64,000 bases of DNA, taken from positions 2,804,001 through 2,868,000 of the forward strand of contig NZ_CP178208.1 of assembly GCF_047219225.1 (NCBI RefSeq), written 5' to 3'. How positions within the stretch are numbered: position 1 is the first letter of the stretch; every line of letters begins with the position of its first letter. The position numbers were made by a program, and so were the translations under genes. The notes below the pieces were generated by a model. It saw nothing but the letters and a program-made list of their open reading frames with translations. It did no database searches and was not told where the DNA came from. This document shows positions 1-64,000 of this stretch, one piece after another. The DNA is from Pontimicrobium sp. IMCC45349 (GTDB lineage Bacteria; Bacteroidota; Bacteroidia; Flavobacteriales; Flavobacteriaceae).

Positions 1-667
1 GGAGATCAATAAAATTTTACTCGAAAAGAAAATGGCGAGTTTAAAATTAGAGAACTTCCGATCTCAAATGAATCCACATTTTATTTTCAATGCTTTAAAT
101 TCTATACAAGATTATATCATTTCAAATGAGAAAGAACTAGCAAGTACCTATTTGGTTAAATTCAGTCGATTAATACGTATATATTTAGAGTATAGTCAGC
201 AGAACGAAATTACACTTCAGCAAGAAATAAAAGCACTAGAATTATATTTAGAGCTTGAAAAAGTACGATTTGAAGATGAGCTAGATTATAAAATAAGTGT
301 AGAAAATAACCTAAATGTAAATGCTATAAAAGTACCATCCTTATTCATTCAGCCTTATATTGAAAATGCTCTGAAACATGGTTTGTTACATGAAAAAGGC
401 GAACGCAAATTGCAGATCATTGCAACAAAAGATGAAGATAAATTAAAAGTTGTAATTGAAGATAATGGTATTGGACGACTACAAGCAAAAACCATTTCTG
501 AACATAAACGTATGCATAAACCTTTTGCCACTAAAGCTAATGCAGAACGTATACATATTTATAAAACGAAATTAAAAAAAGATATAAATGTTATAATTGA
601 AGACCTTGAGGAACAAGGAACAGCTTCAGGAACTCGAGTAAACATTTACATTCCCATAAAATTTTAA
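1..667 (+). CDS. LytS/YehU-type sensor histidine kinase, 5'-truncated by the window edge (only the His_kinase/HATPase part is present)
   Basis: The ORF frame is open back to nt 2. The protein begins inside the conserved H-box 'NPHFIFNALNSIQ' typical of LytS-family kinases, and the C-terminus carries an HATPase-like G-box (IEDNGIG). It is immediately followed by a LytTR regulator. Confidence 0.8.
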   Translation, partial: EINKILLEKKMASLKLENFRSQMNPHFIFNALNSIQDYIISNEKELASTYLVKFSRLIRIYLEYSQQNEITLQQEIKALELYLELEKVRFEDELDYKISVENNLNVNAIKVPSLFIQPYIENALKHGLLHEKGERKLQIIATKDEDKLKVVIEDNGIGRLQAKTISEHKRMHKPFATKANAERIHIYKTKLKKDINVIIEDLEEQGTASGTRVNIYIPIKF

Positions 668-671
668 GCAA

Positions 672-1424
672 ATGAAGGCAATTATTATAGATGACGAAAA
701 ACGTGCTAGACATTTATTGCTAGAACTTCTAAAGACCTATTGTCCTCAGATTGATGAGTCAATAGAAGCATCTGATTTAATTTCTGGAGTAGAATTAATT
801 AAAAACGAAAAACCACAATTGGTGTTTTTGGATATAGAAATGCCCAATCAGTCTGGTTTAGACATACTAGAGTATTTTCCTGAGCAAATAGATTTTAAGA
901 TCATTTTTGTGACCGCTTATAATCAATATGCAATTGAGGCTTTTAAGCTTTCGGCAGTAGATTATCTCCTAAAACCTGTAGATGTAAAAGAATTAAAAAC
1001 GGCAGTTTTAAAAGCTGAAGAAGCCATAAAAGCAAGTGATTTGAGTGGTCAATTAAACAAGTTGCGCCATTCGTTAAAGCAATTATCTATGGATAAAATT
1101 GCATTAGAAATTCCCAAAGGCATCTTATTTACATCCCATGATGATATCATCTATTTTGAAGCTGATGGTATGTACACGAATGTGCAGCTCAAAGATGGCA
1201 AACAAAAAACGATTTGTAAGCCTTTAAAGCATTTTGTGGAGCAATTAGAAAATAACGCTATGTTTTTTAAATGTCATAGATCGTATTTTATTAATCTAAA
1301 GTATGTAGAAGAATTAGTAAAGGATGATGGTGATTATTTAATGATGCATAACAAAAAGAAAATACCAATATCTAAATCTAAAAAAGAACAATTTTTGGAG
1401 ATCGTTAGAGAAACCTTTTTATAA
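672..1424 (+). CDS. LytTR-family two-component response regulator (REC + LytTR DNA-binding domain)
   Basis: N-terminal receiver motifs (IIDDE..., LVFLDIEMP, phospho-acceptor Asp context) and a C-terminal LytTR-type domain (FFKCHRSYFINL). It starts 5 nt after the kinase gene. Confidence 0.85.
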   Translation: MKAIIIDDEKRARHLLLELLKTYCPQIDESIEASDLISGVELIKNEKPQLVFLDIEMPNQSGLDILEYFPEQIDFKIIFVTAYNQYAIEAFKLSAVDYLLKPVDVKELKTAVLKAEEAIKASDLSGQLNKLRHSLKQLSMDKIALEIPKGILFTSHDDIIYFEADGMYTNVQLKDGKQKTICKPLKHFVEQLENNAMFFKCHRSYFINLKYVEELVKDDGDYLMMHNKKKIPISKSKKEQFLEIVRETFL

Positions 1425-1526
1425 AATGCGAGCTTAAGAAAAAAAATAAGAGTTTTCAGAAAAAGTTAAACGGTTTATAGTCAATAAGATTATTTTTTTG
1501 GGTTGGAAAATTAATAACAACTCATT

Positions 1527-2576
1527 ATGAAAAACAATATCTTATTACTATTTGTGGCGTTGAGTTTCAATTTTACTCAAGCACAGTTAGGTAAAATTTT
1601 AAAAAATAAAGCCAAAACAAATGTTGAAAAAGCAATTGGCAAAAAAGAAAATAACCCTAAAAATTCACAAAAAATGAATACTTCCAAAAAAAACGATCAC
1701 TCAGAGGATGAACTGTTATACTTATCATATCCTTTTGCTATGCAGTCTGGTATGAGCTTAGTAGGTGTAGATCGTGTAAAGCTACGTCGCCAAATGACAG
1801 ATATGGGTGATAATATAGACCTTTTACCTTCACATGATCCTGAGTATGCATGGCTTCGATTTTTAACCACACCAGAGCTAGAACTCATGTCACCAGAAGG
1901 CTATATTGGTTATGAGTTGGTATCAGGTTCATTTACCACAAAGGTTGGTTCTGATCGTTCACAAACTTTAGAATTAGGTACTGGGCAACCTATTTTAGTA
2001 AGAGGTATGTTTATTGCTGAGGATTTATTTATAGTGTATGCAGGCTCTCATGAAGGAGGTCATGCGTTTAATGTGCCGTCTTACATGAACCAAAATGATA
2101 TTACAGTTTTAAATATAGTAGGTAAAGCCGACCAGCAATTGCATCTAGATTGGTTAGAAAAAGCGTTACCTATTGTAAGACAATTTGAAGCTACTTTAGA
2201 AGACAATTATAAACAAGCCCAAAAAGCAACCATGGCAAGTATAAAAATGCCCAAACCAGGAGCATTTAATAATGATACAGCGTTGAAGAATTTTGCTAAA
2301 ACTAAAGTAGAAGAAACTATAGCAAAAGATGGTGCAAAATTATTAAAGCTTAATATAGAATCTAACGATTGGAACATTGTAAAAAACAAATACACAGGCC
2401 ACATTATGTATCGTTGGATAAAAGGTGCTTTTACCGAGAAAAATAAAAACAACGACTGTTACTTGCAAGGATTTTTAATAAAACAACAGTATAATGGAAG
2501 TGGTTATAGTAGTTCTGAGTTTGGCGGTATTATTCATGGACAAATGCCGTATGGACAACAAATGAATTGCCAATAA
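1527..2576 (+). CDS. hypothetical secreted protein (N-terminal signal peptide)
   Basis: Long ORF with a hydrophobic N-terminal signal-like segment (MKNNILLLFVALSFNFTQAQ). No recognisable catalytic motif. Confidence 0.55.
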   Translation: MKNNILLLFVALSFNFTQAQLGKILKNKAKTNVEKAIGKKENNPKNSQKMNTSKKNDHSEDELLYLSYPFAMQSGMSLVGVDRVKLRRQMTDMGDNIDLLPSHDPEYAWLRFLTTPELELMSPEGYIGYELVSGSFTTKVGSDRSQTLELGTGQPILVRGMFIAEDLFIVYAGSHEGGHAFNVPSYMNQNDITVLNIVGKADQQLHLDWLEKALPIVRQFEATLEDNYKQAQKATMASIKMPKPGAFNNDTALKNFAKTKVEETIAKDGAKLLKLNIESNDWNIVKNKYTGHIMYRWIKGAFTEKNKNNDCYLQGFLIKQQYNGSGYSSSEFGGIIHGQMPYGQQMNCQ

Positions 2577-2620
2577 TTTACTTCAGAAAAAAATCAACTA
2601 CATTCAGAAAAAACCAAATC

Positions 2621-2649
2621 AAAAACAGCCGAAACGGCTGTTTTTTTGT
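2621..2649 (+). terminator. rho-independent terminator-like hairpin (CAGCCGAAACGGCTG + T-run)
   Basis: A perfect short GC stem followed by TTTTTTT, directly after the stop of the 1527..2576 ORF. Confidence 0.6.
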
Positions 2650-2679
2650 ATTCAAAATTAAACTCATATCTCAATAACA

Positions 2680-5220
2680 ATGAAAAAAATATTACTCTTA
2701 TTTTATGTCTTAATGGGAATTACATGCTGCACAATAACTGCGCAAAATGTAAACATTCCCGATATTAACTTCAAAAACTATTTGTTAGCAGATGCAGCAA
2801 TTAACACCAATTCAGATTCTGAAATTTCTGTTGCAGAAGCGCAAGCCTTTACTGGCGAATTATTAATTAACGGTTTATCAATTTCAGATTTAACAGGTAT
2901 TGAAGCCTTTGTCAATATTACACGTTTAGATTGTTACAGTAATAATTTAACTGCCTTAGATGTTAGTAATAACCTTGCCTTAACGCGTTTGCACTGTGCT
3001 AGTAATCAAATTACAATTTTAGACATTAGTGCTAATACGCAAATTGTAGATATTCAATGCCATAACAATGGGGTTTTACAAGAGTTAAACATTGCCAATG
3101 GTAATAACAGTAACTTCACTTACATGAAAGCCTATGGTAATAGTTTATCGTGTATTCAAATAGATGCAGGCTATACGCCACCTGCAGATGCTGGAATTTA
3201 TAGTCCTGGATGGACCAAAGGTGGTATTGCACAATATAACGCTGATTGTGCCACTTTAAACCAAATTGTAACCATTCCAGATACTAATTTTAAAAATTAT
3301 TTAGTAAACGCTAGTAGTATCAATCTTAATGGTGATACCGAAATTTCTGTGGCCGAAGCACAAGCTACAACAGAGTTACTTATTAACGGTTTGTCAATTT
3401 CAGATTTAACAGGTATTGAAGCCTTTACCAATTTGACACGTTTAGATTGTTACACCAATAATTTAACCGCAATAGATGTTAGTAATAATTTAGCCTTAAC
3501 GCGTTTACACTGTGCTGATAATCAAATACAATCCATAGATATTAGTGCCAATACGCAGATTACAGATATGCAATGTCATAATAACGGTGTTTTAGATCAA
3601 TTAAATATAGCCAATGGTAATAACAGCAATATAAACTGGATGAAAGCTTATGGTAATCCAAGTTTAATTTGTATTCAAGTTGATGCAGGCTTTTCGCCAC
3701 CAGCAAACAGTGGTCAGTATGTTGTAGGTTGGACTAAAGATAATCAAACAAGCTATAGTGAAAATTGTATGCCATCAGTTTATTATGTAGATGCAAATGC
3801 AACAGGAGCCAATGATGGTAGCTCATGGGCAGATGCTTTTACAAACGTAACAGACGCTTTAGCACTTACCAATTTAAATGATGCTGTTTGGGTAGCAAAA
3901 GGAACGTATACTTTAGTAGACAAAAATACACCAATAGCTGTTAATACAAACCAAGTAGATATTATTGGTGGTTTTTCTGGTACAGAAACAACTTTAGCAG
4001 ATAGAGATTTAAGGGCAATTCACACCACAAATGCTACCATTTTTACTGGTGATATCAATGGCGATGATATTGATGGAGATTTTACATCTAATAAAACCGA
4101 TAATGCAGAGCGCTTATTTGAAATACGAAACAGTAACGTCACTTTTGATGGTATTATTTTTGAAAACATATACGACACCTCTCAATCTGGTGGCATACAA
4201 GAAAATGGTGTAGTATTTATACCAAATAGTGTAAATATTAACAACCTGAAGATCAAAAATTCAGTGTTTAGAAACAACTATTCTAACGGCTATTTGCTTA
4301 AAATGAGAACACTAAATGCTGGGTTATTTTTAGAAAACACCACATTTGTAAATAATACGTCTGTTAACTTAGGATTGGTTTATGTACAATCTGATAGTAC
4401 AAACGGTTATATTTTTACACGTTGGGCAAATGTTTTGGTTGCAGATAACGATATTAATCTTTCAGCATTACATATTTTCAGGTCAGATTTTGGTAATGGA
4501 AGCACTTTAGATGTTGTCATTAATAATAGTACGTTTGTTAATAATGATTATAACGGTACTTATGGTAATTCTATTACGGCATCAGGTAATGGTAGTGTAA
4601 ACCTAAATGTTAATAATTCTATCTTTTGGCAGAATACTGTTAATGGTGCAGCATCAACTAGAGATATTTCCAACGGACAGGATCAGACTTACGATGTGTT
4701 TATTCGAAATTCTATTGCAAATGTACCAGCAAACGCAGGAACTTATGGTACTTTTTCGGCAACAAACCTCACTACTTTAAACCCAGCAACCGATAATTTG
4801 AATTTAGACAGCGATTACAAACCAACAGTAGCTTCAAATTATATTATAGATCAAGGTGATAATGCTTATTACGATGTAGCTCTATTTGGCGATTTAGACT
4901 TATCAGGAAATGATAGAATTTTTAATACTACTATAGATTTGGGTGTTTATGAATACAATTCAACTTTAGGTATAGATGAAATTTCTAACATGGAAGATTG
5001 GCTTGTGGTGTATCCAAACCCAGTTTCCGAAACGCTACATATTAAAACTTTTGGTCAAGACTTAAAGCGTTTGGCATTATATAGTGTTAATGGGCAGAAA
5101 GTATTAGAGCAAAATGAAGTTCAAAATAGTGTTGATGTTTCAAATCTTCCTTTAGGAGTGTATTTTTTACAAATAGAAACGGCTCAAGGTGCTACAACTA
5201 AAAAAATTATCAAACAATAA
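2680..5220 (+). CDS. secreted leucine-rich-repeat / right-handed beta-helix protein with a T9SS C-terminal sorting domain
   Basis: Signal peptide. Two LRR-like blocks (LTRLDCYSNNLTALDVSNN...), then pectin-lyase-like repeats (NSVFRNN, NSTFVNN, NSIFWQN). The C-terminal ~75 aa (VYPNPVSETLHIK...LPLGVYFLQIETAQGATTKKIIKQ) resemble the Por/T9SS secretion tail. Confidence 0.75.
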   Translation: MKKILLLFYVLMGITCCTITAQNVNIPDINFKNYLLADAAINTNSDSEISVAEAQAFTGELLINGLSISDLTGIEAFVNITRLDCYSNNLTALDVSNNLALTRLHCASNQITILDISANTQIVDIQCHNNGVLQELNIANGNNSNFTYMKAYGNSLSCIQIDAGYTPPADAGIYSPGWTKGGIAQYNADCATLNQIVTIPDTNFKNYLVNASSINLNGDTEISVAEAQATTELLINGLSISDLTGIEAFTNLTRLDCYTNNLTAIDVSNNLALTRLHCADNQIQSIDISANTQITDMQCHNNGVLDQLNIANGNNSNINWMKAYGNPSLICIQVDAGFSPPANSGQYVVGWTKDNQTSYSENCMPSVYYVDANATGANDGSSWADAFTNVTDALALTNLNDAVWVAKGTYTLVDKNTPIAVNTNQVDIIGGFSGTETTLADRDLRAIHTTNATIFTGDINGDDIDGDFTSNKTDNAERLFEIRNSNVTFDGIIFENIYDTSQSGGIQENGVVFIPNSVNINNLKIKNSVFRNNYSNGYLLKMRTLNAGLFLENTTFVNNTSVNLGLVYVQSDSTNGYIFTRWANVLVADNDINLSALHIFRSDFGNGSTLDVVINNSTFVNNDYNGTYGNSITASGNGSVNLNVNNSIFWQNTVNGAASTRDISNGQDQTYDVFIRNSIANVPANAGTYGTFSATNLTTLNPATDNLNLDSDYKPTVASNYIIDQGDNAYYDVALFGDLDLSGNDRIFNTTIDLGVYEYNSTLGIDEISNMEDWLVVYPNPVSETLHIKTFGQDLKRLALYSVNGQKVLEQNEVQNSVDVSNLPLGVYFLQIETAQGATTKKIIKQ
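2746..3783 (+). repeat. tandem duplication (2 x ~519 bp) inside the LRR protein gene
   Basis: Two ~173-aa protein blocks are near-identical (NVNIPDINFKNYL...QYNADC vs IVTIPDTNFKNYL...YSENC). Long stretches are identical at the nucleotide level (e.g. ttaacggtttRtcaatttcagatttaacaggtattgaagccttt). Confidence 0.85.
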
Positions 5221-5276
5221 ATTAATTAATAACTGAGTACCTGTGATTGTTTTGCAGGTACTCTTAACAAAAACAT

Positions 5277-5816
5277 ATGAAATATTTTAAATCCTTATTC
5301 ATACTATGTGTGTTATCAATGACTATAGCTTGTAGTTCTGATGATGACAATAATAGCAATACTCAAAATATCCTAAAAGTAGGAGACGAGACGTATCCTA
5401 TCGCTTCAGTTTTTATAGAAACTAGAAATGATAATACCATTCTAAACTTTCAAAATAAATCAGAATCAGAACTAATGAATGCTATTGAAAATGGTGTAAC
5501 GTTAAATGATTTTAATTACAGTTATGTATTGATTAACCAAAATCCATTAGCATCTGGAATATATGGTATTACTGAAATAACAGAATATGAAGTTATATTA
5601 GATGCAACTATCAACGAAGGAGAATTAAATGAAGGAATAGTTGTTTTAGAAGATGATAGTGCAACAATTTCCGCTACTGCAATTGATGCTACAATACATA
5701 GTATAACGGATACATTTTTAGAAATATCTATCACTTTTTTACGTCAAGATGGCGTGGAAATAAGTGCGAGTTATAGCGGAACGTATTTTAACTTTCCTGA
5801 TAGCACTTTAGATTAG
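5277..5816 (+). CDS. hypothetical lipoprotein
   Basis: Signal peptide ending in a lipobox-like ...TIACSSDDDN. No recognisable enzymatic motif. Confidence 0.55.
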   Translation: MKYFKSLFILCVLSMTIACSSDDDNNSNTQNILKVGDETYPIASVFIETRNDNTILNFQNKSESELMNAIENGVTLNDFNYSYVLINQNPLASGIYGITEITEYEVILDATINEGELNEGIVVLEDDSATISATAIDATIHSITDTFLEISITFLRQDGVEISASYSGTYFNFPDSTLD

Positions 5817-5861
5817 GTAGTTTAGGTTAATTTTAGTTTAGTAAGCTTTCTTAATGAAAGT

Positions 5862-5892
5862 AAAAAGCGCACTTTTAAAAGTGCGCTTTTTT
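5862..5892. terminator. bidirectional rho-independent terminator (AAGCGCACTTTTAAAAGTGCGCTT flanked by an A-run and a T-run)
   Basis: A perfect 9-bp stem with an A-tract upstream and a T-tract downstream, lying between convergent genes (5277..5816 + and 5897..6142 -). Confidence 0.8.
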
Positions 5893-5896
5893 ATAA

Positions 5897-6142
5897 TTAA
5901 ACATCTGATTTTCCTATGTCATCGATGTTTGGTATTTCTTTATGTTTCTTTTTAATCGTCCATTTAATGGCATACTTTAAAAGAACGTATGCTAAAAATA
6001 TGTCTAATAGAATTGCAGCTATTACAGGACCATCAATAATGAAGTTTTCTACAGCAACAATTTGAATTATTATTCCAATGAAACTCAGAATGAAAAACAA
6101 ACCCAAAATGTAAAATAAAACTCCAAGAATTGTTTTAAACAT
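5897..6142 (-). CDS. small integral membrane protein (2 TM), co-transcribed downstream of dnaN
   Basis: An 81-aa ORF with two hydrophobic helices. Its start overlaps the dnaN stop (ATGA-type coupling). Confidence 0.5.
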   Translation of the reverse strand: MFKTILGVLFYILGLFFILSFIGIIIQIVAVENFIIDGPVIAAILLDIFLAYVLLKYAIKWTIKKKHKEIPNIDDIGKSDV

Positions 6143-7260
6143 TAGCTATTCAGCATTACAGGCATTACTAGCATAGTTACATGTTCGCCTTCATCCAAAC
6201 CATCAACTGGTGTTAAGATTCCTGCTCTATTAGGTAAACTCATTTCTAGCATTACATCATCTGCACTAAGGTTTCCAAGCATTTCAGTTAAGAAACGTGA
6301 GTTGAATCCAATTTGCATATCGTCACCTTGGTAATCACAAGTTAAACGCTCGTCTGCTTTGTTACTGTAATCGATATCTTCAGCAGAAATATTTAATTCA
6401 GAACCAGCCATTTTTAAACGAATTTGGTGTGTTGTTTTATTAGAGAAAATAGATACACGCTTAACAGAGTTTAAAAACTGATTACGACCAATTGTTAACT
6501 TGTTAGGGTTTTCTTTTGGAATTACTGCTTCGTAGTTAGGATATTTCCCATCAATTAAACGACAAATTAATACAGAATTATCGAAAGAGAATTTTGCGTT
6601 AGAGTCGTTATACTCAATAGTTACCTCATCTTCCTTACCAGCTAAAATTCCTTTTAAAAGATTTAAAGGTTTTTTAGGCATAATAAACTCAGCAGTTTCA
6701 CTAGCAGCAACATCATCACGTGTATATTTTACAAGTTTATGAGCATCAGTAGCTACAAATGTTAAGTTTTCAGTAGAGAATTGGAAAAACACACCACTCA
6801 TAACTGGTCTTAAATCGTCATTTCCAGCAGCGAAAATAGTTTTAGAAATTGCAGTTGCTAAAATATCTGAAGCGATTGTTGTAGCACTTGGATTTTCCAA
6901 AGCTACAGCCTTAGGGAATTCTTCACCATTTGCGTATGCTAATGCATATTTACCATGGTTAGAGCTAATCTCTACTGTATTATTGTCTTCAATAATAAAG
7001 GTTAAAGGTTGCTCAGGAAACGTTTTAAGCGTATCTAATAACAATTTAGCCGGAATAGCCACACTGCCTTCACTATCACTTTCTACTTCAAGTGTAGAAG
7101 ACATAGTCGTCTCTAAATCACTTGCAGAAACTGTAAGCTGAGAATGGTCTAATTCAAATAAAAAATTGTCTAATATTGGTAACGTGTTTGAGTTATTAAT
7201 AACACCTCCAAGCACTTGAAGTTGCTTTAACAAATAACTACTTGATACAATAAATTTCAT
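6142..7260 (-). CDS. dnaN: DNA polymerase III beta subunit (sliding clamp)
   Basis: 372 aa. The N-terminus MKFIVSSSYLLKQLQVLGGVI...TLPILDNFLFEL is the canonical DnaN start, and the length and three-domain layout are typical. Confidence 0.9.
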   Translation of the reverse strand: MKFIVSSSYLLKQLQVLGGVINNSNTLPILDNFLFELDHSQLTVSASDLETTMSSTLEVESDSEGSVAIPAKLLLDTLKTFPEQPLTFIIEDNNTVEISSNHGKYALAYANGEEFPKAVALENPSATTIASDILATAISKTIFAAGNDDLRPVMSGVFFQFSTENLTFVATDAHKLVKYTRDDVAASETAEFIMPKKPLNLLKGILAGKEDEVTIEYNDSNAKFSFDNSVLICRLIDGKYPNYEAVIPKENPNKLTIGRNQFLNSVKRVSIFSNKTTHQIRLKMAGSELNISAEDIDYSNKADERLTCDYQGDDMQIGFNSRFLTEMLGNLSADDVMLEMSLPNRAGILTPVDGLDEGEHVTMLVMPVMLNS

Positions 7261-7346
7261 CTATATAAATGTATTTATGTTCTAAATAATGATTATCTAC
7301 AAATATATCTTTTTGAGGCTTAATTATGAAAGAAACTTATTAACAT

Positions 7347-9740
7347 TTAAGCAGTATATTTTTTTCGTCTAAGGTAGTTGAAACCTAAGCCGAAAATAGC
7401 TAGTAAAGTCAATGGTAATGCTATGTTTACCACTTGCCATTTTGTTTTTTCTTCCGAAATACGCTGTTGATCTAAAAAGGCTACAGATAAATCTTTAGAC
7501 CTAATGTTTATAAGTCCATTATCGTCTAGTAGATAATTTACCGAATTCAGTAAAAATTCTTTATTTCCGTAGGTTTGTCCAGTCCATTTATCAAAGCCTA
7601 ATTCTTGAGGACCATTTCTGCCTACATCATTTTTTATGATGTCACCATCTGCAATGACAATCATTTTTGAAGGTGTACTTTTAGTAATATCGTTTTCTAA
7701 CTTAAAAGGCTTTACACGATTGTTATAAACACTTGTAAATTCACCTTCTAATAACACACCAACTGTTTGATTTCCCTTAGAGTATTGCTCTGGTTTTGGT
7801 TCTACAGTTGCCATTTCCAAACTAATTTCTCTTGGTGTACCATCTAATTTAGAGAGTAAAGAACTTTGTAAAAGAATCGTTTTTTTAATAGCGTTATTAG
7901 CTGTTTTTAAGGTGTCTATTTGATTTGCAAAATCTAACTTAACTAAATTGATGTTTTTGATAATTGGATGGTTGTTTTCCGAATTAATTAAAGGCGTATA
8001 AAACCATGGTAGTTGGTTAAATTGCGCTTGACTACCATCACCATTAGCTAAGGTTATTGGAGCAGAGTAGAGGTCGTTAACCAATACAGGATTGATGCGC
8101 ACACCATACTTAAAGAAGAAATCGGTTAGGTTTAAATCTCTAGTTACTGCATAGCTTTTACCTTCTGGATTGTATAAACTATCAGTTTCCATAGCTACTG
8201 CATCAATCATCCATAAACTCTTACCTCCATTCATAGTATATTGATCTAAAACTAATTTCTCTTGCTCTGTAAAAGCTTTGGTTGGTTTAGCTGATATAAT
8301 TAAATCGTAATCCTTTATCTTTTTTAAAGTTTCTTGCGGATTTGAAGCAACACTATCCAAAGTAAAAGGCGCAATAAAGTAGTAATCGCGTAAGGTAGTT
8401 ACAAAGTCTGCAATGTATTTGTTTTCTAATTGACCATTACCTCTTAATACAGCAATTTTACGTCGTTTAGGGTTTACTAATTTGCTAAAGCCATCAGCAA
8501 AAGCATATTCTAAGTGTTGAACAGAATTACTCACTAATTCTTGTTGTGATGCACCTATTTTGTTTTTTATAAGCTGAATTTTAGTAGTGACGTCACCATA
8601 GCTTGCCAATGCCCAAGGAAAAATTACTTCTTGACTCGTTTTTCCACTTTCTTGCACACTTAATTGCATAGGTGTTAAACCACGTTGTGCTAATAGATTA
8701 ATGTTTTGTTGACGTGTAACATCATCTTCAATTGGATTGATAAATTTAAAGTTGATGTTACTATTGTATGCCGAAAATTCTTCTAGAATTTGACGCGTTT
8801 CTGTTTGCAGACGTTTGAACTCTGTTGGAAAGCCTTCACCTTCTAAAAATACATCTATAAGTATTGGCGAATCTACATCTTTAATACTCTCTAAGGTTGC
8901 CTCACTAAGCGTATAGCGTTTGTCGTGAGTTAAATCAAAACGTTGGTAAATAGATTGTGTAAAGATATTTATAACCAATAAACCCATTGGCACAATTGCA
9001 AGTGTAATAGCAGTTTTCTTATCTATTTTTGAAGTGCCTATGCGTTTTACTGTAAAGACAATAAATAGTAAAATAATACTAAAAAAGTAGATAACATCTC
9101 TGGAGTCAATTACACCACGACTCATACTTTTAAAGTGACTACTCATGCCTAATTTATCTACAAAGGTGCTTGAGGTAAAGTCGCCTAAACCTTCAAAACC
9201 TATATAAAATAAGAAGCATAAAAATACGGCACTTATAAAAGCTACGATTTGGTTATCTGATAAGGTAGAAGCAAACACACCAATAGCTGTATAGGCTGCA
9301 ACTAAAAATAACAAGCCAAAGTAAGAACCTATTACACTTCCCATATCTAAGTTACCTATTGGGTTTCCTAGTTGTGAAACCGTGTACACATAGAGTAGTG
9401 TAGGTAATAATGCTAAAAGTATAAGTATAAGTGCACCAAAGTATTTTCCTAGTACAATATGTAAATGTGAAATTGGTTTTGTTAATAACAGTTCTAGTGT
9501 ACCTTGTTTTTTTTCGTCACTAAAGCTACGCATGGTAACTGCTGGAATTAAGAATATTAAAATCCAAGGTGATAATAAAAAGAAGGATGATAAATCGGCA
9601 AAACCATAATTTAAAATATTGAATTCGCCTTTAAATAGCCATAAAAACAAACCATTAAGCAATAAAAATAGTCCAATAACTAAATAGCCAATTGGAGAGG
9701 CAAAAAATGAATTTATTTCTTTTTTAAGTATTGCTAACAT
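7347..9740 (-). CDS. gliding-motility-associated ABC-2 permease fused to a GldG-like domain (GldF/GldG-type fusion)
   Basis: The N-terminal ~240 aa contain six hydrophobic helices like ABC-2/GldF permeases. The remaining ~550 aa are a large periplasmic-type domain ending in a single C-terminal TM helix, as in GldG. The size (797 aa) equals GldF+GldG. The assignment is by architecture, not by alignment. Confidence 0.5.
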   Translation of the reverse strand: MLAILKKEINSFFASPIGYLVIGLFLLLNGLFLWLFKGEFNILNYGFADLSSFFLLSPWILIFLIPAVTMRSFSDEKKQGTLELLLTKPISHLHIVLGKYFGALILILLALLPTLLYVYTVSQLGNPIGNLDMGSVIGSYFGLLFLVAAYTAIGVFASTLSDNQIVAFISAVFLCFLFYIGFEGLGDFTSSTFVDKLGMSSHFKSMSRGVIDSRDVIYFFSIILLFIVFTVKRIGTSKIDKKTAITLAIVPMGLLVINIFTQSIYQRFDLTHDKRYTLSEATLESIKDVDSPILIDVFLEGEGFPTEFKRLQTETRQILEEFSAYNSNINFKFINPIEDDVTRQQNINLLAQRGLTPMQLSVQESGKTSQEVIFPWALASYGDVTTKIQLIKNKIGASQQELVSNSVQHLEYAFADGFSKLVNPKRRKIAVLRGNGQLENKYIADFVTTLRDYYFIAPFTLDSVASNPQETLKKIKDYDLIISAKPTKAFTEQEKLVLDQYTMNGGKSLWMIDAVAMETDSLYNPEGKSYAVTRDLNLTDFFFKYGVRINPVLVNDLYSAPITLANGDGSQAQFNQLPWFYTPLINSENNHPIIKNINLVKLDFANQIDTLKTANNAIKKTILLQSSLLSKLDGTPREISLEMATVEPKPEQYSKGNQTVGVLLEGEFTSVYNNRVKPFKLENDITKSTPSKMIVIADGDIIKNDVGRNGPQELGFDKWTGQTYGNKEFLLNSVNYLLDDNGLINIRSKDLSVAFLDQQRISEEKTKWQVVNIALPLTLLAIFGLGFNYLRRKKYTA

Positions 9741-9863
9741 TTTTAGTTTATAAGTTTATTTGTTCTGTCATATCGAGCGCAGTCGAGATATCTCATTTTA
9801 TTGTTTATTCGTTCTCGATATTTTCAACATTTTTAAAAATAATTCAAACTAACTTAATTTTGA

Positions 9864-10160
9864 TTATTCTAAACTCACCAATTTATCCACACTCCACGCT
9901 TGTGGTTTGTCATTAAACAATGGTTTTGTTTTAGCCCAAACATTTTTAAATAGTTCGGAGTGTCTGTAATTTTCTAAATCACTTTCTTTTTCCCAATAAC
10001 TATAAGTAAAAAATATGTTTGGATTATTCTTATCTCTATATAACTCTAAAAAACGACAACCATCGAAATTTCGTATATCATTTTTGTTTTTATGAAAGTT
10101 TTCAAGAAACGCATCAATGTTTTCTTCGGCAAAACTCATTTTTACAATACGTACAAACAT
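9864..10160 (-). CDS. antibiotic-biosynthesis-monooxygenase (ABM/Dabb) domain protein
   Basis: A 98-aa ferredoxin-like ABM-type sequence (MFVRIVKMSFAEENIDAFLENF...FFTYSYWEKESDLENYRHSELF). Confidence 0.6.
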   Translation of the reverse strand: MFVRIVKMSFAEENIDAFLENFHKNKNDIRNFDGCRFLELYRDKNNPNIFFTYSYWEKESDLENYRHSELFKNVWAKTKPLFNDKPQAWSVDKLVSLE

Positions 10161-10164
10161 AAAA

Positions 10165-11007
10165 TTATCCTTTTAAAAAGTTTACAGTTACAGTATCCAT
10201 CATAGTTAAGCCCATAAGTGTAGAGGCACTACCAACCGAGGCGCAGTTACTTTTATAAACTGCAATTTCTAAATAGTTTGATGAGTTAAACACTACAAGT
10301 CCTTTACCTTCATCATGACGCTTGTCTTCTGGAATTTCAAAATTGATAATATCGCTGTACTTATGATATATCTTTTTAAACTTATGGTTTCTTGCATACA
10401 CTTCAAAAGGACGTCCTTTTTGAATGCTTTCAAAAAACTTACGTCGTATGTTGGTAATCACGTTTCCGTAATTGTCTATGTAAATTACACTACCAATAAT
10501 TTGGTTTTGCTCAGCATTAACAAACGGAATAATATTTTTTATAGGTTTAATCTTGTCTATTAACTTTCCAATAACCTCCAACGTTCCACCACGAGCTATA
10601 TGACAAGCTACACGCACAAACACATCTAACACAGGGAAGCTTGTAGATATTTTATCGTGAATATTAATTTCTACAATTTTTTCTGGTGCAATTTCGGCAC
10701 AAATCATACTCATAATACCATTGTTGGCACAAATAAAATAATGATCGTCTAGCTTTAATGCAATATGTTTGTTTTCTTGGTTGATTTCAGAATCGATACC
10801 AATAATATGTATGGTGCCTTTAGGAAAACTACTATAAGCATTCTGGATAATATAAGCAGCTTCTGGAATACTAAATGGCGATACAGAGTGTGAGATATCA
10901 ACAATTCTCACATCTGGAACTTCACTATATATAGCGCCTTTTACTGCGCCAGCAAAGTGATCTTTCTCTCCAAAATCAGTTGTTAAGGTAATTATTGCCA
11001 TTGGCAA
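10165..11007 (-). CDS. SAM hydroxide adenosyltransferase (DUF62; fluorinase/chlorinase-like SAM-dependent enzyme family)
   Basis: The N-terminal motif IITLTTDFGEKDHFAGAVKGAIYSEVPDVRIVDISHSVSPFSIPEAAY is characteristic of DUF62 SAM-cleaving enzymes. Length 280 aa. Confidence 0.75.
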   Translation of the reverse strand: MPMAIITLTTDFGEKDHFAGAVKGAIYSEVPDVRIVDISHSVSPFSIPEAAYIIQNAYSSFPKGTIHIIGIDSEINQENKHIALKLDDHYFICANNGIMSMICAEIAPEKIVEINIHDKISTSFPVLDVFVRVACHIARGGTLEVIGKLIDKIKPIKNIIPFVNAEQNQIIGSVIYIDNYGNVITNIRRKFFESIQKGRPFEVYARNHKFKKIYHKYSDIINFEIPEDKRHDEGKGLVVFNSSNYLEIAVYKSNCASVGSASTLMGLTMMDTVTVNFLKG

Positions 11008-11211
11008 ATTTGTTGATATTTCTTTAAATTATTGGATGTAAAATGGATTACATTTGAGTTTTACAAACCTACATAATTTTTTCCGTTTTTATTTTCAGAT
11101 TTGGAAGGAAAAATTAATATATTTAGGGAGCTGTTATCAACACTAATTAGATTATTAAACGACATAAATCTATTACATCTGTTAAGATTTGTATTTTAAA
11201 AACAACTGCTT

Positions 11212-12165
11212 TTGAACGAACTTATTATCGAGCTTGAAGAAATTACTCCAAAAGAATTTTTTGGAGCCCAAAATTCAAATATTGTACTTTTAAAAAAGTA
11301 CTTCCCAAAATTAAAAATTGTAGCACGCGGAAATAAAATTAAAGCTTTTGGCGACGAAGAAATGCTAGAAGAGTTTGATAGACGCTTGTCTATGCTTATT
11401 AATCATTTTGGAAAGTACAATAAATTAGACGAAAACGTTATTGAGCGTGTACTTACCAGTCGTACCAAAGACGATTATGAAACTTCTGCATCTAGTGGTG
11501 AGGTTTTGGTACATGGTGTAAGTGGTCGCTTAATAAAAGCGCAAACTGCTAACCAACGTAAATTGGTAGAGAGTATGCGTAAAAACGATATGGTGTTTGC
11601 TATTGGTCCAGCTGGAACAGGAAAAACATATACAGGTGTTGCATTGGCTGTACAAGCTTTAAAAAATAAAGAAGTTAGACGTATTATATTAACGCGTCCA
11701 GCTGTAGAAGCAGGTGAAAATCTTGGGTTTTTACCTGGTGATTTAAAAGAAAAATTAGACCCTTACATGCAACCGTTGTACGATGCATTACGTGATATGA
11801 TTCCAGCTGAAAAGCTAGATAGTTATATCGAGAAAGGTATTATACAAATTGCTCCTTTAGCGTTTATGCGTGGTCGTACACTTGATAATGCCTTTGTGAT
11901 ATTGGACGAAGGTCAAAACACCACACATGCACAAATGAAAATGTTTTTAACCAGAATGGGTAAAAACGCCAAATTCTTATTAACTGGAGACCCTGGACAA
12001 ATCGATTTACCACGTCGTACTATTTCTGGTTTAAAAGAGGCCTTACTAATACTTAAAAATGTAGAAGGTGTTGGCATTATCTTTTTAGACGATAAAGATG
12101 TGATTCGTCATAAACTTGTCAAGAAAATTATTTCGGCTTATAAGAGTATAGAAAATAGGGAATAA
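11212..12165 (+). CDS. phoH: PhoH-like ATPase
   Basis: Walker A GPAGTGKTY, conserved PhoH blocks (ILTRPAVEAGENLGFLPGDLKEKLDPYMQPLYDAL) and 317 aa. Confidence 0.9.
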   Translation: MNELIIELEEITPKEFFGAQNSNIVLLKKYFPKLKIVARGNKIKAFGDEEMLEEFDRRLSMLINHFGKYNKLDENVIERVLTSRTKDDYETSASSGEVLVHGVSGRLIKAQTANQRKLVESMRKNDMVFAIGPAGTGKTYTGVALAVQALKNKEVRRIILTRPAVEAGENLGFLPGDLKEKLDPYMQPLYDALRDMIPAEKLDSYIEKGIIQIAPLAFMRGRTLDNAFVILDEGQNTTHAQMKMFLTRMGKNAKFLLTGDPGQIDLPRRTISGLKEALLILKNVEGVGIIFLDDKDVIRHKLVKKIISAYKSIENRE

Positions 12166-12326
12166 AGCTGTTTTCTGTTTTTATAATATAGTATGAGCTG
12201 TTGTTAATATCCAACTCATAACTAATTAGGTTTTGCGCATTCGTATTTCTTATTAAAATATTACTTTTGCGCCACAACTAATTATACACAACTATAACGT
12301 TTCTTTTAAGCGTTAAAAACAACACA

Positions 12327-13274
12327 ATGAGTAATACAATTACAGACACTAATTTTAATTTTCCTGGACAAAAAAGTGTTTACAAAGGAAAAGTTCGCGA
12401 GGTTTATAATATTAACGACGATGTTCTTGTAATGGTAGCTACAGATAGGCTTTCTGCTTTTGATGTAGTGATGCCAAAAGGGATTCCGTATAAAGGACAA
12501 ATATTAAACCAGATTGCTACAAAAATGATGAAGGACACCGAAGATTTGGTTCCAAACTGGTTACTAGATACACCAGATCCTAATGTAGCAGTTGGTCATT
12601 TATGTGAGCCTTTTAAAGTAGAAATGGTGATTCGTGGTTATATGTCTGGACATGCAGCACGTGAGTACAAAGCTGGAAAACGTATGTTATGTGGTGTACC
12701 AATGCCAGAAGGTATGAAGGAAAATGATAAATTTCCTGAGCCAATAATTACTCCAGCAACCAAAGCCGAAATGGGAGACCATGACGAAGATATTTCGCGC
12801 GAAGACATTTTAGTAAAAGGTATTGTAAGTGAAGCTGATTATTTAGTGTTAGAAGATTATACACGTAAGTTATTTCAACGCGGAAGTGAAATAGCTGCGA
12901 AACGCGGATTAATTTTAGTAGATACTAAATATGAATTTGGTAAAACGAAGGATGGTAAAATTGTATTGATTGATGAAATACATACACCAGATTCATCACG
13001 TTATTTTTATGCTGATGGTTACCAAGAACGTCAAGATAGAGGCGAAGCGCAAAAGCAATTATCTAAAGAATTTGTGCGCCAATGGTTAATTAGTAACAAC
13101 TTTCAAGGATTAGAAGGGCAAACAGTACCTTTTATGAGTGATGAATACATTGAAAGTGTTAGCGAGCGTTATATTGAACTATACGAGAATATTACAGGAG
13201 AAACTTTTGTAAAAGCAGATGTATCTAACATACAAGTACGTATAGAAAAAAATGTATTAGCGTATTTAAAGTAA
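12327..13274 (+). CDS. purC: phosphoribosylaminoimidazole-succinocarboxamide (SAICAR) synthase
   Basis: The long-form PurC N-terminus ([31 protein letters not shown]) and its length (315 aa). Confidence 0.85.
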
Positions 13275-13300
13275 TTTATATACAGAAGAAATATAAAATG

Positions 13301-13332
13301 AAAAGCCCTTGAATTATCAAGGGCTTTTTTTG
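13301..13332 (+). terminator. rho-independent terminator of purC (AGCCCTTGAATTATCAAGGGCT + T7)
   Basis: A perfect 8-bp GC-containing stem followed by TTTTTTT, 27 nt after the purC stop. Confidence 0.8.
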
Positions 13333-13340
13333 TGTTTATT

Positions 13341-13551
13341 TTGAAGGTTCGTTTAACGGTCTAGTATAAGAAAAGTAGGGCAGTTGTATGCGTTACTTTT
13401 CGGATTAAGCTAAAGCCGAATTTTTAAATTTTGTTATTTATCTTTTCTCCTTTTAATATACCAAATTTAAAAATTTGGCGACTTGACAAATACGCACAGA
13501 CCTTTCGATTAAGCACTTTTTGCCCTATTTTTTTTATACATTGTTAGGCAC
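13341..13551. repeat. B-type cassette-flanking element, copy B1 (3' flank of the DUF262/HEPN cassette)
   Basis: It begins with GAAGGTTCGTTTAACGG, the same core as at 20758, 34026 and 53946. About 200 nt are homologous to 20755-20904. The inner end (tatacattGTTAGGCAC) overlaps the stop codon of the 13544..14050 gene and is the inverted partner of GTGCCTAAC at 15146. Confidence 0.8.
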
Positions 13552-14050
13552 TGGCTTCTTCTTGATTTAATTCCGTTTCAATGAACCTAATCACTTCTAT
13601 TGTTTTGTTTAAATAATTTTCCAATTTTATTATTGTAATGTCAGAATCTCTACCGTGTGCAATATTATGTCTGTCTTTTAAAATATAATTTATAGCTGCA
13701 CCACGATTTTCCTCTTGCAAGTAATCCCGTAATAAGTCGTGCCAATCAGGATTAAAGGACTTTGCTAATGCTCTTATTTTTTCACTATTAGCATTTTGTA
13801 TTTTATAGAGTTGTGATTTTGCATAAGTCAAAACAACAGATGGCTCACAACTATTTTCGGCAATATCAGTAAAAGCGTGGTAAACAGAATTTTCTATAAA
13901 TCCGGAACAGAGAACACAAATATATTTTGTTAAATGCGACCTCAATTCGTCATCAGGTTCGAATTCCTTGGCTTTTAATATTAATTGCTGAATACGATTG
14001 TATTGTATATTTAATTCGGGATTATTGAACATATTGATTAATATATTCAT
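13544..14050 (-). CDS. HEPN-domain protein (predicted RNase/toxin-type effector), partner of the DUF262 protein
   Basis: 168 aa with an R-x4-H HEPN motif (RHNIAHG) near the C-terminus. It overlaps the upstream DUF262 gene by 29 nt. Confidence 0.6.
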   Translation of the reverse strand: MNILINMFNNPELNIQYNRIQQLILKAKEFEPDDELRSHLTKYICVLCSGFIENSVYHAFTDIAENSCEPSVVLTYAKSQLYKIQNANSEKIRALAKSFNPDWHDLLRDYLQEENRGAAINYILKDRHNIAHGRDSDITIIKLENYLNKTIEVIRFIETELNQEEASA

Positions 14051-15116
14051 TGAACAATCTGTGTCTTTCTGCTACAACTTTATCATCTGAAGTAGCTCTA
14101 GTTATTGAATCAACAAAATCTTGATTTTGATATAGAGTATTTATGTTTTGGGCAAATGCCTCAAAATCAATATTTTCATCTATTCTGTTTGCTATTCCAA
14201 CCATTAAAACCTCAAATGCTGATGCATTAAATACTCTGTCTGGTCTAAATGCAGATTTGCCAATATTTTCAAGTATAATATCGGTAGTTCTTTTAAAAAT
14301 CGAACTTAATCTTTCTAATTCTTCTTCTGTTGGGTTTCTATAACGGCCATTAAACTTATTTAAAAACTCCTTTAGAGGTTTACTATATCTATCTAGCGAA
14401 TTATACATAGCAAAAAATCTCAATATCATTTCTTGGTCTTTAAGTCTATTATTCTTTTTACCGAATAATTCTCTCCAAGCTGGATAATCATTTAATTCTG
14501 CAATTAATTCATTCAACTTCCCAATATAAATTGCTGCTCTAATTTCTTGGGGTGTAAGTTTTCTTCCACCTGTATTTAATCGTTCAAAAACGTGATAAAT
14601 ACTGGTGTTATCATCAGTTGGTGTCTCTTGTTTAATTATTGTAGCGTGAATAATTGAATCATCAAGATTTATTCTGTCATCTTCTTCTAACTCTTCATAA
14701 GTTTTGCCTTCGAATTTTTCTTGAACGTTTTTGAGCCTAAATACTTTTTTTCTTGTATCTCCTTCTTTGGGATTGAAAAAGCCTTCATAGAAAAAAAGCA
14801 ATGATTTTAATCGTTGTTGTCCGTCAATTACTGAAAGTTTATTAGAATCACTCTCTTTGGCTAAAAATACTCCTGGTACTGGAAGTCCAAGCAATAAAGA
14901 CTCAACGAGTCTAGAAGCTTCAGCTTGATTCCAAACATAATCTCTCTGAAATGGCGGTATGAAAATGTCTCCTCTTTTAAGTCTTTTTACAAGTCCTTCT
15001 ACATCATAATCAGCTCCATAACTTGATATTCCATAAATTTGAGGTGAAGATGAATCTTCATTTTCTTCAACATCAATTACTGGGTCATCTATATCTTCTG
15101 TTTCGTATCCATTCAT
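14022..15116 (-). CDS. DUF262 (ParB/Srx-like nuclease-fold) domain protein
   Basis: Motifs FQRDYVW and VIDGQQRL are hallmark DUF262 (GmrS-like N-terminal domain) signatures. 364 aa. Confidence 0.75.
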   Translation of the reverse strand: MNGYETEDIDDPVIDVEENEDSSSPQIYGISSYGADYDVEGLVKRLKRGDIFIPPFQRDYVWNQAEASRLVESLLLGLPVPGVFLAKESDSNKLSVIDGQQRLKSLLFFYEGFFNPKEGDTRKKVFRLKNVQEKFEGKTYEELEEDDRINLDDSIIHATIIKQETPTDDNTSIYHVFERLNTGGRKLTPQEIRAAIYIGKLNELIAELNDYPAWRELFGKKNNRLKDQEMILRFFAMYNSLDRYSKPLKEFLNKFNGRYRNPTEEELERLSSIFKRTTDIILENIGKSAFRPDRVFNASAFEVLMVGIANRIDENIDFEAFAQNINTLYQNQDFVDSITRATSDDKVVAERHRLFNEYINQYVQ

Positions 15117-15145
15117 ATTTTTTATTTCTAAGAGTTTGTTTTTCA

Positions 15146-15262
15146 GCTTGTGCCTAACGTATTTATATAAACACGTTTTAATGGTTTATATAAAAGTGTT
15201 AAACGAAGTTAGCGTTTTTACGTCAGAAAATCAATACGTATAAATACGTAATTTTATAGTAT
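15146..15262. repeat. A-type cassette-flanking element, copy A1 (5'/promoter-side flank of the DUF262/HEPN cassette)
   Basis: ~110 bp near-identical to 24106-24222 and 34874-34980. Contains TTTATATAAA-N13-TTTATATAAA, GTTAAACGAAGTT (inverted partner of the B core) and TACGTA-N4-TACGTA. It lies 37 nt upstream of the start of the 14022..15116 gene. Confidence 0.85.
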
Positions 15263-15297
15263 TTGTTCCAAATTTGTATCAAACTAAGAAGGAGCAT

Positions 15298-15870
15298 TTA
15301 TCCTTTTCCGTATCCAAGCCAACTTACTATTAATTGATTAATAACAAAAACAGCAAGAATTATTATTAAAACATAAGAATACTTGATAATCTTTTCTTTT
15401 ATGGATGTTTTTTGAGTTCCATCAAAATGAGTAAGAGTTTTAATTACGTTTATAATTTTTGGTTTGTTGATGTAAAGAATTACTATTAGCATTAATAGAT
15501 ATAGTATAGCGCTCGCTAATGCTCCGTATTTATCAAGAAAAAAAATGTCAAATACAATTACATTTACCATTATTGGAATTAATATTAAGGTTCCAATTAG
15601 CTTTGTTCTATTAAAAAGAAGTAAAGTAGCACCTACAATTTGGCAAACTCCAATAAATAATACATAACCATATGAACGTCCCATAAATACCCAAGCTAGT
15701 TCAAAATTTGGGATTTGTTTTATAGGCATTGATTCTATGTGAGTAGGTATTAAATCTGGTGTGTAGAATTGTCCGCCAATTGCTTTTCCTAGTCCATATG
15801 CAGCAAGAAAAAAGAATACATAAAAACGACATACAATTTCAATAGTTTCTTTAATGTTGATTTTTTTCAT
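15298..15870 (-). CDS. hypothetical integral membrane protein (DoxX-like multi-TM)
   Basis: 190 aa with 4-5 hydrophobic helices. No catalytic motif. Confidence 0.45.
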   Translation of the reverse strand: MKKINIKETIEIVCRFYVFFFLAAYGLGKAIGGQFYTPDLIPTHIESMPIKQIPNFELAWVFMGRSYGYVLFIGVCQIVGATLLLFNRTKLIGTLILIPIMVNVIVFDIFFLDKYGALASAILYLLMLIVILYINKPKIINVIKTLTHFDGTQKTSIKEKIIKYSYVLIIILAVFVINQLIVSWLGYGKG

Positions 15871-15872
15871 GA

Positions 15873-17687
15873 CTAAAATGAAGATTTAAGTGAGGCTTTG
15901 TAATTCATAGTATCATCTGTTAAAATTAGTTCTTGATCGGTTAGTTTTATTCTTAAATCTTGCATACCATTATATTGATGTCCATTGATAAAAAACTCAT
16001 TTTGATTAATCTGAGTTAATTCTACTTTTTTAATGCTGCTAGTTCTTATGTTATCATCCATAAACATACCTTGAATTTGATTTTCTGCGTTGATTCCTAA
16101 AACAAAACCTACATCTTCATTTTCAAAATGAAATCTAATATTTACTGTTTTATTACCTTTTTTGCCTTCGATTTTATAGATGTTGTAAGATTTAAAAACG
16201 CCTGCTTGATTAATAAAATAGGACCACATTCCTTTTAACTGGTTTAAGCCATTTTCAGAACTTAAAAAGTCTTTCATGTCTTTATTTGCATAATCAGAAA
16301 GTCCATTGAAATTTTGGGTACTCATAGCATTTGCAAAAAACAAAGCGGTTTTACAAGCTTTATTGTCTGTTGTCGCATCTCTTGAAAATTGATAAGTAAA
16401 AACAGACCAAGGTGTTTTTCCAATTGTTTCTAGATAAAACGTATTGTTTTGCTTTTTTAGCATGAAAGCATGATCGTCATCTAATGTATACGTTTTATTA
16501 AAGTCAGGAATATTTGAGTTGTTAACCTTAGTAACTTTTGGGAGTAGCTTTGGTTCTTTACCTTGAAAAATTGCAATAATGGCATCAATTATTTCTCCAT
16601 CAACAAATTGGTCTTTACCTTGAAAAGAACTTTCTGTAATTAAGTCTGTAGAAGTGGCATTAGATAAGATGATAATCTTTATGTTTTTTTGTGGTAATGT
16701 CCCAATTATAGAGGCTACACCGGGAAGTAAACCAGTGTGATTAACCCATTTTTCGCCATCTTTATATTCAATTCTCCAGCCTAAACCGTATTCTGAATTA
16801 TTAACACCTCTAGATTGTGTATAACTATAAAGTTTATTTACAGATGCTGGTTTTAGGAGATTTCCGTTTTCTAAAGCAGTCATTAGGTTGTGTAAATTTT
16901 CAGTAGTAGAATTAATGTTTCCAGCTCCAATTATCCATGAAGGGTGAATAGAGCTTGTTAATTTTTTAAATTCATTCATTCCTAATCCGCTATGCGGAAA
17001 AGCTTTTTGATCTAATGTTTTATAGTCGTTGACAGCAGTTTGTGTCATGTTGGAAGGTTTAAAAACGGCTTGTTCCATATAATCTTTATAGGACTGTTTG
17101 CTTACAGCTTCAATGATATATGCTAAAAGTGTATATCCAAAATTATTGTATTCGTATCCAGTTCCTGGTTCAAATTTTAATTTTGAATCTTTGAATTTTT
17201 CAAAAAGCTCATTTCGTGTAATTGGAGTTTTTACAGGCATTAATCCGTTGCCTTGATCATCAATTCTACCAATATTGGCTTGCATACCAGAACTGTGGTT
17301 TAATAAATGACGAATGGTTATTTTTTTAGAAAAATCAGGGATAAAGTTTGGGAAAAATGAACTAATAGGTGTTTCTAATGTAAGTTTTTCTTGTTCTACT
17401 AATGTCATTATTCCTATAGCAGTCAAAGGTTTAGTGATAGAAGCAATGCTGAAAATAGTATTGCTGGAATTCTTTTTGTGATTTTCAACATTAGCATAAC
17501 CAAAACTCTTATTGTAAATAATATTATCATTTTGACTTATTAAAACGTTTCCTGTAAATCGATTATAATGAGCATAACTTTCAAAAACATTATTAATGTT
17601 TTTTTGTAAAGCTTTGTCAGGATTAGTTTGTCCAAAAGTCTGTAGTATAAAAAATATGATCATTATAATTGTTATAGATTCCTTCAT
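15873..17687 (-). CDS. secreted beta-lactamase-family serine hydrolase (class C/PBP-like) with a C-terminal extension
   Basis: Signal peptide. S-x-x-K active-site motif in the expected N-terminal context (FSIASITKPLTAIGIM). 604 aa. Confidence 0.7.
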   Translation of the reverse strand: MKESITIIMIIFFILQTFGQTNPDKALQKNINNVFESYAHYNRFTGNVLISQNDNIIYNKSFGYANVENHKKNSSNTIFSIASITKPLTAIGIMTLVEQEKLTLETPISSFFPNFIPDFSKKITIRHLLNHSSGMQANIGRIDDQGNGLMPVKTPITRNELFEKFKDSKLKFEPGTGYEYNNFGYTLLAYIIEAVSKQSYKDYMEQAVFKPSNMTQTAVNDYKTLDQKAFPHSGLGMNEFKKLTSSIHPSWIIGAGNINSTTENLHNLMTALENGNLLKPASVNKLYSYTQSRGVNNSEYGLGWRIEYKDGEKWVNHTGLLPGVASIIGTLPQKNIKIIILSNATSTDLITESSFQGKDQFVDGEIIDAIIAIFQGKEPKLLPKVTKVNNSNIPDFNKTYTLDDDHAFMLKKQNNTFYLETIGKTPWSVFTYQFSRDATTDNKACKTALFFANAMSTQNFNGLSDYANKDMKDFLSSENGLNQLKGMWSYFINQAGVFKSYNIYKIEGKKGNKTVNIRFHFENEDVGFVLGINAENQIQGMFMDDNIRTSSIKKVELTQINQNEFFINGHQYNGMQDLRIKLTDQELILTDDTMNYKASLKSSF

Positions 17688-17912
17688 TTTAGTATGGTTT
17701 TATAATTAAGATGAAGCAAGAATACTATCTAATAATCGTAGTTTAAAAAGAATGTGATTACTAGACCTTTCTATGTGGTAGATGTATGAAATAAAGTGAA
17801 ATATGTTATACTTCACATAAATATAGAGTTTGGTCACTTTAAGTACTTAGTTTAACCCATTGTAGGTTTTAAAACTATATAAAACCCTATTTTTGAGATT
17901 TAAACACTTTGG

Positions 17913-18944
17913 ATGAAAAAATATTTAGAAACAATACTACACGTTTTAATTTGGGGAATTTCCTATGTGTTGATCTTAAATTTCATAAACACTATTTCCG
18001 ATTTTAGAAAAGATGAAGGTCCATTTTGGCTTGCCATACTATTTGGAATGTTTATGAACCAAATTTTATTTTATACTACGGCTTTTTATATCGTTCCAAA
18101 GTTTTTACGATTAAAAAAAATAGCACTTCTAGTTATCTCTTTAATAGGTGTTTTTGTATTTATAAATTTATTGGAAAGCATTATAGATTACTATTGGTTG
18201 GTTGGATTTTTTTCAAGTGAGAGTGAATCTTTTGTAACCTATTTGAGTTATAATTCTATCAGTAGCTTTTTTATACTTTTATTAGGTTTGTCATATGCTT
18301 TAATTAAGTATTGGTTTCAAAATGAAAAATTAAAAAGAACCTTATATGAAGAGAAGTTAACTACAGAAATGACTTTTCTTAAGACTCAAATTAATCCTCA
18401 TTTTTTGTTTAATGTACTTAATAGTTTTTATGCTAAGGCATTAAAAAATGATGTGCCAGACTTGGCAGATGGTATATCTAAATTAGCAGATTTAATGCGT
18501 TATATGGTGTATGAAATTAATGAAGATAGCATTGCCTTAGAAAAAGAAATCCATCATCTTAAAAAGTTTATTCAGGTGTATCAGTTACGTATTGCTGAAG
18601 ATGACGATGTGTTTATTAATTTTACTGTTAAAGGAACTGTTGAGAACGTGCAAATTAGTCCTATGTTGCTTATTCCTTTTGTAGAAAATGCCATTAAACA
18701 TGGAATTGATCCTAAAACTAAATCTGTTATAAACATAACTTTGGAGGTTATAGAAAACAGCTTGGTATATAAAGTAACCAATACAGTTCATAAAAACGCG
18801 TATGATTTGAAGGATACTTCTTCTGGGTTTGGTTTAGATAATTTAAAGAAGAGACTAACTATTTTATATCCCAATTTACATACTATAGAAACCAAAGAAG
18901 AAGATGGATATTTCGTTTCTTTACTTAAATTGCAAATAGAATAA
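17913..18944 (+). CDS. LytS-type membrane sensor histidine kinase (5TM sensor + His_kinase domain)
   Basis: N-terminal multi-TM region, then H-box LKTQINPHFLFNVLNSFYAKAL and an HATPase-like C-terminus (GFGLDNLKKRL). Confidence 0.8.
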   Translation: MKKYLETILHVLIWGISYVLILNFINTISDFRKDEGPFWLAILFGMFMNQILFYTTAFYIVPKFLRLKKIALLVISLIGVFVFINLLESIIDYYWLVGFFSSESESFVTYLSYNSISSFFILLLGLSYALIKYWFQNEKLKRTLYEEKLTTEMTFLKTQINPHFLFNVLNSFYAKALKNDVPDLADGISKLADLMRYMVYEINEDSIALEKEIHHLKKFIQVYQLRIAEDDDVFINFTVKGTVENVQISPMLLIPFVENAIKHGIDPKTKSVINITLEVIENSLVYKVTNTVHKNAYDLKDTSSGFGLDNLKKRLTILYPNLHTIETKEEDGYFVSLLKLQIE

Positions 18945-18951
18945 CTGTGTT

Positions 18952-19662
18952 ATGAATTATATAATAATTGATGATGAACCCGCTGCTATAGATGTTCTTG
19001 AGTTTCATCTTAGTAAGATTCCGTTTATGGAGTTAAAAGCAACATTCAGAGATCCTTTGGATGCTCTTGAGTATCTTCAAAAACACACTGTTGATCTTCT
19101 TTTTTTGGATATTAATATGCCAAAGATATCTGGAATTAAATTTCCTAAATTTTTAGAAAAAGCACCACTTATTATTTTTACAACAGCTTATTCAGAGTAT
19201 GCTTTAGAAAGTTATGAGCTTAAAGCGATAGATTATTTATTAAAACCAATTGGTTTTGAGCGGTTATTACAAGCAGTAATGAAAGCAAAAGAGGCTTTGA
19301 ATCAAAGTGCAGAAGGCGTAAGGTCAAACGCTGAAACTTCTCAAGAAAGACTTGAACAGACTGTTTTTATAAAAAGTGGTTCTGAGTTTCACCAACTATC
19401 CATTCAAGATATAAAATACATTGAAAGCGATGGTAATTATGTAACCTTCCATACAACCAAGCGTTCTATTTTAGCGCGTTATAAGATATCTGAAGTTATA
19501 GAGCTGTTACCTAAGCAGTTTTTTGCAAGAATTCATCGTTCCTTTATTGTAGCTATTAAACATATAGAAATAGTTAAAAAACATTGTGTTATTATAGATG
19601 AAATTGAAATTCCTATTAGTAGCAATTATAGAGATGATTTTTTAGCTATTATTCGCACATAA
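18952..19662 (+). CDS. LytTR-family response regulator
   Basis: REC domain (IIIDDEP..., LLFLDINMP) plus a C-terminal LytTR domain (FFARIHRSFIVAIKHI). It starts 8 nt after the kinase gene. Confidence 0.85.
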   Translation: MNYIIIDDEPAAIDVLEFHLSKIPFMELKATFRDPLDALEYLQKHTVDLLFLDINMPKISGIKFPKFLEKAPLIIFTTAYSEYALESYELKAIDYLLKPIGFERLLQAVMKAKEALNQSAEGVRSNAETSQERLEQTVFIKSGSEFHQLSIQDIKYIESDGNYVTFHTTKRSILARYKISEVIELLPKQFFARIHRSFIVAIKHIEIVKKHCVIIDEIEIPISSNYRDDFLAIIRT

Positions 19663-19686
19663 AGTTGTCTAGGAAAGACCTGTTAT

Positions 19687-20631
19687 TTATTGTAGCTTGT
19701 ACATAAGTTTAATATGTCTTTCTATTTCTGCATCAAAATCATTATAGAGTAATTTGTATTTATCTCCCAATACTGTTTTAACTTTTAGAATAGTATCATT
19801 AGGCTTTTTATTATTCTTATAATCAGATTGCACTTGTTTCCAGACATGAGATAACAAGTCTAAATCTCTAATTACTGAATTTACATTTGTAGTGTTACCA
19901 TGTCCTGTTAAAACATGTGTTGGATTTAATTTAACGATAAATTTAAGAGTATCTAGTAAATTAGGAATATTGCCATGATCAGTAATTACAGGCATCCAGT
20001 TAGAGCTTAATACGTCACCTCCAAAAATGATTTTTTGTTTAGGTAACCACATTAAAATATCACCTGGAGAATGCGCGTCATTAGAAAAGATAAGTTCTAC
20101 TTCTAAGTTGCCAAAATTGCGTTTTTCGTTTTTGCTAATTATTAAGTTTGGATAAGAAAGTTTTGTAGTACCAATAGTTCCATTGGTGACACGTTTGTAA
20201 AATGCAACATCATCTTCTCCATATTTTTCCATGGTTTTGAAGGTTTTGTCACTAGCAATTATTTCAATAGCTGTATCTGCAAAAGCAGCATTACCTAGCC
20301 AATGGTCAGCATGACTATGCGAATTAATAATCCAACGTACAGGTTTATTAGTAATCGATTGAATTGTTTTTTTTATTTGGTTACCTATTGTTTGAGATGA
20401 ACCAGAATCAAATAACAATACACCATCATTAGTGATTACAAAATGTACATTAGAGTTCCAACCTTTATTTTCTGGAGTTGGTAATCCAAATGAAGGTGAA
20501 ATAATACTGTAAATATTGTTAGTAATCTGTTTGACTTCAAACTCTATGGTAGTAGTATTTGCATTTACTATGTTATTACCAAAGATGCTAATGAGGCAAA
20601 ATGAGATTATTATGGCCTTAATTTTTTTCAT
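19687..20631 (-). CDS. secreted metallo-beta-lactamase-fold hydrolase
   Basis: Signal peptide and the H-x-H-x-D-H zinc motif (NSHSHADHWLGN). Confidence 0.7.
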   Translation of the reverse strand: MKKIKAIIISFCLISIFGNNIVNANTTTIEFEVKQITNNIYSIISPSFGLPTPENKGWNSNVHFVITNDGVLLFDSGSSQTIGNQIKKTIQSITNKPVRWIINSHSHADHWLGNAAFADTAIEIIASDKTFKTMEKYGEDDVAFYKRVTNGTIGTTKLSYPNLIISKNEKRNFGNLEVELIFSNDAHSPGDILMWLPKQKIIFGGDVLSSNWMPVITDHGNIPNLLDTLKFIVKLNPTHVLTGHGNTTNVNSVIRDLDLLSHVWKQVQSDYKNNKKPNDTILKVKTVLGDKYKLLYNDFDAEIERHIKLMYKLQ

Positions 20632-20754
20632 GATGAGGTGTTTTTTGATTGAATGTGCAATTATGACGATTCTTACAATAAAACGTTACTATAGAAATGT
20701 TAAATTATAGCGTATAATTATTTAGCTTTTAGTTAATGATTTTTTACTTGATTT

Positions 20755-20904
20755 GAGGAAGTTCGTTTAACGGTCTTGTATATGAAAAGTAGCGGATTTT
20801 ACACACTAACTTTTCGGAATATAACAGACTTTAAATTTATAAAATTCATTTTCGTTTAAGCACTAAAACAGCTATTTTTTATATACGTTGTTGTGTTTTC
20901 GTAC
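20755..20904. repeat. B-type cassette-flanking element, copy B2 (3' flank of the R-M cassette)
   Basis: It starts GAGGAAGTTCGTTTAACGGTCTTGTATATGAAAAGTAG..., homologous to B1 over ~150 nt. The inner end (atatacgttgttgtgttttcgtac) is the inverted partner of gtatgaaacacaacgtattta at 24106. Confidence 0.8.
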
Positions 20905-21013
20905 TTTATTTTTCCATTCTGCTGATAGCGTTGGCAAAGCCATACTCTTTTGCAATTTTTGGTGTAGCTGTGGATGAAGCGAATTGCAAATGTGTATGGC
21001 TTTTAGCGTTGGC

Positions 21014-22405
21014 TTATTTCAGATATATTTCGTCTTTCACATAACTTGCGTTTAGCCAAAAACAATGTTTTGTATATTCAGTCAAACCTGTTAATTTATC
21101 TACTACAGGTAATTCATAAGTATCTGCTGCATTTCTCGCGTGTGGTCTAACGTGACTAATTCTGTTTTCAGTTTTCTTTGGGAAATAAGTTTTTCTCACA
21201 CCTTTTTCAGTTACTTCTTTTACGATTTCTCCACTTTTAACTGTCTTTACCATTTCTTGCCAAACATTTTTGGCTTCAACAATATCAGAGTAGGGCATAT
21301 TCCAAAATTTCACTTTTCTTAAAATCAAATTTTCTCCCTCAAATTGATAAAAGACGAAGAAAAATTTACTTTCCAAAATGTTCTTAAAATCTGAATCTTC
21401 CCAATCTGTTTCAACAAGTTCTAGATATTCAAATGTAGGAAACGAAATATCTTCTTTTGGTAAATCATTTTCTTTAAGTCGAATAGTTTTGACTTGAATA
21501 TCTGCTTTTTCAAATTCCTCTATCTTTTGACCGAGTTCAAGTCCAAGAATAGCATTTGTAAGATTTGCAAAATAACTTTTAGCTTTCTGGTTTAATTCTA
21601 AACCCAATTCTTGTTCAATTTGTTCAGCGGATTTTCCATAAAATGGGTGGAATTTTAGAATTACTATTTCTTCTATTGAACGTACTTTTTCTAAAATTTC
21701 TGGCTGCTCAATTATTTTTCCATAAACAGCTGTTTCTTCTTGAGCAATATTTGCGATTATATGATTGACATAACCTTGTTTTAAAGAATATGCTCTTTGT
21801 TTTGCTTTTTCATTATTAAATGGCTGGTCTCTATATGATTTTAGAGCTGTTGAGCCTTTTGTACAAGCTCCAAGATAAAATGTATCTCCTTCTGATAATT
21901 CGTGAGCTTTTCCGTCTTTTATTTTTTGATTGATAAATTCCCAATCTTGCTTAATAATTTTTAAATCTTCGTTCGGATATTGCCAACCGTCAACTAACTT
22001 TATTATGTAGTCAAGTAAATTTAAATCTCTGTCGTGTAGATAGAATACTAAAAGTAAATGGGCATTTTTCTTCCAAAATGAACTAGTTTCAAACTCTTCT
22101 TTGTGAACTTCTAAATAATTAATGATATTTAAAACAAGTCTTTCTTTTGAACGATATTCTCCATTTTTTAAAGTTTTTAATGGACTTGATTTTAGTTCAA
22201 TTCCTGCTTCTTTAAAATCAGGTTCTGCATCAGAATTTGGTTCGTAACCAAAATAGAATTTTTCTAAAATCTGACCGAAATTTCCCTTTCCTTTATAACC
22301 GTGTTTTTCAATTTCAACTCCACAAGCTTGTCTTAAAGTTTGGTTTTTAAGTTGTTTTGCAAATTCTATTATTGAATCTGCCGAAGTTATATCAAGCATA
22401 TTCAA
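21014..22405 (-). CDS. type II restriction endonuclease, MutH/Sau3AI family
   Basis: The N-terminal block GKGNFGQILEKFYFGYEPNSDAEPDFKEAGIELKSSPL matches the MutH/Sau3AI catalytic signature D-x6-E-x-K. 463 aa. It overlaps the upstream C5-methyltransferase gene by 14 nt. Confidence 0.7.
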   Translation of the reverse strand: MNMLDITSADSIIEFAKQLKNQTLRQACGVEIEKHGYKGKGNFGQILEKFYFGYEPNSDAEPDFKEAGIELKSSPLKTLKNGEYRSKERLVLNIINYLEVHKEEFETSSFWKKNAHLLLVFYLHDRDLNLLDYIIKLVDGWQYPNEDLKIIKQDWEFINQKIKDGKAHELSEGDTFYLGACTKGSTALKSYRDQPFNNEKAKQRAYSLKQGYVNHIIANIAQEETAVYGKIIEQPEILEKVRSIEEIVILKFHPFYGKSAEQIEQELGLELNQKAKSYFANLTNAILGLELGQKIEEFEKADIQVKTIRLKENDLPKEDISFPTFEYLELVETDWEDSDFKNILESKFFFVFYQFEGENLILRKVKFWNMPYSDIVEAKNVWQEMVKTVKSGEIVKEVTEKGVRKTYFPKKTENRISHVRPHARNAADTYELPVVDKLTGLTEYTKHCFWLNASYVKDEIYLK

Positions 22406-23639
22406 ATTGGTTTATCTGTTTATAAAGTTCTACTCCAATTTTTTCAATTATGCCTACAACTAATGCATTTCCCATAAAAAAGGCTCGTTTAGTGTCTGTA
22501 ATTCCTTCCAATTTGGTGTGATTATCTGGAAACATATTTAATCTCTCTAATTCAATTGGTGTCAATCTTCTTAAACCTCTATCAGAAACAACTACGTGTT
22601 TAAACCTTGAAGGTGATTTTCCACCTTCTCCTGTTATTATTGTTCTAGAAGCATTATCTAGAGCGTCAGGATAAATCATTCCGCCTTCACTATAATTGTA
22701 TTCAAAACCTTCTTTTGTTTTTCTTTTTTCTTTTTTAGCACCTTTTAAATATTCCCATTTTGGTTTGTCGTTTTCATCAATGAAAAATTCAGGTGTTACT
22801 TCTCCGTTTTGTAGAACATCTGCTAAAACAGTTTTTTGCCCATCGTAATTTGGCTCTGTTTTAGTTGTGAAAACTTTATCATTAATTAATAAGCCTGTAT
22901 TTTGAAAAGGCGATAGCTTTCCATTCTTATTGAAATTGTCTGTTATTTCTACTAAATCTCCTTTTAATTCAACTTCTTGAATTGCATTTGTTTTTGCAAC
23001 AGGAAAAGCATTTGCTATTGTTCCTTCTTCTATTAACCAATTTGTTTTATTAGATTTTTTAAGTCTTTTGTAAACGTCAGTTGATTTGTGATAACCTATA
23101 AAGAAAACTCTACGTCTTCTTTGTGGCATTCCATATTCAGCTGCATTTATAACTCGCCATTCTACTGCATAACCTAAATCATTTAAACTTTGTAACATAA
23201 CAGCAAAATCACGACCTCTTTGTTTTGCTGGGGATTTTAAAAGTCTATCAACATTTTCTAAAAAAAGATATTTCGGCTTGTTCTTTTTGTTCTCTAAAAT
23301 TTTATGAATTGACCACCAAAGAACACCTTTTTTACCTTTTAAACCTTTTGAATTATGCAATGTAGTTGCAACAGAATAATCTTGACAAGGAAAACCTCCA
23401 ACTAATAAATCGTGATCTGGAATTTCTTCTACATTTCTTGTTACTACTTCGTTTATATCTTCGTTAGAATGATTTTCATTTCCAAAACGAGCTTCATAAA
23501 CCATTGATGCGTGTTGCGTTTTGGTTGACGGTTCCCATTGATTACTCCAAACAACTTCGTAATTGCTTTTTTCAAGTCCAAGACGAAATCCTCCAACTCC
23601 TGCAAATAATTCTGCAACTCTCATTTTCTTATTTTCCAT
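22392..23639 (-). CDS. DNA (cytosine-5)-methyltransferase
   Basis: Motif I (ELFAGVGGFRLGL), motif IV (GGFPCQDYS) and motif VI (ENV) of C5 methyltransferases. 415 aa. Confidence 0.85.
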   Translation of the reverse strand: MENKKMRVAELFAGVGGFRLGLEKSNYEVVWSNQWEPSTKTQHASMVYEARFGNENHSNEDINEVVTRNVEEIPDHDLLVGGFPCQDYSVATTLHNSKGLKGKKGVLWWSIHKILENKKNKPKYLFLENVDRLLKSPAKQRGRDFAVMLQSLNDLGYAVEWRVINAAEYGMPQRRRRVFFIGYHKSTDVYKRLKKSNKTNWLIEEGTIANAFPVAKTNAIQEVELKGDLVEITDNFNKNGKLSPFQNTGLLINDKVFTTKTEPNYDGQKTVLADVLQNGEVTPEFFIDENDKPKWEYLKGAKKEKRKTKEGFEYNYSEGGMIYPDALDNASRTIITGEGGKSPSRFKHVVVSDRGLRRLTPIELERLNMFPDNHTKLEGITDTKRAFFMGNALVVGIIEKIGVELYKQINQFEYA

Positions 23640-23937
23640 TTTCTTGAGCTTTATAATAGTTAATTTTTTCTTCTGCTACTTTTAATATTTCGGAAGTCGA
23701 TTCCGTGTATTTTAGTTCGTCTGCAATTTTTTCCGAATACCAATTTATGATAAGTTCGTTTTCGGGAAGTTCGTAAAACTTTGCAAGTCTTACGATTTGT
23801 TCCATTGTCGGTTTTCTTTCGTTTTTCTCGAATTTGCTAATCAGAGATTGATCAATATCTACTTCAGCTGCAACTTTTCGAAGTATCAATTCTTTTTCCT
23901 CTCTGGCACATTTTAAAGTGTCGCCTAATGTTTTCAT
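23629..23937 (-). CDS. XRE-family HTH transcriptional regulator, probable controller (C) protein of the R-M operon
   Basis: A 102-aa helix-turn-helix protein (LRKVAAEVDIDQSLISKFEKNERKPTMEQIVRLAKFY). It is the first gene of the C-M-R operon and overlaps the methyltransferase start by 11 nt. Confidence 0.65.
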   Translation of the reverse strand: MKTLGDTLKCAREEKELILRKVAAEVDIDQSLISKFEKNERKPTMEQIVRLAKFYELPENELIINWYSEKIADELKYTESTSEILKVAEEKINYYKAQENGK

Positions 23938-24105
23938 TGGTTAAAATTGTTTTAGACAAATATTGTCCAAATTTATAAAAACATTTTGGATTTCCAACTT
24001 TTAATTCGGATTATTTCGAGCGTTGGGAAATTTTAGCTCTTTTGGTTTTTAGAGCATTGGAAATTAGCGTTGGCAAAAACCAAAAGTGCTAAAATATGCG
24101 GCTGG

Positions 24106-24222
24106 TAGTATGAAACACAACGTATTTATATAAACACGTTTTAATGGTTTATATAAAAGTGTTAAACGAAGTTAGCATTTTTGAGCTTAAAAATCAATAC
24201 GTAGAAATACGTAATTTGAGTA
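24106..24222. repeat. A-type cassette-flanking element, copy A2 (5' flank of the R-M cassette)
   Basis: Near-identical to A1 and A3 (GTATTTATATAAACACGTTTTAATGGTTTATATAAAAGTGTTAAACGAAGTTAGC...AATCAATACGTAGAAATACGTAATTT). Confidence 0.85.
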
Positions 24223-24229
24223 TTTATGG

Positions 24230-24961
24230 TTATAGTTTTATTGTGATTTTTTCGCCTTGTTCAGTCATAGGTTGAATAGAGTCTATATTGCTCCATTTTT
24301 TATTAGCACTAGGTATTTGTTCAGGATATAAGTGGTATACACCAAGCATTTTTGAATCAATTTCAATTTCTTGTTCTTTTGCATTTAGTAAAATCCAATA
24401 AGGCACAAAAGCCCAGTCCATATTTTTAATTTTTCCAATTGTTTCTGGATTGGTTGTATCTCCAGATAAATAAATTCTTTTTCCGTGCCAAGTTATGAGG
24501 TAAGAATAATGCCTAAAAGAAATTCCAAAAACTTTATGTGTAGTTTTAAATGCTTTAATTTCAAAGTTATCTAAAGAGTTGTTTAGGTTTTCTAATTCAG
24601 ATATGTTTGATACACCATATTTTTGTCCACCTTTTTCTTTTAAAATTTTGTTTAGGTGTTTTTTAGAATAATGGTCGGAATGTTTATGTGTAAAAATAAA
24701 GATTGAATTGTGCTTAATACTATCAAGTTCTGTACTATCAAATTCCATGTAACCATGCGCTCCAGATTTATATGGAAAATCTGTGTATATATGAGTTGTA
24801 CCATCAGTTATATATAAGCCACAGTTTCCCAAGAATTTGATATTAATTTCTTTGGATTGACTATGTGTAAAGCTAGAAACGAAAATTAAAATTATAGTTG
24901 TAAAATGTGTTTTTCCTGTCTTGAAAATAGGCATAATTTGAGTGTTTGAATTATTTATCAA
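24230..24961 (-). CDS. secreted metallo-beta-lactamase-fold hydrolase
   Basis: Signal-like N-terminus and an H-x-H-x-D-H motif (FTHKHSDHYS). Confidence 0.65.
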   Translation of the reverse strand: MINNSNTQIMPIFKTGKTHFTTIILIFVSSFTHSQSKEINIKFLGNCGLYITDGTTHIYTDFPYKSGAHGYMEFDSTELDSIKHNSIFIFTHKHSDHYSKKHLNKILKEKGGQKYGVSNISELENLNNSLDNFEIKAFKTTHKVFGISFRHYSYLITWHGKRIYLSGDTTNPETIGKIKNMDWAFVPYWILLNAKEQEIEIDSKMLGVYHLYPEQIPSANKKWSNIDSIQPMTEQGEKITIKL

Positions 24962-25039
24962 ATTAAAGCACTAATCAATTGTGGTTTGAATAAAAGTGAC
25001 GAAACAAGCTTAATTTTGACAAATGAATACGCTAAATAA

Positions 25040-25843
25040 TCACGCTTCATTTAAACTGCTTTTAATTTTAGTATAGTATGTTTTTGAAAGTGGGATAGTG
25101 TTTTCAAAATCTTTGAAACATATTTTCGCATTTTGAGAATTGCCCTTAACTTCTTTAACGTTTTCCATGTTTAAAAGATAAGAGCGATGACACTTTACTA
25201 AAAAAGGTAATTGTTGATTTGTTTTTAAAAGCGTTTGTCTAAAGGTTTTAGATGTTACAGTATTGTTATCACTTACAAAAAAAATATCAATATAGTTTTC
25301 TACTGCTTTTATATAGAGTAGGTCCTTTCTATTAAGCTTTAATGTTTCATTCTTATTTTCACCAGTTATAATTACTGTGTTTTTTGGAAGTGGGATAATT
25401 AGTTCCCCAAACTTATTGCGTAAAAAGACTACTAAAGGTGAAAAAATTGGAATAAATACTAAAACGATGTGTTGTAGGTAAAGGAAATATGTTTTTATAG
25501 AATAGCTTTCACCATTTATAAAGCGATGATTATATAGATAGATTATAGTTCCAGAAATTGTAAAAAAGATTATTGTAGAAATAATTTCGTTACCGACAGT
25601 CCAAATTTTATTAGAACTATTATATAAAATGTTCTCTAAACTACTTTGTATAAAAAAGGTTGAAAAAAAGAGTATCCCAAAACCTGATAAAATCAAGTTT
25701 TTATAGTTAGATTCATAGTTGTTGGTATCAAAAGGCTGAAGAAATATTATAATAAACGCCAATATGCACCCTAAAATAAAACCAACTAATAATTTATCTT
25801 TTAAGGATGCTATAAAAGGTATTTGTTTATTAAGAAAAGTCAA
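25040..25843 (-). CDS. membrane-anchored LytTR DNA-binding domain protein (no receiver domain)
   Basis: Four or more N-terminal hydrophobic helices followed by a LytTR-type C-terminus (FLVKCHRSYLLNMENVKEVKG). 267 aa. Confidence 0.65.
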   Translation of the reverse strand: MTFLNKQIPFIASLKDKLLVGFILGCILAFIIIFLQPFDTNNYESNYKNLILSGFGILFFSTFFIQSSLENILYNSSNKIWTVGNEIISTIIFFTISGTIIYLYNHRFINGESYSIKTYFLYLQHIVLVFIPIFSPLVVFLRNKFGELIIPLPKNTVIITGENKNETLKLNRKDLLYIKAVENYIDIFFVSDNNTVTSKTFRQTLLKTNQQLPFLVKCHRSYLLNMENVKEVKGNSQNAKICFKDFENTIPLSKTYYTKIKSSLNEA

Positions 25844-25874
25844 TTTTATGGTCTTCAGTTTTTGTTTGTATAAT

Positions 25875-28800
25875 CTAAGACTTTTTATTTAAACCACTTT
25901 TAAGCACATCTTGAATGCCTTCTAAATGCTCACTAAACTGCATCATTTGTGCTAAAATTTGCGTCATGCCATTTTGATTACCAAAGCCTTTTAATTTGTT
26001 GTTTTTTATAAAGGTTGCTTTAATGGATTCCCAACGTTCTAACTCGTTAGCATCTATAGTCTCTGCAAGCTCTTTATACTTCAATAAATTGGCTTCGGCT
26101 GCACTAGTTAATGTTTGCGATTCGTTTTCGTAATGCGATAATAAAAGTATTTGTAGTTCTTTGTTATTCATAATTGGAACCACCTTAGCTACCAATTTAT
26201 TCATATCACGATACGACCCTTGTAACTTAAAGGATGGCTCAATACGATAATTATCGTCCATAGCAGCCGATTTAATATAGGTTTCATTAACCTTTAATAC
26301 TGTGTTACGTATGGTTACCACTTTATCTAAAACGGCTAAATAATCTTCAACTTCTTGTTTGGTATGGTTGCCTTTTAGTTCTAAATTTTCACGATTTCCA
26401 GACTCTACAGTTTCAATTAGTTGGTAAATATCCTCAAAGTATTTACTGCTTAATTGGTGTAAAATAGGGTTGGAGGTTAGTGCATTTTCAATTAAACTTA
26501 ATTTAAATAAATCGGCTGTATCTCCAATAATATCACCTAAATTATAGATGTCTGCACGATTGGCAAGCATGTCTGGAATTTGAAACTTTTCACCACTTTC
26601 GGTATAAGGATTTCCAGCCATAATCACACAAAATTTCTTACTACGTAAATCGTAAGTTTTTGGTTTACCATTATACACACCTTCTATTTTACGTGTACCA
26701 TCGGCAAGCGAAATAAATTTTTGTAAAAACTCAGGATTACAGTGTTGTATATCGTCTAAGTACAACATAACATTGTTACCCATTTCAAATGCAAGATTAA
26801 GCTTATTAAGTTCTTCTCTTGCTGCCGAATTGTTTGCAGTTAAAGGGTCTACAGAAGTAACTTCATGACCAATGGCTGGACCGTTTATTTTCATAAAGAT
26901 TAAGCCTAATCGGTTAGCCATATATTCCATTAAGGTTGTTTTACCATAACCAGGAGGCGAAATTAATAGAAGCATTCCCATTCTATCAGTACGTTTGTTA
27001 TCACCAACGCTACCTAATTGTTTGGCTAAATTATCACCAAATAATGGTAAGTATACCTTATCAATAAGTTTGTTTCTAACAAAAGACGATAGAACTCTAG
27101 GTTTAAACTCTTCTAGTTTTAAACTGTCTTTAAGTGTTTCTGTTACCGAATGTTTAGCAGTTCTAAAAGCATTATAAGCAGGAACTTCTACAGTTTGAAA
27201 TGTTTGTAGTTGCTGAGTGAAATCATGATAGTTAAAGTTAAAACTACCTTCTTGAATGCACTCATGTGTTCCTTTTAAATTTTGAATAACTGCGTCTGGA
27301 TTTACTTGAATTATATTAGAAGTAGCTTCGCTTTTAAAAAGTATTAAGGCTGCAATTTCATATATATAATCCGTTTTTTGTGGTGCATGTAGTTTGATAA
27401 ATGAACTTACCCATTGTACAACTAACTCAACAGCTGCTTGCGAAATTACCTGTTCGTTTAGCGCTGTTTTTACAGAATTATTAAAAGTGATTAAAGCGTT
27501 TTTGTTTTCAAGCGTTTTTGTGAATTGATCGTGTAGCTCTTGAGCTGTTTTGCTAATACAAAAAGTGTTGTCGCTTTGTAATTCTTCAAACAAATAGGAA
27601 GCTGTTTCAAGCTCTAGTGTTTGATTACTTTTAATATAGTGTTTAGATAAGCTGTCGTAAACGGTAGACTGCTTTAACTCATGACTTAAAGCCTCTAAAA
27701 TTACTTTATATTCATTGCTCTCTGGGAATGTAGAAAGTACTTCTCCAGAAGCTTTTATTTTTTGATTCCAATGCGCTTTATTTTCTGAATTCAAATTATA
27801 CCAGAAAAACTGACCAAATGCACGTACAAGTGGTGTATAGCGAAGTAGCCCTAAATTATGATGCTTGTTAATTAAAACTTGTAAAATTTGAGCTGCATCC
27901 TCATCATGAACACCTTTTATATAACCTTCGGAATAGTTTTTACTACTTTCATTTTTTATAAGTTGAAGTAATGCAGTTTCGTCTAGCGAATTTAAATTTT
28001 GAGATGCGTTTGTAAATAGTTTATAAGCTAAGTATGCAGCTCTATAAATTGTTTTATTTTCGGAAACTAATTCTTGATTCCAATATTTTTGAGAGGATAA
28101 TAGTGTTGTGTCCTCAATAGTTTGATAAAAATCGGTTCCAGTTAAATGGTATTTTAAAGTATCATCTTTAAAAACAATAGTAAGATCTAGAGGTTGTTTA
28201 TTAACTCCAAATTTGTGTTTTCCAAGACGAATAATAGTTTCGCCATCTTCATATAAATCTTGTGTGTCTTTTAGTTTTCTTATGGCATCTTCTTTAGCAA
28301 CTTTAAGACCAGTTTCAATTGCTTCTGCTTTTCCAACATCCTCTAAATCTTTTAAATTCTCGATAATGTCTCGCAGTTTATTAATCATCAAGTCAGAAGC
28401 GAAATAGCCATTAATTTCAGTAGTAGTTTTAAAGTTAAGTGCTTTTTTAGCAACACCTTTTAAAATTCTATTAGCTGCAGTTTCAAGGCTTATAGCTTTT
28501 TTATTTCTAGCTTCAATAAGACCATTTTTACGCGCTTCGAATGCGTTGTAAACTTCCTCACGTTTTTCAATAATAAGAGAAATAAAATCTTCAAAATCGG
28601 CAAAGCGACCTTCTAAATCTTCTAATTGTATAGAAACTTTGTTTAGAAGTTCATCTGTTTTTTCAGGTGTATTAGCAATGTCTAAATAGTTGATAATACT
28701 TTGGTCAACTAACTTAAGTTGTGCTGCAAATTCGGCAGAAGCTTCTTTTTCTCCTAGCGATTTTAGTTTGTTTTTTAAGCCTGCTTTTAACTGATTGATA

Positions 28801-30773
28801 GTAGAAAATATCAATGAGATATTATCGATAATTTTAGTAGCATGCGATGCATCTTCAATATCTAAATTTGAGACAATATCGATAAGCATTTCTAAATCTG
28901 CAGCGATTTGATTTACTTCTGCTTCTAAAGCCTTAGCAGCTACTACTTTTTTAATGTCTTGTAGTGCTTTTTCTTTGTCTGAGACACGTTGATGATAGGG
29001 TAGAAGTGCTTTCTCATCTAATAAAAACTGCACACAACGTTGTGAAATCTTATCATTTTGAATAACAATTTCTTCCTCTAGTGTGGAAATAAAAGTAGTG
29101 TCAACATAGCGAATATCGTTAAGACCAATAACTTCGCCTCTTAATGTTCTTAGCTGTGATAATACCAATACAAAATCTTCAATACTTTTAAAAGAACTGC
29201 TTTTAATTTTACCAAAAATATGACTCGCTTTGTCTTGTGTTTCTTTAGTAATATTTGCAGCTGTTTTACGAAGTTGTACCACCTTTTCAAACTCATCAAT
29301 TGCAGAGTTTGCTGCAGCATTGATTTCAAAAAGTGGTTCGTTGATTAAGAATGTATCTGGTTCTGTAATCCAATAATAGCTACTAAGAATATCGTTAGAG
29401 GCCTTTGCAATGTCATCATATAAACCATCAAAACTATCCTCTTTGTTTAGTAATGTTACTAAAGCTTGAGATTCTGCCATGGCTTTTACAATGTCTTTAT
29501 TCCCTATTTTATATAATAAAGTATCTGTATGTTCCGAAGGAATGGCTTCACCTTTAACAAATGGTGTTTGCCAAATTTGTATGACGTGGTGTTTAGTTTG
29601 TTCGTCTTCAGTTTTAAAGTAACATAGTTCACCATCTTTAAGAATGGTGTAACCGTTACATATAATAGGTGTTTTTACTTGTTGCTCAATAACATTGTAG
29701 GACATAAGTATGTAGAGTCCTTTTGTGCTTTCGTAAAAAACATATAAGTAATCCTCTCCATTAGGAGAGCTCACCGTTTTTTTAAACTTTACATTAGTAA
29801 TACCATTGTCAAAAAGTTTAAAATCACCAGATTGTAAATAATAACCACCGGCAAAAATAATACCTTGGTCATCTGGTAATAACAAACAGGCATCACCTAT
29901 ACTATCTATTTTTTTTACCTCCTGAATTTTATGGTTGTATACAAAATAGCGAGGTGCTTCTTGAAAAGGTTTAATTTCTAGAGCAATAAGGTTGCCTAAA
30001 TCTGCATAGCGATATTGACCATCATCTAATGTTTGGTCAGCGTGTTCAACAAGCTCACTATAAATACCTTTACCATCATCTGTGTTATCTTCTATTTTTA
30101 TAGTTAAGTCGCCTCCAATAGTTTCTACAAATACTTTATCTAATATAGAAATATGTGGATGCTCACCATAAACGTGTTGGTCTCTACTAGGCTCTACCCA
30201 ATTAAAAGCGTGTTGATTTGGGAATTTAAATTCATGTTCGCTTCGATTATCTATGTATTTAAGTGAACCATCATTTATTAACCATTTAAATGTTTTTACG
30301 TCAGTAACACTATCACTTAATTGAAAAACCATGTGTAGATAGTTTCCAACGATAGCAAACTTTGAAAAAACCGTATTTCTATAATATTTGTACAGATTGG
30401 TAAAATCGTCAATAAAAATAGCATCGTTCAATAAGTCCAACGATTGATTGACAAAGTGGTTGTCTTCGTAGGTATAGATGCTGAATACATCGTCTAAAGT
30501 AATGTCTGTACGAAGTCCAAAATGTACGTTATATCCAAATAGGCAAATATCACCAATAGTAACAATATCACGTGCTATACAGTTGTTTTCTGTATTAATA
30601 CGATTATTAGCAATTAGTTTAGTTTCAACATTACCAAAAACGGTTTTACGCGCTTCATTTAGTTGCGCTAATCGTGATAGAAGTTCACTTTTTTGTTTTT
30701 GTAGGCGTCCTTGAATAATTTCATAAGTACCACCATCAAGTTGTATGTTATTTGCGTCGTTGGGTTGTTCCAT
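25875..30773 (-). CDS. giant (1632 aa) protein with a C-terminal MoxR/AAA_5-type ATPase domain and a long uncharacterised helical N-terminal region
   Basis: Walker A LLISPPGYGKTTL and Walker B VMLYLDDIQH, followed by the AAA_5-typical ...FCVIMAGNPYTE (ATxNP-like sensor-1) and ANRADIY (arginine-finger region). About 1150 aa upstream of this have no recognisable motif. Confidence 0.6.
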   Translation of the reverse strand: MEQPNDANNIQLDGGTYEIIQGRLQKQKSELLSRLAQLNEARKTVFGNVETKLIANNRINTENNCIARDIVTIGDICLFGYNVHFGLRTDITLDDVFSIYTYEDNHFVNQSLDLLNDAIFIDDFTNLYKYYRNTVFSKFAIVGNYLHMVFQLSDSVTDVKTFKWLINDGSLKYIDNRSEHEFKFPNQHAFNWVEPSRDQHVYGEHPHISILDKVFVETIGGDLTIKIEDNTDDGKGIYSELVEHADQTLDDGQYRYADLGNLIALEIKPFQEAPRYFVYNHKIQEVKKIDSIGDACLLLPDDQGIIFAGGYYLQSGDFKLFDNGITNVKFKKTVSSPNGEDYLYVFYESTKGLYILMSYNVIEQQVKTPIICNGYTILKDGELCYFKTEDEQTKHHVIQIWQTPFVKGEAIPSEHTDTLLYKIGNKDIVKAMAESQALVTLLNKEDSFDGLYDDIAKASNDILSSYYWITEPDTFLINEPLFEINAAANSAIDEFEKVVQLRKTAANITKETQDKASHIFGKIKSSSFKSIEDFVLVLSQLRTLRGEVIGLNDIRYVDTTFISTLEEEIVIQNDKISQRCVQFLLDEKALLPYHQRVSDKEKALQDIKKVVAAKALEAEVNQIAADLEMLIDIVSNLDIEDASHATKIIDNISLIFSTINQLKAGLKNKLKSLGEKEASAEFAAQLKLVDQSIINYLDIANTPEKTDELLNKVSIQLEDLEGRFADFEDFISLIIEKREEVYNAFEARKNGLIEARNKKAISLETAANRILKGVAKKALNFKTTTEINGYFASDLMINKLRDIIENLKDLEDVGKAEAIETGLKVAKEDAIRKLKDTQDLYEDGETIIRLGKHKFGVNKQPLDLTIVFKDDTLKYHLTGTDFYQTIEDTTLLSSQKYWNQELVSENKTIYRAAYLAYKLFTNASQNLNSLDETALLQLIKNESSKNYSEGYIKGVHDEDAAQILQVLINKHHNLGLLRYTPLVRAFGQFFWYNLNSENKAHWNQKIKASGEVLSTFPESNEYKVILEALSHELKQSTVYDSLSKHYIKSNQTLELETASYLFEELQSDNTFCISKTAQELHDQFTKTLENKNALITFNNSVKTALNEQVISQAAVELVVQWVSSFIKLHAPQKTDYIYEIAALILFKSEATSNIIQVNPDAVIQNLKGTHECIQEGSFNFNYHDFTQQLQTFQTVEVPAYNAFRTAKHSVTETLKDSLKLEEFKPRVLSSFVRNKLIDKVYLPLFGDNLAKQLGSVGDNKRTDRMGMLLLISPPGYGKTTLMEYMANRLGLIFMKINGPAIGHEVTSVDPLTANNSAAREELNKLNLAFEMGNNVMLYLDDIQHCNPEFLQKFISLADGTRKIEGVYNGKPKTYDLRSKKFCVIMAGNPYTESGEKFQIPDMLANRADIYNLGDIIGDTADLFKLSLIENALTSNPILHQLSSKYFEDIYQLIETVESGNRENLELKGNHTKQEVEDYLAVLDKVVTIRNTVLKVNETYIKSAAMDDNYRIEPSFKLQGSYRDMNKLVAKVVPIMNNKELQILLLSHYENESQTLTSAAEANLLKYKELAETIDANELERWESIKATFIKNNKLKGFGNQNGMTQILAQMMQFSEHLEGIQDVLKSGLNKKS

Positions 30774-30967
30774 TCTTAAATTGTAATTGGATTTAAAACG
30801 TATAAATCTTAAAAGATGTGTTATTTAAACACTTAATCATTATGAAAATGAGAGGAACGAACGATAATAAATCTTAATTAGATTTTTTATTATTCTATAT
30901 CTGTGTAACAGCAATTCCTTTTAATAAATTAGATTAAATACACTCGCTTATAAGCGAGTGTATGATA

Positions 30968-33034
30968 TTATCCTAACTTCTTATCTAATAAACCTAAGCC
31001 ACTCGCAAGATTTGATAGGTTTTCAAATAAGTTTAGTTCTCCAGAATCTGTTGTTTTAGATTTTAAGTGTAATAACAAATTAGCAACAGTTACGTTTTTA
31101 ATGTCTTCGGAAGAAATGCCATATTTAGTAGCAAATTCTTTAATCTTTTCTAATAAGTTTCCTTTTACATCATCGCTACCTAAAATAGCTTCTTTAACTT
31201 CGGTAATATTATCAGAATGATTAATTAAACGATCTACACCTTTAGACTTCGTAATTTGTCCAATAATTTGATCGAAGAACATTGTTTCTCCACCAACTAT
31301 GTCAATGTTAGCAGCTCTTAATGCCTCACCAATTACTTGTGCTTGTGCATCTGCAATATCTTTTTGGATATTGATTTCTGCTAAGTCAACTTGTAATTCT
31401 TTATTTAAGCGTAGTTTAAACTCTTCGTGCTCTTTACCAACACCATCTAATTTCTTCATAGCATTAGCTTTTTCTTCAATTCCTGAAGCTTCAGCTAAGG
31501 CTTGTTCTTTAATTACTTCGGCTTGTGCTACACCTTCTTCTTTAATCGCTTCTGCTTTAGCTAAGATACCAGCAGCTTCCGCTTTAGCTTTCTTTTCTAT
31601 AATAGTTGCTTCAACCAATCCTTGACGCTCATTAGCATCGGCTTTAGCATGCATTACTTGAGCTTCAGACATACCAATAGTAGCTTCTTCTTTAGCTTTA
31701 GCTTCTGCTAATGTTTTTCTAGCTTCTGCTTCTTTTTCACTAGCTTGTTTCTTAGCTTCTGCCTCAATATTAATTTCTTCTGCTTTTTGCTTAGATGCTT
31801 CTTTTTCAGCTTCAGCAGCTTTAATAGTTTTAATTAATGATTCTTGAGCATTCGCTTCAGCAATCGTAATTTTTACTTGTTTTTCACGCTCAGCAGTTTT
31901 GAAAGCTTCAATATCCTTCATGTTTTCTTGCTCTTCAACCACACCTTTTTCTAACATTACACGATCGCGAATTACATCTTGGATACTTTTCTTTTCTACT
32001 TCAACAACCTTTTCTTTTTCAATTTGAGCAAGCGTAACAATACGTTCTCTTTCGGTAGCTTCTAACATTCTGTCTTTTTCTACACGTTCAGTTTCAACAG
32101 CATCTGTACGTTGCTTATTTTTTGCAGCGACAATAATTTGACGCTCCATATTTTCTTCAGCAACTTTTACTTTTTCTTCGGTAGAAATTCTAGCAGATTC
32201 AGATTTTAAACGTTCTTCTTCAGCAACTTTAATAGTTTCTGCCTCTTCACGCGCTTTAATATTAGCGATTTCACGCTTTTGTTGTTCTTCTTTTTCAGCT
32301 AATTGTTTGTCTAACTCTAAAATAGCTTCGCGTGCTTCAACATCTTGCTTACGAATTACTTTTTCCTCATCGCGCTTAATAAGGTTAGCTTTCATGTTTT
32401 GCTCAGCAGTAAGTTCTGTAATTTTTTTAATTCCTTCTGCATCTAAGATGTTGTCAGGCTTTAAAAACTGTACTGAGGTTTGCTCCAAGTAATCAATAGC
32501 ACAATCTTCTAAGGTATAACCATTAAGATCAGTTCCAATAATATCTACAATTTCATCACGGAATTCGCGACGCGCTTCGTATAATTCTACGAACTGGAAT
32601 TTTTTACCTACTGTTTTTAATGCTTCAGAGAATTTAGCTTCAAAAAGCTCTTCTAAAGTTGAAATATCTGAAGCTCTTTCGCAACCTACTGTTTGTGCTA
32701 CTTTTTTAATAAACTCTACTTCATTATTTACACGTACAAAGAAGGCTACTTTAATATCGGCACGCATGTTATCTTTACATAACAATCCGTTTTCTCCAAT
32801 ACGTTCTATTTGAATTTTCTTTACAGAAATATCCATGATTTCTACTTTATGAAATACAGGTACCACGTATAATCCTTTATCTGTAGCAACTTTAGTACCC
32901 TTAAATCCTGTACGTACTAAGGCTTCACCTTGAGGTACTTTTTTATAGAATAGTGCAATAATTGCAAAATAAATGATGATTAGAAAGAGGATAAGCCCAA
33001 CGCCTATACCAATAATTTGTGTGATGTTTTCCAT
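30968..33034 (-). CDS. flotillin-like SPFH/band-7 domain protein (YqiK-like) with a long coiled-coil/Ala-Glu-Lys-rich region
   Basis: N-terminal TM helix, an SPFH core (VRTGFKGTKVATDKGLYVVPVFHKVEIMDISVKKIQIER) and an extended EA/KA-rich repeat region. 688 aa. Confidence 0.75.
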   Translation of the reverse strand: MENITQIIGIGVGLILFLIIIYFAIIALFYKKVPQGEALVRTGFKGTKVATDKGLYVVPVFHKVEIMDISVKKIQIERIGENGLLCKDNMRADIKVAFFVRVNNEVEFIKKVAQTVGCERASDISTLEELFEAKFSEALKTVGKKFQFVELYEARREFRDEIVDIIGTDLNGYTLEDCAIDYLEQTSVQFLKPDNILDAEGIKKITELTAEQNMKANLIKRDEEKVIRKQDVEAREAILELDKQLAEKEEQQKREIANIKAREEAETIKVAEEERLKSESARISTEEKVKVAEENMERQIIVAAKNKQRTDAVETERVEKDRMLEATERERIVTLAQIEKEKVVEVEKKSIQDVIRDRVMLEKGVVEEQENMKDIEAFKTAEREKQVKITIAEANAQESLIKTIKAAEAEKEASKQKAEEINIEAEAKKQASEKEAEARKTLAEAKAKEEATIGMSEAQVMHAKADANERQGLVEATIIEKKAKAEAAGILAKAEAIKEEGVAQAEVIKEQALAEASGIEEKANAMKKLDGVGKEHEEFKLRLNKELQVDLAEINIQKDIADAQAQVIGEALRAANIDIVGGETMFFDQIIGQITKSKGVDRLINHSDNITEVKEAILGSDDVKGNLLEKIKEFATKYGISSEDIKNVTVANLLLHLKSKTTDSGELNLFENLSNLASGLGLLDKKLG

Positions 33035-33069
33035 GTTTATTATTTGGTTTTGTTTAAGATTTAATATGT

Positions 33070-33819
33070 TTAAAATTTGATGTCTTCGATGTTAACGATG
33101 CGCTCATTAGGATCTTCGGCTGGAAGTACCCAATAAAAGTTTTTATCGTCCGATTGTTTGATGACTACAATTTCTTGTTTGTAATCAATCGTATTTCCAT
33201 TATGAGATTTCGCATAAATTGAAATTGGGTTGTCGTCTACTATTATCTCAGCAGATCCCATTTTGTTTTTAGAGATTTTTGAGAGCATCAATCCCTTTCT
33301 GCCTATAAGATTAATTGGCGCATCACCATCTGGATTTAAGTTTTTGAAAAAACCTTTAAATGGCGATGTAAACAGTTTGGTTATTACTAAAGAAGGTACA
33401 ATACCTGCTAATAAAAGCGTATAACCATAATTTGTGTTATAAGACGATGTTAGTGTGGTTGCTATTACTGTGCATAGCCACCAAATAAAAATCCAAGATG
33501 TAAAAGTGAACATAAAAGGAAGTCCTACAAAGTTGAAGTAAACTAGTACCTGTTGCCACCATGTTAGTTTTTTTCTTGGGTCTTTTATAACATCTTCTTC
33601 ATTTATTTCAGCATTTGCAAGATCTGTAAAAGATGCTGTATCAAGATTAGCATCGACATCTACGTCAACATCAGCATCTATATCTACATCAACGTCTATA
33701 TCTAGGTCGAAATCTATACCAGAAATCATATTGAAAATCCAATAGAGAATTAAAATTATAACCAGAATACTTAGGGTTATGTTTACTTGAGAAAAGGCAA
33801 TGTCAATAACGTTATCCAA
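33070..33819 (-). CDS. NfeD-like membrane protein (YqiJ-type partner of flotillin) with an acidic (D-I/V-D) repeat
   Basis: Multi-TM middle region and a C-terminal OB-fold-like NfeD segment (GSAEIIVDDNPISIYAKSH...). It lies directly upstream of the flotillin gene. It carries a DIDVDVDIDADVDVDVDAN low-complexity tract. Confidence 0.6.
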   Translation of the reverse strand: MDNVIDIAFSQVNITLSILVIILILYWIFNMISGIDFDLDIDVDVDIDADVDVDVDANLDTASFTDLANAEINEEDVIKDPRKKLTWWQQVLVYFNFVGLPFMFTFTSWIFIWWLCTVIATTLTSSYNTNYGYTLLLAGIVPSLVITKLFTSPFKGFFKNLNPDGDAPINLIGRKGLMLSKISKNKMGSAEIIVDDNPISIYAKSHNGNTIDYKQEIVVIKQSDDKNFYWVLPAEDPNERIVNIEDIKF

Positions 33820-34020
33820 TGCGTGAGGCTTTTTTAAATGATGGTTTTTTTAAGTAAGAACTTGTAAACAATATTAAGTAATATTTTTCATATTATAAGT
33901 GGTGAATTATCATATAATTACAAGACTTATTAATATTACAAGTTTACCTTATAAGTGCATGTATTGATAAAAATGTTACAAGAAAAATTAAGTTTTTTTT
34001 AACTTTTTAAATGGAGGAGG

Positions 34021-34165
34021 ATTTGGAAGTTCGTTTAACGTGTTCGTGTATGGTTTGTGCGGAATATTCCGTGAGGAATATTCCGAGTGTTCTGTTGTTT
34101 CTTTAAAGTTAGGAAATTTAATTGAAGTTCATGTGATAGCATGAACTATACACGTTGTTAGGCAT
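34021..34165. repeat. B-type cassette-flanking element, copy B3 (3' flank of the Zn-ribbon/membrane cassette)
   Basis: It starts GGAAGTTCGTTTAACG. It contains twin palindromes GGAATATTCC x2 (34062-34084) and a perfect 8-bp hairpin AGTTCATG-TGATAG-CATGAACT (34125-34146). The inner end tatacacgttGTTAGGCAT overlaps the stop of the 34158 gene and is the inverted partner of ATGCCTAA at 34874. Confidence 0.75.
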
Positions 34166-34529
34166 TGGCTTCTTTATCACTTGATTCAAACCGAGATTCG
34201 ATTAATTTCATTTGATTTAATATATCAATAGGTTTTGAGGTTTCAGACTTATGTTTTTCCTGAGAAAAATAAAGAGATAGTAGTCCACCAACCAGAAATA
34301 TTCCAAATAGAGCAATCACTAAGTATTGATATCGAATGTCCTGAAATTCCGTACCCAATAACGTTATTAGGCAAGGAACACAAGCACCAAGAAATAAAAA
34401 TCCTATTTTATTAAATATATTAACATTTATATCAATTTCTCCTAGTTTATCTTTTATGAATTTCCATTCACTTATAGCAATTGGATAAGCTTTGCCTTTT
34501 TGATGAGACATTAATTCATATTCTTGAGA
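34158..34529 (-). CDS. small two-TM membrane protein (second gene of the Zn-ribbon module; start taken at the internal Met that avoids overlap)
   Basis: The ORF-track version (34158..34598) would overlap the upstream gene by 47 nt. The Met at 34529 (MSDNGNN...) removes the overlap. Two hydrophobic helices (IGFLFLGACVPCLITLLG, LVIALFGIFLVGGLLSLYF). The last codons (..EANA*) are encoded by the B3 repeat. Confidence 0.5.
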   Translation of the reverse strand, partial: SQEYELMSHQKGKAYPIAISEWKFIKDKLGEIDINVNIFNKIGFLFLGACVPCLITLLGTEFQDIRYQYLVIALFGIFLVGGLLSLYFSQEKHKSETSKPIDILNQMKLIESRFESSDKEANA

Positions 34530-34551
34530 TACCGAAAAGTTGTTTCCATTA

Positions 34552-34842
34552 TCACTCATCTTTCTTAGTTTTTTTAGGTTCAACTTTTGGTTTTTCAATA
34601 GCTTGCGAAACTAATGCGTTAACTAAAACAGTATTTCCACAATTATTACAGTTTACGGGAATTATTGGATAGATTGGTCCTCCTCCAATGACAATATTTC
34701 CTCCCTGAAATTGTCTTAATTCATAAACAGTATCGTTAACAGTCCAACTGTTAGAATTACACATTGGACAAGCTCTATTTCCCCATTTCTCATTTAAGTG
34801 TTTTAATAGCTTATCTAAATCCGGTTTGTTGTCTTCTGACAT
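34552..34842 (-). CDS. small Cys4 zinc-ribbon protein
   Basis: 96 aa with CPMC (aa 25-28) and CNNC (aa 65-68) pairs and a Lys-rich C-terminal tail. It is the first gene downstream of the A3 element. Confidence 0.55.
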   Translation of the reverse strand: MSEDNKPDLDKLLKHLNEKWGNRACPMCNSNSWTVNDTVYELRQFQGGNIVIGGGPIYPIIPVNCNNCGNTVLVNALVSQAIEKPKVEPKKTKKDE

Positions 34843-34873
34843 TATATTTGTTTTTTTGATTTAATTTTTGCTT

Positions 34874-34980
34874 ATGCCTAATGTATTTATATAAACACGT
34901 TTTAATGGTTTATATAAATTGTTAAACGAAGTTAGCTTTTTTAAGTAAGAAAATCAATACGTAGAAATACGTATTTAGGC
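34874..34980. repeat. A-type cassette-flanking element, copy A3 (5' flank of the Zn-ribbon/membrane cassette)
   Basis: Near-identical to A1 and A2. TIR-like GTTAAACGAAGTT at 34921-34933 and TACGTAGAAATACGTA at 34958-34973. It begins 32 nt upstream of the start codon at 34842. Confidence 0.85.
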
Positions 34981-35027
34981 TTATATAATTGTAATGATTA
35001 CATTTATACATTGACTAAATAAAACTT

Positions 35028-36413
35028 ATGGAAGTATTGGATGTTGTCTTGCAAAAATTTTCGGCTTATGCTTGGGGATTACCATTATTAATTTTGCTTA
35101 TTGGAGGTGGTTTATACCTTTTAATACTATCTCGTTTTTTGCCTTTTAGATATATAGGTCATGCTATACAAGTACTTAGAGGTAAGTACGATGATCCAAA
35201 CGATCCTGGACAAATTAGCCATTTTCAAGCGCTTACTACTGCTTTATCTGCCACTGTAGGTATGGGCAATATTGCTGGTGTGGCTGTAGCTATTTCTATT
35301 GGTGGTCCTGGAGCTGTATTTTGGATGTGGATAAGTGCAGTAATAGGAATGTCTACCAAGTTTTTTACATCTACATTGGCTATTATGTTTAGAGGTAACG
35401 ATAGCGAAGGTAATATACAAGGTGGTCCAATGTATGTAATTACACAAGGCTTAGGGAAAGCTTGGAAACCTTTAGCAATTATGTTTGCTTTTTGTGGGTT
35501 AATAGGCGCTTTACCTGTTTTTAATGTTAACCAGTTAACCCAAGCAATTAATGATATTTTATTAAAGCCAAATGGTGTTAAAGTAAGCTTTTTTACCAAT
35601 TTATACATTGGTATAGTGCTGGTGAGTATTACTGCTATTGTAGTACTTGGAGGCTTGAAACGTATTAGTAAAACAGCAGCGCGTTTAGTACCAAGTATGG
35701 TATTACTTTACTTTGTGTTAGTGCTTATAATTTTAGGTTTACATATAGATGTTGTACCAAAATATTTAGCTATGATTTTTACTGATGCTTTTGCCGCAAG
35801 TAATTATAGTGGAACACCTTTTCTTGGAGGTGTTGTTGGTGCATTGATTTTATTAGGAATAAAGCGAGGTGCTTTTAGTAATGAAGCAGGAATAGGAACT
35901 GCACCAATGGCACATGGTGCGGCAAAAACAGACGAACCTATTCGTGAAGGTTTGGTTGCTATGCTAGGACCAGCAATTGATACTTTAATTGTGTGTACGC
36001 TTACAGCACTTACTATTTTAGTGACAGGAGTTTGGGAAACTACTGCTGATAATGGTGTAAGCTTAACAGCGTCGGCATTTGGAACTTCAATGCCAATTTA
36101 TGGTAAATACTTATTGTTATTGTGTATTGCAGTGTTTAGTATTTCGTCGTTGTTTTCGTATTCGTATTATGGTGGGAAGTGTATGTCGTTTTTATTTGGC
36201 GCTCACAATAAACATTATTACAACTACTTTTATATTATTAGTATAATACTAGGCGCCACAACGACACTAGATATGATGATAAATCTTATAGATGGTGTAT
36301 TTGCTTTAATGGCAATACCAACAATGGTGTCTACTATTATTTTAGCACCAAAAGTTGTAGAAGCATTTAAGTTGTATACTACCAAGCTTAAAAAAGAAAA
36401 AACCACATCGTAA
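35028..36413 (+). CDS. alanine/glycine:cation symporter (AGCS family)
   Basis: The conserved AGCS N-terminal region (ISHFQALTTALSATVGMGNIAGVAVAISIGGPGAVFWMW), 461 aa and multiple TM helices. Confidence 0.8.
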   Translation: MEVLDVVLQKFSAYAWGLPLLILLIGGGLYLLILSRFLPFRYIGHAIQVLRGKYDDPNDPGQISHFQALTTALSATVGMGNIAGVAVAISIGGPGAVFWMWISAVIGMSTKFFTSTLAIMFRGNDSEGNIQGGPMYVITQGLGKAWKPLAIMFAFCGLIGALPVFNVNQLTQAINDILLKPNGVKVSFFTNLYIGIVLVSITAIVVLGGLKRISKTAARLVPSMVLLYFVLVLIILGLHIDVVPKYLAMIFTDAFAASNYSGTPFLGGVVGALILLGIKRGAFSNEAGIGTAPMAHGAAKTDEPIREGLVAMLGPAIDTLIVCTLTALTILVTGVWETTADNGVSLTASAFGTSMPIYGKYLLLLCIAVFSISSLFSYSYYGGKCMSFLFGAHNKHYYNYFYIISIILGATTTLDMMINLIDGVFALMAIPTMVSTIILAPKVVEAFKLYTTKLKKEKTTS

Positions 36414-36431
36414 TTGGATGTGGTTTTTTTA
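36396..36431. terminator. bidirectional rho-independent terminator (AACCACATCGTAATTGGATGTGGTT flanked by A6 and T7)
   Basis: A perfect 9-bp stem whose loop contains the AGCS stop codon. An A-run lies upstream and a T-run downstream. It sits between convergent genes. Confidence 0.8.
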
Positions 36432-36450
36432 TATGTTAAGAATAATGTAA

Positions 36451-38619
36451 TTACTTTCTTTTAATCAGTACTTTTTCGTTTGTAAACTGAAACGCAGCAT
36501 CTAAAAATGCCATCATTTGTGGCCAATTTTCTTTTGGCTCGAAATTGTTTTTGTATTGCTTAGATGTTGTTACAATTAGTTTATCACCTTCAATGGTAGC
36601 TGTACTAATAAATGCACCTGCAGCATTATCTACATTTTTATTTAACTTGTCTAATCCAGCAACTGTATAGCCTTCTGGAATAGTCATAGTAATATTATAG
36701 TTAAAGGTTCTAGCATAAGAAGCGTGAACGTTACTTGTGCGTGTACGCTCTTTGTCTTCAAGGTCTATTTGACCTCCAATAAGCTTTCCAATTTCAAAAA
36801 TATGGTTAGGTCCAGCTTTTTTAACTAATATGTTTTTAGCTTTAAAACTATCTGAAAAGGCCAATTCAGAATCTGGACCAAAACGTCCTGTACTAATTAT
36901 TTTAAACTCATAATCTTCAACTTCATTTCTTTCTAAATCACTTTCGGCATACTCTTTTAAAGTTTCTTTTTGTTTGTCTTTTAGCTTTTCTATTAAGGCG
37001 TTCATTTCTTTAGTAACCTTAAGCTTTTGTTTCTTGTTTTTAATACGATCTGCTAATGTTTTTGTTTTATACTTTGCATAATCTTCATTTATATAATCTG
37101 TAAATAATAAGAATTCGTATTGGTATTCGTCTTTGGTATGTCCTTTAAACGAACTTGAAGTTGTCATATCCAGTACAGTAAAATCTTCGTTAAAAGCTAC
37201 TGTAATGTCTTTTTTATTTACATTATCTAAATGTGAAGACACAGGAAGTTTACCTCTTTTAATACCATCAATTTTATTTTTTGATTTAGTAAGTAAAAAC
37301 ACATCTGTTCCTTCAATTAATGGTGAATATTGATTTACACTCGTATGAGGTCCAAAAAATTCAACATAAAGTGGTTCTGCTGTATTAACTTTAAGTAAAA
37401 CGTTCACATTTTTTTCAATCAGTAAATCGTCAATACTACCATCGTAACGTTTTTTAGCAACAACAATTTCGTATTTGATTTTATGACGTCTTAAAAACTC
37501 TGTAAAGTGTTTTACAAATTGCTTTTCATTTTGAATAAAAACAGGATTAGTGCCATAATAGTAATATGGATATACAATATCTGCTTCGTCAGCAATAAAA
37601 GCCTCTACAAAGCGTGTTAAGTAATAATGGCGCATGTAGTAGTAAGCTTGTGTGACTTTATCAGCATCGTTTTTAAATGATTTTCCTTTTAAGAAATGCT
37701 TTAAGTCTCCTATATCTCCATCTGGTTTAAAACGATGATCGTAAAGGTCTAGTACTTCATCTTGTGATACACTTTTCTTAATAATACTTTCCTTTTTTGG
37801 AAGGAAAGCTAATGCGCGATCTTCAAACTTCCCAGAACGTGCAAAATATACCTGAAACTTATAACAAGGTAATTCTACAAGTGGATAAGACCATCTTGAA
37901 AACTCGTTCTTTTCTATGTCTGAAGCTACTAATTCGTAACGTCTAAAATTACCTTTGTTTGTTTGGATTTGTTTTAATTCTGGTGCACCATTATAAGAGT
38001 TGAAATTGATAAAGAAATCATTTTCAGTTTCAAAAAACAGTCTAAAATCCATAATTGGATATTCTTCAGAAAGAACGGTTTCAACAGGGTCAAAACCAAA
38101 AGCGTAAGTAGATTTAAAAGGCTCTACTTTAAAGAAATAAAAATCGATAATATCTCCAACTTCAAGGTTTGAAATTGCAACTTTAGTTTCGCCATCAACC
38201 TCTACAGCTTCTTCGTCAACATTTATTTCTATTTCTTTGCCATCTGGTTTAATAATTTTTACACCTACAATATTATCACCTTTTGCTCTCCAAGAGTAAC
38301 GACCTTTATTAGATCTAAAGCGCTTTTTAAATGAAAATTCTGAAAACTCTTCTACAGCAGCTTTGTCAAGTAGCTTAATACGTTTTCTAATAGATACTTT
38401 ATAAGTTACATTTTTACCAAACTTATGAAAATCGTAATTTTCGTTTTTATAGATAACTACAGCAGATTCGTTTTTCCATTTATCTGGAATATCTGTAGCA
38501 TTTTTGTATGCATCATTGGCGCCCCAAAATAGCTCTTTAGCTTCAATTTCTAGTTTGCTTTGTCCAAAAAGCGTAGCACTAAAAGCTACAAGCGCAATGG
38601 TTAAAATTCTTATTTTCAT
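36451..38619 (-). CDS. hypothetical exported protein (DUF3857/DUF3858-like partner of the transglutaminase-like protein)
   Basis: Signal peptide. 722 aa. No catalytic motif found. It is co-oriented and 9 nt downstream of the transglutaminase-like gene. Confidence 0.45.
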   Translation of the reverse strand: MKIRILTIALVAFSATLFGQSKLEIEAKELFWGANDAYKNATDIPDKWKNESAVVIYKNENYDFHKFGKNVTYKVSIRKRIKLLDKAAVEEFSEFSFKKRFRSNKGRYSWRAKGDNIVGVKIIKPDGKEIEINVDEEAVEVDGETKVAISNLEVGDIIDFYFFKVEPFKSTYAFGFDPVETVLSEEYPIMDFRLFFETENDFFINFNSYNGAPELKQIQTNKGNFRRYELVASDIEKNEFSRWSYPLVELPCYKFQVYFARSGKFEDRALAFLPKKESIIKKSVSQDEVLDLYDHRFKPDGDIGDLKHFLKGKSFKNDADKVTQAYYYMRHYYLTRFVEAFIADEADIVYPYYYYGTNPVFIQNEKQFVKHFTEFLRRHKIKYEIVVAKKRYDGSIDDLLIEKNVNVLLKVNTAEPLYVEFFGPHTSVNQYSPLIEGTDVFLLTKSKNKIDGIKRGKLPVSSHLDNVNKKDITVAFNEDFTVLDMTTSSSFKGHTKDEYQYEFLLFTDYINEDYAKYKTKTLADRIKNKKQKLKVTKEMNALIEKLKDKQKETLKEYAESDLERNEVEDYEFKIISTGRFGPDSELAFSDSFKAKNILVKKAGPNHIFEIGKLIGGQIDLEDKERTRTSNVHASYARTFNYNITMTIPEGYTVAGLDKLNKNVDNAAGAFISTATIEGDKLIVTTSKQYKNNFEPKENWPQMMAFLDAAFQFTNEKVLIKRK

Positions 38620-38628
38620 AAGTGTTTT

Positions 38629-40551
38629 TTATTGTTTGGTTAATATTATTTGTTCTTTGTAAGTGTCATCTAGTTTTTTAATGAACGTATTCCACTCATC
38701 AAAATCTGAGGTTTCTACTTTAGCATTTTTTATCACAAAACTTTTTTTACAAACCACAGCATTTCCTTCTTGTTTGAAGGTAATTGATAGGTCAAAATTA
38801 TCTTTTGAGATAGTTTTGTTTTCTGGTACGTATGTTACTTTATATCCTGCTGGAATTTGTAATGTGATTTTGGAGTCTAAGTCTTTTTTATGTCTGAAAA
38901 TATAATCGGTTTTACGATCATTTAGATCAAAATCACTAAGCTCTTTTTCAATATCTAAATCAATGTAAACTTCGCCATCAAAAGATGAAACTGCATTGTT
39001 TACTGTAATATCTGCTGTAAAATTCAAGCTTGCTTCTCTGTCGGTAACATCAGAAGCAACAATGTTAGATACTTTAATATTGCTATCGCCTTTTTCTAAA
39101 TACGATTTTAAAAATTCTTCTTTAATATCAGTTTTTAAAGAACTGAAATAGTAAAGTAAGCTTGCTCTACTTTCTCCATTATAGGTTTTTTGTACACTTC
39201 CTTTCAAGGTTTCGCCGTCAAGAGTGTAGTTGTAAGCTATATATTCTTTGTTTTCAGAATGATTAGCAGAAGGAACTGTTTTTAAGATGTATTTTTCACC
39301 ATCTTCAATTAAAACTTGTTTGCCTTGAATTCTGTCGGCATACTCACCATAGGCATTAAATTTTTCTGTACCATCAAGAAAGATGGCTTTACCATCTTTA
39401 AACAAAGTACAAATCATGTGGTTATCTACCGAAAGGTTTGGAGTAGAGTAGTCGTAGGCAATACGTTTAGTACCAATCCAAGTAAGTCTAGCGTCAAAAC
39501 CAGCTTCTATAAGCATTTGTTTTGTAAGGTTTGCCATTCCTTTACAGTCGCCATATTTTTTGTTATAAACATTGGCAGCTTCATCTGGTTTAAAACCAGC
39601 AATACCATCTTCAAAAGCGATATAACGAATGTTGTCTTGAACCCAATAATAGATATTTTTTATTTTTTCGTCGTCTGTCTTAGCGTTTTTGGTTAATTCT
39701 GCAACTTTTGCTTTAAATGGAGTTCTGTCGTTTTCTAGACTATTTGCTAAACTACTATACCAATTATATAAATCTTGAGTAGAATTAAAGATTGCTTCTT
39801 TGTCACCATTTTTAGATTGCGATTTAGCAAGAATTAATATGTGTGGATAAATATAAGTTGGACCAGGAGCGCGTTCTTCATCATACATAGCTGGTAAATC
39901 TTCAATCTTATAGGTAACTATTGTATTTTTTGTTTTGGAATCTTTGTATTCGGTTTTTTTAATGTCGTAACCTTCAAAGTTCATTTCTTTAAGCTCAATG
40001 TCTAGCCAACTAGGAATATCAAACTTTATTTCTCGTTTTACTGTTGGGTAAGAATTATTAAAATATACTTTAGTGAAGTACTTAATGTCTTTGTATTCTT
40101 TTCTAATAGTAGTGTAGTATTTATAACCATTTAAAGGAAAGTCTACATTAGCATACTTAACTCGTGTATCTATATGGAATAAATCTTCGCTCGTATAGGC
40201 TTCGTCAATAACTTGGAACCCTGCTTTCTTCTTGTTTTTGTATTTAATGGAAAACTCTGTTATTTCAGACTCACCATCGTAAAAACAATATTTTTGAATA
40301 TCTGCACGTGAGTCTAAGTTAATATGGTTTTCGTCAAGCTTGTGGTTAACGGTTACTTTATTGGTTTTTTGGTCAAAACCAAACGAAATATAGTCTTTAC
40401 TTAACTGTAATGCAATATGATCATCTTCATATTTTTCTTTAAGTGATTTAGCTTCTAGTTTGTCATTTGAATTTGGTTCAATACTTTTTTGAGAAAATGC
40501 ACTATACGAAACAAGGCATAGTAAAATAAGGTAGAATTTGTTTCTAGACAT
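38629..40551 (-). CDS. exported transglutaminase-like (papain-fold cysteine protease-like) domain protein
   Basis: Signal peptide. A transglutaminase-core-like segment KKYGDCKGMANLTKQMLIEAGFDARLTWIG (a Cys in the G-x-C context). 640 aa. Confidence 0.55.
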   Translation of the reverse strand: MSRNKFYLILLCLVSYSAFSQKSIEPNSNDKLEAKSLKEKYEDDHIALQLSKDYISFGFDQKTNKVTVNHKLDENHINLDSRADIQKYCFYDGESEITEFSIKYKNKKKAGFQVIDEAYTSEDLFHIDTRVKYANVDFPLNGYKYYTTIRKEYKDIKYFTKVYFNNSYPTVKREIKFDIPSWLDIELKEMNFEGYDIKKTEYKDSKTKNTIVTYKIEDLPAMYDEERAPGPTYIYPHILILAKSQSKNGDKEAIFNSTQDLYNWYSSLANSLENDRTPFKAKVAELTKNAKTDDEKIKNIYYWVQDNIRYIAFEDGIAGFKPDEAANVYNKKYGDCKGMANLTKQMLIEAGFDARLTWIGTKRIAYDYSTPNLSVDNHMICTLFKDGKAIFLDGTEKFNAYGEYADRIQGKQVLIEDGEKYILKTVPSANHSENKEYIAYNYTLDGETLKGSVQKTYNGESRASLLYYFSSLKTDIKEEFLKSYLEKGDSNIKVSNIVASDVTDREASLNFTADITVNNAVSSFDGEVYIDLDIEKELSDFDLNDRKTDYIFRHKKDLDSKITLQIPAGYKVTYVPENKTISKDNFDLSITFKQEGNAVVCKKSFVIKNAKVETSDFDEWNTFIKKLDDTYKEQIILTKQ

Positions 40552-40719
40552 AGGTTAATGTTTAATACAATTGTAAATATATACTTTCAATTAATTTTCT
40601 AAAACCTTTTTCTTAACAATTTATAATCAGGTAATTATTTTTTTAATCTAGTTATCGTAATAATGTATCAATTTGGATTATTGTTGCTAAATTGATATAT
40701 TTATGCTAAATTATTATAT

Positions 40720-41139
40720 ATGGATATTCAATGTTGCCCAAATTGTAGCTCAGAAAGCTACACTAAAAGTGGAATTGTAAATAACAGACAACGCTATAAG
40801 TGTAAGTCTTGTGGTTATTTTTTCTCTGTTAATAAAATGGGGAAACGTATAGATGATTATTATGTAAATAAGGCATTACAGTTATATTTAGAAGGACTTA
40901 CGTATAGAGAAATTGAGCGTATTCTTGGGATTTCTCATGTAAGTATTATGAATTGGGTTAAAAAATATAATATCAAACGACCATATAATTCTAATTACCA
41001 TCCAAGTTATAAAATTTTAAGTGCTTCAGAGCTTTCAAATTACTTTCAAAAAACTAATAACTTGTCTGGAGCTGGTGTTCTTGTAACCGAGCTTGGTGAT
41101 AAGTTTATGCTTATTAAATGGGAACGCTTTAGAGATTAG
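40720..41139 (+). CDS. InsA-like zinc-ribbon + HTH protein (IS1-type orfA-like), orphan with no transposase partner
   Basis: N-terminal C-x2-C...QRYKCKSCGYFF zinc ribbon followed by an HTH (LTYREIERILGISHVSIMNWVKKY). No InsB-like ORF follows. Confidence 0.5.
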   Translation: MDIQCCPNCSSESYTKSGIVNNRQRYKCKSCGYFFSVNKMGKRIDDYYVNKALQLYLEGLTYREIERILGISHVSIMNWVKKYNIKRPYNSNYHPSYKILSASELSNYFQKTNNLSGAGVLVTELGDKFMLIKWERFRD

Positions 41140-41250
41140 GTATATATAATTACCATTTATGTATATTGATTTTTATTTAGCTCTATCTTTTTTAGAGATT
41201 AGTAGTGCACACAAAACCAAAACTTTATTACTAACTAATCTTTAAATTTT

Positions 41251-42492
41251 ATGAAAAAACTTTATTTAATACTGTTTTGTTCAGCCTTCTTAGGCTTTCA
41301 AAATCTGTATGCACAAGGTTCTCCAGATTATAATGGAGGCTTAAAAGTGAAATTTGATGAGGAAGGAAAAAAATACCTTCGTCTCATTTCTTGGGCTCAA
41401 GTACAAGCCAGTTATAATGATGATGTTCCAGACGATGAGAGTAGTACAAGTTTTAATTTAAGACGCGCTCGTATTTTAATGTTTGCTCAAATCAATGAGA
41501 AATTCATGATTCTTACTCATTTTGGATTGAATAGCTTAAATAGTAATACAATGCATCCAGTAGGAAAAGGAGATGGTTCTCAATTATTCTTTCATGATGT
41601 TTGGGCACAATATAACTTAAGTAAAAACCATGCTGTTGGAGGTGGATTACATTACTTTAATGGTATTTCTAGGTTAAATAATCAAAGTACATTAAATATG
41701 ATGACCTTAGATAATAACCGTCAATCATGGGCGACTATAGGTTTAACGGATCAGTTTGCTAGACATATTGGAGTATTTGCTAAGGGTAAATTTGGAAAAC
41801 TTCAATATCGTGTAGCTATTAATGATGCTATTGCTAGTGATTTGGATACTAGAAATCCAGAAGATGCCGATTATGTTGGTACAACTGTTTATGGAGGTAG
41901 AGAGTATTTAGGCTCTAAAGATGCTGGAAAAATATATGCAGGTTATTTTGATTATCATTTCTTAGATCAGGAGTCAAACTTCTTACCATTTAAAGTAGGT
42001 TCATATTTAGGAGGAAAGAAAGTATTTAACATAGGAGCTGGATTCTTCTTGCATCCAAATGGTGCAGTTATTAACGAAGGAACTGTTGTTAATCCTGATT
42101 TAAAAGGAGAGGACGTTGCTATTTTTGCTGTAGATGCTTTTTACGATACACCACTTGGTGATGATGGTAGTGCTTTAACAGCATATGCTACTTATCAATC
42201 AAGCGATTATGGTAAGGACTACTTATTTAGTGCTTATGGTACAGGAAGTATGATTTATACACATGTTGGATATGTTTTTGCTGGTGATAAGGAAAAAACA
42301 AGATACCAACCTTATGTTGCGTATGCTTCTAATAGCTATGATGCAACCGATGATAATAGAAATGTTTTCAGTATAGGTGCTAATGCTTATATGAGCGGGC
42401 ACAATTCTAAACTAACCTTAGAGTATAAAAACCAAAAATTTGGTGACTCAAAAACAGGAATAGTTACACTTCAAGCAATGATATACCTATAA
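41251..42492 (+). CDS. putative outer-membrane porin
   Basis: Signal peptide. A Gly/Tyr/aromatic-rich pattern typical of beta-barrels, with a C-terminal aromatic (..QAMIYL). It lies upstream of the symporter genes. Confidence 0.5.
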   Translation: MKKLYLILFCSAFLGFQNLYAQGSPDYNGGLKVKFDEEGKKYLRLISWAQVQASYNDDVPDDESSTSFNLRRARILMFAQINEKFMILTHFGLNSLNSNTMHPVGKGDGSQLFFHDVWAQYNLSKNHAVGGGLHYFNGISRLNNQSTLNMMTLDNNRQSWATIGLTDQFARHIGVFAKGKFGKLQYRVAINDAIASDLDTRNPEDADYVGTTVYGGREYLGSKDAGKIYAGYFDYHFLDQESNFLPFKVGSYLGGKKVFNIGAGFFLHPNGAVINEGTVVNPDLKGEDVAIFAVDAFYDTPLGDDGSALTAYATYQSSDYGKDYLFSAYGTGSMIYTHVGYVFAGDKEKTRYQPYVAYASNSYDATDDNRNVFSIGANAYMSGHNSKLTLEYKNQKFGDSKTGIVTLQAMIYL

Positions 42493-42502
42493 ACTTAAAA
42501 TT

Positions 42503-42760
42503 ATGTCAGATAAAAGCAATGCTTCAGCATATTGGAAAGAAAATATTAAGTACCTATCCATTTTACTAGTTATATGGTTTGTGGTGTCTTATGGATGTGG
42601 AATTTTATTTAGAGATGCTTTAAATGAAATTAGACTTGGCGGATTTAAACTTGGATTTTGGTTCGCGCAACAAGGGTCAATATATGTATTCGTAATACTA
42701 ATTTTCGTGTATGTACGAATTATGAATAAACTAGATAAAAAATATGGTTACGACGAGTAA
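42503..42760 (+). CDS. sodium:solute symporter small subunit (DUF4212)
   Basis: An 85-aa two-TM protein (YLSILLVIWFVVSYGCGILF...GFKLGFWFAQQGSIYVFVILIFVY). It immediately precedes a VC_2705-type SSS gene. Confidence 0.7.
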   Translation: MSDKSNASAYWKENIKYLSILLVIWFVVSYGCGILFRDALNEIRLGGFKLGFWFAQQGSIYVFVILIFVYVRIMNKLDKKYGYDE

Positions 42761-42791
42761 TCTTAATTAATAACCAAAAAAATATATTATT

Positions 42792-44567
42792 ATGAGTGTT
42801 CAAACATGGACTTGGATTTTAGTTGGGATTACATTTGCCCTATATTTTGGAATTGCAATTTGGGCTAGAGCTGGTTCAACAAAAGAATTTTATGTTGCTG
42901 GAGGAGGTGTTTCTCCATTAGCAAACGGAATGGCAACTGCTGCCGACTGGATGAGTGCAGCGTCATTTATATCGATGGCTGGATTAATCTCATTCATGGG
43001 ATATGATGGTTCAGTATTCCTTATGGGATGGACAGGAGGATATGTATTATTAGCATTACTCTTGGCGCCTTATTTACGTAAGTTTGGGAAGTTTACTGTA
43101 CCAGATTTTATTGGTGATCGTTACTACTCAAATACTGCAAGAACAGTTGCTGTACTTTGTGCTTTAATTGTATCGTTTACTTATGTAGCAGGTCAAATGC
43201 GTGGTGTAGGAATTGTATTTTCGCAGTTCTTACAAGTAGATATAAATGTAGGTGTAATTATTGGTATGACAGTAGTGTTAATCTTTGCATTCTTAGGAGG
43301 AATGAAAGGGATTACATATACGCAAGTAGCACAGTATTGTGTATTAATATTTGCATTTATGGTACCAGCAATTTTTATCTCTTTACAAATGACAGGAAAC
43401 CCAATTCCACAAATAGGAATGGGAGGAAAGGTTGAAGGAGGCGCCTTCTTACTCGATAAATTAGATACATTACATACAGAACTCGGATTCAACGAATATA
43501 CAAGTGGAACAAAATCTACTTGGGATGTATTTGCAATTACTTTAGCGCTTATGGTTGGTACAGCTGGATTACCACACGTAATTGTACGTTTCTTTACAGT
43601 ACCAAAAGTAAAAGATGCACGTAAGTCTGCTGGATTAGCTTTATTATTTATTGCTATTCTTTATACAACTGCACCTGCAATTGCTGTATTTGCAAGAACA
43701 AACTTAATTGAAACTGTAAATAACAAAGAGTATACTGGAATTCCTGAATGGTTTAAAAATTGGGAAGATACAGGATTAATAGCGTGGTCTGATAAAAACA
43801 ATGATGGTAAGATTCAATACGTAGCTGGAAGTGCCTTAAATGGAAAAAAACCAGTATTTATTGATGGTAGAGGAAAAAGTGGTGAACGTATGATTTCAAA
43901 CGCTAATGATGCAGCAAATGAGTTGTACGTAGATAGAGATATTATGGTATTAGCAAATCCAGAAATTGCAAACTTACCTAATTGGGTAATTGCATTAGTA
44001 GCTGCTGGTGGTTTAGCAGCAGCATTATCTACAGCAGCTGGTTTATTATTAGTAATATCTACATCAATCTCGCACGATTTAATTAAAAAGCAATTAAAAC
44101 CAGACATCTCCGAAAAAGGAGAGCTAATGTGGGCAAGAATAGCAATTGTTTTTGCAATTATTATAGCTGGTTTATTTGGTATCTATCCACCAGGATTTGT
44201 CGCCGCAGTTGTAGCGCTAGCCTTTGGGTTGGCAGCTGCATCGTTCTTCCCTGCAATTATACTAGGTATTTTTGATAAGCGAATGAATAAGCAAGGTGCC
44301 ATTGCTGGTATGGTAGTTGGGATAACGTTAATGTTATTCTATATGATACGTTACAAAACAGGATTAATAGGTGTGATGGATCCTAGACCAGCTAGTGAGT
44401 GGTGGTTTGGTACATCGCCAGAAGGTTTTGGAACAGTAGCAATGGTAGTAAATGTTGTTGTGTCTGTTATCGTATCTAGAATGACGTCTCCGCCGCCTGC
44501 AGATGTTCAGGAAATAGTTGAAAACATCCGAATTCCTTCAGGAGCAGGAGAGGCTACACACCATTAA
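42792..44567 (+). CDS. sodium:solute symporter, VC_2705/ActP-like subfamily (probable monocarboxylate/acetate permease)
   Basis: The SSS N-terminal signature (FYVAGGGVSPLANGMATAADWMSAASFISMAGLISFMGYDG). 591 aa. It is adjacent to its small subunit and to acyl-CoA synthetase genes. Confidence 0.75.
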   Translation: MSVQTWTWILVGITFALYFGIAIWARAGSTKEFYVAGGGVSPLANGMATAADWMSAASFISMAGLISFMGYDGSVFLMGWTGGYVLLALLLAPYLRKFGKFTVPDFIGDRYYSNTARTVAVLCALIVSFTYVAGQMRGVGIVFSQFLQVDINVGVIIGMTVVLIFAFLGGMKGITYTQVAQYCVLIFAFMVPAIFISLQMTGNPIPQIGMGGKVEGGAFLLDKLDTLHTELGFNEYTSGTKSTWDVFAITLALMVGTAGLPHVIVRFFTVPKVKDARKSAGLALLFIAILYTTAPAIAVFARTNLIETVNNKEYTGIPEWFKNWEDTGLIAWSDKNNDGKIQYVAGSALNGKKPVFIDGRGKSGERMISNANDAANELYVDRDIMVLANPEIANLPNWVIALVAAGGLAAALSTAAGLLLVISTSISHDLIKKQLKPDISEKGELMWARIAIVFAIIIAGLFGIYPPGFVAAVVALAFGLAAASFFPAIILGIFDKRMNKQGAIAGMVVGITLMLFYMIRYKTGLIGVMDPRPASEWWFGTSPEGFGTVAMVVNVVVSVIVSRMTSPPPADVQEIVENIRIPSGAGEATHH

Positions 44568-44646
44568 TGTTAGATTATTAGTTAGTTAAACAGTATTGCT
44601 TTTACAGCAATACTGTTTTTTTATTACATTTATACAAGAAACTACA

Positions 44647-44841
44647 ATGAAAAAAAGACACGAACAAAAATTAGTTATACTTTCCTTTGCACTATTAGTA
44701 GTACTTAATGTGCCTTTTTTATTAGTGTTTAACATTGATGGGGTTGTATTGGGTATGCCTACTTTTTATTTTTCAATTTTTAGTGTTTGGTTAGTCTCTA
44801 TTATTGTATCATATGTAGTTTTAAAAAGGCATTATGAGTAA
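44647..44841 (+). CDS. small two-TM membrane protein preceding the SSS-domain sensor kinase (start taken at the internal Met; the ORF track begins at 44596)
   Basis: Two hydrophobic helices. It overlaps the start of the kinase gene by 8 nt. The position is analogous to the DUF4212 small subunit. Confidence 0.4.
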   Translation: MKKRHEQKLVILSFALLVVLNVPFLLVFNIDGVVLGMPTFYFSIFSVWLVSIIVSYVVLKRHYE

Positions 44842-47521
44842 CTACGCATTGGTAATTATTATAATTTCATACTTAGCGATATTATTTTATATCGCTTTTC
44901 TAGCTGAAAAAAATGCCAAAAGTAAATGGGTGAACAATCCTTTTGTGTATACATTATCATTAGCAGTTTATTGTTCTGCATGGACATATTATGGTAGCGT
45001 AGGTATTGCTGCTAATACAGGTGTAAACTTTTTGCCAATTTATTTGGGACCAGTTATTGCAGCTCCTTTATGGATTGTGGTTTTAAGGAAGATAATTAGG
45101 ATATCAAAGCAGCATAAAATTTCATCAATTGCTGATTTTATTTCGTTGCGTTACGGTAATAATCGTTTTCTAGGAGCGCTAATAACACTTATTTGTGTAG
45201 TAGCTACTGTACCATATATTTCATTACAATTAAAAGCTATTTCAGAAACATTTCAAATTATGTCGGATGAGTCAAGTTATGTTTCAACAGGAGTTTTTGA
45301 CGATTCTACATTTTATATTGCATTATTATTAGCAGTTTTTGCAACATTTTTTGGTACACAAACTACAGATGCCTCAGAGAAACATAGAGGAATTGTTGCA
45401 TCAGTAGCTTTTGAGTCTGTTTTAAAACTGGTTTTCTTTTTAGCAGTTGGTATTTATGTGACATTTTATTTATTTGATGGGACAAATGATATTTATAATC
45501 AAATTTCAAAAACTGATAACTTCTCTGTTTTAACTTCAATAGGAAGTATAGAAAATGGATTCAATTGGTTTTATATGATTATGCTGTCTTTTATGGCTAT
45601 ATTTTTATTGCCAAGGCAATTTCAAATGTCAGTAGTTGAGAACAGTAGAGAAAAACATTTGAAGCAAGCTATTTGGCTCTTTCCTCTGTATTTATTACTC
45701 TTTAACTTATTTGTAATTTTTATTGCTTGGGCAGGGAAATTGTCTTTTAACGAATCTGTAAATGCAGAGTATTTTACATTGCTATTACCATTACAACAAG
45801 ACAATACATTTTTAGCTTTATTAGTTTTTCTTGGAGGTTTTTCGGCTGTAATATCTATGGTAGTTGTATCAACATTAGCATTGTCAACTATGGTGAGTAA
45901 TAACTTAGTAATTCCTTATGGCTTTTTAGATAAATTTATAAAAGGTCATCCTGAAAAAAATGCGATGTATATAAAAAATATCAGACGTGTATCTATATTT
46001 TTAATTATTGTATTAGCTTATGTCTTTTATGTGAACTTTTCTATTGAATTATCATTGTATTCTATAGGGTTAATTTCATTTGTGATTGTGTCTCAATTAG
46101 GACCTTCGTTTTTTGTTGGCTTATATTGGAATAGAGGTTCTTCAAAAGCAGCAATAGCAGGAATAATTGTAGGTTTTTTAATTACAGCTTACACACTTAT
46201 TTTGCCATTTACTATTGAAGCTTTTACGGGTTCTAACGATTTAACAGAGTATGGTCTTTTAGGAATTTCTGCTCTAAAACCATATGCGTTATTCGGTATT
46301 GATTTTATGTCACCTCCAGCACATGCGTTTTTTTGGAGCATGTTATTTAATGTGCTTACATATTTTTCAATTTCTTTGTTATTAAAAGGGAATTATAGAG
46401 AACGTAATTATGCAGAAATGTTTGTAGATAGTAAGAACTATACTAATTTACAAGACAACGCTTTAGTTTGGAAAGGGGAAGCTTATGTTACAGATATAAA
46501 AAATGTATTAAATAAATTTTTAGGTGAAAAACGTACTGAGCGTGCTTTAAATTTATTTTTTATGAAATATAAACTGCCACAAGACACTCAAATGGCAGAT
46601 GCTAGATTGATTAATTTCTCAGAGAAACTTTTAACGGGAAGTATTGGTAGTGCATCAGCCAAAATTTTAATTGCTAGTGTAGTAAAGGAAGAAGAGATTA
46701 GTTTGGTAGAAGTGCTTAAAATTTTGGAAGAGTCTAAAGAAACGATTGCACGTAATAAGTTGCTTCGTGAAAAATCGGATGAGTTGACGTCTTTAACAGG
46801 ACAATTACAAGATGCTAATCAAGAATTGATTATTAAAGATAAGCAAAAAGATGAGTTTTTAGATACAGTCGCACACGAGTTAAAAACACCTATTACAGGA
46901 ATTAGAGCAGCTACAGAATTAATTATGGACGATGAAGATATGCCTAAAGAAATTAAGGCGCAGTTTTTATCCAATATCCTGCAAGATTCAGATAGATTAT
47001 CACGATTGATTCATAACATTTTAGATTTTGAAAAGTTATCTACAGGAAGACAGCAATTAGATATACAGCGTCATACAATCAAAAAAACAATCGATAAAGC
47101 CATTACAAGTATAAGTCAAATAGCATCTAAAAAGGAAATAGAGATTACCAATGATAGTTTAGTCGATTTTGAATTTAGTTATGATGAGGATAGAATTTTA
47201 CAAGTATTAACTAATTTATTGTCAAATGCTATTAAGTTTTGTGAGCCTAACAAAGGAAAAATAATAGTTGATTACAAGATGTTAAATGGCTTTGTAGAAG
47301 TGTATGTAAAGGATAATGGCAAAGGTGTTCCAGAAGAAGATATTAACTATATTTTCGATAAATTTTACCAGTCTAGTGATCAAAATACTATCAAGCCACA
47401 GGGCAGTGGATTAGGTTTAGCAATTAGTAAACAAATTATTGAAAATCATCATGGAAAAATTTGGGTAAAAAAGGGTAAGAAAGTTGGAGCAACCTTTGGA
47501 TTTAAGCTACCTTTTGAGTAA
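44834..47521 (+). CDS. hybrid sodium:solute-symporter-domain sensor histidine kinase (CbrA/CrbS-like)
   Basis: The N-terminal ~520 aa form a multi-TM SSS-like domain. They are followed by a coiled coil, an H-box (DTVAHELKTPITGIRAATEL) and an HATPase G2 box (GSGLGLAISKQIIENHHGKIWV). Confidence 0.8.
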   Translation: MSNYALVIIIISYLAILFYIAFLAEKNAKSKWVNNPFVYTLSLAVYCSAWTYYGSVGIAANTGVNFLPIYLGPVIAAPLWIVVLRKIIRISKQHKISSIADFISLRYGNNRFLGALITLICVVATVPYISLQLKAISETFQIMSDESSYVSTGVFDDSTFYIALLLAVFATFFGTQTTDASEKHRGIVASVAFESVLKLVFFLAVGIYVTFYLFDGTNDIYNQISKTDNFSVLTSIGSIENGFNWFYMIMLSFMAIFLLPRQFQMSVVENSREKHLKQAIWLFPLYLLLFNLFVIFIAWAGKLSFNESVNAEYFTLLLPLQQDNTFLALLVFLGGFSAVISMVVVSTLALSTMVSNNLVIPYGFLDKFIKGHPEKNAMYIKNIRRVSIFLIIVLAYVFYVNFSIELSLYSIGLISFVIVSQLGPSFFVGLYWNRGSSKAAIAGIIVGFLITAYTLILPFTIEAFTGSNDLTEYGLLGISALKPYALFGIDFMSPPAHAFFWSMLFNVLTYFSISLLLKGNYRERNYAEMFVDSKNYTNLQDNALVWKGEAYVTDIKNVLNKFLGEKRTERALNLFFMKYKLPQDTQMADARLINFSEKLLTGSIGSASAKILIASVVKEEEISLVEVLKILEESKETIARNKLLREKSDELTSLTGQLQDANQELIIKDKQKDEFLDTVAHELKTPITGIRAATELIMDDEDMPKEIKAQFLSNILQDSDRLSRLIHNILDFEKLSTGRQQLDIQRHTIKKTIDKAITSISQIASKKEIEITNDSLVDFEFSYDEDRILQVLTNLLSNAIKFCEPNKGKIIVDYKMLNGFVEVYVKDNGKGVPEEDINYIFDKFYQSSDQNTIKPQGSGLGLAISKQIIENHHGKIWVKKGKKVGATFGFKLPFE

Positions 47522-47535
47522 ATTGTATCGCTAAT

Positions 47536-47898
47536 ATGAAGAAGAAGATTTTAATTGTTGATGATGAGCCTAATATTGTAATGACCTTAGAGTATACCTT
47601 CAAAAAACAAGATTTTGAGGTATTCATTGCAAGAGATGGAAGTGAGGCATTACAAATTTTAGAAAACAATATTCCTGATGTTGTTTTATTAGATATAATG
47701 ATGCCAAATGTAGATGGCTATCAAACATTAAAATATATTAAAGAAACAGACAGTTTAACCAACACGAAAGTGGTGTTTTTAACTGCAAAAAATAAAGCTT
47801 CAGATATTGAAAAAGGCATAAAACTTGGAGCAGATAAATATTTAACTAAGCCGTTTTCAGTAAAAAAAATAGTTTCAGAAATACTTGAACTACTTTAA
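47536..47898 (+). CDS. single-domain response regulator (REC only, CheY-like)
   Basis: 120 aa with ILIVDDEPNIV...LLDIMMPNVDG...K(105) receiver motifs and no output domain. Confidence 0.8.
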   Translation: MKKKILIVDDEPNIVMTLEYTFKKQDFEVFIARDGSEALQILENNIPDVVLLDIMMPNVDGYQTLKYIKETDSLTNTKVVFLTAKNKASDIEKGIKLGADKYLTKPFSVKKIVSEILELL

Positions 47899-47952
47899 TT
47901 AATATTTGGTTTTGTGTGCAAACAACCAATGTTTAATTTAAGTATGTAGAAA

Positions 47953-48177
47953 ATGAAATTAAGATTAAATCCGTTAGCATCAGATATATTCATATCTGTA
48001 TATGTTATTATATCCTTATTTCTTCGTTTTAAATTTGAGAGTGAAAACCCTGTAAGTCCTGTAAACTCTATTGTTTTAGGGATTGGTTTTGTTGTGATTA
48101 TTTGGGCACTCATTAAGTTAAAATTCTTAAATCCAAATTGGTTCGGTTTGTTTAAACCAAAAAAATCAAAATCATGA
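47953..48177 (+). CDS. small membrane protein translationally coupled to the prpE-like gene
   Basis: 74 aa and two hydrophobic helices. Its stop overlaps the next start (ATGA). Confidence 0.4.
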   Translation: MKLRLNPLASDIFISVYVIISLFLRFKFESENPVSPVNSIVLGIGFVVIIWALIKLKFLNPNWFGLFKPKKSKS

Positions 48178-50060
48178 CATATCAAGAATTTTATAAGAGC
48201 AGTATTCAGGACCCAAAAACGTTTTGGAATGCACAAGCACAAGAACTAGATTGGCACAAAATGCCAAACAATACATTGTCAAAAGACAATGATGGATTTT
48301 ATCAATGGTTTGAAGATGGAAAACTTAACTTAAGTTATTTATGTATAGATAAACATATAGCAGATGGTTATGGTAGGCAAAATGCTATTATTTACGATTC
48401 GCCTGTAACTAATACTAAAGAGATAATTACTTTTAATAGGCTTCAAAAAGAAGTGTCAAAGTTAGCAGGTGCTTTAAAAGAATTAGGCTTACAAAAAGAA
48501 GACACAGCAATTATATATATGCCTATGATTCCTCAAGCCATTTATGCAATGTTGGCTTGTGTACGTATTGGTGTAACACACTCAGTCGTATTTGGAGGAT
48601 TTGCACCTCATGAGTTGGCAATTCGTATAGATGATTGTCAACCAAAAGTAATTATTACAGCATCTAGTGGTATTGAAGTTGATAGAATTATTCCATATAA
48701 ACCTTATGTAGATGAAGCTATAGTATTATCTCAGCATAAACCTGAAAAGGTATTGTTATATCAAAGACATTTAGGAGCAGATGCTCCTGCAAAACCTTAT
48801 GATGTAGATTATTTAGAAGCAGTTAAAAACGCTATACCAGCAGAACCAGTAGTGGTTGATTCTACACACCCTTCATACATCTTATATACTTCTGGAACTA
48901 CTGGTAAACCAAAAGGGATTATTAGAGATACAGGTGGTTATGCAACCGCTTTAAAATTTTCGATGAAGCATGTTTATGGAGTAGAATCAGGAGACGTTTA
49001 TTGGGCTGCTAGTGATGTAGGTTGGGTTGTTGGTCATAGCTATATAGTTTATGGTCCTTTATTAAATAGAAATACAACAGTGTTGTTTGAAGGTAAACCT
49101 ATTAGAACACCAGATGCTTCTACATTTTGGAGAGTTATTAGTGAACATCAAGTACGTGTTATGTTTACAGCACCTACAGCTATTAGAGCAATAAAAAAAG
49201 AAGATCCAAATGCAGAGTTCTTGAAACAATACGATATATCATGCCTAAAATATCAGTTCCTTGCAGGTGAACGTTGCGATGTATCTACACTTAAATGGAC
49301 TGAAGAAAAACTAGGTGTTCCAGTAATTGATCATTGGTGGCAAACCGAAAGTGGTTGGCCAATGTTAGCAAATATGGCAGGAGTAGAATTGCAAAAAGTA
49401 AAACCTGGATCAGCAACATTTCCCGTATGTGGATATGATTTACAAATATTAAATGAAAAAGGCGAAGTAGTACCTAATGGTACCGAAGGTTATGTAGCTG
49501 TTAAGCTTCCATTACCACCAGGAAACTTAAGAAATATTTGGGGTAATCCAGAGCGTTTTAAAGCAGGTTATCTTGAAAAGTTTCCAGGCTATTATTTTTC
49601 TGGTGATGGAGGCTATAAAGATGAAGATAATTACGTGTATATAACAGGTCGTGTAGATGATGTTATAAATGTGGCAGGTCATAGATTATCTACTGCCGAA
49701 ATGGAAGAAGTTGTAGCTGCTCACGATTCAGTGGCTGAGTGCGCTGTTATTGGTATTCATTGTGATTTAAAAGGACAAAAGCCTTTAGCATTGGCAGTTA
49801 CAAAGTCTGATAATATAATGGCTGAATCTGTAATTCAAGAAGATATTGTAAAAGAGGTAAGACATCATATAGGAGCTGTAGCTTCTTTAAAACAAGTAAT
49901 ATTGGTAGATAGACTACCAAAAACACGTTCAGGAAAAATTTTAAGAAAGCTACTTAGAAACATAGCAGATAAAAATGAGTATAAGGTGCCTTCAACTATT
50001 GATGATATAAACATTATTGGAGAAATAGAAACCGTATATAAATCACACAATGTCATTTAG
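48174..50060 (+). CDS. propionate--CoA ligase-like acyl-CoA synthetase (PrpE/AcsA family, AMP-forming)
   Basis: 628 aa with a PrpE-like N-terminus (EFYKSSIQDPKTFW...), YTSGTTGKPKG, IYMPMIPQA..LACVRIGVTHSVVFGGFA and a WWQTESG block. Confidence 0.7.
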   Translation: MTYQEFYKSSIQDPKTFWNAQAQELDWHKMPNNTLSKDNDGFYQWFEDGKLNLSYLCIDKHIADGYGRQNAIIYDSPVTNTKEIITFNRLQKEVSKLAGALKELGLQKEDTAIIYMPMIPQAIYAMLACVRIGVTHSVVFGGFAPHELAIRIDDCQPKVIITASSGIEVDRIIPYKPYVDEAIVLSQHKPEKVLLYQRHLGADAPAKPYDVDYLEAVKNAIPAEPVVVDSTHPSYILYTSGTTGKPKGIIRDTGGYATALKFSMKHVYGVESGDVYWAASDVGWVVGHSYIVYGPLLNRNTTVLFEGKPIRTPDASTFWRVISEHQVRVMFTAPTAIRAIKKEDPNAEFLKQYDISCLKYQFLAGERCDVSTLKWTEEKLGVPVIDHWWQTESGWPMLANMAGVELQKVKPGSATFPVCGYDLQILNEKGEVVPNGTEGYVAVKLPLPPGNLRNIWGNPERFKAGYLEKFPGYYFSGDGGYKDEDNYVYITGRVDDVINVAGHRLSTAEMEEVVAAHDSVAECAVIGIHCDLKGQKPLALAVTKSDNIMAESVIQEDIVKEVRHHIGAVASLKQVILVDRLPKTRSGKILRKLLRNIADKNEYKVPSTIDDINIIGEIETVYKSHNVI

Positions 50061-50169
50061 AGTTAATTTAATGTCATTAGTAGAAATAAAAAATAAAAAC
50101 AAAAATATTTTACTAGCTTAGAGGAGGTGATAAAAACACTAATCAAGCACAAATTTTAATTATAGAATT

Positions 50170-52077
50170 ATGAGTAATTATCATATAAAACATCTAGAAG
50201 AATACTATCAAGTTTATAGAAAATCTGTACGAAATCCTGAAGGGTTTTGGGAAGAGATTGCAGAAGAGCATTTTTTATGGCGTAAAAAATGGGATAATGT
50301 ATTGAGTTGGGATTTTTCTAAACCAGAAGTAAAGTGGTTTGAAGGTGCAAAACTTAATATTACAGAAAATTGTATTGATAGACATTTAGCAACTCGAGGT
50401 GATAAAACAGCTATTTTATTTGAACCTAATGACCCAAATGATCCAGCTGAACACATTAGTTATAGACAGTTATATCATCGTGTTAACAAGTTTGCAAATG
50501 TGCTAAAAGCTCAAGGTATAAAAAAAGGTGATCGTGTTTGTATTTATTTACCGATGATTCCTGAGTTGGCGATTTCTGTATTGGCTTGTGCTCGTATAGG
50601 TGCAATTCACTCAGTAGTATTTGCAGGATTTTCATCAACTGCATTATCAACTAGAATTAATGATAGCGATTGTAAAATGGTAATTACTAGCGATGGTTCT
50701 TATCGTGGAGCAAAGACTATTGATTTAAAAGGAATTGTTGATGAAGCGTTACTTGATTGTGATTGTGTAGCATCTGTTTTAGTAGCAAAACGTATTAACT
50801 CAGATATTCATATGGAAGAAGGTCGCGACCAATGGTTACAGCCTTTATTAGATGCAGCTTCAGACCAATTAACAGCAGAAGTGATGGATGCCGAAGATCC
50901 ATTATTTATTTTATATACATCAGGTTCAACTGGCAAGCCAAAAGGAATGGTGCATACTACAGGTGGTTACATGGTGTATACAGCTTATACGTTCAAAAAT
51001 GTATTTCAGTATAGAGAAAATGATGTGTATTGGTGTACTGCTGATATTGGTTGGATTACAGGACACAGTTATATTGTTTATGGACCATTAGCCAATGGAG
51101 CTACTACAGTTATGTTTGAAGGTGTGCCTAGTTATCCAGATTTTGGACGCTTTTGGGAAATTGTTGAAAAGCATAAAGTAAATCAGTTTTATACAGCACC
51201 AACAGCAATTCGTGCTTTAGCTAAACAAGGAACAGAGTTAGTTGATAAGTATGATTTAAGCTCTTTAAAAACCTTAGGTTCAGTAGGTGAGCCTATTAAT
51301 GAAGAAGCGTGGCATTGGTATAATGATAATGTAGGAAAGAAAAAAGCACCAATTGTAGATACTTGGTGGCAAACAGAAACAGGAGGAATTATGATAACAC
51401 CAATTCCTTATGCTACACCAACAAAACCAACCTATGCAACATTGCCATTTATTGGAATTCAACCTGCATTAATGGATGAAAATGGAGAAGAAATAAAAGG
51501 TAACCAAGTAGATGGTCGCTTATGTGTAAAATTTCCTTGGCCATCTATGGCACGAACTATTTGGGGAAATCATGAGCGTTATAGAGATACTTATTTTTCG
51601 GCTTATAAGGATAAGTATTTTACAGGTGATGGTGCTTTACGTGATGAGGTTGGTTATTATAGAATTACAGGTCGTGTAGACGATGTTATTATTGTGTCTG
51701 GACATAACTTAGGAACAGCACCAATTGAAGATGCTATTAATGAGCATCAAGCAGTAGCTGAGTCTGCTATTGTAGGTTTCCCTCACGATGTAAAAGGAAG
51801 TGCGTTATATGGTTATGTAACTTTAAAAGATACAGGCGAAAGCAGAGACCACGATAATTTACGTAAAGAAATTAACCAGATTATTACAGAGCATATTGGG
51901 CCAATTGCTAAACTAGATAAAATACAGTTTACTCAAGGATTACCAAAAACACGTTCTGGAAAAATTATGAGACGTATTTTACGTAAAATAGCACATAAAG
52001 ATACTTCTAATCTAGGTGATACAAGTACATTGTTAAATCCAGAGGTAGTACAAGATATTATGGATAATGCCTTATAA
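50170..52077 (+). CDS. acs: acetyl-CoA synthetase (AMP-forming)
   Basis: 635 aa with YTSGSTGKPKG, WWQTETGG and a C-terminal LPKTRSGKIMRR, all canonical Acs blocks. Confidence 0.85.
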   Translation: MSNYHIKHLEEYYQVYRKSVRNPEGFWEEIAEEHFLWRKKWDNVLSWDFSKPEVKWFEGAKLNITENCIDRHLATRGDKTAILFEPNDPNDPAEHISYRQLYHRVNKFANVLKAQGIKKGDRVCIYLPMIPELAISVLACARIGAIHSVVFAGFSSTALSTRINDSDCKMVITSDGSYRGAKTIDLKGIVDEALLDCDCVASVLVAKRINSDIHMEEGRDQWLQPLLDAASDQLTAEVMDAEDPLFILYTSGSTGKPKGMVHTTGGYMVYTAYTFKNVFQYRENDVYWCTADIGWITGHSYIVYGPLANGATTVMFEGVPSYPDFGRFWEIVEKHKVNQFYTAPTAIRALAKQGTELVDKYDLSSLKTLGSVGEPINEEAWHWYNDNVGKKKAPIVDTWWQTETGGIMITPIPYATPTKPTYATLPFIGIQPALMDENGEEIKGNQVDGRLCVKFPWPSMARTIWGNHERYRDTYFSAYKDKYFTGDGALRDEVGYYRITGRVDDVIIVSGHNLGTAPIEDAINEHQAVAESAIVGFPHDVKGSALYGYVTLKDTGESRDHDNLRKEINQIITEHIGPIAKLDKIQFTQGLPKTRSGKIMRRILRKIAHKDTSNLGDTSTLLNPEVVQDIMDNAL

Positions 52078-52113
52078 CATTATCTGTTTTTTATTGATTG
52101 ATTTTTAAGTATT

Positions 52114-52146
52114 AAAAAAGCATCTCGAAAGAGATGCTTTTTTTGT
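52114..52146. terminator. bidirectional rho-independent terminator (AGCATCTCGAAAGAGATGCT flanked by A6 and T7)
   Basis: A perfect 8-bp stem between an A-run and a T-run, lying between convergent acs and 52158..52679. Confidence 0.8.
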
Positions 52147-52157
52147 GATTCTTTATA

Positions 52158-52679
52158 TTATAAATTTTGTAATCGTAAACTCTCAAGCTTTTGTGCATAA
52201 GTCAATATAACTTTGCCAAAAGAACCAGTTTTTACATCACTATAATAATATTCGTCAGTTTTACGATCTAGCATGTAATAGTTAGAATATGGTGCGCTTC
52301 TAGTTTTAAATTCTCCAGAGGCTCCATATCCAGCAGAAGCAGTACTTCCCGCATCATAATCAAAAATATACCTGTATTTATCTAGGTCTGCATACTCTTC
52401 ATTTTCAAGGTCTTCTTCTAAAACGAAAATGAATTTGCCTTTATAGTTTTCGTTAAAATGCTTTTTCATGTATTTATCTCTACTATTTCTGCCTTTTAGT
52501 ACGCATATTAAAGTAGAATTGTCTTTACCAAACTCTGGAGGAATAGCATTGTTTTCAGTAGTTATATGCTTTTCGGCTACATTTTTTTGATTAGCCATTA
52601 CTGCTGCAGCAATGCAAGAATTAAGCAATAGAAAAGAACAAAGAATAATTAAAAGTCTTAACGGATAAATTATTTTCAT
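52158..52679 (-). CDS. hypothetical lipoprotein
   Basis: Signal peptide with a lipobox-like ..LLNSCIAA. 173 aa. Confidence 0.5.
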   Translation of the reverse strand: MKIIYPLRLLIILCSFLLLNSCIAAAVMANQKNVAEKHITTENNAIPPEFGKDNSTLICVLKGRNSRDKYMKKHFNENYKGKFIFVLEEDLENEEYADLDKYRYIFDYDAGSTASAGYGASGEFKTRSAPYSNYYMLDRKTDEYYYSDVKTGSFGKVILTYAQKLESLRLQNL

Positions 52680-52763
52680 TATTGAATGATTTTGATTACA
52701 TCAAAAGTAAGTGAAAATAATTAATATTAAAACATAGAAATTAGTTTTGTTGTTGTTTTTTAG

Positions 52764-53801
52764 TTAGTTAGGGTTGTTTTCTTTTTCCAATATTTTAGCA
52801 ATTCTATTATTTATAATTTCTGATAAGTTCCAATTATAAAGCTCTTTATCAGTAGTGTTGTAAAATGCAACAATAACTGCATCTATATCTTTATAGTATT
52901 TTGCAAAACTTTGGTATCCAGGAACCCAACCAGCATGTTCAAATTCGTAAATAGAAGCATATATCTTTTGCTCTTCAGGTTTTAATAATGAACCATCGTT
53001 TAATGCTCTAAGAAATATACCAACATCTTCTGCAGTGGCTAACATACCATGTTCGTCTTCTTTTAAATCGTATGGATAGTCTACATGGTAACCACTCATG
53101 ACATCTTCTAAATTCACTTCTTTTAAAGACCCAAAAGTATTGTTTAGGTTTAGTGGTTTTAAGATTTCTTCTTGTACAAATTGAAAGTTGTTATAGCCTA
53201 ATGCATTATCCATAATTTTATTGATTAATAAATAATTGGTATTACAATATTCATAATCTTCACCTGGTTGAAAGTTAGCAGGTTTGTTGGTAATTAGTGC
53301 TAGACTTTCTTCGTAAGTTCTTGTTGGATTAGACCAAAAATTTGGCGTGTCTGTAAAGTTTGGAATACCACTTTTATGCTGTATCATTAAGCGTAGTGTA
53401 ATTTTATCGGCATTTTCAATTTTACCAACAAGTTCTGGTAAATAATCAGCGATGGTTTTATCTAATGATAGTTTGCCTTTGCTTACCAATTTGGTAACAG
53501 CTACAGCATCATAGAGTTTGCTAATACTTGCTATTTTAAATAAAGCATTTGGTTTTGCAGCTATTTTAGTATCGCGATTATGCCAGCCAGAAGCAGCATA
53601 TTGCGGCGTGTTTCCTGCTTTATCTATATAAACAACCATACCATCAAAACCATGATTAATAGCTTGCTCTGTTTGTTCTTGAACTGTATCAGGTAAAGGT
53701 AAAATCCATGCTTTAACCAAAAGCCAAGGCACAAAGAAAAGAGAGGTGATAGTTCCAACAAATAGTATGATTCTTAATATTGTTTTTTTAGAGATATTCA
53801 T
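52764..53801 (-). CDS. beta-lactamase-family serine hydrolase (class C/esterase-like), membrane-anchored or secreted
   Basis: N-terminal hydrophobic segment. S-x-x-K motif (FKIASISKLYDAVAV). 345 aa. Confidence 0.7.
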   Translation of the reverse strand: MNISKKTILRIILFVGTITSLFFVPWLLVKAWILPLPDTVQEQTEQAINHGFDGMVVYIDKAGNTPQYAASGWHNRDTKIAAKPNALFKIASISKLYDAVAVTKLVSKGKLSLDKTIADYLPELVGKIENADKITLRLMIQHKSGIPNFTDTPNFWSNPTRTYEESLALITNKPANFQPGEDYEYCNTNYLLINKIMDNALGYNNFQFVQEEILKPLNLNNTFGSLKEVNLEDVMSGYHVDYPYDLKEDEHGMLATAEDVGIFLRALNDGSLLKPEEQKIYASIYEFEHAGWVPGYQSFAKYYKDIDAVIVAFYNTTDKELYNWNLSEIINNRIAKILEKENNPN

Positions 53802-53940
53802 GATTACAATTGTGATTAATATACAAGCGTATTACAATTTTACGAAAGCAAAATACCGAATAAATATTAAGAGTTTTATTTTTTAGTTTCTGAATTGCAG
53901 AATTTTAATGATGAATTGTATAATTATAGCTATAAGTTAT

Positions 53941-54083
53941 ATGAGGAGTTCGTTTAACGGTTTTGTGTATGGTTAGTTGCGTGTTTCAGCAACTAATTTT
54001 GCAAATCAAGCCTAATAGAAAATCGTGACGAGTAAGTAGGCGAGTACTAGCAATTAATTATACACGGTGTTGTAAAACGTTTA
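53941..54083. repeat. B-type element, copy B4 (abuts the 3' end of the WD40 gene)
   Basis: It begins GAGGAGTTCGTTTAACGGTTTTGTGTATGG (compare B3 GGAAGTTCGTTTAACGTGTTCGTGTATGG). It contains the hairpin TAGTTGC-GTGTTTCA-GCAACTA followed by ATTTT. Its inner end tatacacggtgttgtaaaacg resembles the B1-B3 inner ends and overlaps the stop at 54081. Confidence 0.65.
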
Positions 54084-55127
54084 TTCTTTGACAACTTCCC
54101 AAATCTTCACTGTTTTATCTTTACTAGGTGTAGCTATTAACTTTCCATCCGAACTTACATCCATCCCCAAACCAATGTCATCCTTATGTTCAGTTATTGT
54201 TTGAAGAATGGTTTCACTTTCAATATCCCATAGTGTTGCTATAACAGGTATTGTATATCCTTTAAAACCAAAATGATATTCTAACAGCTCTCCTAGCATC
54301 TTTTTATCTGTTCCTCCTGCCAAAATTCTATTATTTCCAACAAACACAACTGAATGAAGAGCTTTATTTTCTCCTTTTAATGTATGCATTAATTCCCAAG
54401 TATTGGTATTCCAAATTTTAATGGTTTTATCATCTCCTGCACTTGCTAATAATTCACCATTTGGACTAAAATCCATCGATAGAGGAACTAATGAATGTCC
54501 CAAAATTGTCTTTATTAACGCTCCAGATTTCACATCATATATTCTTATAGCATTATCACTGCCTGAGGCCGCTAAATAGTCTCCAGTGTGATTAAAAACA
54601 ACCTCCCAAATATTATGTGAAGATTCTGTAAATTCATATTTAATTTCTCCAGTATTTATATTCCAAACAGTTACTTTATCATCATTGCTACCAGCTGCTA
54701 TTAAATGACCATTTGGGCTAAAATCTACCGACCAAATAGTACCTTCATTACCATCTAACACTCTTAAAAGCTCTCCAGAACTCACATTCCAAAGTCTTAC
54801 TTTACCATCATAAGCTCCAGTTGCCACTAATGTCCCATCTATATTAAAATCTACAGCTGGTGAGCCCGTTTCATGTGGTAAATTATGTACTGTTTCACCT
54901 GTAATTCTATTCCAAATTTTAGTATTGGAATCTATGCCCCCACTTATCATGAGTGTATCGTTTGGTAAAAATTTCACTTCCCAAACATCACCAGAGTGAT
55001 CTTTAAACGTTTCTTTTAACTTAAGATAATTACCTTCAACTAACTTTGGTTGATTAAATAACTGTAAATATGTAAAACATGCAATACCAAATGCGAGCAA
55101 GGATATTATAATTTTTCTCTTTCTCAT
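54081..55127 (-). CDS. WD40/beta-propeller repeat protein with a signal peptide
   Basis: Repeated ...GH/SxDxTVKIWN/WD-like units throughout. 348 aa. Confidence 0.7.
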   Translation of the reverse strand: MRKRKIIISLLAFGIACFTYLQLFNQPKLVEGNYLKLKETFKDHSGDVWEVKFLPNDTLMISGGIDSNTKIWNRITGETVHNLPHETGSPAVDFNIDGTLVATGAYDGKVRLWNVSSGELLRVLDGNEGTIWSVDFSPNGHLIAAGSNDDKVTVWNINTGEIKYEFTESSHNIWEVVFNHTGDYLAASGSDNAIRIYDVKSGALIKTILGHSLVPLSMDFSPNGELLASAGDDKTIKIWNTNTWELMHTLKGENKALHSVVFVGNNRILAGGTDKKMLGELLEYHFGFKGYTIPVIATLWDIESETILQTITEHKDDIGLGMDVSSDGKLIATPSKDKTVKIWEVVKE

Positions 55128-56372
55128 TTATTTGATGTTTTCTAATTTATCAATCATTCTTTTTGCTGAAGTCGAGCTTGGATCTAATTCTAATGCCTTT
55201 TTGTATGACCTTAAAGCATTCATTTTATCGCGTTTTTGGAAATACGCTTCCCCCAAACTATCCCATGAATTGGCATCCTCTGGAAATAATTTTGTGTTCT
55301 CTTGAAATACAATAATAGCTTCATTGATCAATTTATCTTGTAGAAATCCATAGCCAATACTATTGAATACATTTCCTTTATTTCTAGTAACTGTTTTGTT
55401 TATAGCATTAATATAAGCAATTACAAAAGCCTCATTACTATTGGTTTTAACGTTGGGCTGTACACCTTTGCCCTCCCAATTTGTTTTTGTTACTGGATGT
55501 ATTGCTTGAATGTATGGTAACGAAATAGAAAAGTTATCGTTTAAATTTATAGTTTTTGTTCTGTTAGCTCCTCCTTTAGTAACTTCACCTACGACAACAG
55601 CTTTATCTAAATGTTTTAATGAATAGGTAAAAGCTTCTGCAGCAGAAAATGTGTTTTTACTTGTTAATATATATAAAGGTTTATTAGTCATCCTTTTACC
55701 ATCGATAGTTTTGAAGGTGAATAATTGTGTTTTTTCATTCGTTTTACGCTCATAGAAATTACTCAACAAAACAGGTTCCGGATCCGTAAAATAACTAGAT
55801 AACAATTGTACCATACCTGGAACACCTCCACCATTTTTTCTTAAATCTATAATAATAGCATTGGTATTGTATAGAAAGTTCATCGCAGAGGTTGCGGCAT
55901 CTTTTCCTTGTTCAAGGCTTGTAAACATACGTAAATTCAAATAGCCAATATTTCCTTTAAGAACTTTAACTTCTGTAAAACCATAATTGATTTCTGCCAT
56001 TTTCATTGCTATCATTCTCTCTTTTTGTTTTTTCATTTCTTCTGGCATAACATGTTTACTTTGTGCTATTTTTTTTGAAGCATAATTTAGTTTTAAATGT
56101 AGATCATGACTTACGTTTTGTAAATCTTGAGTAACTAGTTTTACAAAATCTTTAGGGTTTGTAACCAACTTGTACTTGTTCGATTTTAAATTAGATTTTA
56201 AGACAGAGTTCATTTCTTGGGCAATCTCTAAATCTATATATGTTTCCAATAAATTCTCTGAAATCAACTGTATTACTTCAGTTTTTTCCTTATTAGTGAT
56301 TTCCTTATTCTGTGCTTTAAGACTTAATAGAGCTAGAAACAATAATACTAATGTTATAATTTGTTTTCTCAT
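55128..56372 (-). CDS. S41-family (tail-specific/C-terminal processing) peptidase with C-terminal TPR-like repeats
   Basis: S41 signature IIDLRKNGGGVPGMV plus the C-terminal DSLGEAYFQKRDKMNALRSYKKALELDP. Signal peptide. It abuts the WD40 gene with no gap. Confidence 0.7.
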   Translation of the reverse strand: MRKQIITLVLLFLALLSLKAQNKEITNKEKTEVIQLISENLLETYIDLEIAQEMNSVLKSNLKSNKYKLVTNPKDFVKLVTQDLQNVSHDLHLKLNYASKKIAQSKHVMPEEMKKQKERMIAMKMAEINYGFTEVKVLKGNIGYLNLRMFTSLEQGKDAATSAMNFLYNTNAIIIDLRKNGGGVPGMVQLLSSYFTDPEPVLLSNFYERKTNEKTQLFTFKTIDGKRMTNKPLYILTSKNTFSAAEAFTYSLKHLDKAVVVGEVTKGGANRTKTINLNDNFSISLPYIQAIHPVTKTNWEGKGVQPNVKTNSNEAFVIAYINAINKTVTRNKGNVFNSIGYGFLQDKLINEAIIVFQENTKLFPEDANSWDSLGEAYFQKRDKMNALRSYKKALELDPSSTSAKRMIDKLENIK

Positions 56373-56578
56373 TTTGACCGATTTTAAATTTGATACAAAC
56401 CTATAGTCAATCTGTAAACCATTGAATTTAATTTCTTGTTTACATATCTTTTAAACACACATATGATTGTTTTAGTCACTAACTAAACTTGCGTCTGTTA
56501 ATAATACGTTTGTGAAGCTTTTTGGTATGTTGGTGCAAAACATTCTATGAATAACTTTAAGATTATTAGTTTTACAGT

Positions 56579-57703
56579 ATGATTGCACTCTTAAAAAAAT
56601 ATAAAGCATTTGTTTACGGACTCATAATTTTTAGGATTGTAGTTGTGGTATTATCATATTTCAATTTCGTACATATTGATAATTCTGAATACTTATCTAA
56701 TACTTTGAGTTTTATCTTTTATTGGTTATTATTCTCTTTGCCAATATATTACTTTCCATTTTTGAAAAAACATAAAACCAATAGTTTTAAGTTTTTTGGT
56801 CTTATAGTTTTTTTTATTCTTGTTTTAGTCAACGATGCTAATTCTAAGATGATAGATAATCCAATTACCATTATTGGAATCATAAGTATTGGTTTACTTT
56901 TCACCTCAATTGTTGCTTCAAAATTTTTCAAAAAATACGCTCTATTTACAATAGTATTTTATGTATTGAGTTTAAGTTATTATATCTACTTAAGAGTATA
57001 TATAGATGATATAAATGTGTATTTACAGCAAGAAAAGGAAATCAAAATCATCTTAACTATTCCTTTTTTTTTATTGATTTTAGGATGGTTTTTTCAGCAA
57101 TGGAAATGGATGAAAACATTAGAATCAAAAAAAACCAAAGCCGAACTATCCCTTTTAAAAAATCAGATAAATCCACACTTCTTTTTTAATACACTGAATA
57201 ACTTATATGGCTTAACGGTTGAAAAATCTGATGATGCTCCAAATGTTGTTTTAAAATTATCAGACATGATGCGTTATACAATTTATATGGCTAAGGAGGA
57301 TTTTGTTTCTTTAAAAGATGAAGTTGACTATTTAAAGAATTACATTGAATTACATAAAATTAGGTATCAAAAAAAAGTAGATATTCAATTTACGTATTCC
57401 AATTTATCAGATTACCAAATCGCACCTTTATTGTATATTATAGCATTAGAAAATGCATTTAAGCATGGTGCTGAAAAATTAACAGAGAACGCATATATTC
57501 ATATTCATATTAGTACCAATGATGGAGTTATTCTTTTTGAAATAGAAAATAACTTTGAAAAACCAAGATCAAAACAAGATTTTGGAATTGGGTTGGATAA
57601 TTTAAAACAGCGTTTGCAATTATTATATCCAAAAAAACATCAACTTATTATTGAAAGTACTAATTCTGTATATAAATTCGTCCTTAAACTAGAAGCCAAA
57701 TGA
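56579..57703 (+). CDS. LytS-type membrane sensor histidine kinase
   Basis: Multi-TM N-terminus. H-box LKNQINPHFFFNTLNNLYGL. HATPase-like C-terminus. Confidence 0.8.
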   Translation: MIALLKKYKAFVYGLIIFRIVVVVLSYFNFVHIDNSEYLSNTLSFIFYWLLFSLPIYYFPFLKKHKTNSFKFFGLIVFFILVLVNDANSKMIDNPITIIGIISIGLLFTSIVASKFFKKYALFTIVFYVLSLSYYIYLRVYIDDINVYLQQEKEIKIILTIPFFLLILGWFFQQWKWMKTLESKKTKAELSLLKNQINPHFFFNTLNNLYGLTVEKSDDAPNVVLKLSDMMRYTIYMAKEDFVSLKDEVDYLKNYIELHKIRYQKKVDIQFTYSNLSDYQIAPLLYIIALENAFKHGAEKLTENAYIHIHISTNDGVILFEIENNFEKPRSKQDFGIGLDNLKQRLQLLYPKKHQLIIESTNSVYKFVLKLEAK

Positions 57704-58407
57704 TTCATTATTTAATTATAGATGACGAACCTATAGCACATCGTATCATAGAAAAATATTGCGATAATTTACCACATTTAAAAAAGGTGGGGAATTGTTA
57801 TAATGCTTTTGAAGCGATGCACTTTTTGAATGATTATACTATTGATTTGCTTTTTTTAGATATAAATATGCCGAAATTATCGGGTTTCGATTTTTTAAAA
57901 ACGTTATCGAACCCTCCTAAAATTATTATTACAACTGCTTACAAAGAATTTGCATTAGAAGGATATGAACTTAATATTTCCGATTACTTACTAAAACCAT
58001 TCAGTTTTGACCGGTTTATAAAGGCTATAAATAAAACAATTGGTATTTCTGAAAGTAAACCTAAGACAGATATAGGTCATACATATAACAGTGAAATACA
58101 AAGCAATAGTTTTTTTTTAAAAGGAGATAAAAAGCATCATCAAATTCATTTAGAATCAATACTTTTTATTGAAGCTTATGGACATTATACTAAAGTATAT
58201 TTAGAAAACGAAATGATTGTAAGCCATGAGAAAATTTCTTCATTAGAGGAGTTTTTACCTGAATCTAGTTTTATAAGAACACATAAGTCTTTTATAGTTG
58301 CTAAAAACAAAATCAAACAAATTGAAGGTAATAGAATTTTTGTTAATGAACACAAAATACCAATAGGGCAAACTTATAAAGGAAATATAGATAAACTTTT
58401 TAGGTAG
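57700..58407 (+). CDS. LytTR-family response regulator
   Basis: REC (LIIDDEP, LLFLDINMP) plus LytTR (FIRTHKSFIVAKNKI). It overlaps the kinase stop by 4 nt. Confidence 0.85.
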   Translation: MIHYLIIDDEPIAHRIIEKYCDNLPHLKKVGNCYNAFEAMHFLNDYTIDLLFLDINMPKLSGFDFLKTLSNPPKIIITTAYKEFALEGYELNISDYLLKPFSFDRFIKAINKTIGISESKPKTDIGHTYNSEIQSNSFFLKGDKKHHQIHLESILFIEAYGHYTKVYLENEMIVSHEKISSLEEFLPESSFIRTHKSFIVAKNKIKQIEGNRIFVNEHKIPIGQTYKGNIDKLFR

Positions 58408-58419
58408 TATATTACTTTT

Positions 58420-58497
58420 CGTTATAAAATGTTAAAGGAAGTTAGCTTTTTTACATTACAAAATCAATGCGTAGAAATACGTATTTAATAACTGTAA
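58420..58497. repeat. truncated/degenerate A-type element, copy A4
   Basis: It matches the distal ~75 nt of the A element (..tgttaaaGgaagttagcttttttacattacaaaatcaatGcgtagaaatacgtattta) and lacks the first ~35 nt (TTTATATAAA pair). Confidence 0.7.
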
Positions 58498-58552
58498 CAA
58501 TTAAAGTGTATTGTAGTCTATAATAGTATTATAATCAATCAAAACAATCATT

Positions 58553-59467
58553 ATGACCAATCGTAAATTATCACTTGTAAGCATGCTTGTTATGTTACCA
58601 ATGTTATTATTAGCACAAGCAGAAGCACTTTTTAATAACACCTTACTTAACGATTCGTTAGAGGAAGTCACTCAAAAAACAAGTGAAATATCTGCTACAC
58701 AAAATGTTTTTACCAATACTATTCCGCGATTTCCGTTAGCAAAAGCAAGGGAATCACACTTATTATGTACAAATCTTAAAACTAATAATGGTACTATAGA
58801 CAAAGTGGTGTTTACGTTTGCAGACGATAAGTTAGTGTATATTGAAGCAAAAGGAAATGTACTAGCATTAACTAGTGAACGACAAGATACAGCACGTACG
58901 TATATGGATTACGATGTGTATTTAAAGGATAAATTGTTTGTTAAGAATGCGAGTGATCAAGCTTGGATTATTAATGACGAAGCAATGCATGTAAATTTGT
59001 TTACTTGGGAAAATCCTTATTTAAAATCCGATTTTAAATCAAACGCATTACCAATTAACAAAGCAATACCAGAATTTATTAAAATGGGAGCTTCATTAAG
59101 TGAAATGCAACCAGTTTTAGAGACCAATAGTCAATTTAGTAATAAAGAAGTTTTGGATGGTAAAGACCCAAATGCACAATTACAAATAAATGCTTTTGGA
59201 GTTAACTATTTAGGGTTTCCGCGTAAAGTAGAAGCGCGCTTTGGAGATGAGAAACTAAATGTTGTATGGATTTTAACAGCCAAAGGTGAGGAGGATAGAA
59301 TACGTCAAGCTTTAATTGAACAATATGGTAAACCTATTTTTGTGGATGATAACTGGGAAATATTTAATGATTGGCAAGTGGGTTTACGAAAAGATAAACC
59401 AGAAATACTGCTTATAGAAAAAGCATTAGGACAAGTGTATAAAAAACAATTTTTTAAACAAGAGTAG
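58553..59467 (+). CDS. hypothetical secreted protein
   Basis: Signal peptide (MLVMLPMLLLAQA). 304 aa. No recognisable motif. Confidence 0.5.
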   Translation: MTNRKLSLVSMLVMLPMLLLAQAEALFNNTLLNDSLEEVTQKTSEISATQNVFTNTIPRFPLAKARESHLLCTNLKTNNGTIDKVVFTFADDKLVYIEAKGNVLALTSERQDTARTYMDYDVYLKDKLFVKNASDQAWIINDEAMHVNLFTWENPYLKSDFKSNALPINKAIPEFIKMGASLSEMQPVLETNSQFSNKEVLDGKDPNAQLQINAFGVNYLGFPRKVEARFGDEKLNVVWILTAKGEEDRIRQALIEQYGKPIFVDDNWEIFNDWQVGLRKDKPEILLIEKALGQVYKKQFFKQE

Positions 59468-59482
59468 TTTTTTATAAATGAC

Positions 59483-60022
59483 TTATCGCTTACGCTTATA
59501 GTGCGATTGTACAAGTGTATTCAAGCCAATTTTAGAACCTACAAAATCGAATACTAATCTGTTTTCTAATTCAGAAAATAAAGGTGTTCCACCACCTAAA
59601 ACAATAGGAATGGTTGTTATGATAAGTTCGTCTATTAAATCTTCTTTTAAAAAACTTTGAATGGTGCTTCCTCCATCTATATATAAGCGTTTAAAGCCTT
59701 TGTTGTGTATGGTTGTTAAAACTTGAGTAAGCGTACCTTTTACTAAAAAAGCTTTGTCTTTGTGTGTTTCTGGAATATGAGACAAGGAATTGCTTAATAC
59801 AAATACAGGTTTTTTATAAGGCCAATCAACATCAAAACCTAAAACAGTTTCAAAAGTATTTCTTCCCATAACTAAGGCATCAATATTTGCTGTAAAATCA
59901 AAATAACCTAAGTCGTCTCCATCAGGATTGGGAATTAAATCTAACCAATCTATTTCTCCATTTGGTCCAGCAATATAACCATCAATACTTTGAGCAATAA
60001 ATACACTGTTTTTAGCTTCCAT
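59483..60022 (-). CDS. dihydrofolate-reductase-like (RibD C-terminal domain) family protein
   Basis: 179 aa with DHFR-fold-like segments (FIAQSIDGYIAG..., LYIDGGSTIQSFLKEDLIDELIITTIPIVLGGGTPLF). Confidence 0.6.
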   Translation of the reverse strand: MEAKNSVFIAQSIDGYIAGPNGEIDWLDLIPNPDGDDLGYFDFTANIDALVMGRNTFETVLGFDVDWPYKKPVFVLSNSLSHIPETHKDKAFLVKGTLTQVLTTIHNKGFKRLYIDGGSTIQSFLKEDLIDELIITTIPIVLGGGTPLFSELENRLVFDFVGSKIGLNTLVQSHYKRKR

Positions 60023-60146
60023 ATTTTTACTGTTTACTATTACAAAATTACGTTATTAAAAAATAAGGCTAATAGAAATATGGCTTTAAAAGCACTTTGA
60101 CATTTTTTGACAAGTTGTAATAATAGTTTTTGTCTAATTTTGCCAA

Positions 60147-60980
60147 ATGGATACACATAAGATAAAGTTTATTAACTCTAACGAATTACAAGTAGCAGCA
60201 TCTTGTGAGGCTAGTAGTAATGAAAGCACCGAAGTTTATTTTCCGTCTACATTATTAATGTTTGCGCAAGAAGGACAAATCAATGTGAAGTTAAATCAAG
60301 AATTGTTAACAGTTACTAAAGGACAGTTTGGTTTACTTAGAAAGTATACGCAATGCGAAATGTTTAAATCGTGGTCGCCAGAAGAAGGACAAGCAAAGAC
60401 ATATATGTTTGTTTTAACCAATGAATTTATTAAGCGTGTTATTCATAATATAGAAATGCCTAAAGATGTGCCACCTGTTGAGGAACGTCTTATTAATTTG
60501 CCACCTACAGCTTTATTACAAGGTTTAATGCAATCGTTAATTGCATATATAGACGAAGGTATAGATTTAGATCCACAAACTATGGAACTAAAAACTTTAG
60601 AAGCGTTGCATGCATTGGTAAAAGCAGATCCGAAATTGTATGGAGTATTCAAAGAATTTGCTATTTCTGAACGTGCAGATTTAGAGCAATTAATGACTCA
60701 TAATTTTAGATTTAATATTCCTTTAAATGATTTAGCAAAGCAATCTGGTAGAAGTCTATCAACATTTAATAGGGAATTTAGAGCTTTGTTTAATGATACA
60801 CCACATAAGTGGATTAAAAAGAAACGTTTGCAATTTGCTAGAAATATGATGATTACCAAAAACAAAAGACCAAGCGAAGTATATCTTGAAGCTGGTTTTG
60901 AAGATTTGGCACATTTTAGTAAGTCCTTTAAAAGTTTCTTTGATATAACGCCTTCACAATTTTATCAATCATTAGTCTGA
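60147..60980 (+). CDS. AraC-family transcriptional regulator
   Basis: C-terminal AraC-type double HTH (LNDLAKQSGRSLSTFNREFRALFNDTPHKWIKKKRLQFARNMM). 277 aa. Confidence 0.75.
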   Translation: MDTHKIKFINSNELQVAASCEASSNESTEVYFPSTLLMFAQEGQINVKLNQELLTVTKGQFGLLRKYTQCEMFKSWSPEEGQAKTYMFVLTNEFIKRVIHNIEMPKDVPPVEERLINLPPTALLQGLMQSLIAYIDEGIDLDPQTMELKTLEALHALVKADPKLYGVFKEFAISERADLEQLMTHNFRFNIPLNDLAKQSGRSLSTFNREFRALFNDTPHKWIKKKRLQFARNMMITKNKRPSEVYLEAGFEDLAHFSKSFKSFFDITPSQFYQSLV

Positions 60981-61072
60981 CATTTTTAGACAAGTAAGCT
61001 TGACACTTTTAGACAACTTAAGGGTTGGTAAGCTGCATAACTTTGTACTATAATTTTAAAAGAAATATTACA

Positions 61073-61852
61073 ATGTCAAAAACAGCATTAATAACAGGAG
61101 CATCAAGTGGAATAGGAAAGGAGTTAGCAATTATACATGCACAACGAGGTGGAAACTTAGTGTTAGTGGCACGTAGAATTGAAAAGCTTAATGAGTTAAA
61201 GTTAGATATAGAAAAGCAATACAATGTTAAAGTAGAAGTAATCTCTAAAGACTTAACACAATTAAATGCACCTCAAGAGATTTATGATGAAGTAAAGGAA
61301 AAAGGAATTCAAGTAGATTATTTAATTAATAATGCAGGATTTGGAGGCCATGGAAAATTTCACGAAAGAAGTTTAGAAGAAGATTTAGCAATGATAAACC
61401 TAAATGTAGTAGCATTAACCTTATTAACTAAGTTGTATTTACCAGGATTTGTTGCACGCAATAGTGGAAAAGTACTAAATGTATCTTCTACAGCTAGCTT
61501 TATGCCTGGTCCATTACAAGCTGTGTATTTTGCAACAAAATCGTATGTTACTTTTTTAAGTAACGCTATTGCTGAAGAGCTTCACGATACAAATATTACT
61601 GTAACCAATTTAATGCCTGGAGCTACAGAAACAGAATTTGCTAAAGTATCTAAAATGGATAAAACCGACTTATTTGAAAATACAGTTTCGGCACATTCGG
61701 TAGCGTTAGATGGTTACAATGGTATGATAGAAGGGAAGCTAGATGTAGTTTCTGGTTTAAAGCCAATGCAAAAGGTAATGATGCGAATGATTCCGTTTAC
61801 ACCCAAAAAAATGGTATTAAAGCAAATACGACAAATGCAAGAAGTTAACTAG
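61073..61852 (+). CDS. short-chain dehydrogenase/reductase (SDR)
   Basis: Gly-rich NAD(P)-binding motif TGASSGIGKELA, NNAG and a catalytic YxxxK context (AVYFATKSY). The start is taken at MSKTALITG rather than the upstream in-frame Met at 61025. Confidence 0.8.
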   Translation: MSKTALITGASSGIGKELAIIHAQRGGNLVLVARRIEKLNELKLDIEKQYNVKVEVISKDLTQLNAPQEIYDEVKEKGIQVDYLINNAGFGGHGKFHERSLEEDLAMINLNVVALTLLTKLYLPGFVARNSGKVLNVSSTASFMPGPLQAVYFATKSYVTFLSNAIAEELHDTNITVTNLMPGATETEFAKVSKMDKTDLFENTVSAHSVALDGYNGMIEGKLDVVSGLKPMQKVMMRMIPFTPKKMVLKQIRQMQEVN

Positions 61853-61879
61853 TTATTCGTAACTAAAAGTTATTTGTAA

Positions 61880-63016
61880 ATGATAAAAACGATATTAAAA
61901 ATATTTAAAAAGATGTTGATTGGAATTTTAGGAATTGTTTTATTACTCGTAATTACAGGATTTATTTTTATGAATACTAGTCCGCAATTTGGTGGTAGTC
62001 CTTCTAAGGAAAGTTTAGTGAGAATAGAAAATTCACCAAACTATAATGATGATGGTGCTTTTAAGAATTTAGAGCTTACTTTGGCGAGTACAGGAATGAA
62101 ATTAAGTAGTATTCCTAAGTTTTTTACCAATAGTGATAATAAGGTGCCTTCTAAAGCATTGCCACAGGAAAAGATTACTAAAGCATATTTTGATTCAGAG
62201 CCTAAACAACCAAGAATTACTTGGTTTGGACATTCGGCATTGTTTCTAGAAATGGAGGAGATGAATATTTTTATAGATCCGATGTTAGGTGAAGTTCCAG
62301 CACCTCATCCTATGCTTGGAAATTCACGTTTTAATAAAGAATTACCAATAGCTATAGAGCACTTACCAGAAATAGATTTGGTATTAATTTCTCATGATCA
62401 TTACGATCATTTGGATTATGAGTCTATTACTAAACTAAAAGATAAAGTAAAACAGTTTTATGTGCCTCTTGGTATTAAAGCACACTTAACATCTTGGGGA
62501 ATTGAAGCAGATAAAATAAAAGAGTTTGATTGGTGGGAAAATGCTAGTTTAAACGGAATTGAATTTGTGTCTGCTCCAGCAAGACATTTTTCGGGGAGAG
62601 GATTTTCAAGAAATAAAACATTGTGGTGTTCATGGGTAATTCAATCAGAGCATAATTCAATATATTTTAGTGGTGATAGTGGTTATGGCTCACATTTTAA
62701 GGAAATAGGAGATAAGTATGGACCTTTTGATTTTGCAATGATGGAATGCGGACAATATGACGAGCAATGGTCACAAATTCATATGATGCCAGAAGAAACT
62801 GTACAAGCCACTATAGATGTTAAAGCAAATGCGATGATGCCTATTCATTGGGGCGCTTTTAAGCTGGCATTGCATAGTTGGGATGATCCAGTAAAGAGAG
62901 CATCGGAAACAGCAGAGAATGCGCAAATACAAATGTTAACTCCAAAAATTGGTGAAGCAGTAATTATAGATAAAGATATTAAGAACACCACAAATTGGTG
63001 GAAATTGGTTGATTGA
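61880..63016 (+). CDS. membrane-anchored metallo-beta-lactamase-fold hydrolase
   Basis: N-terminal TM helix. H-x-H-x-D-H motif (ISHDHYDHLD). 378 aa. Confidence 0.7.
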   Translation: MIKTILKIFKKMLIGILGIVLLLVITGFIFMNTSPQFGGSPSKESLVRIENSPNYNDDGAFKNLELTLASTGMKLSSIPKFFTNSDNKVPSKALPQEKITKAYFDSEPKQPRITWFGHSALFLEMEEMNIFIDPMLGEVPAPHPMLGNSRFNKELPIAIEHLPEIDLVLISHDHYDHLDYESITKLKDKVKQFYVPLGIKAHLTSWGIEADKIKEFDWWENASLNGIEFVSAPARHFSGRGFSRNKTLWCSWVIQSEHNSIYFSGDSGYGSHFKEIGDKYGPFDFAMMECGQYDEQWSQIHMMPEETVQATIDVKANAMMPIHWGAFKLALHSWDDPVKRASETAENAQIQMLTPKIGEAVIIDKDIKNTTNWWKLVD

Positions 63017-63018
63017 TA

Positions 63019-63050
63019 GTAAAAAGCATCTAGAAATGGATGCTTTTTAT
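63019..63050. terminator. terminator-like hairpin (AGCATCTAGAAATGGATGCT + T-run)
   Basis: A 6-7-bp stem followed by TTTTTATATTTT, directly after the stop at 63016. Confidence 0.55.
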
Positions 63051-63113
63051 ATTTTAGCTAGTCCGCTTATTATTGCTATTTCTTTTTTGCTTATAACATT
63101 AATATATAGTTAC

Positions 63114-63905
63114 TTATATGTAAACATAGATTGGTGAATACAATTTTGTGTCTTCTTGATTTTGAGAGTTTATTAATTGAGCTGGATTTGGAGTAGGTAA
63201 ACCTGAAAAGATAGTTTTTTCAGTACTTCTAGCAATTAAATCAAACTTATGTTGAGGTGTGTTACTTAGTGTTATTAATGACTTGCTAGTGAATACTAAG
63301 GCTTCTTCACCATTAGGTAGTGTAACTTTTTTAGATTCGCTAAATTGAATGTTGGAGTTACTCCTTATCTGTAAATTATCTATGTTTAAATGACTTTTAT
63401 TAATAATGTAGTATTGCCAAATTGTAGCACGAGCTTCAAAACTAATTTTAAAGTTTGTAGGAGTGGTATTTTGTAAGTCTGAAAAATGCAGCTTCATACT
63501 TCCAGAATTATCTTGGATAGCTTCTTGAGTTAATCTTTGTTGTAGTATTATGGTTTCGTCTTCAATTTTGTTTAAGCTATCGTTACTAGAGTACATTAGT
63601 TTTCCTATAAAGTTTATTGGAAGCTCTGTAAAAAGATAAAATTCAGAATTGTTAATTGTTATATTAAAGCTAAAAGAGTTAGTGTCATTTTTTTGAGATA
63701 TATAGCTTAACAAATCACTAATAGAATTGTTTGTATTTGCATAAAATTGAAAACTGTTTTCACTTTGGATAAGTTTAAAATTGTATTGGTCCATTAGTGT
63801 TTGTGTAGCTGTATTTGGGGTAAGTGTAAAAATGGAATCAATATTATTTTTAAAGTAAGAGTGGGTTACATGTAACGAAAATACTTTTATATAATTTGAT
63901 TGCAT
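63114..63905 (-). CDS. hypothetical protein
   Basis: A long ORF (263 aa) with no recognisable motif. Coding assignment is by length only. Confidence 0.4.
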   Translation of the reverse strand: MQSNYIKVFSLHVTHSYFKNNIDSIFTLTPNTATQTLMDQYNFKLIQSENSFQFYANTNNSISDLLSYISQKNDTNSFSFNITINNSEFYLFTELPINFIGKLMYSSNDSLNKIEDETIILQQRLTQEAIQDNSGSMKLHFSDLQNTTPTNFKISFEARATIWQYYIINKSHLNIDNLQIRSNSNIQFSESKKVTLPNGEEALVFTSKSLITLSNTPQHKFDLIARSTEKTIFSGLPTPNPAQLINSQNQEDTKLYSPIYVYI

Positions 63906-64000
63906 GGTTTAAAGCTTATACGTTATTAGTAATAGTATTTATTTTTTTATAAAATTTATGGTTTCAGAATATCCATTTGCTCCCAAAAACTTAATAATAT

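What the first reader, a model, noticed from the sequence alone, without database searches (positions are those of the whole stretch)
13341..34980. Three unrelated defence modules are each bracketed by the same pair of conserved non-coding elements, as if they were exchangeable cassettes
Directly visible: a ~110-bp 'A' element lies just upstream of the first gene of each minus-strand module, at 15146-15262, 24106-24222 and 34874-34980. These are the DUF262+HEPN pair, the C/M/R restriction-modification operon and the Zn-ribbon+membrane pair. A 130-200-bp 'B' element lies just downstream of the last gene of each, at 13341-13551, 20755-20904 and 34021-34165. Every B begins GARG(A)A-GTTCGTTTAACGG. 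Every A contains GTTAAACGAAGTT, the 12/13-bp inverted complement of that B core. The gene content between B and A is completely different each time (1.6, 3.2 and 0.7 kb), while backbone genes resume immediately outside. This conserved 3'-end/variable cargo/conserved promoter-end layout resembles integron cassettes or a family of docking sites for defence islets. Here, however, the copies are dispersed singly rather than in an array, and no integrase or transposase is in the window.
Basis: seen in the sequence. Interest (0 to 1): 0.88.

Follow-up and report, generated by a model that had tools for sequence, protein, structure and literature searches.

The report
Integron-like gene cassettes at promoter hairpins
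The repeats are real and mark a gene-cassette exchange system in marine Flavobacteriaceae: gene modules, each carrying its own hairpin site, sit in a conserved hairpin that appears to carry a promoter. This copies integron logic in a bacterial group thought to have almost no integrons, and no recombinase gene lies nearby.

Summary
The window holds three full A copies, one half copy and four B copies, at the stated coordinates.

A is a roughly 100-nt docking element. It has a Bacteroidetes-type promoter look-alike pointing into the cargo, followed by a hairpin with a conserved loop. B belongs to the cargo. It is a 48-195-nt hairpin site, and only its outer 13-15 nt come from the docking hairpin.

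Each insert starts with (G/A)TTRnnnn. Its reverse complement (..YYAAC) opens its own B, and the pair differs from cassette to cassette (15 cassettes; covariation 0.66 against 0.16 in shuffles). This is what recombination between two hairpin sites through a circular cassette would leave.

Relatives supply the rest:
- A 98.6-99.4% identical pair with the site empty in one and filled by 1,750 nt in the other.
- Three docking sites with homologous flanks but different cargo.
- The DUF262+HEPN cassette in Tenacibaculum with the same ends and unrelated flanks, heading a tandem cassette array.

Cargo is not defence-only. No recombinase lies in the window or in about 45 related loci, and I found no published description. 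My reading is an integron-like system with dispersed docking sites and a recombinase encoded elsewhere. Whether that recombinase is an integron integrase is open.

The parts
13343..13357 (-). Displaced 3' arm (R'A) of docking hairpin 1. Minus-strand reading: G|TTAAACGAACCTTC.
   Evidence: It is the complement of the R''A arm inside A1 (15198-15210).
13358..13551 (-). B1, the hairpin recombination site of cassette 1 (194 nt, family 2). Its R''c box GTGCCTAAC lies at 13543-13551 and overlaps the stop codon of the HEPN gene.
   Evidence: ssDNA fold dG -28 to -32 kcal/mol, z -4.9 to -6.4. Boxes. A near-identical B follows the same cargo in Tenacibaculum.
13358..15158 (-). Cassette 1 (1,801 nt). 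It starts G|TTAGGCAC (15158 downwards). Genes: DUF262/NsnA-like 14022-15116 and RiboL-PSP HEPN 13544-14050, followed by B1.
   Evidence: Homology to Tenacibaculum locus L116 is 76.7% and ends within 16 nt (5' side) and 4 nt (3' side) of these limits.
15159..15256 (-). A1 docking element. Hairpin stem and loop plus R''A arm at 15159-15210. -7-like TAACTTCG at 15204-15211. -33-like TTG within 15227-15235. TACGTA-N4-TACGTA at about 15234-15250.
20757..20771 (-). Displaced R'A arm of docking hairpin 2 (G|TTAAACGAACTTCC).
20772..20898 (-). B2, the site of cassette 2 (127 nt, family 2). R''c AAACACAAC at 20890-20898.
   Evidence: It is 79% identical to the B of an unrelated cytochrome c peroxidase cassette in L006.
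20772..24121 (-). Cassette 2 (3,350 nt). It starts G|TTGTGTTT. Genes: C protein 23629-23937, C5-methyltransferase 22392-23639, MutH/Sau3AI-type endonuclease 21014-22405, followed by B2.
24122..24219 (-). A2 docking element (hairpin plus promoter look-alike).
34025..34039 (-). Displaced R'A arm of docking hairpin 3.
34040..34165 (-). B3, the site of cassette 3 (126 nt, family 1). R''c ATGCCTAAC at 34157-34165 overlaps the stop codon of the 146-aa ORF.
   Evidence: Fold z about -8. Family-1 profile hit E 4e-16. Boxes.
34040..34882 (-). Cassette 3 (843 nt). It starts A|TTAGGCAT. Genes: 96-aa Cys-rich protein 34552-34842 and a 146-aa ORF 34158-34598 of unknown function (no Pfam or PADLOC hit), followed by B3.
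34883..34979 (-). A3 docking element. Its outer (promoter-side) edge faces the alanine symporter gene (35028-36413, + strand), a position kept in at least three other loci: two Winogradskyella and one unclassified Flavobacteriaceae genome.
53944..54078 (-). B4 (family 1) with its R'A arm, downstream of the WD40 gene (54081-55127) and the S41-peptidase/TPR gene (55128-56372). Its docking hairpin is not recognisable.
   Evidence: E 7e-25.
58431..58486 (-). Half A4: the R''A arm and the promoter look-alike only. The hairpin is lost, and the stop codon of the LytTR gene abuts it.

Best explanation
Coordinates below are read on the window's minus strand, which I call top orientation.

Docking element (A). 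Each copy consists of:
- an optional TACGTA-N4-TACGTA repeat;
- a Bacteroidetes sigma-A-like promoter, TTG-N20-TAACTTCG;
- a hairpin made of the R''A arm, a 2-4-nt spacer, a roughly 10-bp L stem, the loop CATTAAAACG, the L' stem, a 3-7-nt spacer and the R'A arm.

Cassette. A cassette is a circle that carries the cargo plus its own hairpin (B). B has the R''c arm, a 3-4-nt spacer, GTRTAT, a variable tip, ATAYAC, a 5-7-nt spacer and the R'c arm.

Event. A site-specific recombinase encoded elsewhere exchanges strands at the 3' foot of both hairpins, after the first base of R' (G|TT). The reaction probably takes place on folded single strands, as in integrons. Insertion leaves A-body|R'c-cargo-R''c-B-body|R'A. 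The docking promoter then reads into cargo that mostly lacks its own promoter.

Shown: the anatomy, the cassette-specific pairing, empty and filled sites, cargo turnover, and movement of the same cassette between genera.

Inferred: the circular intermediate, the single-stranded substrate, the class of recombinase, the exact crossover base, and promoter activity.
For: 1. Anatomy and folds. The reconstituted empty A site folds into a two-stem hairpin (z -7 to -8). Circularised B sites fold with a 9-bp closing R stem, an asymmetric internal loop and an L stem.

2. The A stem is kept by covariation. Nine of 11 pairs show changes on both sides. Covariation is 0.318 against 0.110 in shuffles (0 of 500 reach it) and at most 0.135 when the partner is slid. 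The loop CATTAAAACG is conserved.

3. Cassette-specific R boxes.
- In 12 of 14 cassettes, bases 2-10 have an 8-9/9 complement at the start of B, always followed by C-N3-GTRTA. In mismatched pairs the mean is 6.5 and 6 of 182 reach 8.
- Across 15 cassettes, 81% of cells pair against 54% in shuffles. There are 43 double-change cells against 14.5. Covariation is 0.661 against 0.158 (0 of 500).

4. Empty sites. L032, L002, L109, L054, L075 and the second L105 copy have both arms 44-51 nt apart around one hairpin.

5. Empty against filled. L109 and L019 are 98.6-99.4% identical, except for a 1,750-nt insert at the hairpin's 3' foot with GTTAAACG at both ends.

6. Same docking site, different cargo, homologous flanks: L033 against L058/L077 (97%); L006 against L111 and L057 (83-84%); L011 against L018 and L070 (87%).

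7. Same cassette elsewhere. Tenacibaculum L116 has the same start (GTTAGGCACAAGC) and end (..TTATACTAACC|G) with unrelated flanks. The homology matches the cassette limits to within about 16 nt. It is followed by a tandem array whose members each obey the R-box rule. The same cargo and start also occur in L118 and L119.

8. Crossover position. The first base at the left junction is A or G, and empty sites likewise carry either A or G at that position. At the right junction it is G in at least 12 of 14 cases; 13 of 14 if the two CCAAAAG-type junctions are re-parsed.

9. Promoter.
- The invariant GCTAACTTCG and ATTGATTTT with a fixed 13-nt gap fit TTG and TAnnTTTG (PMC9723704).
- In 32 of 44 distinct A copies a sense ORF starts within about 200 nt of the hairpin, mostly within 20-100 nt.
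Against: - No recombinase was found in the window or in about 45 true A loci, nor within 10 kb of the Tenacibaculum array.
- No circular junction was observed.
- Some cassettes break the R-box rule: L079a 6/9, L006 7/9, and no partner seen for the L019 insert.
- In some lineages the docking R' arm is not GTT-type (GATAAGCG, (G)AAAGCG).
- Tandem A-cargo-B-A-cargo-B units (L079, L017) and the duplicated A in L105 are not what repeated insertion at one site would give.
- How docking elements spread is unexplained.
- B bodies differ between copies of the same cargo.
- One insert (L019) carries its main gene antisense to the A promoter.
- Promoter activity rests on a consensus match with one mismatch.
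Confidence: 0.75

Rival explanations
1. These are ordinary integron cassettes: B is a true attC site, moved by an IntI-family integrase encoded elsewhere in the genome. The loci would then be CALIN or SALIN elements, or off-target insertions.
For: - AAC and GTT are invariant in cassette R boxes (15 of 15). GCCTAAC and GTTAGGC are the classical core sites (my own knowledge).
- The sites show R box, unpaired spacer, L box and variable tip.
- ORFs are sense with the site downstream, and the stop codon lies inside R''.
- The crossover appears to follow the first base of R'.
- A tandem array exists in L116/L117.
- IntegronFinder earlier reported lone integrases (In0) in Bacteroidetes.
- IntI can insert cassettes outside att sites (abstract of 10.1101/2022.09.11.507474).
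Against: - No IntI lies near any locus.
- IntegronFinder 2.0 names only Salinibacter as a complete integron within Bacteroidetes proper. A 2024 preprint counts Bacteroidota among clades without integrons. The B sites therefore seem not to be picked up as attC.
- The spacer geometry is asymmetric (3-4 nt against 5-7 nt).
- The L box is sequence-conserved (GTRTAT/ATAYAC), unlike typical attC sites.
- The recipient is a hairpin with a conserved loop and not an attI.
- Several recipient arms lack GTT.
Confidence: 0.35
2. The host XerC/XerD recombinases, or another housekeeping tyrosine recombinase, move the modules, as in Acinetobacter pdif modules or CTX-phage hairpin integration.
For: - No dedicated recombinase is linked to any site, which suits a housekeeping enzyme.
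- The modules are bracketed by inverted sites.
- ATAC-GTTAAAC resembles the XerD arm TTATGTTAAAT in 8 of 11 positions. This is my own comparison from a recalled dif consensus.
Against: - There is no 11-6-11 dif-like site with a conserved XerD arm.
- The R arms differ by lineage (GTTTAAC, GTTGAAC, GCTTATC, CTTTTGG) and by cassette.
- Each site is a full hairpin, which pdif sites are not.
- The dif site of these bacteria was not available for comparison.
Confidence: 0.15
3. A and B are only expression signals: a shared promoter with a 5' hairpin, and a 3' stabiliser or terminator. Cargo differences would arise by ordinary homologous recombination of flanking genes after DNA uptake.
For: - A looks like a promoter and almost always faces a sense ORF.
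- Complete A hairpins also precede resident genes (L054, L075).
- The hairpin followed by a T-run on the opposite strand could act as a terminator.
- The whole region between purC and the alanine symporter varies between genera.
Against: - It does not explain why each cassette's first 9-10 nt pair with the start of its own B.
- It does not explain why the outer end of B is the missing arm of the A hairpin.
- It does not explain the base-precise empty and filled pair.
- It does not explain why the same cassette keeps the same ends in unrelated flanks.
- No Rfam family matches.
Confidence: 0.07
4. Each module is a non-autonomous transposon bounded by terminal inverted repeats, or an invertible segment flipped between the inverted A and B boxes.
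For: Inverted 9-13-nt repeats lie at or near both ends of every module.
Against: - The inverted partner of the cassette start is internal, 48-195 nt from the far end, so it is not terminal.
- There is no direct target duplication apart from the shared GTT(AAACG).
- Cargo was sense to the A promoter in nearly every case, and no locus was seen in both orientations.
- No transposase or invertase is present.
Confidence: 0.03

Closest known systems
Integron gene cassettes with attC sites, including clusters lacking an integrase (CALIN/SALIN)
   Same: - Promoterless cargo followed by an imperfect hairpin site with R and L boxes.
- ..YYAAC and GTTR.. cores.
- Cassette-specific complementarity between the cassette start and R''.
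- Apparent crossover at G|TT.
- Stop codon inside R''.
- An external promoter reading into the cargo.
- Arrays (L116/L117).
- Defence genes among a diverse cargo.
   Different: - No integrase is linked to any of about 45 loci.
- The recipient is itself a hairpin with a conserved loop, fused to a promoter look-alike, and repeated at many chromosomal places, usually holding one cassette.
- The spacer is asymmetric and the L box is sequence-conserved.
- The hosts are Flavobacteriaceae, where I found no published report of integrons.
Integrase-mediated cassette insertion at non-att genomic sites (bioRxiv 10.1101/2022.09.11.507474)
   Same: Single cassettes sit outside an integron platform, scattered in the chromosome.
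   Different: Here the targets are a conserved, structured, promoter-bearing element kept across genera, not loosely defined short sites.
Acinetobacter pdif modules (Xer-dependent; from my own knowledge)
   Same: Discrete modules, often toxin-antitoxin or resistance genes, are bracketed by inverted recombination sites. No recombinase lies inside the module.
   Different: pdif sites are 28-bp double-stranded XerC/XerD sites on plasmids. Here the sites are 50-195-nt hairpins with variable arms, they lie on the chromosome, and one side carries a promoter look-alike.
CTX-phage integration through a folded single-strand hairpin by XerC/D (from my own knowledge)
   Same: A hairpin formed by inverted half-sites recombines with a chromosomal site through a single strand exchange.
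   Different: That is a phage genome entering one dif site. Here many cassettes enter many docking sites.
Defence islands and integration hotspots
   Same: Variable defence genes sit between conserved core genes (downstream of purC, upstream of the alanine symporter).
   Different: The boundaries here are base-precise recombination sites, and the cargo is not limited to defence.

Membership tests
Integron (platform plus cassettes) | An IntI integrase gene adjacent to the cassette array | tested here: not met
   No tyrosine recombinase in the window (Pfam). tblastn with XerD and IntI1 sequences, written from memory, found none in the window or any true A locus. None lies within 10 kb of the Tenacibaculum array.
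Integron (platform plus cassettes) | Cassette sites with inverse core RYYYAAC and core GTTRRRY that pair with each other | tested here: met
   AAC and TT are invariant in 15 of 15 cassettes, and positions 3-8 co-vary. Examples are GCCTAAC/GTTAGGC and ACACAAC/GTTGTGT. Several do not fit the R/Y classes strictly.
Integron (platform plus cassettes) | Site folds into R box, unpaired central spacer, L box and variable terminal structure, with extrahelical bases | tested here: inconclusive
   The R stem, internal loop, L stem and variable tip are present. The asymmetry is a 3-4 nt against 5-7 nt spacer rather than identified extrahelical bases.
Integron (platform plus cassettes) | Sites recognised by the curated attC covariance model (IntegronFinder) | not testable with these tools
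   The model is not available here. Indirectly, published IntegronFinder surveys do not report cassette clusters in Flavobacteriaceae.
Integron (platform plus cassettes) | An attI recipient site next to intI, with a Pc promoter | tested here: not met
   The recipient A is a hairpin repeated at several loci and is not next to an integrase. A promoter look-alike is present, but its activity was not tested.
Integron (platform plus cassettes) | Tandem array of cassettes | tested here: met
   Not in the window, where cassettes are single. Present in L116/L117 (3-4 cassettes) and L101 (two B sites after one A).
Xer-dependent modules (pdif, IMEX) | 28-bp site with an 11-bp XerC arm, a 6-bp spacer and a conserved 11-bp XerD arm | tested here: not met
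   The arms vary by lineage and by cassette, and no conserved dif-like core was seen. The host dif site was not available, so the test is by inspection only.
Transposon or MITE with terminal inverted repeats | Inverted repeats at both termini and a direct target-site duplication | tested here: not met
   The partner of the cassette start lies 48-195 nt inside the far end. No direct duplication exists beyond the shared crossover bases.
Invertible DNA segment | Both orientations occur between the inverted repeats, with an invertase nearby | tested here: not met
   In 32 of 44 distinct A copies an ORF lies sense to A close to the hairpin. No locus was seen in both orientations, and no invertase was found.
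Known structured RNA (Rfam) | A match to a curated covariance model | tested here: not met
   No hit at gathering thresholds over the window. No hit at E <= 1 over 13300-15300.

The most novel reading that the evidence does not exclude
This is a distributed analogue of the integron, native to Flavobacteriaceae. Dozens of promoter-equipped hairpin docking sites per lineage would capture and express single cassettes whose own hairpin sites form conserved families. The work would be done by an unlinked recombinase that is not a canonical integron integrase, making this a second, independent solution to cassette capture on folded DNA.
Probability: 0.4. Interest if true: 0.93.

Novelty: new variant of a known kind. 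Interest (0 to 1): 0.85.

Why it matters
- Integrons are the textbook device for capturing and expressing gene cassettes. The sources I read treat them as almost absent from Bacteroidota.
- This finding shows the same cassette grammar operating in marine Flavobacteriaceae (Tenacibaculum, Olleya, Winogradskyella, Gaetbulibacter, Lacinutrix and relatives). The platform, however, is dispersed: many small promoter-plus-hairpin docking sites, each usually holding one cassette, and no integrase next to any of them.
- It gives base-precise borders to variable genes, including restriction-modification and DUF262-HEPN defence modules. It also explains how near-identical defence genes appear in different genera.
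- It defines sequence signatures (the A element and two B families) that can be used to mine a cassette pool invisible to current integron finders.
- It makes the identity of the recombinase a directly testable question.

Tried and rejected
- An exact-sequence look-up of the window's purC product found nothing. The source genome is not in that collection, so same-species empty sites for the window's own three loci could not be examined.
- A viral-contig scan with the A pattern gave only chance hits; none matched the A profile.
- Rfam gave no match.
- Reading B as a small ORF was rejected because the frame is not kept between copies.
- The opposite orientation model (cassette = cargo plus A hairpin, docking site = B) was rejected for three reasons. 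Empty sites carry the A loop. Alternative cargos at one site diverge right after the A hairpin. The Tenacibaculum copy shares cargo plus B but not A.
- The terminal-inverted-repeat transposon, invertible-segment and expression-signals-only readings were rejected, as set out under the rival explanations.
- Searches for a recombinase failed: tblastn with recalled XerD and IntI1 sequences, and Pfam tables of five cargo-anchored loci. The only hits were an unrelated IS21 in L118 and a XerD-like gene in L037/L096/L112, which are chance pattern hits without an A element.
- I could not pair B4 with a docking hairpin. The best candidate cassette start, near 56577, matches only 8 of 10.
- Six literature searches found no description of this system.

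Full report
**1. The observation**

The window has about 31% G+C and carries gliding and T9SS-type genes. Its core genes are 79-82% identical to Lacinutrix, Gilvirhabdus and other Flavobacteriaceae.

It holds three copies of a roughly 100-nt element A at the stated places. Gapless identity is 92% and 68%, and nhmmer E-values are 1e-32 to 1e-34. A half copy lies at 58424-58486. There are four B elements, the fourth at 53944-54078.

The B outer box and the A inner box are 12/13 inverted complements. The 13-mer is enriched: 15 hits against 4.1 expected, with 0 of 100 shuffles reaching 15.

- Module 1 is a DUF262 protein that matches PADLOC NsnA and PD-T4-2_A, plus a HEPN protein.
- Module 2 is a type II restriction-modification system with a C protein.
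- Module 3 has no match in Pfam or PADLOC.

No recombinase gene is in the window.

**2.

Read on the minus strand (top orientation), each locus has this order:

promoter look-alike, R''A arm, L hairpin | cassette start, ORFs, R''c arm, B body | R'A arm.

- The inner edge of A and the inner end of B are complementary, and the pair differs between modules: GTTAGGCAC/GTGCCTAAC, GTTGTGTTT/AAACACAAC, ATTAGGCAT/ATGCCTAAC.
- The outer end of B (GTTAAACGAAC..) is the missing 3' arm of the A hairpin.
- If the insert is removed, A closes into a two-stem hairpin (z -7 to -8).
- If the insert is circularised, B closes into a hairpin with a 9-bp R stem, an asymmetric internal loop, a GTRTAT/ATAYAC L stem and a variable tip.
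- In cassettes 1 and 3 the last codons and the stop codon lie inside GCCTAA.

**3. Relatives**

One genome-collection scan and one metagenome scan with the invariant part of A (GAAGTTAGC-N13-AAAATCAAT) returned about 45 loci that hold a true A element. All of the named ones are Flavobacteriaceae: Olleya, Winogradskyella, Gaetbulibacter, Lacinutrix, Gilvirhabdus and strain S0862.

(a) Empty sites exist. In L032, L002, L109, L054, L075 and the second L105 copy, both arms lie 44-51 nt apart around one hairpin.

(b) One site is empty in one genome and filled in another. L109 and L019 are 98.6-99.4% identical, except for a 1,750-nt insert at the 3' foot of the hairpin. GTTAAACG is present at both ends of the insert.

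(c) The same docking site holds different cargo between homologous flanks:
- L033 against L058/L077 (97% flanks).
- L006 against L111 and L057 (83-84%).
- L011 against L018 and L070 (87%). This is the site next to the alanine symporter gene, the same site as A3 in the window.
- The purC-side site also holds other cargo in Gilvirhabdus and Gaetbulibacter.

(d) The arms of the docking hairpin co-vary by lineage: GTTTAAC/GTTAAAC, GTTGAAC/GTTCAAC, GCTTATC/GATAAGC, CTTTTGG/CCAAAAG.

(e) The L stem of A is kept by compensatory change. Nine of 11 pairs have changes on both sides. Covariation is 0.318 against 0.110 in shuffles, and 0 of 500 shuffles reach it. The loop CATTAAAACG is conserved.

(f) The cassette rule is general.
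- In 12 of 14 cassettes, bases 2-10 have an 8-9/9 complement at the start of B, always followed by C-N3-GTRTA. The null mean is 6.5, and 6 of 182 mismatched pairs reach 8.
- Over 15 cassettes, covariation is 0.661 against 0.158 in shuffles (0 of 500), with 43 double-change cells against 14.5.
- The R''c positions were found by a complement search. They are, however, fixed relative to the L'' motif.

(g) B lengths cluster near 48, 127-131 and 195 nt. The short B sites (L111, L062) carry the same loop as the A hairpin, so A and B are one kind of site.

(h) Cargo is diverse. It includes an amidohydrolase, a di-haem cytochrome c peroxidase, an epimerase, a GmrSD-HNH protein, DUF6090, DUF695 plus an esterase, and one insert with no ORF.

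**4. The same cassette in other places**

Homologues of the module-1 DUF262 protein reach 84-94% amino-acid identity in other genera.

In Tenacibaculum sediminilitoris (L116/L117) the DUF262+HEPN pair starts with the same GTTAGGCACAAGC. It ends with the same ..CTTTTCTTATACTA(G)ACC|G after a near-identical B body. The flanks are unrelated. Nucleotide homology to the window (76.7%) runs from 16 nt before the cassette start to 4 nt past its end.

Downstream lies a tandem array. Each next cassette begins with GTT and pairs with its own R'': GTTAGCGGTC/AACCGCTAAC and GTTATAAAAA/TTTTTACAAC.

The same cargo and start also occur in three further contexts (L118, L119/L120/L121, L113), with other B bodies. 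No integrase lies within 10 kb of the array.

**5. Mechanism**

The pattern is what recombination between two hairpin sites gives, one on the chromosome and one on a circular cassette.

- The first base at the left junction is A or G, and empty sites likewise carry either base at that position.
- The first base at the right junction is G in at least 12 of 14 cassettes (13 of 14 if the two CCAAAAG-type junctions are re-parsed), opposite the invariant C of R''c.
- This places the crossover after base 1 of R', as in the integron G|TT cut. It is an inference from polymorphism, not a measurement.

Every site is a full palindrome-like hairpin rather than a short double-stranded core. This points to a folded single-strand substrate, as for attC sites or the CTX phage (from my own knowledge).

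The invariant TTG-N20-TAACTTCG fits the flavobacterial sigma-A -33 and -7 boxes with one mismatch (PMC9723704). In 32 of 44 distinct A copies a sense ORF starts within about 200 nt of the hairpin, and the leader is usually 20-100 nt. A therefore most likely drives the cargo. Module 2 has its own 170-nt leader with a C-box-like palindrome.

**6. Open problems**

- The recombinase is unknown.
- Tandem A-cargo-B-A-cargo-B units (L079, L017), a duplicated A (L105) and a 12-nt repeat at two cassette starts (L101) are not explained by simple serial insertion.
- Some cassettes lack a clear R'' partner.
- B bodies differ among copies of one cargo.
- How the docking elements themselves spread is unknown.

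**7. Comparison with known systems**

This works like integron cassettes. Membership in the integron family is not established:
- No IntI is linked to any site.
- The recipient is not an attI.
- The attC model could not be run.
- Published surveys report essentially no integrons in this group.
- Xer/pdif, TIR-transposon, invertible-segment and pure expression-signal readings fit worse, as set out under the rivals.
- Six literature searches found no description. The library is limited, so prior work cannot be excluded.

**8. Verdict**

- I rate it a new variant of a known kind, with about a 40% chance that it is an independent system using a non-integron recombinase.

Noticed in passing
window 25875-33819 (minus strand): An operon of a 1,632-aa protein (DUF3686 'ATPase involved in DNA repair', DUF7902, AAA_5) with 688-aa and 249-aa proteins that have no Pfam hit. 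It sits in the variable region but has no A or B site. PADLOC gave only a faint IetA-like P-loop hit. It may be an uncharacterised defence-like system.
   Followed up: partly
window 13300-35000, 36451-42400 and 44567-50153: The whole stretch between purC and the alanine symporter gene is 21.7 kb here. In Gaetbulibacter (L007) it is 6.7 kb with other genes. Two further blocks of the window are absent from the syntenic locus L022. The cassettes therefore sit inside a larger variable neighbourhood.
   Followed up: partly
A copies, e.g. window about 15234-15250, 24197-24213, 34957-34973: A direct repeat TACGTA-N4-TACGTA lies directly upstream of the -33-like TTG in many A copies. It is missing in the Winogradskyella, L022 and L036 versions. 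It looks like an operator or an accessory protein-binding site.
   Followed up: no
L007 5589 onward; L079 (top orientation 4243); L071: A small extra hairpin, CTTGTGCTGAACTTG(C/T)TTCAG, is inserted into the loop region of some A hairpins in different genomes. It resembles a tiny nested mobile repeat.
   Followed up: no
L013 (Olleya sp. R77988) 4190-4638: A 449-nt cassette has correct R boxes and a family-2 B site but no ORF. It contains repeated GCGGAATT and GTGGAA motifs.
   Followed up: no
L101 (top orientation 6555-9803): Two B sites follow one A. Both cassettes begin with the same 12 nt, TTACCAAACATT, and the first cassette's start pairs with the last B rather than with the nearer one.
   Followed up: partly
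L105 3356 and 4746: A filled A is followed 1.39 kb later by a complete second A (promoter look-alike plus intact hairpin) with near-identical sequence. The unit reads A-cargo-A with no recognisable B.
   Followed up: no
window 32-1424, 17913-19662, 25040-25843, 56579-58407: The 64-kb window holds three His_kinase plus LytTR response-regulator pairs and one lone LytTR protein. One pair ends exactly at the truncated A4.
   Followed up: no
window 53944-58486: B4 and the half A4 bracket a WD40 protein and an S41 peptidase/TPR pair on the minus strand, plus a His_kinase/LytTR pair on the plus strand. This may be a decayed or rearranged cassette locus. The best candidate cassette start, near 56577, matches only 8 of 10.
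   Followed up: partly
L115 (Maribacter sp. ACAM166) 6001-7620: The same DUF262+HEPN cargo is present at 90% amino-acid identity, but only a decayed R'' box (GTGCCTGAC) remains and no A or B site. It looks like a cassette that has been fixed in place.
   Followed up: partly

What the first reader, a model, noticed from the sequence alone, without database searches (positions are those of the whole stretch)
13527..15160. Cassette-specific, co-varying inverted repeats sit at the inner edges of A and B, and the left one overlaps the stop codon
Cassette 1 is bounded by tatacattGTTAGGCAC (13534-13551) and GTGCCTAACgtattta (15146-15160). Cassette 3 is bounded by tatacacgttGTTAGGCAT (34147-34165) and ATGCCTAATgtattta (34874-34888). 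Cassette 2 is bounded by atatacgttgttgtgttttcgtac (20881-20904) and gtatgaaacacaacgtattta (24106-24126). In each case the two ends of one cassette are inverted complements of each other, but they differ between cassettes (CAC/GTG vs CAT/ATG vs an entirely different tract). A shared ATAC-R-TTG junction lies next to the conserved A/B bodies. Such co-variation is expected if a recombinase acts on these ends (inversion of the whole module relative to the promoter in A, giving phase-variable ON/OFF, or cassette capture by a palindrome-recognising mechanism). In cassettes 1 and 3 the left repeat supplies the last codons of two unrelated proteins, which therefore both end ...E-A-S/N-A-stop.
Basis: seen in the sequence. 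Interest (0 to 1): 0.8.

Follow-up and report, generated by a model that had tools for sequence, protein, structure and literature searches.

The report
Integron-like gene cassettes in a flavobacterium
The matching inverted repeats are the two halves of a hairpin-forming recombination site carried by each mobile gene cassette, which shows that marine flavobacteria, a group thought to lack integrons, swap defence and other accessory genes in and out of small promoter-plus-hairpin docking sites much as integrons do, with no integrase gene nearby.

Summary
Three segments in the window are bounded by perfect 9-nt inverted repeats, GTT-N6 and N6'-AAY, that differ between segments. In cassettes 1 and 3 the left repeat encodes the last codons and the TAA stop.

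The repeats are not inversion sites. On the cargo strand each unit reads as follows:
- a promoter-like block
- a small hairpin site, TTCGTTTAAC..loop..G|TT
- the cassette, TT-N6'..genes..N6-AAC, with a conserved body of 111-186 nt in the window
- G|TTAAACGAA

So the co-varying ends are the R' and R'' boxes of the cassette's own attC-like site, split by integration at G|TT. The outer TTCGTTTAAC/GTTAAACGAA pair belongs to the docking site.

Comparison with 89 related loci shows:
- empty sites
- orthologous sites that are empty in one genome and occupied in another, with the breakpoint in the AA-Y step
- the same site holding different cassettes, including the window's own site 1 in a 98%-identical strain
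- the window's cassette 1 sitting inside a multi-cassette array elsewhere
- constant gene orientation, 20 of 20

No tyrosine recombinase lies near any site, so the enzyme is unidentified and must act in trans.

Verdict: an integron-type cassette system, a new variant, in Flavobacteriales.

The parts
13346..13357 (+). Site 1, outer box on the A side (GGTTCGTTTAAC). This is the R'' half of the docking site, displaced by the insertion. The inferred crossover lies within AA|C at 13356/13357.
   Evidence: Exact TTCGTTTAAC at 13348-13357. Strain contigs L079 and L080 are 98% identical up to about 13369 and then diverge.
13357..13542 (+). Cassette 1 attC-like body (A body), 186 nt. It has an L stem GTATAAGAAAAGTAGGGC / GCCCTATTTTTTTTATAC and a variable top.
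   Evidence: The DNA fold of the reconstructed junction is -33.8 kcal/mol and shows an R stem, an asymmetric loop and an L stem. nhmmer hit to the A-body profile.
13543..13551 (+). Cassette 1 inner repeat GTTAGGCAC. On the cargo strand this is R'' GTGCCTAAC, which holds the last codons and the TAA stop of the HEPN gene.
13544..15116 (-). Cassette 1 cargo: a GmrSD_N/DUF262 protein (14022-15116) and a RiboL-PSP HEPN protein (13544-14050). Together they form a two-gene defence system of the PD-T4-2 / NsnA type.
   Evidence: Pfam. PADLOC NsnA 7e-72 and PD-T4-2_A 5e-56.
15150..15158 (+). Cassette 1 right repeat GTGCCTAAC. On the cargo strand this is R', G|TTAGGCAC. The last base, C at 15158, belongs to the docking site.
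   Evidence: The base-ownership argument comes from the AAT/AAC junctions.
15159..15197 (+). Docking-site hairpin 1. Stems are TTTATATAAAC (15162-15172) and GTTTATATAAA (15184-15194), with loop ACGTTTTAATG.
   Evidence: The loop GTTTTAAT is conserved and the stem covaries across 43 sites.
15198..15254 (+). Docking-site R' box GTTAAACGAA followed by a promoter-like block. On the cargo strand it reads TTGATTTT..20 nt..TAACTTCG. It also carries the TACGTA direct repeat.
   Evidence: AAAnTCAA is 83-97% conserved at a fixed distance outside the search pattern.
20760..20898 (+). Site 2: outer box AGTTCGTTTAAC (20760-20771), A body (20771-20889) and inner repeat GTTGTGTTT (20890-20898).
21014..23937 (-). 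Cassette 2 cargo: an HTH controller protein, a C5 cytosine methyltransferase and a MutH/Sau3AI-like endonuclease (type II restriction-modification).
   Evidence: Pfam. PADLOC MTase_II 4.5e-179 and REase_II 3.8e-104.
24113..24217 (+). Site 2: right repeat AAACACAAC (24113-24121), hairpin (24122-24160), and R' GTTAAACGAA with the promoter-like block (24161-24217).
34028..34165 (+). Site 3: outer box AGTTCGTTTAAC (34028-34039), A body (34039-34156) and inner repeat GTTAGGCAT (34157-34165). The inner repeat supplies the N-A-stop codons.
34158..34842 (-). Cassette 3 cargo: a 96-aa protein and a 133/146-aa two-TM protein. Neither belongs to a known family.
   Evidence: No Pfam or PADLOC hit. Homologues occur in cassette arrays of other flavobacteria.
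34874..34977 (+). Site 3: right repeat ATGCCTAA|T (34874-34882), hairpin (34883-34920), and R' GTTAAACGAA with the promoter-like block (34921-34977).
53947..54078 (+). Site 4: outer box AGTTCGTTTAAC, A body and inner box GTTGTAAAAC.
54081..56372 (-). Site 4 cargo: a WD40 propeller protein and an S41 peptidase-TPR protein. The right end of the cassette is not resolved.
   Evidence: Pfam. Candidate right box GTTTTACAGT at 56569-56578, for which chance is not excluded.
58431..58487 (+). Site 4: remnant of the R' and promoter-like block (GTTAAAGGAAGTTAGC..AAAATCAATGCGTAGAAATACGTA) without a hairpin.

Best explanation
Each A..B unit is a mobile gene cassette sitting in a dedicated chromosomal docking site. 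The logic is that of an integron.

**The docking site.** It is about 110 nt long. It holds a promoter-like block that points into a short hairpin, and the foot of the hairpin is the pair TTCGTTTAAC / GTTAAACGAA.

**The cassette.** It carries one to three genes in a single orientation, followed by its own long imperfect hairpin site, the 'A body'. The foot of that hairpin is a cassette-specific pair, N6-AAC / GTT-N6'.

**The reaction.** A site-specific recombinase most likely acts on the folded single strand. It is probably a tyrosine recombinase of the IntI or Xer kind, encoded elsewhere in the genome. The folded strand is the window's + strand, which is the 'bottom' strand relative to the genes. 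The enzyme exchanges strands in the AA|C step of both partners.

**The consequences.**
- Integration splits the cassette's site. TT-N6' ends up at the 5' end of the cassette, next to the docking hairpin. N6-AAC plus the body ends up at the 3' end. These are the co-varying inverted repeats.
- Excision restores the empty site and a circular cassette.
- Genes are read from the docking-site promoter.
- The 3' box often supplies the stop codon.

**What is shown and what is inferred.** Shown: the anatomy, the fold, the covariation, the empty, occupied and replaced states, the arrays and the constant orientation. Inferred: the single-strand substrate, the enzyme class, its action in trans, and promoter activity.
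For: **Anatomy and fold**
- The anatomy is read directly from the sequence.
- Reconstructed circular junctions fold as an R stem, an asymmetric internal loop, an L stem and a variable top.
- The consensus of 15 junctions has 27 pairs, 17 of them with compensatory changes.
- The docking hairpin has a conserved loop, GTTTTAAT, and a covarying stem.

**Empty, occupied and replaced sites**
- 13 unambiguous empty sites carry TTCGTTTAAY directly before the hairpin.
- L030 is empty (..TTCGTTTAA|T-hairpin). Its orthologue L012 reads TTCGTTTAA|C..1.6 kb..AGCCAA|T-hairpin. The flanks are 80-83% identical. L001 and L006 form a similar pair.
- Where the right junction is AAT, the inner box is still GTT and the outer box is still AAC. 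This places the crossover in the AA-Y step.
- The same site holds different cassettes in related genomes: L017, L029 and L045; L008 and L015; L036 and L039.
- Site 1 of the window holds other cassettes in contigs that are 98% identical across phoH and purC.

**Arrays**
- Cassette 1, at 94% identity, lies inside a four-cassette array in L070. Every cassette there has matching R'/R'' boxes.
- L084 has an array of six or more cassettes. Cassette order differs between samples.

**Gene arrangement**
- Gene orientation is constant in 20 of 20 cassettes. In 15 of 20 the last stop codon ends between 8 nt upstream and 8 nt downstream of the start of R''. One more ends 24 nt downstream.
- The ASA/ANA tails travel with homologous cassettes across genera.
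Against: - No recombinase gene was found. The only tyrosine-recombinase hit in 651 kb of window plus 89 loci is a XerD-like gene 4.5 kb from one site.
- The source genome could not be scanned.
- No circular or alternative form was observed for this strain itself.
- The docking site is not an attI next to intI, so this is not a canonical integron.
- The internal loop is more asymmetric than in canonical attC sites: about 6 nt on one strand against 2-3 nt on the other, against roughly 6 and 5 nt in canonical sites. Typical extrahelical bases were not identified.
- The -7-like box TAACTTCG departs from the TAnnTTTG consensus. That consensus is recalled from memory and promoter activity is untested.
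- The related loci were recruited with a 22-nt pattern from B, so that part of B is conserved by construction.
Confidence: 0.75

Rival explanations
1. Invertible segment (phase-variable ON/OFF switch). A recombinase would flip the whole segment between the inverted repeats relative to a fixed promoter.
For: Short inverted repeats bound each segment.
Against: Orientation is constant in 20 of 20 cassettes. Variation between strains is replacement or absence, not inversion. The arms differ between cassettes, whereas one invertase would need one site. Tandem arrays place the R'' of one cassette next to the R' of the next.
Confidence: 0.03
2. Single-strand transposition by an HUH (IS200/IS605-type or RAYT-type) enzyme acting in trans. 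The element would be inserted 3' of a specific sequence and recognised through subterminal hairpins.
For: There is no target-site duplication. Insertion is precise, next to a fixed sequence. Hairpins lie at or near the ends. All four window sites are on the same strand. No transposase lies within the units.
Against: IS200/IS605 ends carry two self-contained hairpins. Here one hairpin site is split by integration, and its foot pairs across the two ends. The conserved AAC/GTT triplets and the 11-bp arm, spacer, arm geometry fit tyrosine-recombinase core sites. Head-to-tail arrays of cassettes that share one site per junction are integron behaviour.
Confidence: 0.07
3. There is no dedicated recombination. 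Cassettes would be swapped by homologous recombination through the conserved A and B flanks after DNA uptake. The co-varying ends would then serve RNA functions, such as 5'-3' pairing or termination of the cassette transcript.
For: A bodies and B elements are conserved enough, at roughly 100-130 nt, to serve as homology arms. The hairpin lies in the predicted 5' UTR and the A body in the 3' UTR.
Against: Homologous recombination does not create or keep a cassette-specific complementary N6 pair. It does not give empty sites in which the two outer boxes rejoin exactly. It does not explain the AAT/AAC base ownership at the junctions. It does not explain arrays in which every junction is R''-body-R'. 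It may well contribute to shuffling in addition.
Confidence: 0.1

Closest known systems
Integron gene cassettes and attC sites, in particular sedentary chromosomal integrons with species-specific attC families such as the Vibrio cholerae repeats. This comparison rests on my own knowledge of Mazel-lab work and on PMC2727003 and PMC4889954.
   Same: - An imperfect-palindrome site with R''..L''..L'..R' and conserved AAC/GTT triplets.
- Crossover at G|TT, so the cassette starts with TT-N and ends with its own site.
- R'/R'' complementarity that is specific to each cassette.
- Compact, promoterless genes in one orientation, with the stop codon often inside R''.
- A body family of about 118-120 nt shared across related hosts.
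- Multi-cassette arrays with shuffled order.
- Cargo rich in defence systems and in small secreted or unknown proteins.
   Different: - No intI next to any array or site.
- The recipient is not an attI. It is a small attC-like hairpin with a conserved loop, fused to a promoter-like block.
- Such recipients are scattered as single-cassette sites, four in 64 kb here.
- The variable part of the R box is 6 nt inside an 11-bp arm.
- The internal loop is more asymmetric.
- The host phylum is regarded as essentially integron-free (PMC9024848; bioRxiv 10.1101/2024.07.02.601686).
CALIN (clusters of attC sites lacking an integron-integrase; Cury et al. 2016, PMC4889954)
   Same: Cassettes with attC-type sites and no integrase nearby. 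The cassettes are thought to be mobilisable in trans.
   Different: CALINs are defined by hits to the IntegronFinder attC model, which could not be run here. They are usually read as broken-off pieces of integrons. Here each unit has its own conserved promoter-hairpin entry site. That site is kept across families of Flavobacteriales, which points to a designed platform and not to debris.
Xer-dependent integrating elements that use folded single-stranded DNA (CTX phage attP(+); IMEX elements). Bacteroidetes ssDNA prophages are proposed to use XerC/D (PMC3091885, PMC9719478).
   Same: No recombinase gene in the element. The folded single strand mimics a two-arm core site. A host-encoded tyrosine recombinase is used. 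The R box GTTAAAC resembles the XerD arm of dif (..ATGTTAAAT), a comparison made from memory.
   Different: Those elements target the single dif site at the terminus. Here there are many dispersed sites with promoters, cassette arrays, and R boxes that vary by cassette.
pdif modules of Acinetobacter plasmids (own knowledge)
   Same: Small gene modules bounded by inversely oriented tyrosine-recombinase sites, moved without a module-encoded recombinase.
   Different: pdif sites are 28-bp double-stranded XerC-spacer-XerD sites. They have no long hairpin body and no cassette-specific co-variation.

Membership tests
Integron (complete) | An integron-integrase gene (intI) adjacent to the cassette array | tested here: not met
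   tblastn and phmmer with IntI1 and XerD against the window and 89 loci (651 kb) gave one XerD-like hit, 4.5 kb from a site in L068. The array start in L084 and L088 is flanked by core genes and a tRNA.
Integron (complete) | An attI site with the Pc promoter at the head of the array | tested here: inconclusive
   A conserved promoter-like block (TTG, 20 nt, TAACTTCG) points into the cassettes. The recipient site is an attC-like hairpin, not an attI next to intI. Promoter activity is untested.
Integron gene cassette / attC site | An imperfect palindrome R''-L''..L'-R' with conserved AAC and GTT triplets that folds as a single strand | tested here: met
   Folds of reconstructed junctions. Consensus structure with 17 of 27 pairs showing compensatory change. 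AAC is present in 14 of 15 and GTT in all 15 junctions.
Integron gene cassette / attC site | Crossover between G and TT of R', so that an integrated cassette begins with TT-N and ends with R''..G | tested here: met
   Empty versus occupied orthologues, base ownership at AAT/AAC junctions and array junctions. The position is resolved only to the shared AA step.
Integron gene cassette / attC site | Genes in one orientation with the attC site downstream, arranged in a compact way | tested here: met
   20 of 20 cassettes have the long ORFs on the cargo strand. In 15 of 20 the last stop codon ends within 8 nt of the start of R''.
Integron gene cassette / attC site | Extrahelical bases and an unpaired central spacer of canonical size that set strand choice | tested here: inconclusive
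   An unpaired asymmetric loop is present, about 6 nt on one strand against 2-3 nt on the other. Canonical extrahelical G/T bases were not identified.
Integron gene cassette / attC site | Detection by the IntegronFinder attC covariance model | not testable with these tools
   The model is not available here. IntegronFinder reports almost nothing in Bacteroidetes (PMC9024848) and found no integron in a Tenacibaculum genome (PMC10013915).
Integron gene cassette / attC site | Recombination catalysed by IntI on the folded bottom strand | not testable with these tools
   This needs the genome-wide gene content and experiments.
Site-specific invertible element (phase variation) | Both orientations occur, with one common inverted-repeat site for one invertase | tested here: not met
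   Orientation is constant. The repeats differ between cassettes.
IS200/IS605-type or MITE-type transposable element | Self-contained terminal hairpins or terminal inverted repeats, with or without a target duplication | tested here: not met
   There is no duplication. The hairpin foot is formed only across the two ends.
Known RNA families (Rfam 15) | A match to a curated covariance model | tested here: not met
   No hit at gathering score in the window. Only chance-level hits in 13300-15320.

The most novel reading that the evidence does not exclude
Flavobacteriales may possess a 'distributed integron'. In this reading one recombinase is encoded far from its substrates. It could be an IntI-like loner, or even the housekeeping Xer pair. 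It would service many small promoter-plus-hairpin docking sites scattered around the chromosome, as well as longer arrays. Defence systems and other accessory genes would be exchanged as circular cassettes with a lineage-specific attC-like family. If so, integron-type gene capture would not be confined to the intI-attI-array architecture. It would also exist in a phylum currently counted as integron-free, and standard tools would miss it.
Probability: 0.5. Interest if true: 0.85.

Novelty: new variant of a known kind. Interest (0 to 1): 0.78.

Why it matters
Integrons are the textbook system for gene capture in bacteria. Surveys based on IntegronFinder conclude that Bacteroidota essentially lack them (PMC9024848; bioRxiv 10.1101/2024.07.02.601686).

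The sequences studied here show the same cassette logic operating across many marine flavobacterial genera and a second family:
- Genera: Pontimicrobium, Polaribacter, Winogradskyella, Tenacibaculum, Psychroserpens, Aquaticitalea, Lacinutrix and Mariniflexile.
- Family: Vicingaceae.

The architecture is different. Conserved docking sites carry their own promoter, are dispersed around the chromosome, and have no integrase nearby.

If this is confirmed, several things follow:
- The taxonomic and architectural range of integron-type recombination widens.
- A new route appears for the turnover of anti-phage defence genes in abundant ocean bacteria.
- A defined, short docking site becomes available that could be used for genetic tools in Bacteroidota.
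- The question of which enzyme acts, and on which DNA strand, becomes directly testable.

Tried and rejected
**Readings considered and rejected**
- Inversion switch. Rejected on constant orientation and on the kind of polymorphism seen.
- Transposon with terminal inverted repeats, or a MITE. There is no target duplication, and empty sites rejoin exactly.
- IS200/IS605-like element. The hairpin is split across the two ends.
- Known RNA motif. Rfam gave nothing.
- Phage or plasmid element. The B motif is absent from viral contigs, and the window has no tRNA or integrase.

**Searches that led nowhere**
- The sigma-70 promoter scan was uninformative for a Bacteroidota host.
- An exact hairpin search in metagenomes found nothing.
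- The IntI1 search of the protein database returned only proteobacterial integrases.
- Exact-protein look-ups of several window genes failed. Start-codon differences may explain some of these. The Pontimicrobium protein P0226, returned by the database itself, also failed, so that genome does not appear to be in the contig index.
- L077 and L078 (a homologue of cassette 1) and L074 (Maribacter) show the same genes without recognisable sites. I take these as decayed or unrelated contexts.
- The right end of locus 4 could not be fixed.
- Papers on Bacteroidetes dif sites give the sequences only in figures, so the comparison with dif rests on memory.
Full report
**1. Observation**

The window has about 31% G+C. 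It probably comes from Pontimicrobium sp. IMCC45349, a member of the Flavobacteriaceae. A 133-aa protein of cassette 3 is 100% identical to a protein of that genome.

The repeats are present as described, with small coordinate offsets:
- Cassette 1: GTTAGGCAC 13543-13551 and GTGCCTAAC 15150-15158.
- Cassette 2: GTTGTGTTT 20890-20898 and AAACACAAC 24113-24121.
- Cassette 3: GTTAGGCAT 34157-34165 and ATGCCTAAT 34874-34882.

Each left arm follows a conserved 'A' element and each right arm precedes a conserved 'B' element. There are four A copies (13346, 20760, 34028, 53947). There are four B copies (15156, 24119, 34879, and a right-half remnant at 58431). All lie in the same orientation.

The left arms of cassettes 1 and 3 encode the last residues and the TAA stop: E-A-S-A-stop and E-A-N-A-stop.

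**2. Anatomy**

All cargo genes lie on the minus strand, so B is upstream of them and A is downstream. Read on the cargo strand, unit 1 has these parts in order:
- TACGTATT-repeat..TTGATTTT..20 nt..GCTAACTTCGTTTAAC
- act-TTTATATAAAC-cattaaaacgt-GTTTATATAAA-tac
- G|TTAGGCAC..GmrSD..HEPN..GTGCCTAAC
- the A' body
- ..gaccG|TTAAACGAAC

Two nested inverted pairs therefore exist:
- The outer pair, TTCGTTTAAC/GTTAAACGAA, is identical in all units.
- The inner pair is specific to each cassette.

If the segment between the two AA|C steps is removed, the outer pair closes over the small hairpin. This gives a 10-bp stem, a 2-3-nt bubble, an 11-bp stem and an 11-nt loop.

If the removed segment is circularised, the inner pair closes over the A body. 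This gives a 9-12-bp stem, an asymmetric loop, a second stem (GTRTA../..TAYAC) and a variable top. The fold energies are -33.8, -14.6 and -28.2 kcal/mol.

This is the layout of an integron attC site (R'', L'', L', R' with AAC/GTT triplets) split by integration at G|TT.

**3. Related loci**

A 22-nt pattern from B found 34 loci in genomes and 35 in metagenomes. The genomes include Algibacter, Aquaticitalea, Mariniflexile, Lacinutrix, Polaribacter, Winogradskyella, Tenacibaculum, Gaetbulibacter, Psychroserpens and Vicingaceae. The pattern found nothing in viral contigs.

Beyond the pattern itself, two features are conserved:
- AAAnTCAA at a fixed distance, 83-97% conserved.
- A hairpin with loop GTTTTAAT whose inner stem covaries. 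Pairing is 79-88% against 44-48% in shuffles at four positions, with up to six pair types.

Thirteen unambiguous sites are empty, with TTCGTTTAAY directly before the hairpin. In about 15 occupied sites in other genomes, an exact GTT+N6 partner of the box next to the hairpin lies 0.4-2.6 kb upstream. Where an outer TTCGTTTAAC box is present, the partner usually lies 126-133 nt to its right.

A bodies are homologous across genera. They resemble the host-specific attC families of chromosomal integrons.

**4. Evidence for mobility and for the crossover point**

- L030 (empty) and L012 (occupied) are orthologous, with flanks 80-83% identical. They differ exactly by TTCGTTTAA|T versus TTCGTTTAA|C..1.6 kb..AGCCAA|T. 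L001 and L006 differ likewise.
- Where the right junction reads AAT, the inner box still reads GTT and the outer box still reads AAC. This holds for cassette 3 and for L006, L009, L014, L015, L018, L019, L020, L028 and L034. The last base therefore belongs to the target, and the exchange lies in the AA-Y step.
- The same chromosomal site carries different cassettes in related genomes. L017, L029 and L045 carry three different cassettes at one site, and L065 is a second copy of the L029 allele. Other examples are L008 and L015, L036 and L039 from one metagenome, and L044 (empty) versus L051.
- For the window's own site 1, contigs L079 and L080 are 98% identical across phoH, purC and the outer box. 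They then carry other cassettes.
- Cassette 1 itself, at 94% identity, lies in L070 inside an array. There four successive cassettes each have matching boxes: GTGTAC/GTACAC, AGGCAC/GTGCCT, GTGTGC/GCACAC.
- Homologues of cassette 3 lie in arrays of five to eight cassettes. Cassette order differs between ocean samples. L063 holds a two-cassette array.

**5. Structure statistics**

RNAalifold on 15 reconstructed junctions gives 27 pairs, 17 of them with compensatory changes. The six N6 pairs are never broken. Those partners were selected by complementarity, so the fixed position of the partners is the independent evidence. The L stem, which was not selected, also covaries.

**6. Genes**

- Cassette 1 is a PD-T4-2/NsnA-like defence pair. 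Cassette 2 is a type II restriction-modification system with a controller protein. Cassette 3 encodes two unknown small proteins. Locus 4 encodes a WD40 protein and an S41-TPR protein.
- Cassettes elsewhere carry restriction enzymes, Mrr-like nucleases, lipoproteins, T9SS-tailed proteins and unknowns.
- Orientation is constant in 20 of 20 cassettes. In 15 of 20 the last stop codon ends within 8 nt of the start of R''.
- 43 of 105 HEPN homologues end in ..ASA, and further ones in close variants. Seven full-length homologues of 155-156 aa end a few residues earlier without such a tail. Tails such as ..NNV arise when translation runs through a box of the GCCAAC type into AAC-GTA-TAA.
- Four of five homologues of the 2-TM protein end in ANA, ASA or TSA.

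**7. What is missing**

No tyrosine recombinase is encoded in the window or near any site. The single exception in 651 kb is a XerD-like gene in L068. The rest of the window consists of ordinary chromosomal genes: dnaN, phoH, purC, transporters, beta-lactamase-fold proteins, two-component systems and acetyl-CoA synthetases. The enzyme must therefore act in trans, and it remains unidentified. The genome could not be reached with the tools.

**8. Comparison with what is known**

The system works like an integron cassette system and passes the cassette and attC tests that could be run. It fails the test for a complete integron, because no adjacent intI and no attI were found.

The nearest named category is CALIN (PMC4889954). 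The conserved promoter-hairpin entry site, dispersed as single-cassette units, is not part of that description.

IntegronFinder surveys report only loner integrases and one Salinibacter integron in Bacteroidetes. A 2024 preprint treats Bacteroidota as a clade without integrons. IntegronFinder found none in a Tenacibaculum genome. Eight full-text searches found no description of such a system in flavobacteria.

**9. Verdict**

- The inversion reading is rejected and the capture reading is supported.
- The best explanation is integron-type site-specific recombination of cassettes into dedicated docking sites by an unidentified trans-acting recombinase (confidence 0.75).
- Novelty: a new variant of a known kind.
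- Interest: 0.78.

Noticed in passing
window 672-1424, 18952-19662, 25040-25843, 57700-58407; B blocks at 15230-15250, 24193-24213, 34953-34973, 58463-58483: The 64-kb window holds four LytTR-type regulators, three of them paired with histidine kinases. The window-type B block carries a direct repeat, TACGTATT-tc-TACGTATT, that abuts the -33-like TTG. This could be a regulator binding site that controls cassette expression.
   Followed up: no
window 53947-58487: The fourth unit has the outer box, an A body and a cargo (WD40 plus S41-TPR) but no hairpin. A histidine kinase/LytTR operon on the opposite strand lies between the cargo and a mutated remnant of B (GTTAAAGGAAGTTAGC). The right end of the cassette is unresolved.
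   Followed up: partly
L082, L084, L085, L088, L089 (ocean metagenome contigs): These loci hold arrays of five to eight cassettes whose order differs between samples. The array in L084 and L088 starts just downstream of a tRNA-Met-like gene, and no integrase lies within 4.7 kb. An ORF-less unit of about 300 nt (G|TTGGCAGAAATG..CTGCCAAC..CATGGGCG|TT) recurs at least five times in L082.
   Followed up: partly
L010, L020, L054, L061 (docking-site hairpins): The hairpin loop carries an insert of about 30 nt with a shared core (..AGCTCAGGATAAATTCAA..). It may be a small secondary insertion.
   Followed up: no
L074 (Maribacter sp. ACAM166) 8917-10489 and 18517-19520: A copy of the GmrSD and HEPN genes lies between sulfatase genes and an AraC-family gene. 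It has no docking site, and its R'' has decayed to GCCTGAC. About 9 kb away, a group II intron maturase-domain ORF sits next to a weak A-body-like match. In classical integrons, group IIC introns target attC sites.
   Followed up: no
L028 and L034 (Psychroserpens luteus, one contig): At least three complete units (outer box, cassette, hairpin, promoter block) lie in tandem, each followed by the same stretch of about 50 nt. Whole platforms can therefore be duplicated, not only cassettes.
   Followed up: partly
window 48174-50060 and 50170-52077; 2857-3141 and 3373-3657: There are tandem paralogous acetyl-CoA synthetase genes. There is also an internal 285-nt repeat, 82% identical, inside a leucine-rich-repeat protein with a T9SS sorting tail.
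   Followed up: no

What the first reader, a model, noticed from the sequence alone, without database searches (positions are those of the whole stretch)
15161..15262. The A element has a highly structured internal architecture consistent with a shared promoter/operator for defence genes
All A copies contain the palindromic decamer TTTATATAAA twice, separated by 13 nt (e.g. 15161-15193). They also contain the TIR-like GTTAAACGAAGTT and two palindromic TACGTA hexamers separated by 4 nt (TACGTA-GAAA/TAAA-TACGTA, e.g. 15235-15250, 24198-24213, 34958-34973). The last feature is retained even in the truncated copy at 58468-58483 (TGCGTAGAAATACGTA). A1 and A3 are conserved right up to about 35 nt before the start codons. 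This suggests that A provides the promoter and 5'UTR and that one DNA-binding factor could co-regulate all the modules.
Basis: seen in the sequence. Interest (0 to 1): 0.6.

Follow-up and report, generated by a model that had tools for sequence, protein, structure and literature searches.

The report
Hairpin landing pad for gene cassettes
The repeated "A element" is best read as a conserved DNA hairpin with a probable built-in promoter, found all over marine Flavobacteriaceae chromosomes, at which small promoterless gene cassettes (here three defence modules) are swapped in and out much as in an integron, although no integrase lies nearby.

Summary
Three full A copies (15152-15254, 24115-24217, 34875-34977) and one remnant (58428-58487) carry the motifs described.

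- **The decamers are a hairpin, not an operator.** The two TTTATATAAA decamers are the arms of a stem. In about 90 A sites from other Flavobacteriaceae genomes and marine metagenomes the arm sequence changes but the pairing is kept.
- **GTTAAACGAAGTT is a recombination box.** Its inverse, AGTTCGTTTAAC, starts a second, longer hairpin ("B") at the far end of each module.
- **The modules look like integron cassettes.** Read on the gene strand, each is: A hairpin, G|TTAGGC-type box, ATG after 10-35 nt, one to three genes, a stop codon in or near a GCCTAAC-type box, B hairpin, GTTAAAC.
- **A sites are hot spots.** Orthologous A sites in close relatives are empty or hold different cassettes.
- **The tail resembles a promoter.** The conserved tail beside the hairpin resembles a Bacteroidetes sigma-A promoter (TTG-N20-TAACTTCG) pointing into the cassette.
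- **TACGTA-N4-TACGTA is not general.** It occurs in 3 of 72 sites that were not selected on the tail.

No tyrosine recombinase lies in the window or in about 1 Mb of flanks, so the enzyme is unknown. I found no published description.

The parts
15152..15254 (-). A1, the resident attachment and expression element upstream of cassette C1. The strand given is the direction in which it faces the cassette genes.
   Evidence: Repeat family D2; alignment; covariance model R1, 60.8 bits.
15152..15158 (+). Junction box GCCTAAC. On the gene strand this reads G|TTAGGC, the first bases of cassette C1. It is complementary to the GTTAGGCAC at the inner end of B1.
   Evidence: Breakpoints between orthologous sites fall at this box.
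15160..15197 (+). The hairpin. Arm 1 is 15160-15172 and holds TTTATATAAA at 15162-15171. The loop holds the conserved CGTTTTAAT at 15174-15182. Arm 2 is 15184-15197 and holds TTTATATAAA at 15185-15194.
   Evidence: Inverted repeat I12; predicted fold; covariation in 84 sites.
15198..15210 (+). Box GTTAAACGAAGTT. It matches GTTRRRY and is the partner of AGTTCGTTTAAC at the outer end of the B elements.
15204..15234 (-). Candidate sigma-A promoter reading towards the cassette. The -33 TTG is at 15234-15232, followed by a 20-nt A-rich spacer, and the -7 TAACTTCG is at 15211-15204.
   Evidence: The spacing equals that of the consensus promoter of cassette C2. Activity is inferred, not shown.
15235..15250 (.). 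TACGTA-TAAA-TACGTA, a small palindrome abutting the candidate -33. It is a sub-lineage feature and may be a mini-terminator, an insulator or a protein-binding site.
24115..24217 (-). A2, upstream of cassette C2.
   Evidence: 61.1 bits.
34875..34977 (-). A3, upstream of cassette C3.
   Evidence: 68.8 bits.
58428..58487 (-). A4, a remnant with the tail and a mutated box (GTTAAAGGAAGTT) but no hairpin.
   Evidence: 18.7 bits.
13346..13551 (-). B1, the cassette-borne long hairpin site of C1. Its outer box is GGTTCGTTTAAC and its arms are GTATAAGAAAAGTAGGGCA / TGCCCTATTTTTTTTATAC. Its inner box GTTAGGCAC contains the stop codon of ORF 13544-14050.
13544..15116 (-). Cassette C1 cargo. ORF 14022-15116 is a DUF262/GmrSD_N protein (NsnA / PD-T4-2_A-like). 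ORF 13544-14050 is a RiboL-PSP-type HEPN protein.
20760..20895 (-). B2, the cassette-borne hairpin site of C2.
21014..23937 (-). Cassette C2 cargo: an HTH controller protein (23629-23937), a C5 cytosine methyltransferase (22392-23639) and a MutH/Sau3AI-like restriction enzyme (21014-22405). The cassette has its own 21-bp hairpin at 24030-24095 and its own consensus promoter, TTG-N20-TAAATTTG, at about 23997-23967.
34028..34165 (-). B3, the cassette-borne hairpin site of C3. Its inner box GTTGTTAGGCAT contains the stop codon of ORF 34158-34598.
34158..34842 (-). Cassette C3 cargo: a 96-aa zinc-ribbon-like protein (34552-34842) and a 146-aa membrane protein (34158-34598). Neither matches any family.
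53947..54080 (-). B4, an orphan cassette-type hairpin site at the 3' end of the WD40 gene 54081-55127. No intact A partner is present.

Best explanation
**What A is.** A is a resident chromosomal attachment site joined to an expression signal. Its core is a box, a 12-14 bp AT-rich stem with a conserved CGTTTTAAT loop, and a second box (GTTAAAC). This has the layout of an integron attC site: RYYYAAC, an imperfect palindrome, GTTRRRY.

**What the cassettes are.** Mobile cassettes consist of one to three genes followed by their own longer hairpin site (B, about 120-210 nt).

**How they move (inferred).** A cassette circularises, so that its first bases (G|TTAGGC...) pair with the box in front of its B hairpin (...GCCTAAC). 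It then recombines with A at the box. The result is A, cassette, B, GTTAAACGAAC. This explains why B and A together look like terminal inverted repeats.

**How they are expressed (inferred).** The roughly 45-nt tail on the other side of the hairpin usually follows the end, and often the terminator, of a chromosomal gene. It most likely acts as a Bacteroidetes sigma-A promoter (TTG, 20 nt, TAnnTTCG) that transcribes through the hairpin into the promoterless cassette, as Pc does in an integron.

- The TTTATATAAA pair is the stem.
- GTTAAACGAAGTT is a box overlapping the -7 element.
- TACGTA-N4-TACGTA is a lineage-specific add-on upstream of the -33.

**Shown here.**
- The stem is conserved through covariation.
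- Orthologous sites are empty or differently filled, with breakpoints at the box.
- Each cassette has its own terminal complementarity.
- Cargo genes are co-oriented with the tail.
- The tail motif and its spacing are conserved.

**Inferred, not shown.**
- Single-strand folding.
- A trans-acting tyrosine recombinase.
- Promoter activity.
For: **1. The hairpin is conserved as structure.**
- In 84 distinct sites, 11 of 13 stem pairs show compensatory changes.
- There are 107 double-change cells against 39.6 in shuffles (0 of 500 shuffles reach this).
- Slid registers score far lower.

**2. The sites are strand-asymmetric.** G.T wobbles make the + strand, which is antisense to the cargo, fold better. 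This holds in 69 of 92 A sites (the opposite strand is better in 23) and in 18 of 21 B sites (the opposite in 3).

**3. The element is widespread.**
- 23 true hits in Flavobacteriaceae species genomes: Gaetbulibacter, Lacinutrix, Algibacter, Winogradskyella, Mesoflavibacter, Flavivirga and others.

**4. The same locus is empty or filled.**
- A Lacinutrix MAG has purC, an empty A, then the Na:Ala symporter. The window has 21.6 kb with three A sites between the same genes.
- L001 (filled) and L009 (empty) share 99% flank identity.
- L023 and L058 are 97% identical over 2.4 kb but hold different cassettes. Their sequences diverge to the left of AAT|GTACG.

**5. Cassettes have a consistent anatomy.**
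- 28 cassettes with both ends are 0.65-3.9 kb long, and about 38 of 43 ORFs point away from A.
- Each has its own 8-14 nt inverted repeat linking the cassette start to the inner end of B.
- Matched ends are more complementary than mismatched ends (p = 3e-8).
- Start codons lie 10-35 nt from the junction.
- In C1 and C3 the stop codon lies inside the GCCTAAC-type box.

**6. The tail looks like a promoter.**
- In 74 sites not selected on the tail, TTG is present in 62, 69 and 58 sites at its three positions, and the A of the -7 TA in 71.
- TA..TTCG occurs in 49 sites, with a TTG exactly 20 nt upstream in 39. The TTCG part belongs to the search pattern, so only the TA is free evidence.
- The motif offset is fixed in 73 of 88 sites.
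- A terminator-like hairpin with a T-run sits directly upstream of the -33 in 21 of 72 sites by a loose criterion; several are clear-cut. Read-through is therefore often blocked.
- The gene beyond the tail is co-directional in 61 of 71 sites.
- Cassette C2, a restriction-modification system that needs its own control, carries a 21-bp hairpin plus a perfect TTG-N20-TAAATTTG.
- The sigma-A consensus (TAnnTTTG at -7, TTTG near -33) is taken from PMC7366714 and PMC9723704.
Against: - **No recombinase is linked.** IntI1 and XerD searches of every reading frame in the window and in about 1 Mb of flanks around more than 140 sites found nothing.
- **Sites are dispersed.** They usually hold a single cassette rather than forming a long array beside intI.
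- **Many boxes deviate from GTTRRRY.** GTTGTGT is one example.
- **The spacers are asymmetric in an unexpected way.** The extra unpaired bases sit on the 5' arm of the better-folding strand. As I recall the attC literature, that is the opposite arm from the extrahelical bases of canonical attC.
- **The -7 box is imperfect.** It has C where the consensus has T. The two 'nn' positions are themselves fairly conserved (A 58 of 74, C 59 of 74). The conservation of CTAACTTCG could therefore reflect protein binding for recombination rather than transcription.
- **Phage copies are oriented the other way.** In Cellulophaga phages the hairpin lies in the same sense as the flanking genes and lacks the TTGAC motif.
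- **There are no direct data** on transcription or recombination.
Confidence: 0.6

Rival explanations
1. A is a shared promoter and operator. The palindromes (the TTTATATAAA pair and TACGTA-N4-TACGTA) are binding sites for one transcription factor that co-regulates all the modules.
For: - A lies upstream of all three modules, 33-36 nt before the ATG in C1 and C3.
- A promoter-like motif is conserved in the tail.
- TACGTAG-N2-CTACGTA-type palindromes abut the candidate -33 in a sub-lineage, where a regulator could act.
- The TACGTA pair occurs nowhere else in the window.
Against: - The decamer sequence is not conserved. Only its pairing is, through compensatory changes.
- The TACGTA pair is present in only 3 of 72 sites not selected on the tail.
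- The model explains neither the B hairpins, nor the box exchange, nor the empty and alternatively filled orthologous sites.
- Cargo elsewhere is unrelated in function, including glycoside hydrolases, aminotransferases and toxin-antitoxin pairs. A common regulon therefore has no obvious logic.
Confidence: 0.12
2. B...A units are cargo-carrying transposons (mobile insertion cassettes or MITE-like elements). Their 12-25 nt terminal inverted repeats, AGTTCGTTTAAC(GGTCT.GTATA), would be moved by a transposase encoded elsewhere. The 'empty' A sites would be internally deleted copies.
For: - The outer ends are clear inverted repeats, and they extend beyond the box.
- The elements are multi-copy and dispersed.
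- One cassette holds an IS110 transposase.
Against: - No target-site duplication is visible at the flanks.
- The conserved tail lies outside the right repeat and has no counterpart on the left.
- Orthologous sites keep the same A hairpin and tail while the cargo differs.
- Each cassette carries its own inner inverted repeat, for which a cut-and-paste transposon has no use.
- No transposase family recurs near the sites.
Confidence: 0.1
3. The A hairpin is mainly an RNA-level signal on the + strand, such as an intrinsic terminator or an RNA stability or processing element. The cassettes would cluster there for unrelated reasons.
For: - G.U wobbles favour the + strand.
- A T-run follows on that strand.
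- In the Lacinutrix MAG the empty site directly follows convergent purC.
- In Cellulophaga phages the hairpin lies between co-directional early genes in the sense orientation and is followed by T7.
Against: - The T-run starts 15-20 nt after the stem in filled sites, which is too far for a canonical terminator.
- In most chromosomal sites both neighbours are on the other strand (61 of 71 genes beyond the tail, and nearly all cargo). There is usually no sense transcript to terminate.
- This model does not explain the boxes, the B sites or the cassette turnover.
Confidence: 0.08
4. The cassettes do move by site-specific recombination at A and B, but the enzyme is the host XerC/XerD pair. The sites would then work like the folded attP of phage CTX, or like pdif modules, rather than like integron sites.
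For: - No dedicated recombinase is linked to any site.
- GTTAAAC resembles the outer part of XerD arms.
- Bacteroidetes carry xerC and xerD, and integrase-less elements there have been proposed to use them (PMC3091885).
Against: - The dif sites predicted for Flavobacteria are nnnnnCTATAA-TTTATA-TTATGTAAAAT (supplement of PMC3025954).
- Neither duplex A nor folded A reproduces the ATAA-N6-TTAT inner arms or the 6-nt spacer.
- The resemblance is limited to about 6 of 9 bases in one arm.
Confidence: 0.1

Closest known systems
Integron gene cassettes and attC sites, including CALINs (clusters of attC sites lacking an integrase)
   Same: - Sites have the layout RYYYAAC, an imperfect palindrome of variable length (about 57 nt for A, 120-210 nt for B), then GTTRRRY. 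C1 and C3 have literally GCCTAAC and GTTAGGC.
- Structure is conserved rather than sequence.
- Cassettes hold one to three mostly promoterless, co-oriented genes with a very short 5' leader, and the stop codon lies in or near the inverse core.
- The first bases of each cassette are complementary to the box before its own site, as expected for a circular intermediate.
- Successive sites are hybrids of neighbouring cassettes.
- An external promoter reads into the cassette, as Pc does.
- The better-folding strand is antisense to the cargo, like the recombinogenic bottom strand.
- The cargo mix includes toxin-antitoxin pairs, defence systems and enzymes.
   Different: - No intI and no attI lie next to the sites.
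- The recipient site is itself a hairpin. It occurs in many dispersed copies at the 3' ends of ordinary chromosomal genes.
- Each recipient site usually holds a single cassette.
- The box is extended and strongly conserved (AGTTCGTTTAAC / GTTAAACGAAGTT), and the loop (CGTTTTAAT) is conserved.
- The asymmetry of the unpaired spacers seems reversed.
- The host family is Flavobacteriaceae. IntegronFinder 2.0 reports that only In0 had earlier been detected in Bacteroidetes, and that it found one complete integron there, in Salinibacter ruber (PMC9024848).
Xer-dependent elements (the folded attP of phage CTX, other IMEXs, Acinetobacter pdif modules)
   Same: - Modules have no recombinase gene of their own.
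- They are bounded by inversely related sites and exchanged between replicons.
- The CTX precedent shows a folded single strand recombining with a duplex site.
   Different: The sites do not resemble the 28-bp dif predicted for Flavobacteria. They are long hairpins rather than 11-6-11 bp core sites.
Correia elements, REP/BIME and other intergenic palindromic repeats
   Same: These are short, multi-copy, intergenic, hairpin-forming elements placed after genes. Some carry promoters or terminators.
   Different: They do not bracket exchangeable gene cassettes and show no box exchange.

Membership tests
Integron cassette / attC site | Terminal boxes R'' (RYYYAAC) and R' (GTTRRRY) around an imperfect palindrome | tested here: met
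   On the gene strand, A1 reads CGTTTAAC ... GTTAGGC and B1 reads GCCTAAC ... GTTAAAC. GTTAAAC is invariant by ascertainment. Inner boxes are (G/A)TT plus variable bases, and several deviate from RRRY, for example GTTGTGT.
Integron cassette / attC site | Secondary structure conserved while sequence varies | tested here: met
   11 of 13 stem pairs show compensatory changes. No shuffle of 500 reaches the observed covariation, and slid registers are much worse. B sites fold at -25.7 and -22.0 kcal/mol for B1 and B3 with DNA parameters.
Integron cassette / attC site | A cassette is one or more ORFs plus its own site at the 3' end, is mostly promoterless, and its start is complementary to the box before its site (circular form) | tested here: met
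   Based on 28 cassettes. The ATG lies 10-35 nt from the junction. The stop codon is inside the box in C1 and C3. Cassette-specific inverted repeats are present, and matched ends exceed mismatched ends (p = 3e-8).
Integron cassette / attC site | Site-specific gain, loss or replacement with breakpoints at the box | tested here: met
   L001 is filled and L009 empty at 99% flank identity. L023 and L058 are 97% identical over 2.4 kb and hold different cassettes. Their sequences diverge to the left of AAT|G. The purC site is empty in the Lacinutrix MAG and filled in the window.
Integron (complete) | An intI integrase gene with attI and Pc next to the cassette array | tested here: not met
   No IntI- or Xer-like ORF occurs in the window or in about 1 Mb around more than 140 sites. 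No gene family recurs next to the sites.
Integron cassette / attC site | Extrahelical bases and an unpaired central spacer on the R''/L'' arm that select the bottom strand | tested here: inconclusive
   The spacers are unequal: 6 nt on the 5' arm and 3-4 nt on the 3' arm of the + strand, in both A and B. G.T wobbles favour the + strand. The longer spacer appears to be on the arm opposite to the canonical one. That comparison rests on my recollection of the attC literature.
Integron cassette / attC site | Recognition by the curated attC covariance model (IntegronFinder) and recombination by an IntI | not testable with these tools
   The model is not available here. Rfam has no match to A or B.
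Bacteroidetes sigma-A promoter | TAnnTTTG at -12 to -5 and TTTG/TTG near -33, about 19-20 nt apart (PMC7366714, PMC9723704) | tested here: inconclusive
   The tail has TTG-N20-TAACTTCG in A1-A3. Among 74 sites not selected on the tail, 49 have TA..TTCG and 39 have TTG at exactly 20 nt. There is one mismatch in the -7 box. No transcription-start data exist.
Xer/dif-type site (IMEX, pdif module) | A 28-bp site with an XerC arm, a 6-bp spacer and an XerD arm resembling the host dif | tested here: not met
   The dif predicted for Flavobacteria is nnnnnCTATAA-TTTATA-TTATGTAAAAT. A and B lack the ATAA-N6-TTAT core. Only GTTAAAC is loosely similar to GTAAAAT.
TIR transposon / MITE / mobile insertion cassette | Terminal inverted repeats with a target-site duplication, and a cognate transposase | tested here: not met
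   Inverted repeats are present. No duplication is visible at the flanks. The conserved tail lies outside the right repeat, and no transposase family recurs.
Transcription-factor operator | A palindrome conserved in sequence across orthologous regulatory regions | tested here: not met
   The TTTATATAAA arms covary instead of being conserved. The TACGTA pair occurs in 3 of 72 sites not selected on the tail. Binding by a lineage-specific factor cannot be tested here.

The most novel reading that the evidence does not exclude
Marine Flavobacteriaceae, and some of their phages, carry a so far undescribed integron-like gene-cassette system. Many dispersed hairpin 'landing pads', each with its own promoter, sit at the ends of ordinary chromosomal genes. 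They capture and express circularisable cassettes that end in attC-like hairpins. A recombinase encoded elsewhere would serve them: an unrecognised IntI relative, or a host recombinase acting on folded single strands.
Probability: 0.45. Interest if true: 0.88.

Novelty: new variant of a known kind. Interest (0 to 1): 0.8.

Why it matters
- **It would extend integron-like biology to a new phylum.** Integrons are regarded as nearly absent from Bacteroidota. A cassette system with attC-like sites in an abundant marine family would widen the known range of folded-DNA site-specific recombination.
- **It shows a different architecture.** There are many single-cassette, promoter-equipped sites rather than one array beside an integrase.
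- **It bears on defence islands.** It would explain at sequence level how defence genes, toxin-antitoxin pairs and niche enzymes are shuffled between Flavobacteriaceae. Here one purC-proximal site has grown into a 21.6-kb island.
- **It is directly testable.** The sites, junctions and predicted circles are defined to the base.
- **It may be useful.** The sites could serve as natural insertion and expression points for genetics in Flavobacteriaceae.

Tried and rejected
- **Known RNA families.** Rfam gave nothing for A or B at gathering thresholds over the window, nor at E<=5 around C1. The only hits were terminator-like matches to the purC terminator.
- **Sigma-70 promoter and terminator scan.** The counts equal those in shuffles, so it is uninformative for this phylum.
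- **Linked recombinase.**
  - phmmer with IntI1 and jackhmmer with XerD against all reading frames of the window and 150 loci found no hit. XerD does detect IntI1 at 3e-27, so sensitivity is adequate.
  - Clustering of all flanking ORFs showed only housekeeping families recurring.
  - The early-operon proteins of phage phi17:1 next to its hairpins are an AAA ATPase, an SSB-like protein and unknowns, not recombinases.
- **dif mimicry.** A was compared with the dif sites predicted for Flavobacteria and does not match.
- **Exact-protein look-up of purC.** This was meant to find sister strains, but the protein is not on record.
- **Plasmids.** No similarity to A was found.
- **IMG/VR viral contigs.** A pattern scan returned only the two known Cellulophaga phages.
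- **Literature.** Searches on integrons or attC in Flavobacteriaceae or Bacteroidota, and on the box sequence itself, found no description.
- **A withdrawn argument.** I first read the two 'nn' positions of the -7 box as free. The counts show they are fairly conserved, so I dropped that argument.
- **B4...A4 as a fourth cassette (53947-58487).** I rejected this. A4 has no hairpin, no complementary box is found, and the region holds divergent kinase and regulator genes.
Full report
**1. The observation**

The window is a Flavobacteriaceae chromosome with about 31% G+C. It carries dnaN, a gldG-like gene, phoH, purC and proteins with T9SS C-terminal domains.

- TTTATATAAA-N13-TTTATATAAA occurs three times, at 15162, 24125 and 34886 (0.02 expected).
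- TACGTA-N4-TACGTA occurs three times, plus a one-mismatch copy at 58468.
- GTTAAACGAAGTT occurs three times, plus variants on both strands.

The A family has three full copies and one remnant.

**2. A second element and the cassettes**

The reverse complement of the box, AGTTCGTTTAAC, starts a second repeat family, "B", at 13346, 20760, 34028 and 53947. Each of the first three B elements pairs with the next A element downstream, and each pair brackets one module on the minus strand:
- **C1:** a DUF262/GmrSD_N protein (NsnA / PD-T4-2_A-like) plus a RiboL-PSP HEPN protein.
- **C2:** a controller protein, a C5 methyltransferase and a Sau3AI/MutH-like restriction enzyme.
- **C3:** two small proteins of unknown family.

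B is a long hairpin of 130-205 nt. Its inner end is the inverse of A's left edge:
- B1 ends in ...TTTTATAC-ATT-GTTAGGCAC, and A1 starts with GTGCCTAAC-GTATTTATA...
- B3 ends in GTTGTTAGGCAT, and A3 starts with ATGCCTAAT.
- The stop codons of ORFs 13544-14050 and 34158-34598 are the TAA inside these GCCTAAC boxes.

Read on the gene strand, each module is therefore: tail, CGTTTAAC, hairpin A, G|TTAGGC, about 35 nt, ATG, genes, GCCTAAC, hairpin B, G|TTAAACGAAC. That is the anatomy of an integron cassette between two attC-type sites, with hybrid boxes.

**3. Conservation elsewhere**

A pattern taken from the box and tail found 27 loci in species-representative genomes. Of these, 23 are true sites, all in Flavobacteriaceae of several genera.

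About 100 are true sites.

The decamer sequence is not conserved. The arms read GATATGAAAT/GTTTTATATC, CGTGTAT/ATACACG, CGAATAT/ATATTCG and so on. The covariation figures for 84 distinct sites are:
- 11 of 13 stem pairs show compensatory changes.
- There are 107 double-change cells against 39.6 in shuffles (0 of 500 shuffles reach this).
- All slid registers score much lower.

The loop sequence CGTTTTAAT is conserved in the genome hits, which were not selected on it. It was part of the pattern used for the metagenome scan.

The commonest pairs at two stem positions are G.U and U.G. The + strand, antisense to the cargo, therefore folds better. This holds in 69 of 92 A sites (the opposite strand in 23) and in 18 of 21 B sites (the opposite in 3).

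**4. A is a hot spot with a defined breakpoint**

Sites occur in two states:
- **Empty:** the left box TTCGTTTAAY directly abuts the A hairpin (17 sites).
- **Filled:** a cassette-specific box such as nnnCAAC abuts the hairpin, and B lies 0.65-3.9 kb away.

Orthologous comparisons show the turnover directly:
- A Lacinutrix MAG contig is syntenic with the window. It has purC (90% amino-acid identity), an empty A, one gene, the Na:Ala symporter and the small actP-associated gene. The window has 21.6 kb (13.3-35.0 kb) with three A sites between purC and the symporter.
- L001 (filled) and L009 (empty) share 99% identical flanks and nearly the same hairpin.
- L023 and L058 are 97% identical over 2.4 kb on the tail side. 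Their sequences diverge to the left of AAT|GTACG and they carry different cargo.
- L031/L059 versus L142, and L044 versus L122, behave the same way.

The hairpin and tail stay while the cargo and B change. A is therefore the resident site, and B travels with the cassette.

**5. Cassette properties**

These figures come from 28 cassettes with both ends in hand:
- They carry one to three genes.
- About 38 of 43 ORFs point away from A.
- Each cassette has its own 8-14 nt complementarity between its first bases and the inner end of B. Examples are GTTGTAAGCAAT... / ...AGCAGTAT-type pairs.
- Matched ends are more complementary than mismatched ends (mean score 7.9 against 6.2; p = 3e-8).

Such complementarity between points 0.6-4 kb apart makes sense only if the two ends come together in a circular form and extend the B stem.

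The cargo is diverse: PIN toxin-antitoxin pairs, Fic, a restriction-modification system, an SF1 helicase, an SMC-like ATPase, DUF2971, an IS110 transposase, glycoside hydrolases, hydrolases and an aminotransferase. The "defence" theme holds for this window but is not general.

**6. The tail**

These counts come from the 74 metagenome sites, which were not selected on the tail. On the gene strand the consensus is TTGAcTTTgT-aaAAAaaa-CTAAC-TTCGTTTAAC.
- TTG is present in 62, 69 and 58 of 74 sites at its three positions.
- The A of the -7 TA is present in 71 of 74 sites.
- TA..TTCG occurs in 49 sites, with TTG exactly 20 nt upstream in 39. The TTCG part belongs to the search pattern, so only the TA is free evidence.
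- The motif offset from the box is fixed in 73 of 88 sites.

This resembles the Bacteroidetes sigma-A consensus, TAnnTTTG at -12 to -5 and TTTG/TTG near -33 (PMC7366714, PMC9723704), with one mismatch.

Other observations point the same way:
- The gene beyond the tail is co-directional in 61 of 71 sites and ends a few tens of bases away.
- A terminator-like hairpin with a T-run sits directly upstream of the TTG in 21 of 72 sites by a loose criterion. Several are clear-cut, for example L042 and L061.
- C1 and C3, and most foreign cassettes, have their ATG 10-35 nt from the junction. Something between that terminator and the junction must therefore drive them.
- C2 needs autonomous control by its controller protein. 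It carries a 21-bp hairpin (24030-24095) followed by a perfect TTG-N20-TAAATTTG and a GACAATATTTGTC palindrome before its ATG.

I take the promoter reading as likely but unproven. The whole CTAACTTCG block is conserved, including the 'nn' positions, so it could also be a protein-binding arm for recombination.

**7. TACGTA-N4-TACGTA**

The pair belongs to a sub-lineage in which the tail reads AAAATCAAT-ACGTAGAACTACGTA. It is present in 8 of 16 sites found with the AAAATCAAT pattern, but in only 3 of 72 sites not selected on the tail. It abuts the candidate -33, which is where other sites have the upstream gene's terminator. A small terminator or insulator, or a lineage-specific regulator site, are both possible. 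Neither can be tested here.

**8. The recombinase**

- No IntI- or Xer-like ORF occurs in the window or in about 1 Mb of flanks.
- No other gene family recurs beside the sites.
- The sites do not mimic the dif predicted for Flavobacteria.

The enzyme therefore acts in trans and is unknown. This is the main gap.

IntegronFinder 2.0 reports that only In0 had earlier been detected in Bacteroidetes, and that it found one complete integron there, in Salinibacter ruber (PMC9024848). I found no paper describing these sites.

**9. Phages**

The hairpin with its boxes also occurs in Cellulophaga baltica phages.
- phi17:1 has two copies between small early genes.
- Both copies are followed by the same roughly 100 nt, which includes the start of the next ORF.
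- One upstream gene ends in the TAA of the CGCTAAC box.
- phi10:1 also has two copies.

In the phages the hairpin lies in the same sense as the genes and lacks the TTGAC motif. This argues that the core hairpin works at the DNA level, independently of transcription direction, and that the promoter is an addition specific to chromosomal sites.

**10. Verdict**

The architecture is real, and it is more interesting than proposed. A is best explained as an attC-like resident recombination site fused to an outward promoter. It serves integron-like cassettes that are dispersed through Flavobacteriaceae chromosomes.

It works like an integron cassette system. Membership of the integron family proper is not established, because the defining integrase, attI and array are not found.

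Noticed in passing
window 13300-35030: The whole interval between purC and the Na:Ala symporter is an island relative to a syntenic Lacinutrix MAG (L022). It alternates three small cassettes (C1-C3) with two larger segments. X1 (15298-20631) holds a DoxX-like protein, a beta-lactamase-like protein, a histidine kinase with a LytTR regulator, and an MBL-fold protein. X2 (24230-33819) holds an MBL-fold protein, a LytTR protein, a 1632-aa DUF3686+AAA ATPase, a 688-aa protein and a 249-aa protein. Each segment ends in an A site with an identical hairpin. The segments may themselves have moved as large cassettes.
   Followed up: partly
window 23950-24100 (minus strand): Cassette C2 has its own control region: a 21-bp perfect-ish hairpin (24030-24050 / 24075-24095), a consensus TTG-N20-TAAATTTG promoter, and a GACAATATTTGTC palindrome (a likely C-box) just before the controller gene.
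   Followed up: partly
window 53947-54080 and 58428-58487: There is an orphan B-type hairpin at the 3' end of a WD40 gene, and an orphan A tail after a LytTR regulator gene. These look like relics of rearranged or decayed cassette sites.
   Followed up: partly
L148/L150 (Cellulophaga phage phi17:1, record 1407-1463 and 2381-2437) and L149 (phage phi10:1): Lytic-looking Cellulophaga phages with no annotated integrase carry two copies each of the A-type hairpin between early genes. In phi17:1 the two copies are followed by the same roughly 100 nt. These phages may exchange cassettes with, or integrate at, host A sites.
   Followed up: partly
L032 (metagenome locus), cassette between the B and A sites: One cassette contains an IS110-family (DEDD) transposase in the opposite orientation to the rest of the cargo. 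By my recollection, members of this family are known to target attC and REP hairpins.
   Followed up: no
window 25875-33819: An operon encodes a 1632-aa DUF3686 / DUF7902 / AAA_5 ATPase, a 688-aa membrane-anchored protein with no Pfam match, and a 249-aa protein. It lies inside the island and may be an uncharacterised defence or repair system.
   Followed up: no
window 2857-3657: A 285-nt direct repeat (82% identity, 516-nt spacing) lies inside the 846-aa secreted protein gene 2680-5220. It reflects an internal domain duplication.
   Followed up: no
window 48174-52077: Two tandem acetyl-CoA synthetase-like genes (628 and 635 aa) lie downstream of an actP-type transporter and a sensor kinase with its response regulator.
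   Followed up: no
window 40720-41139: A small ORF encodes a zinc-ribbon plus HTH protein that looks like an IS1 InsA-type transposase fragment. It sits between two large lipoprotein genes and a porin gene, in a segment absent from the syntenic Lacinutrix contig.
   Followed up: no
B elements, e.g. window 13399-13413, 13503-13517, 20800-20815 and 20845-20860: B hairpins contain internal copies of a CTTTTCGG(A/T)TAA / TTTTCGTTTAAGC motif. This resembles the box region CTAACTTCGTTTAAC and the A loop CGTTTTAAT. These could be extra binding sites for the same protein.
   Followed up: no
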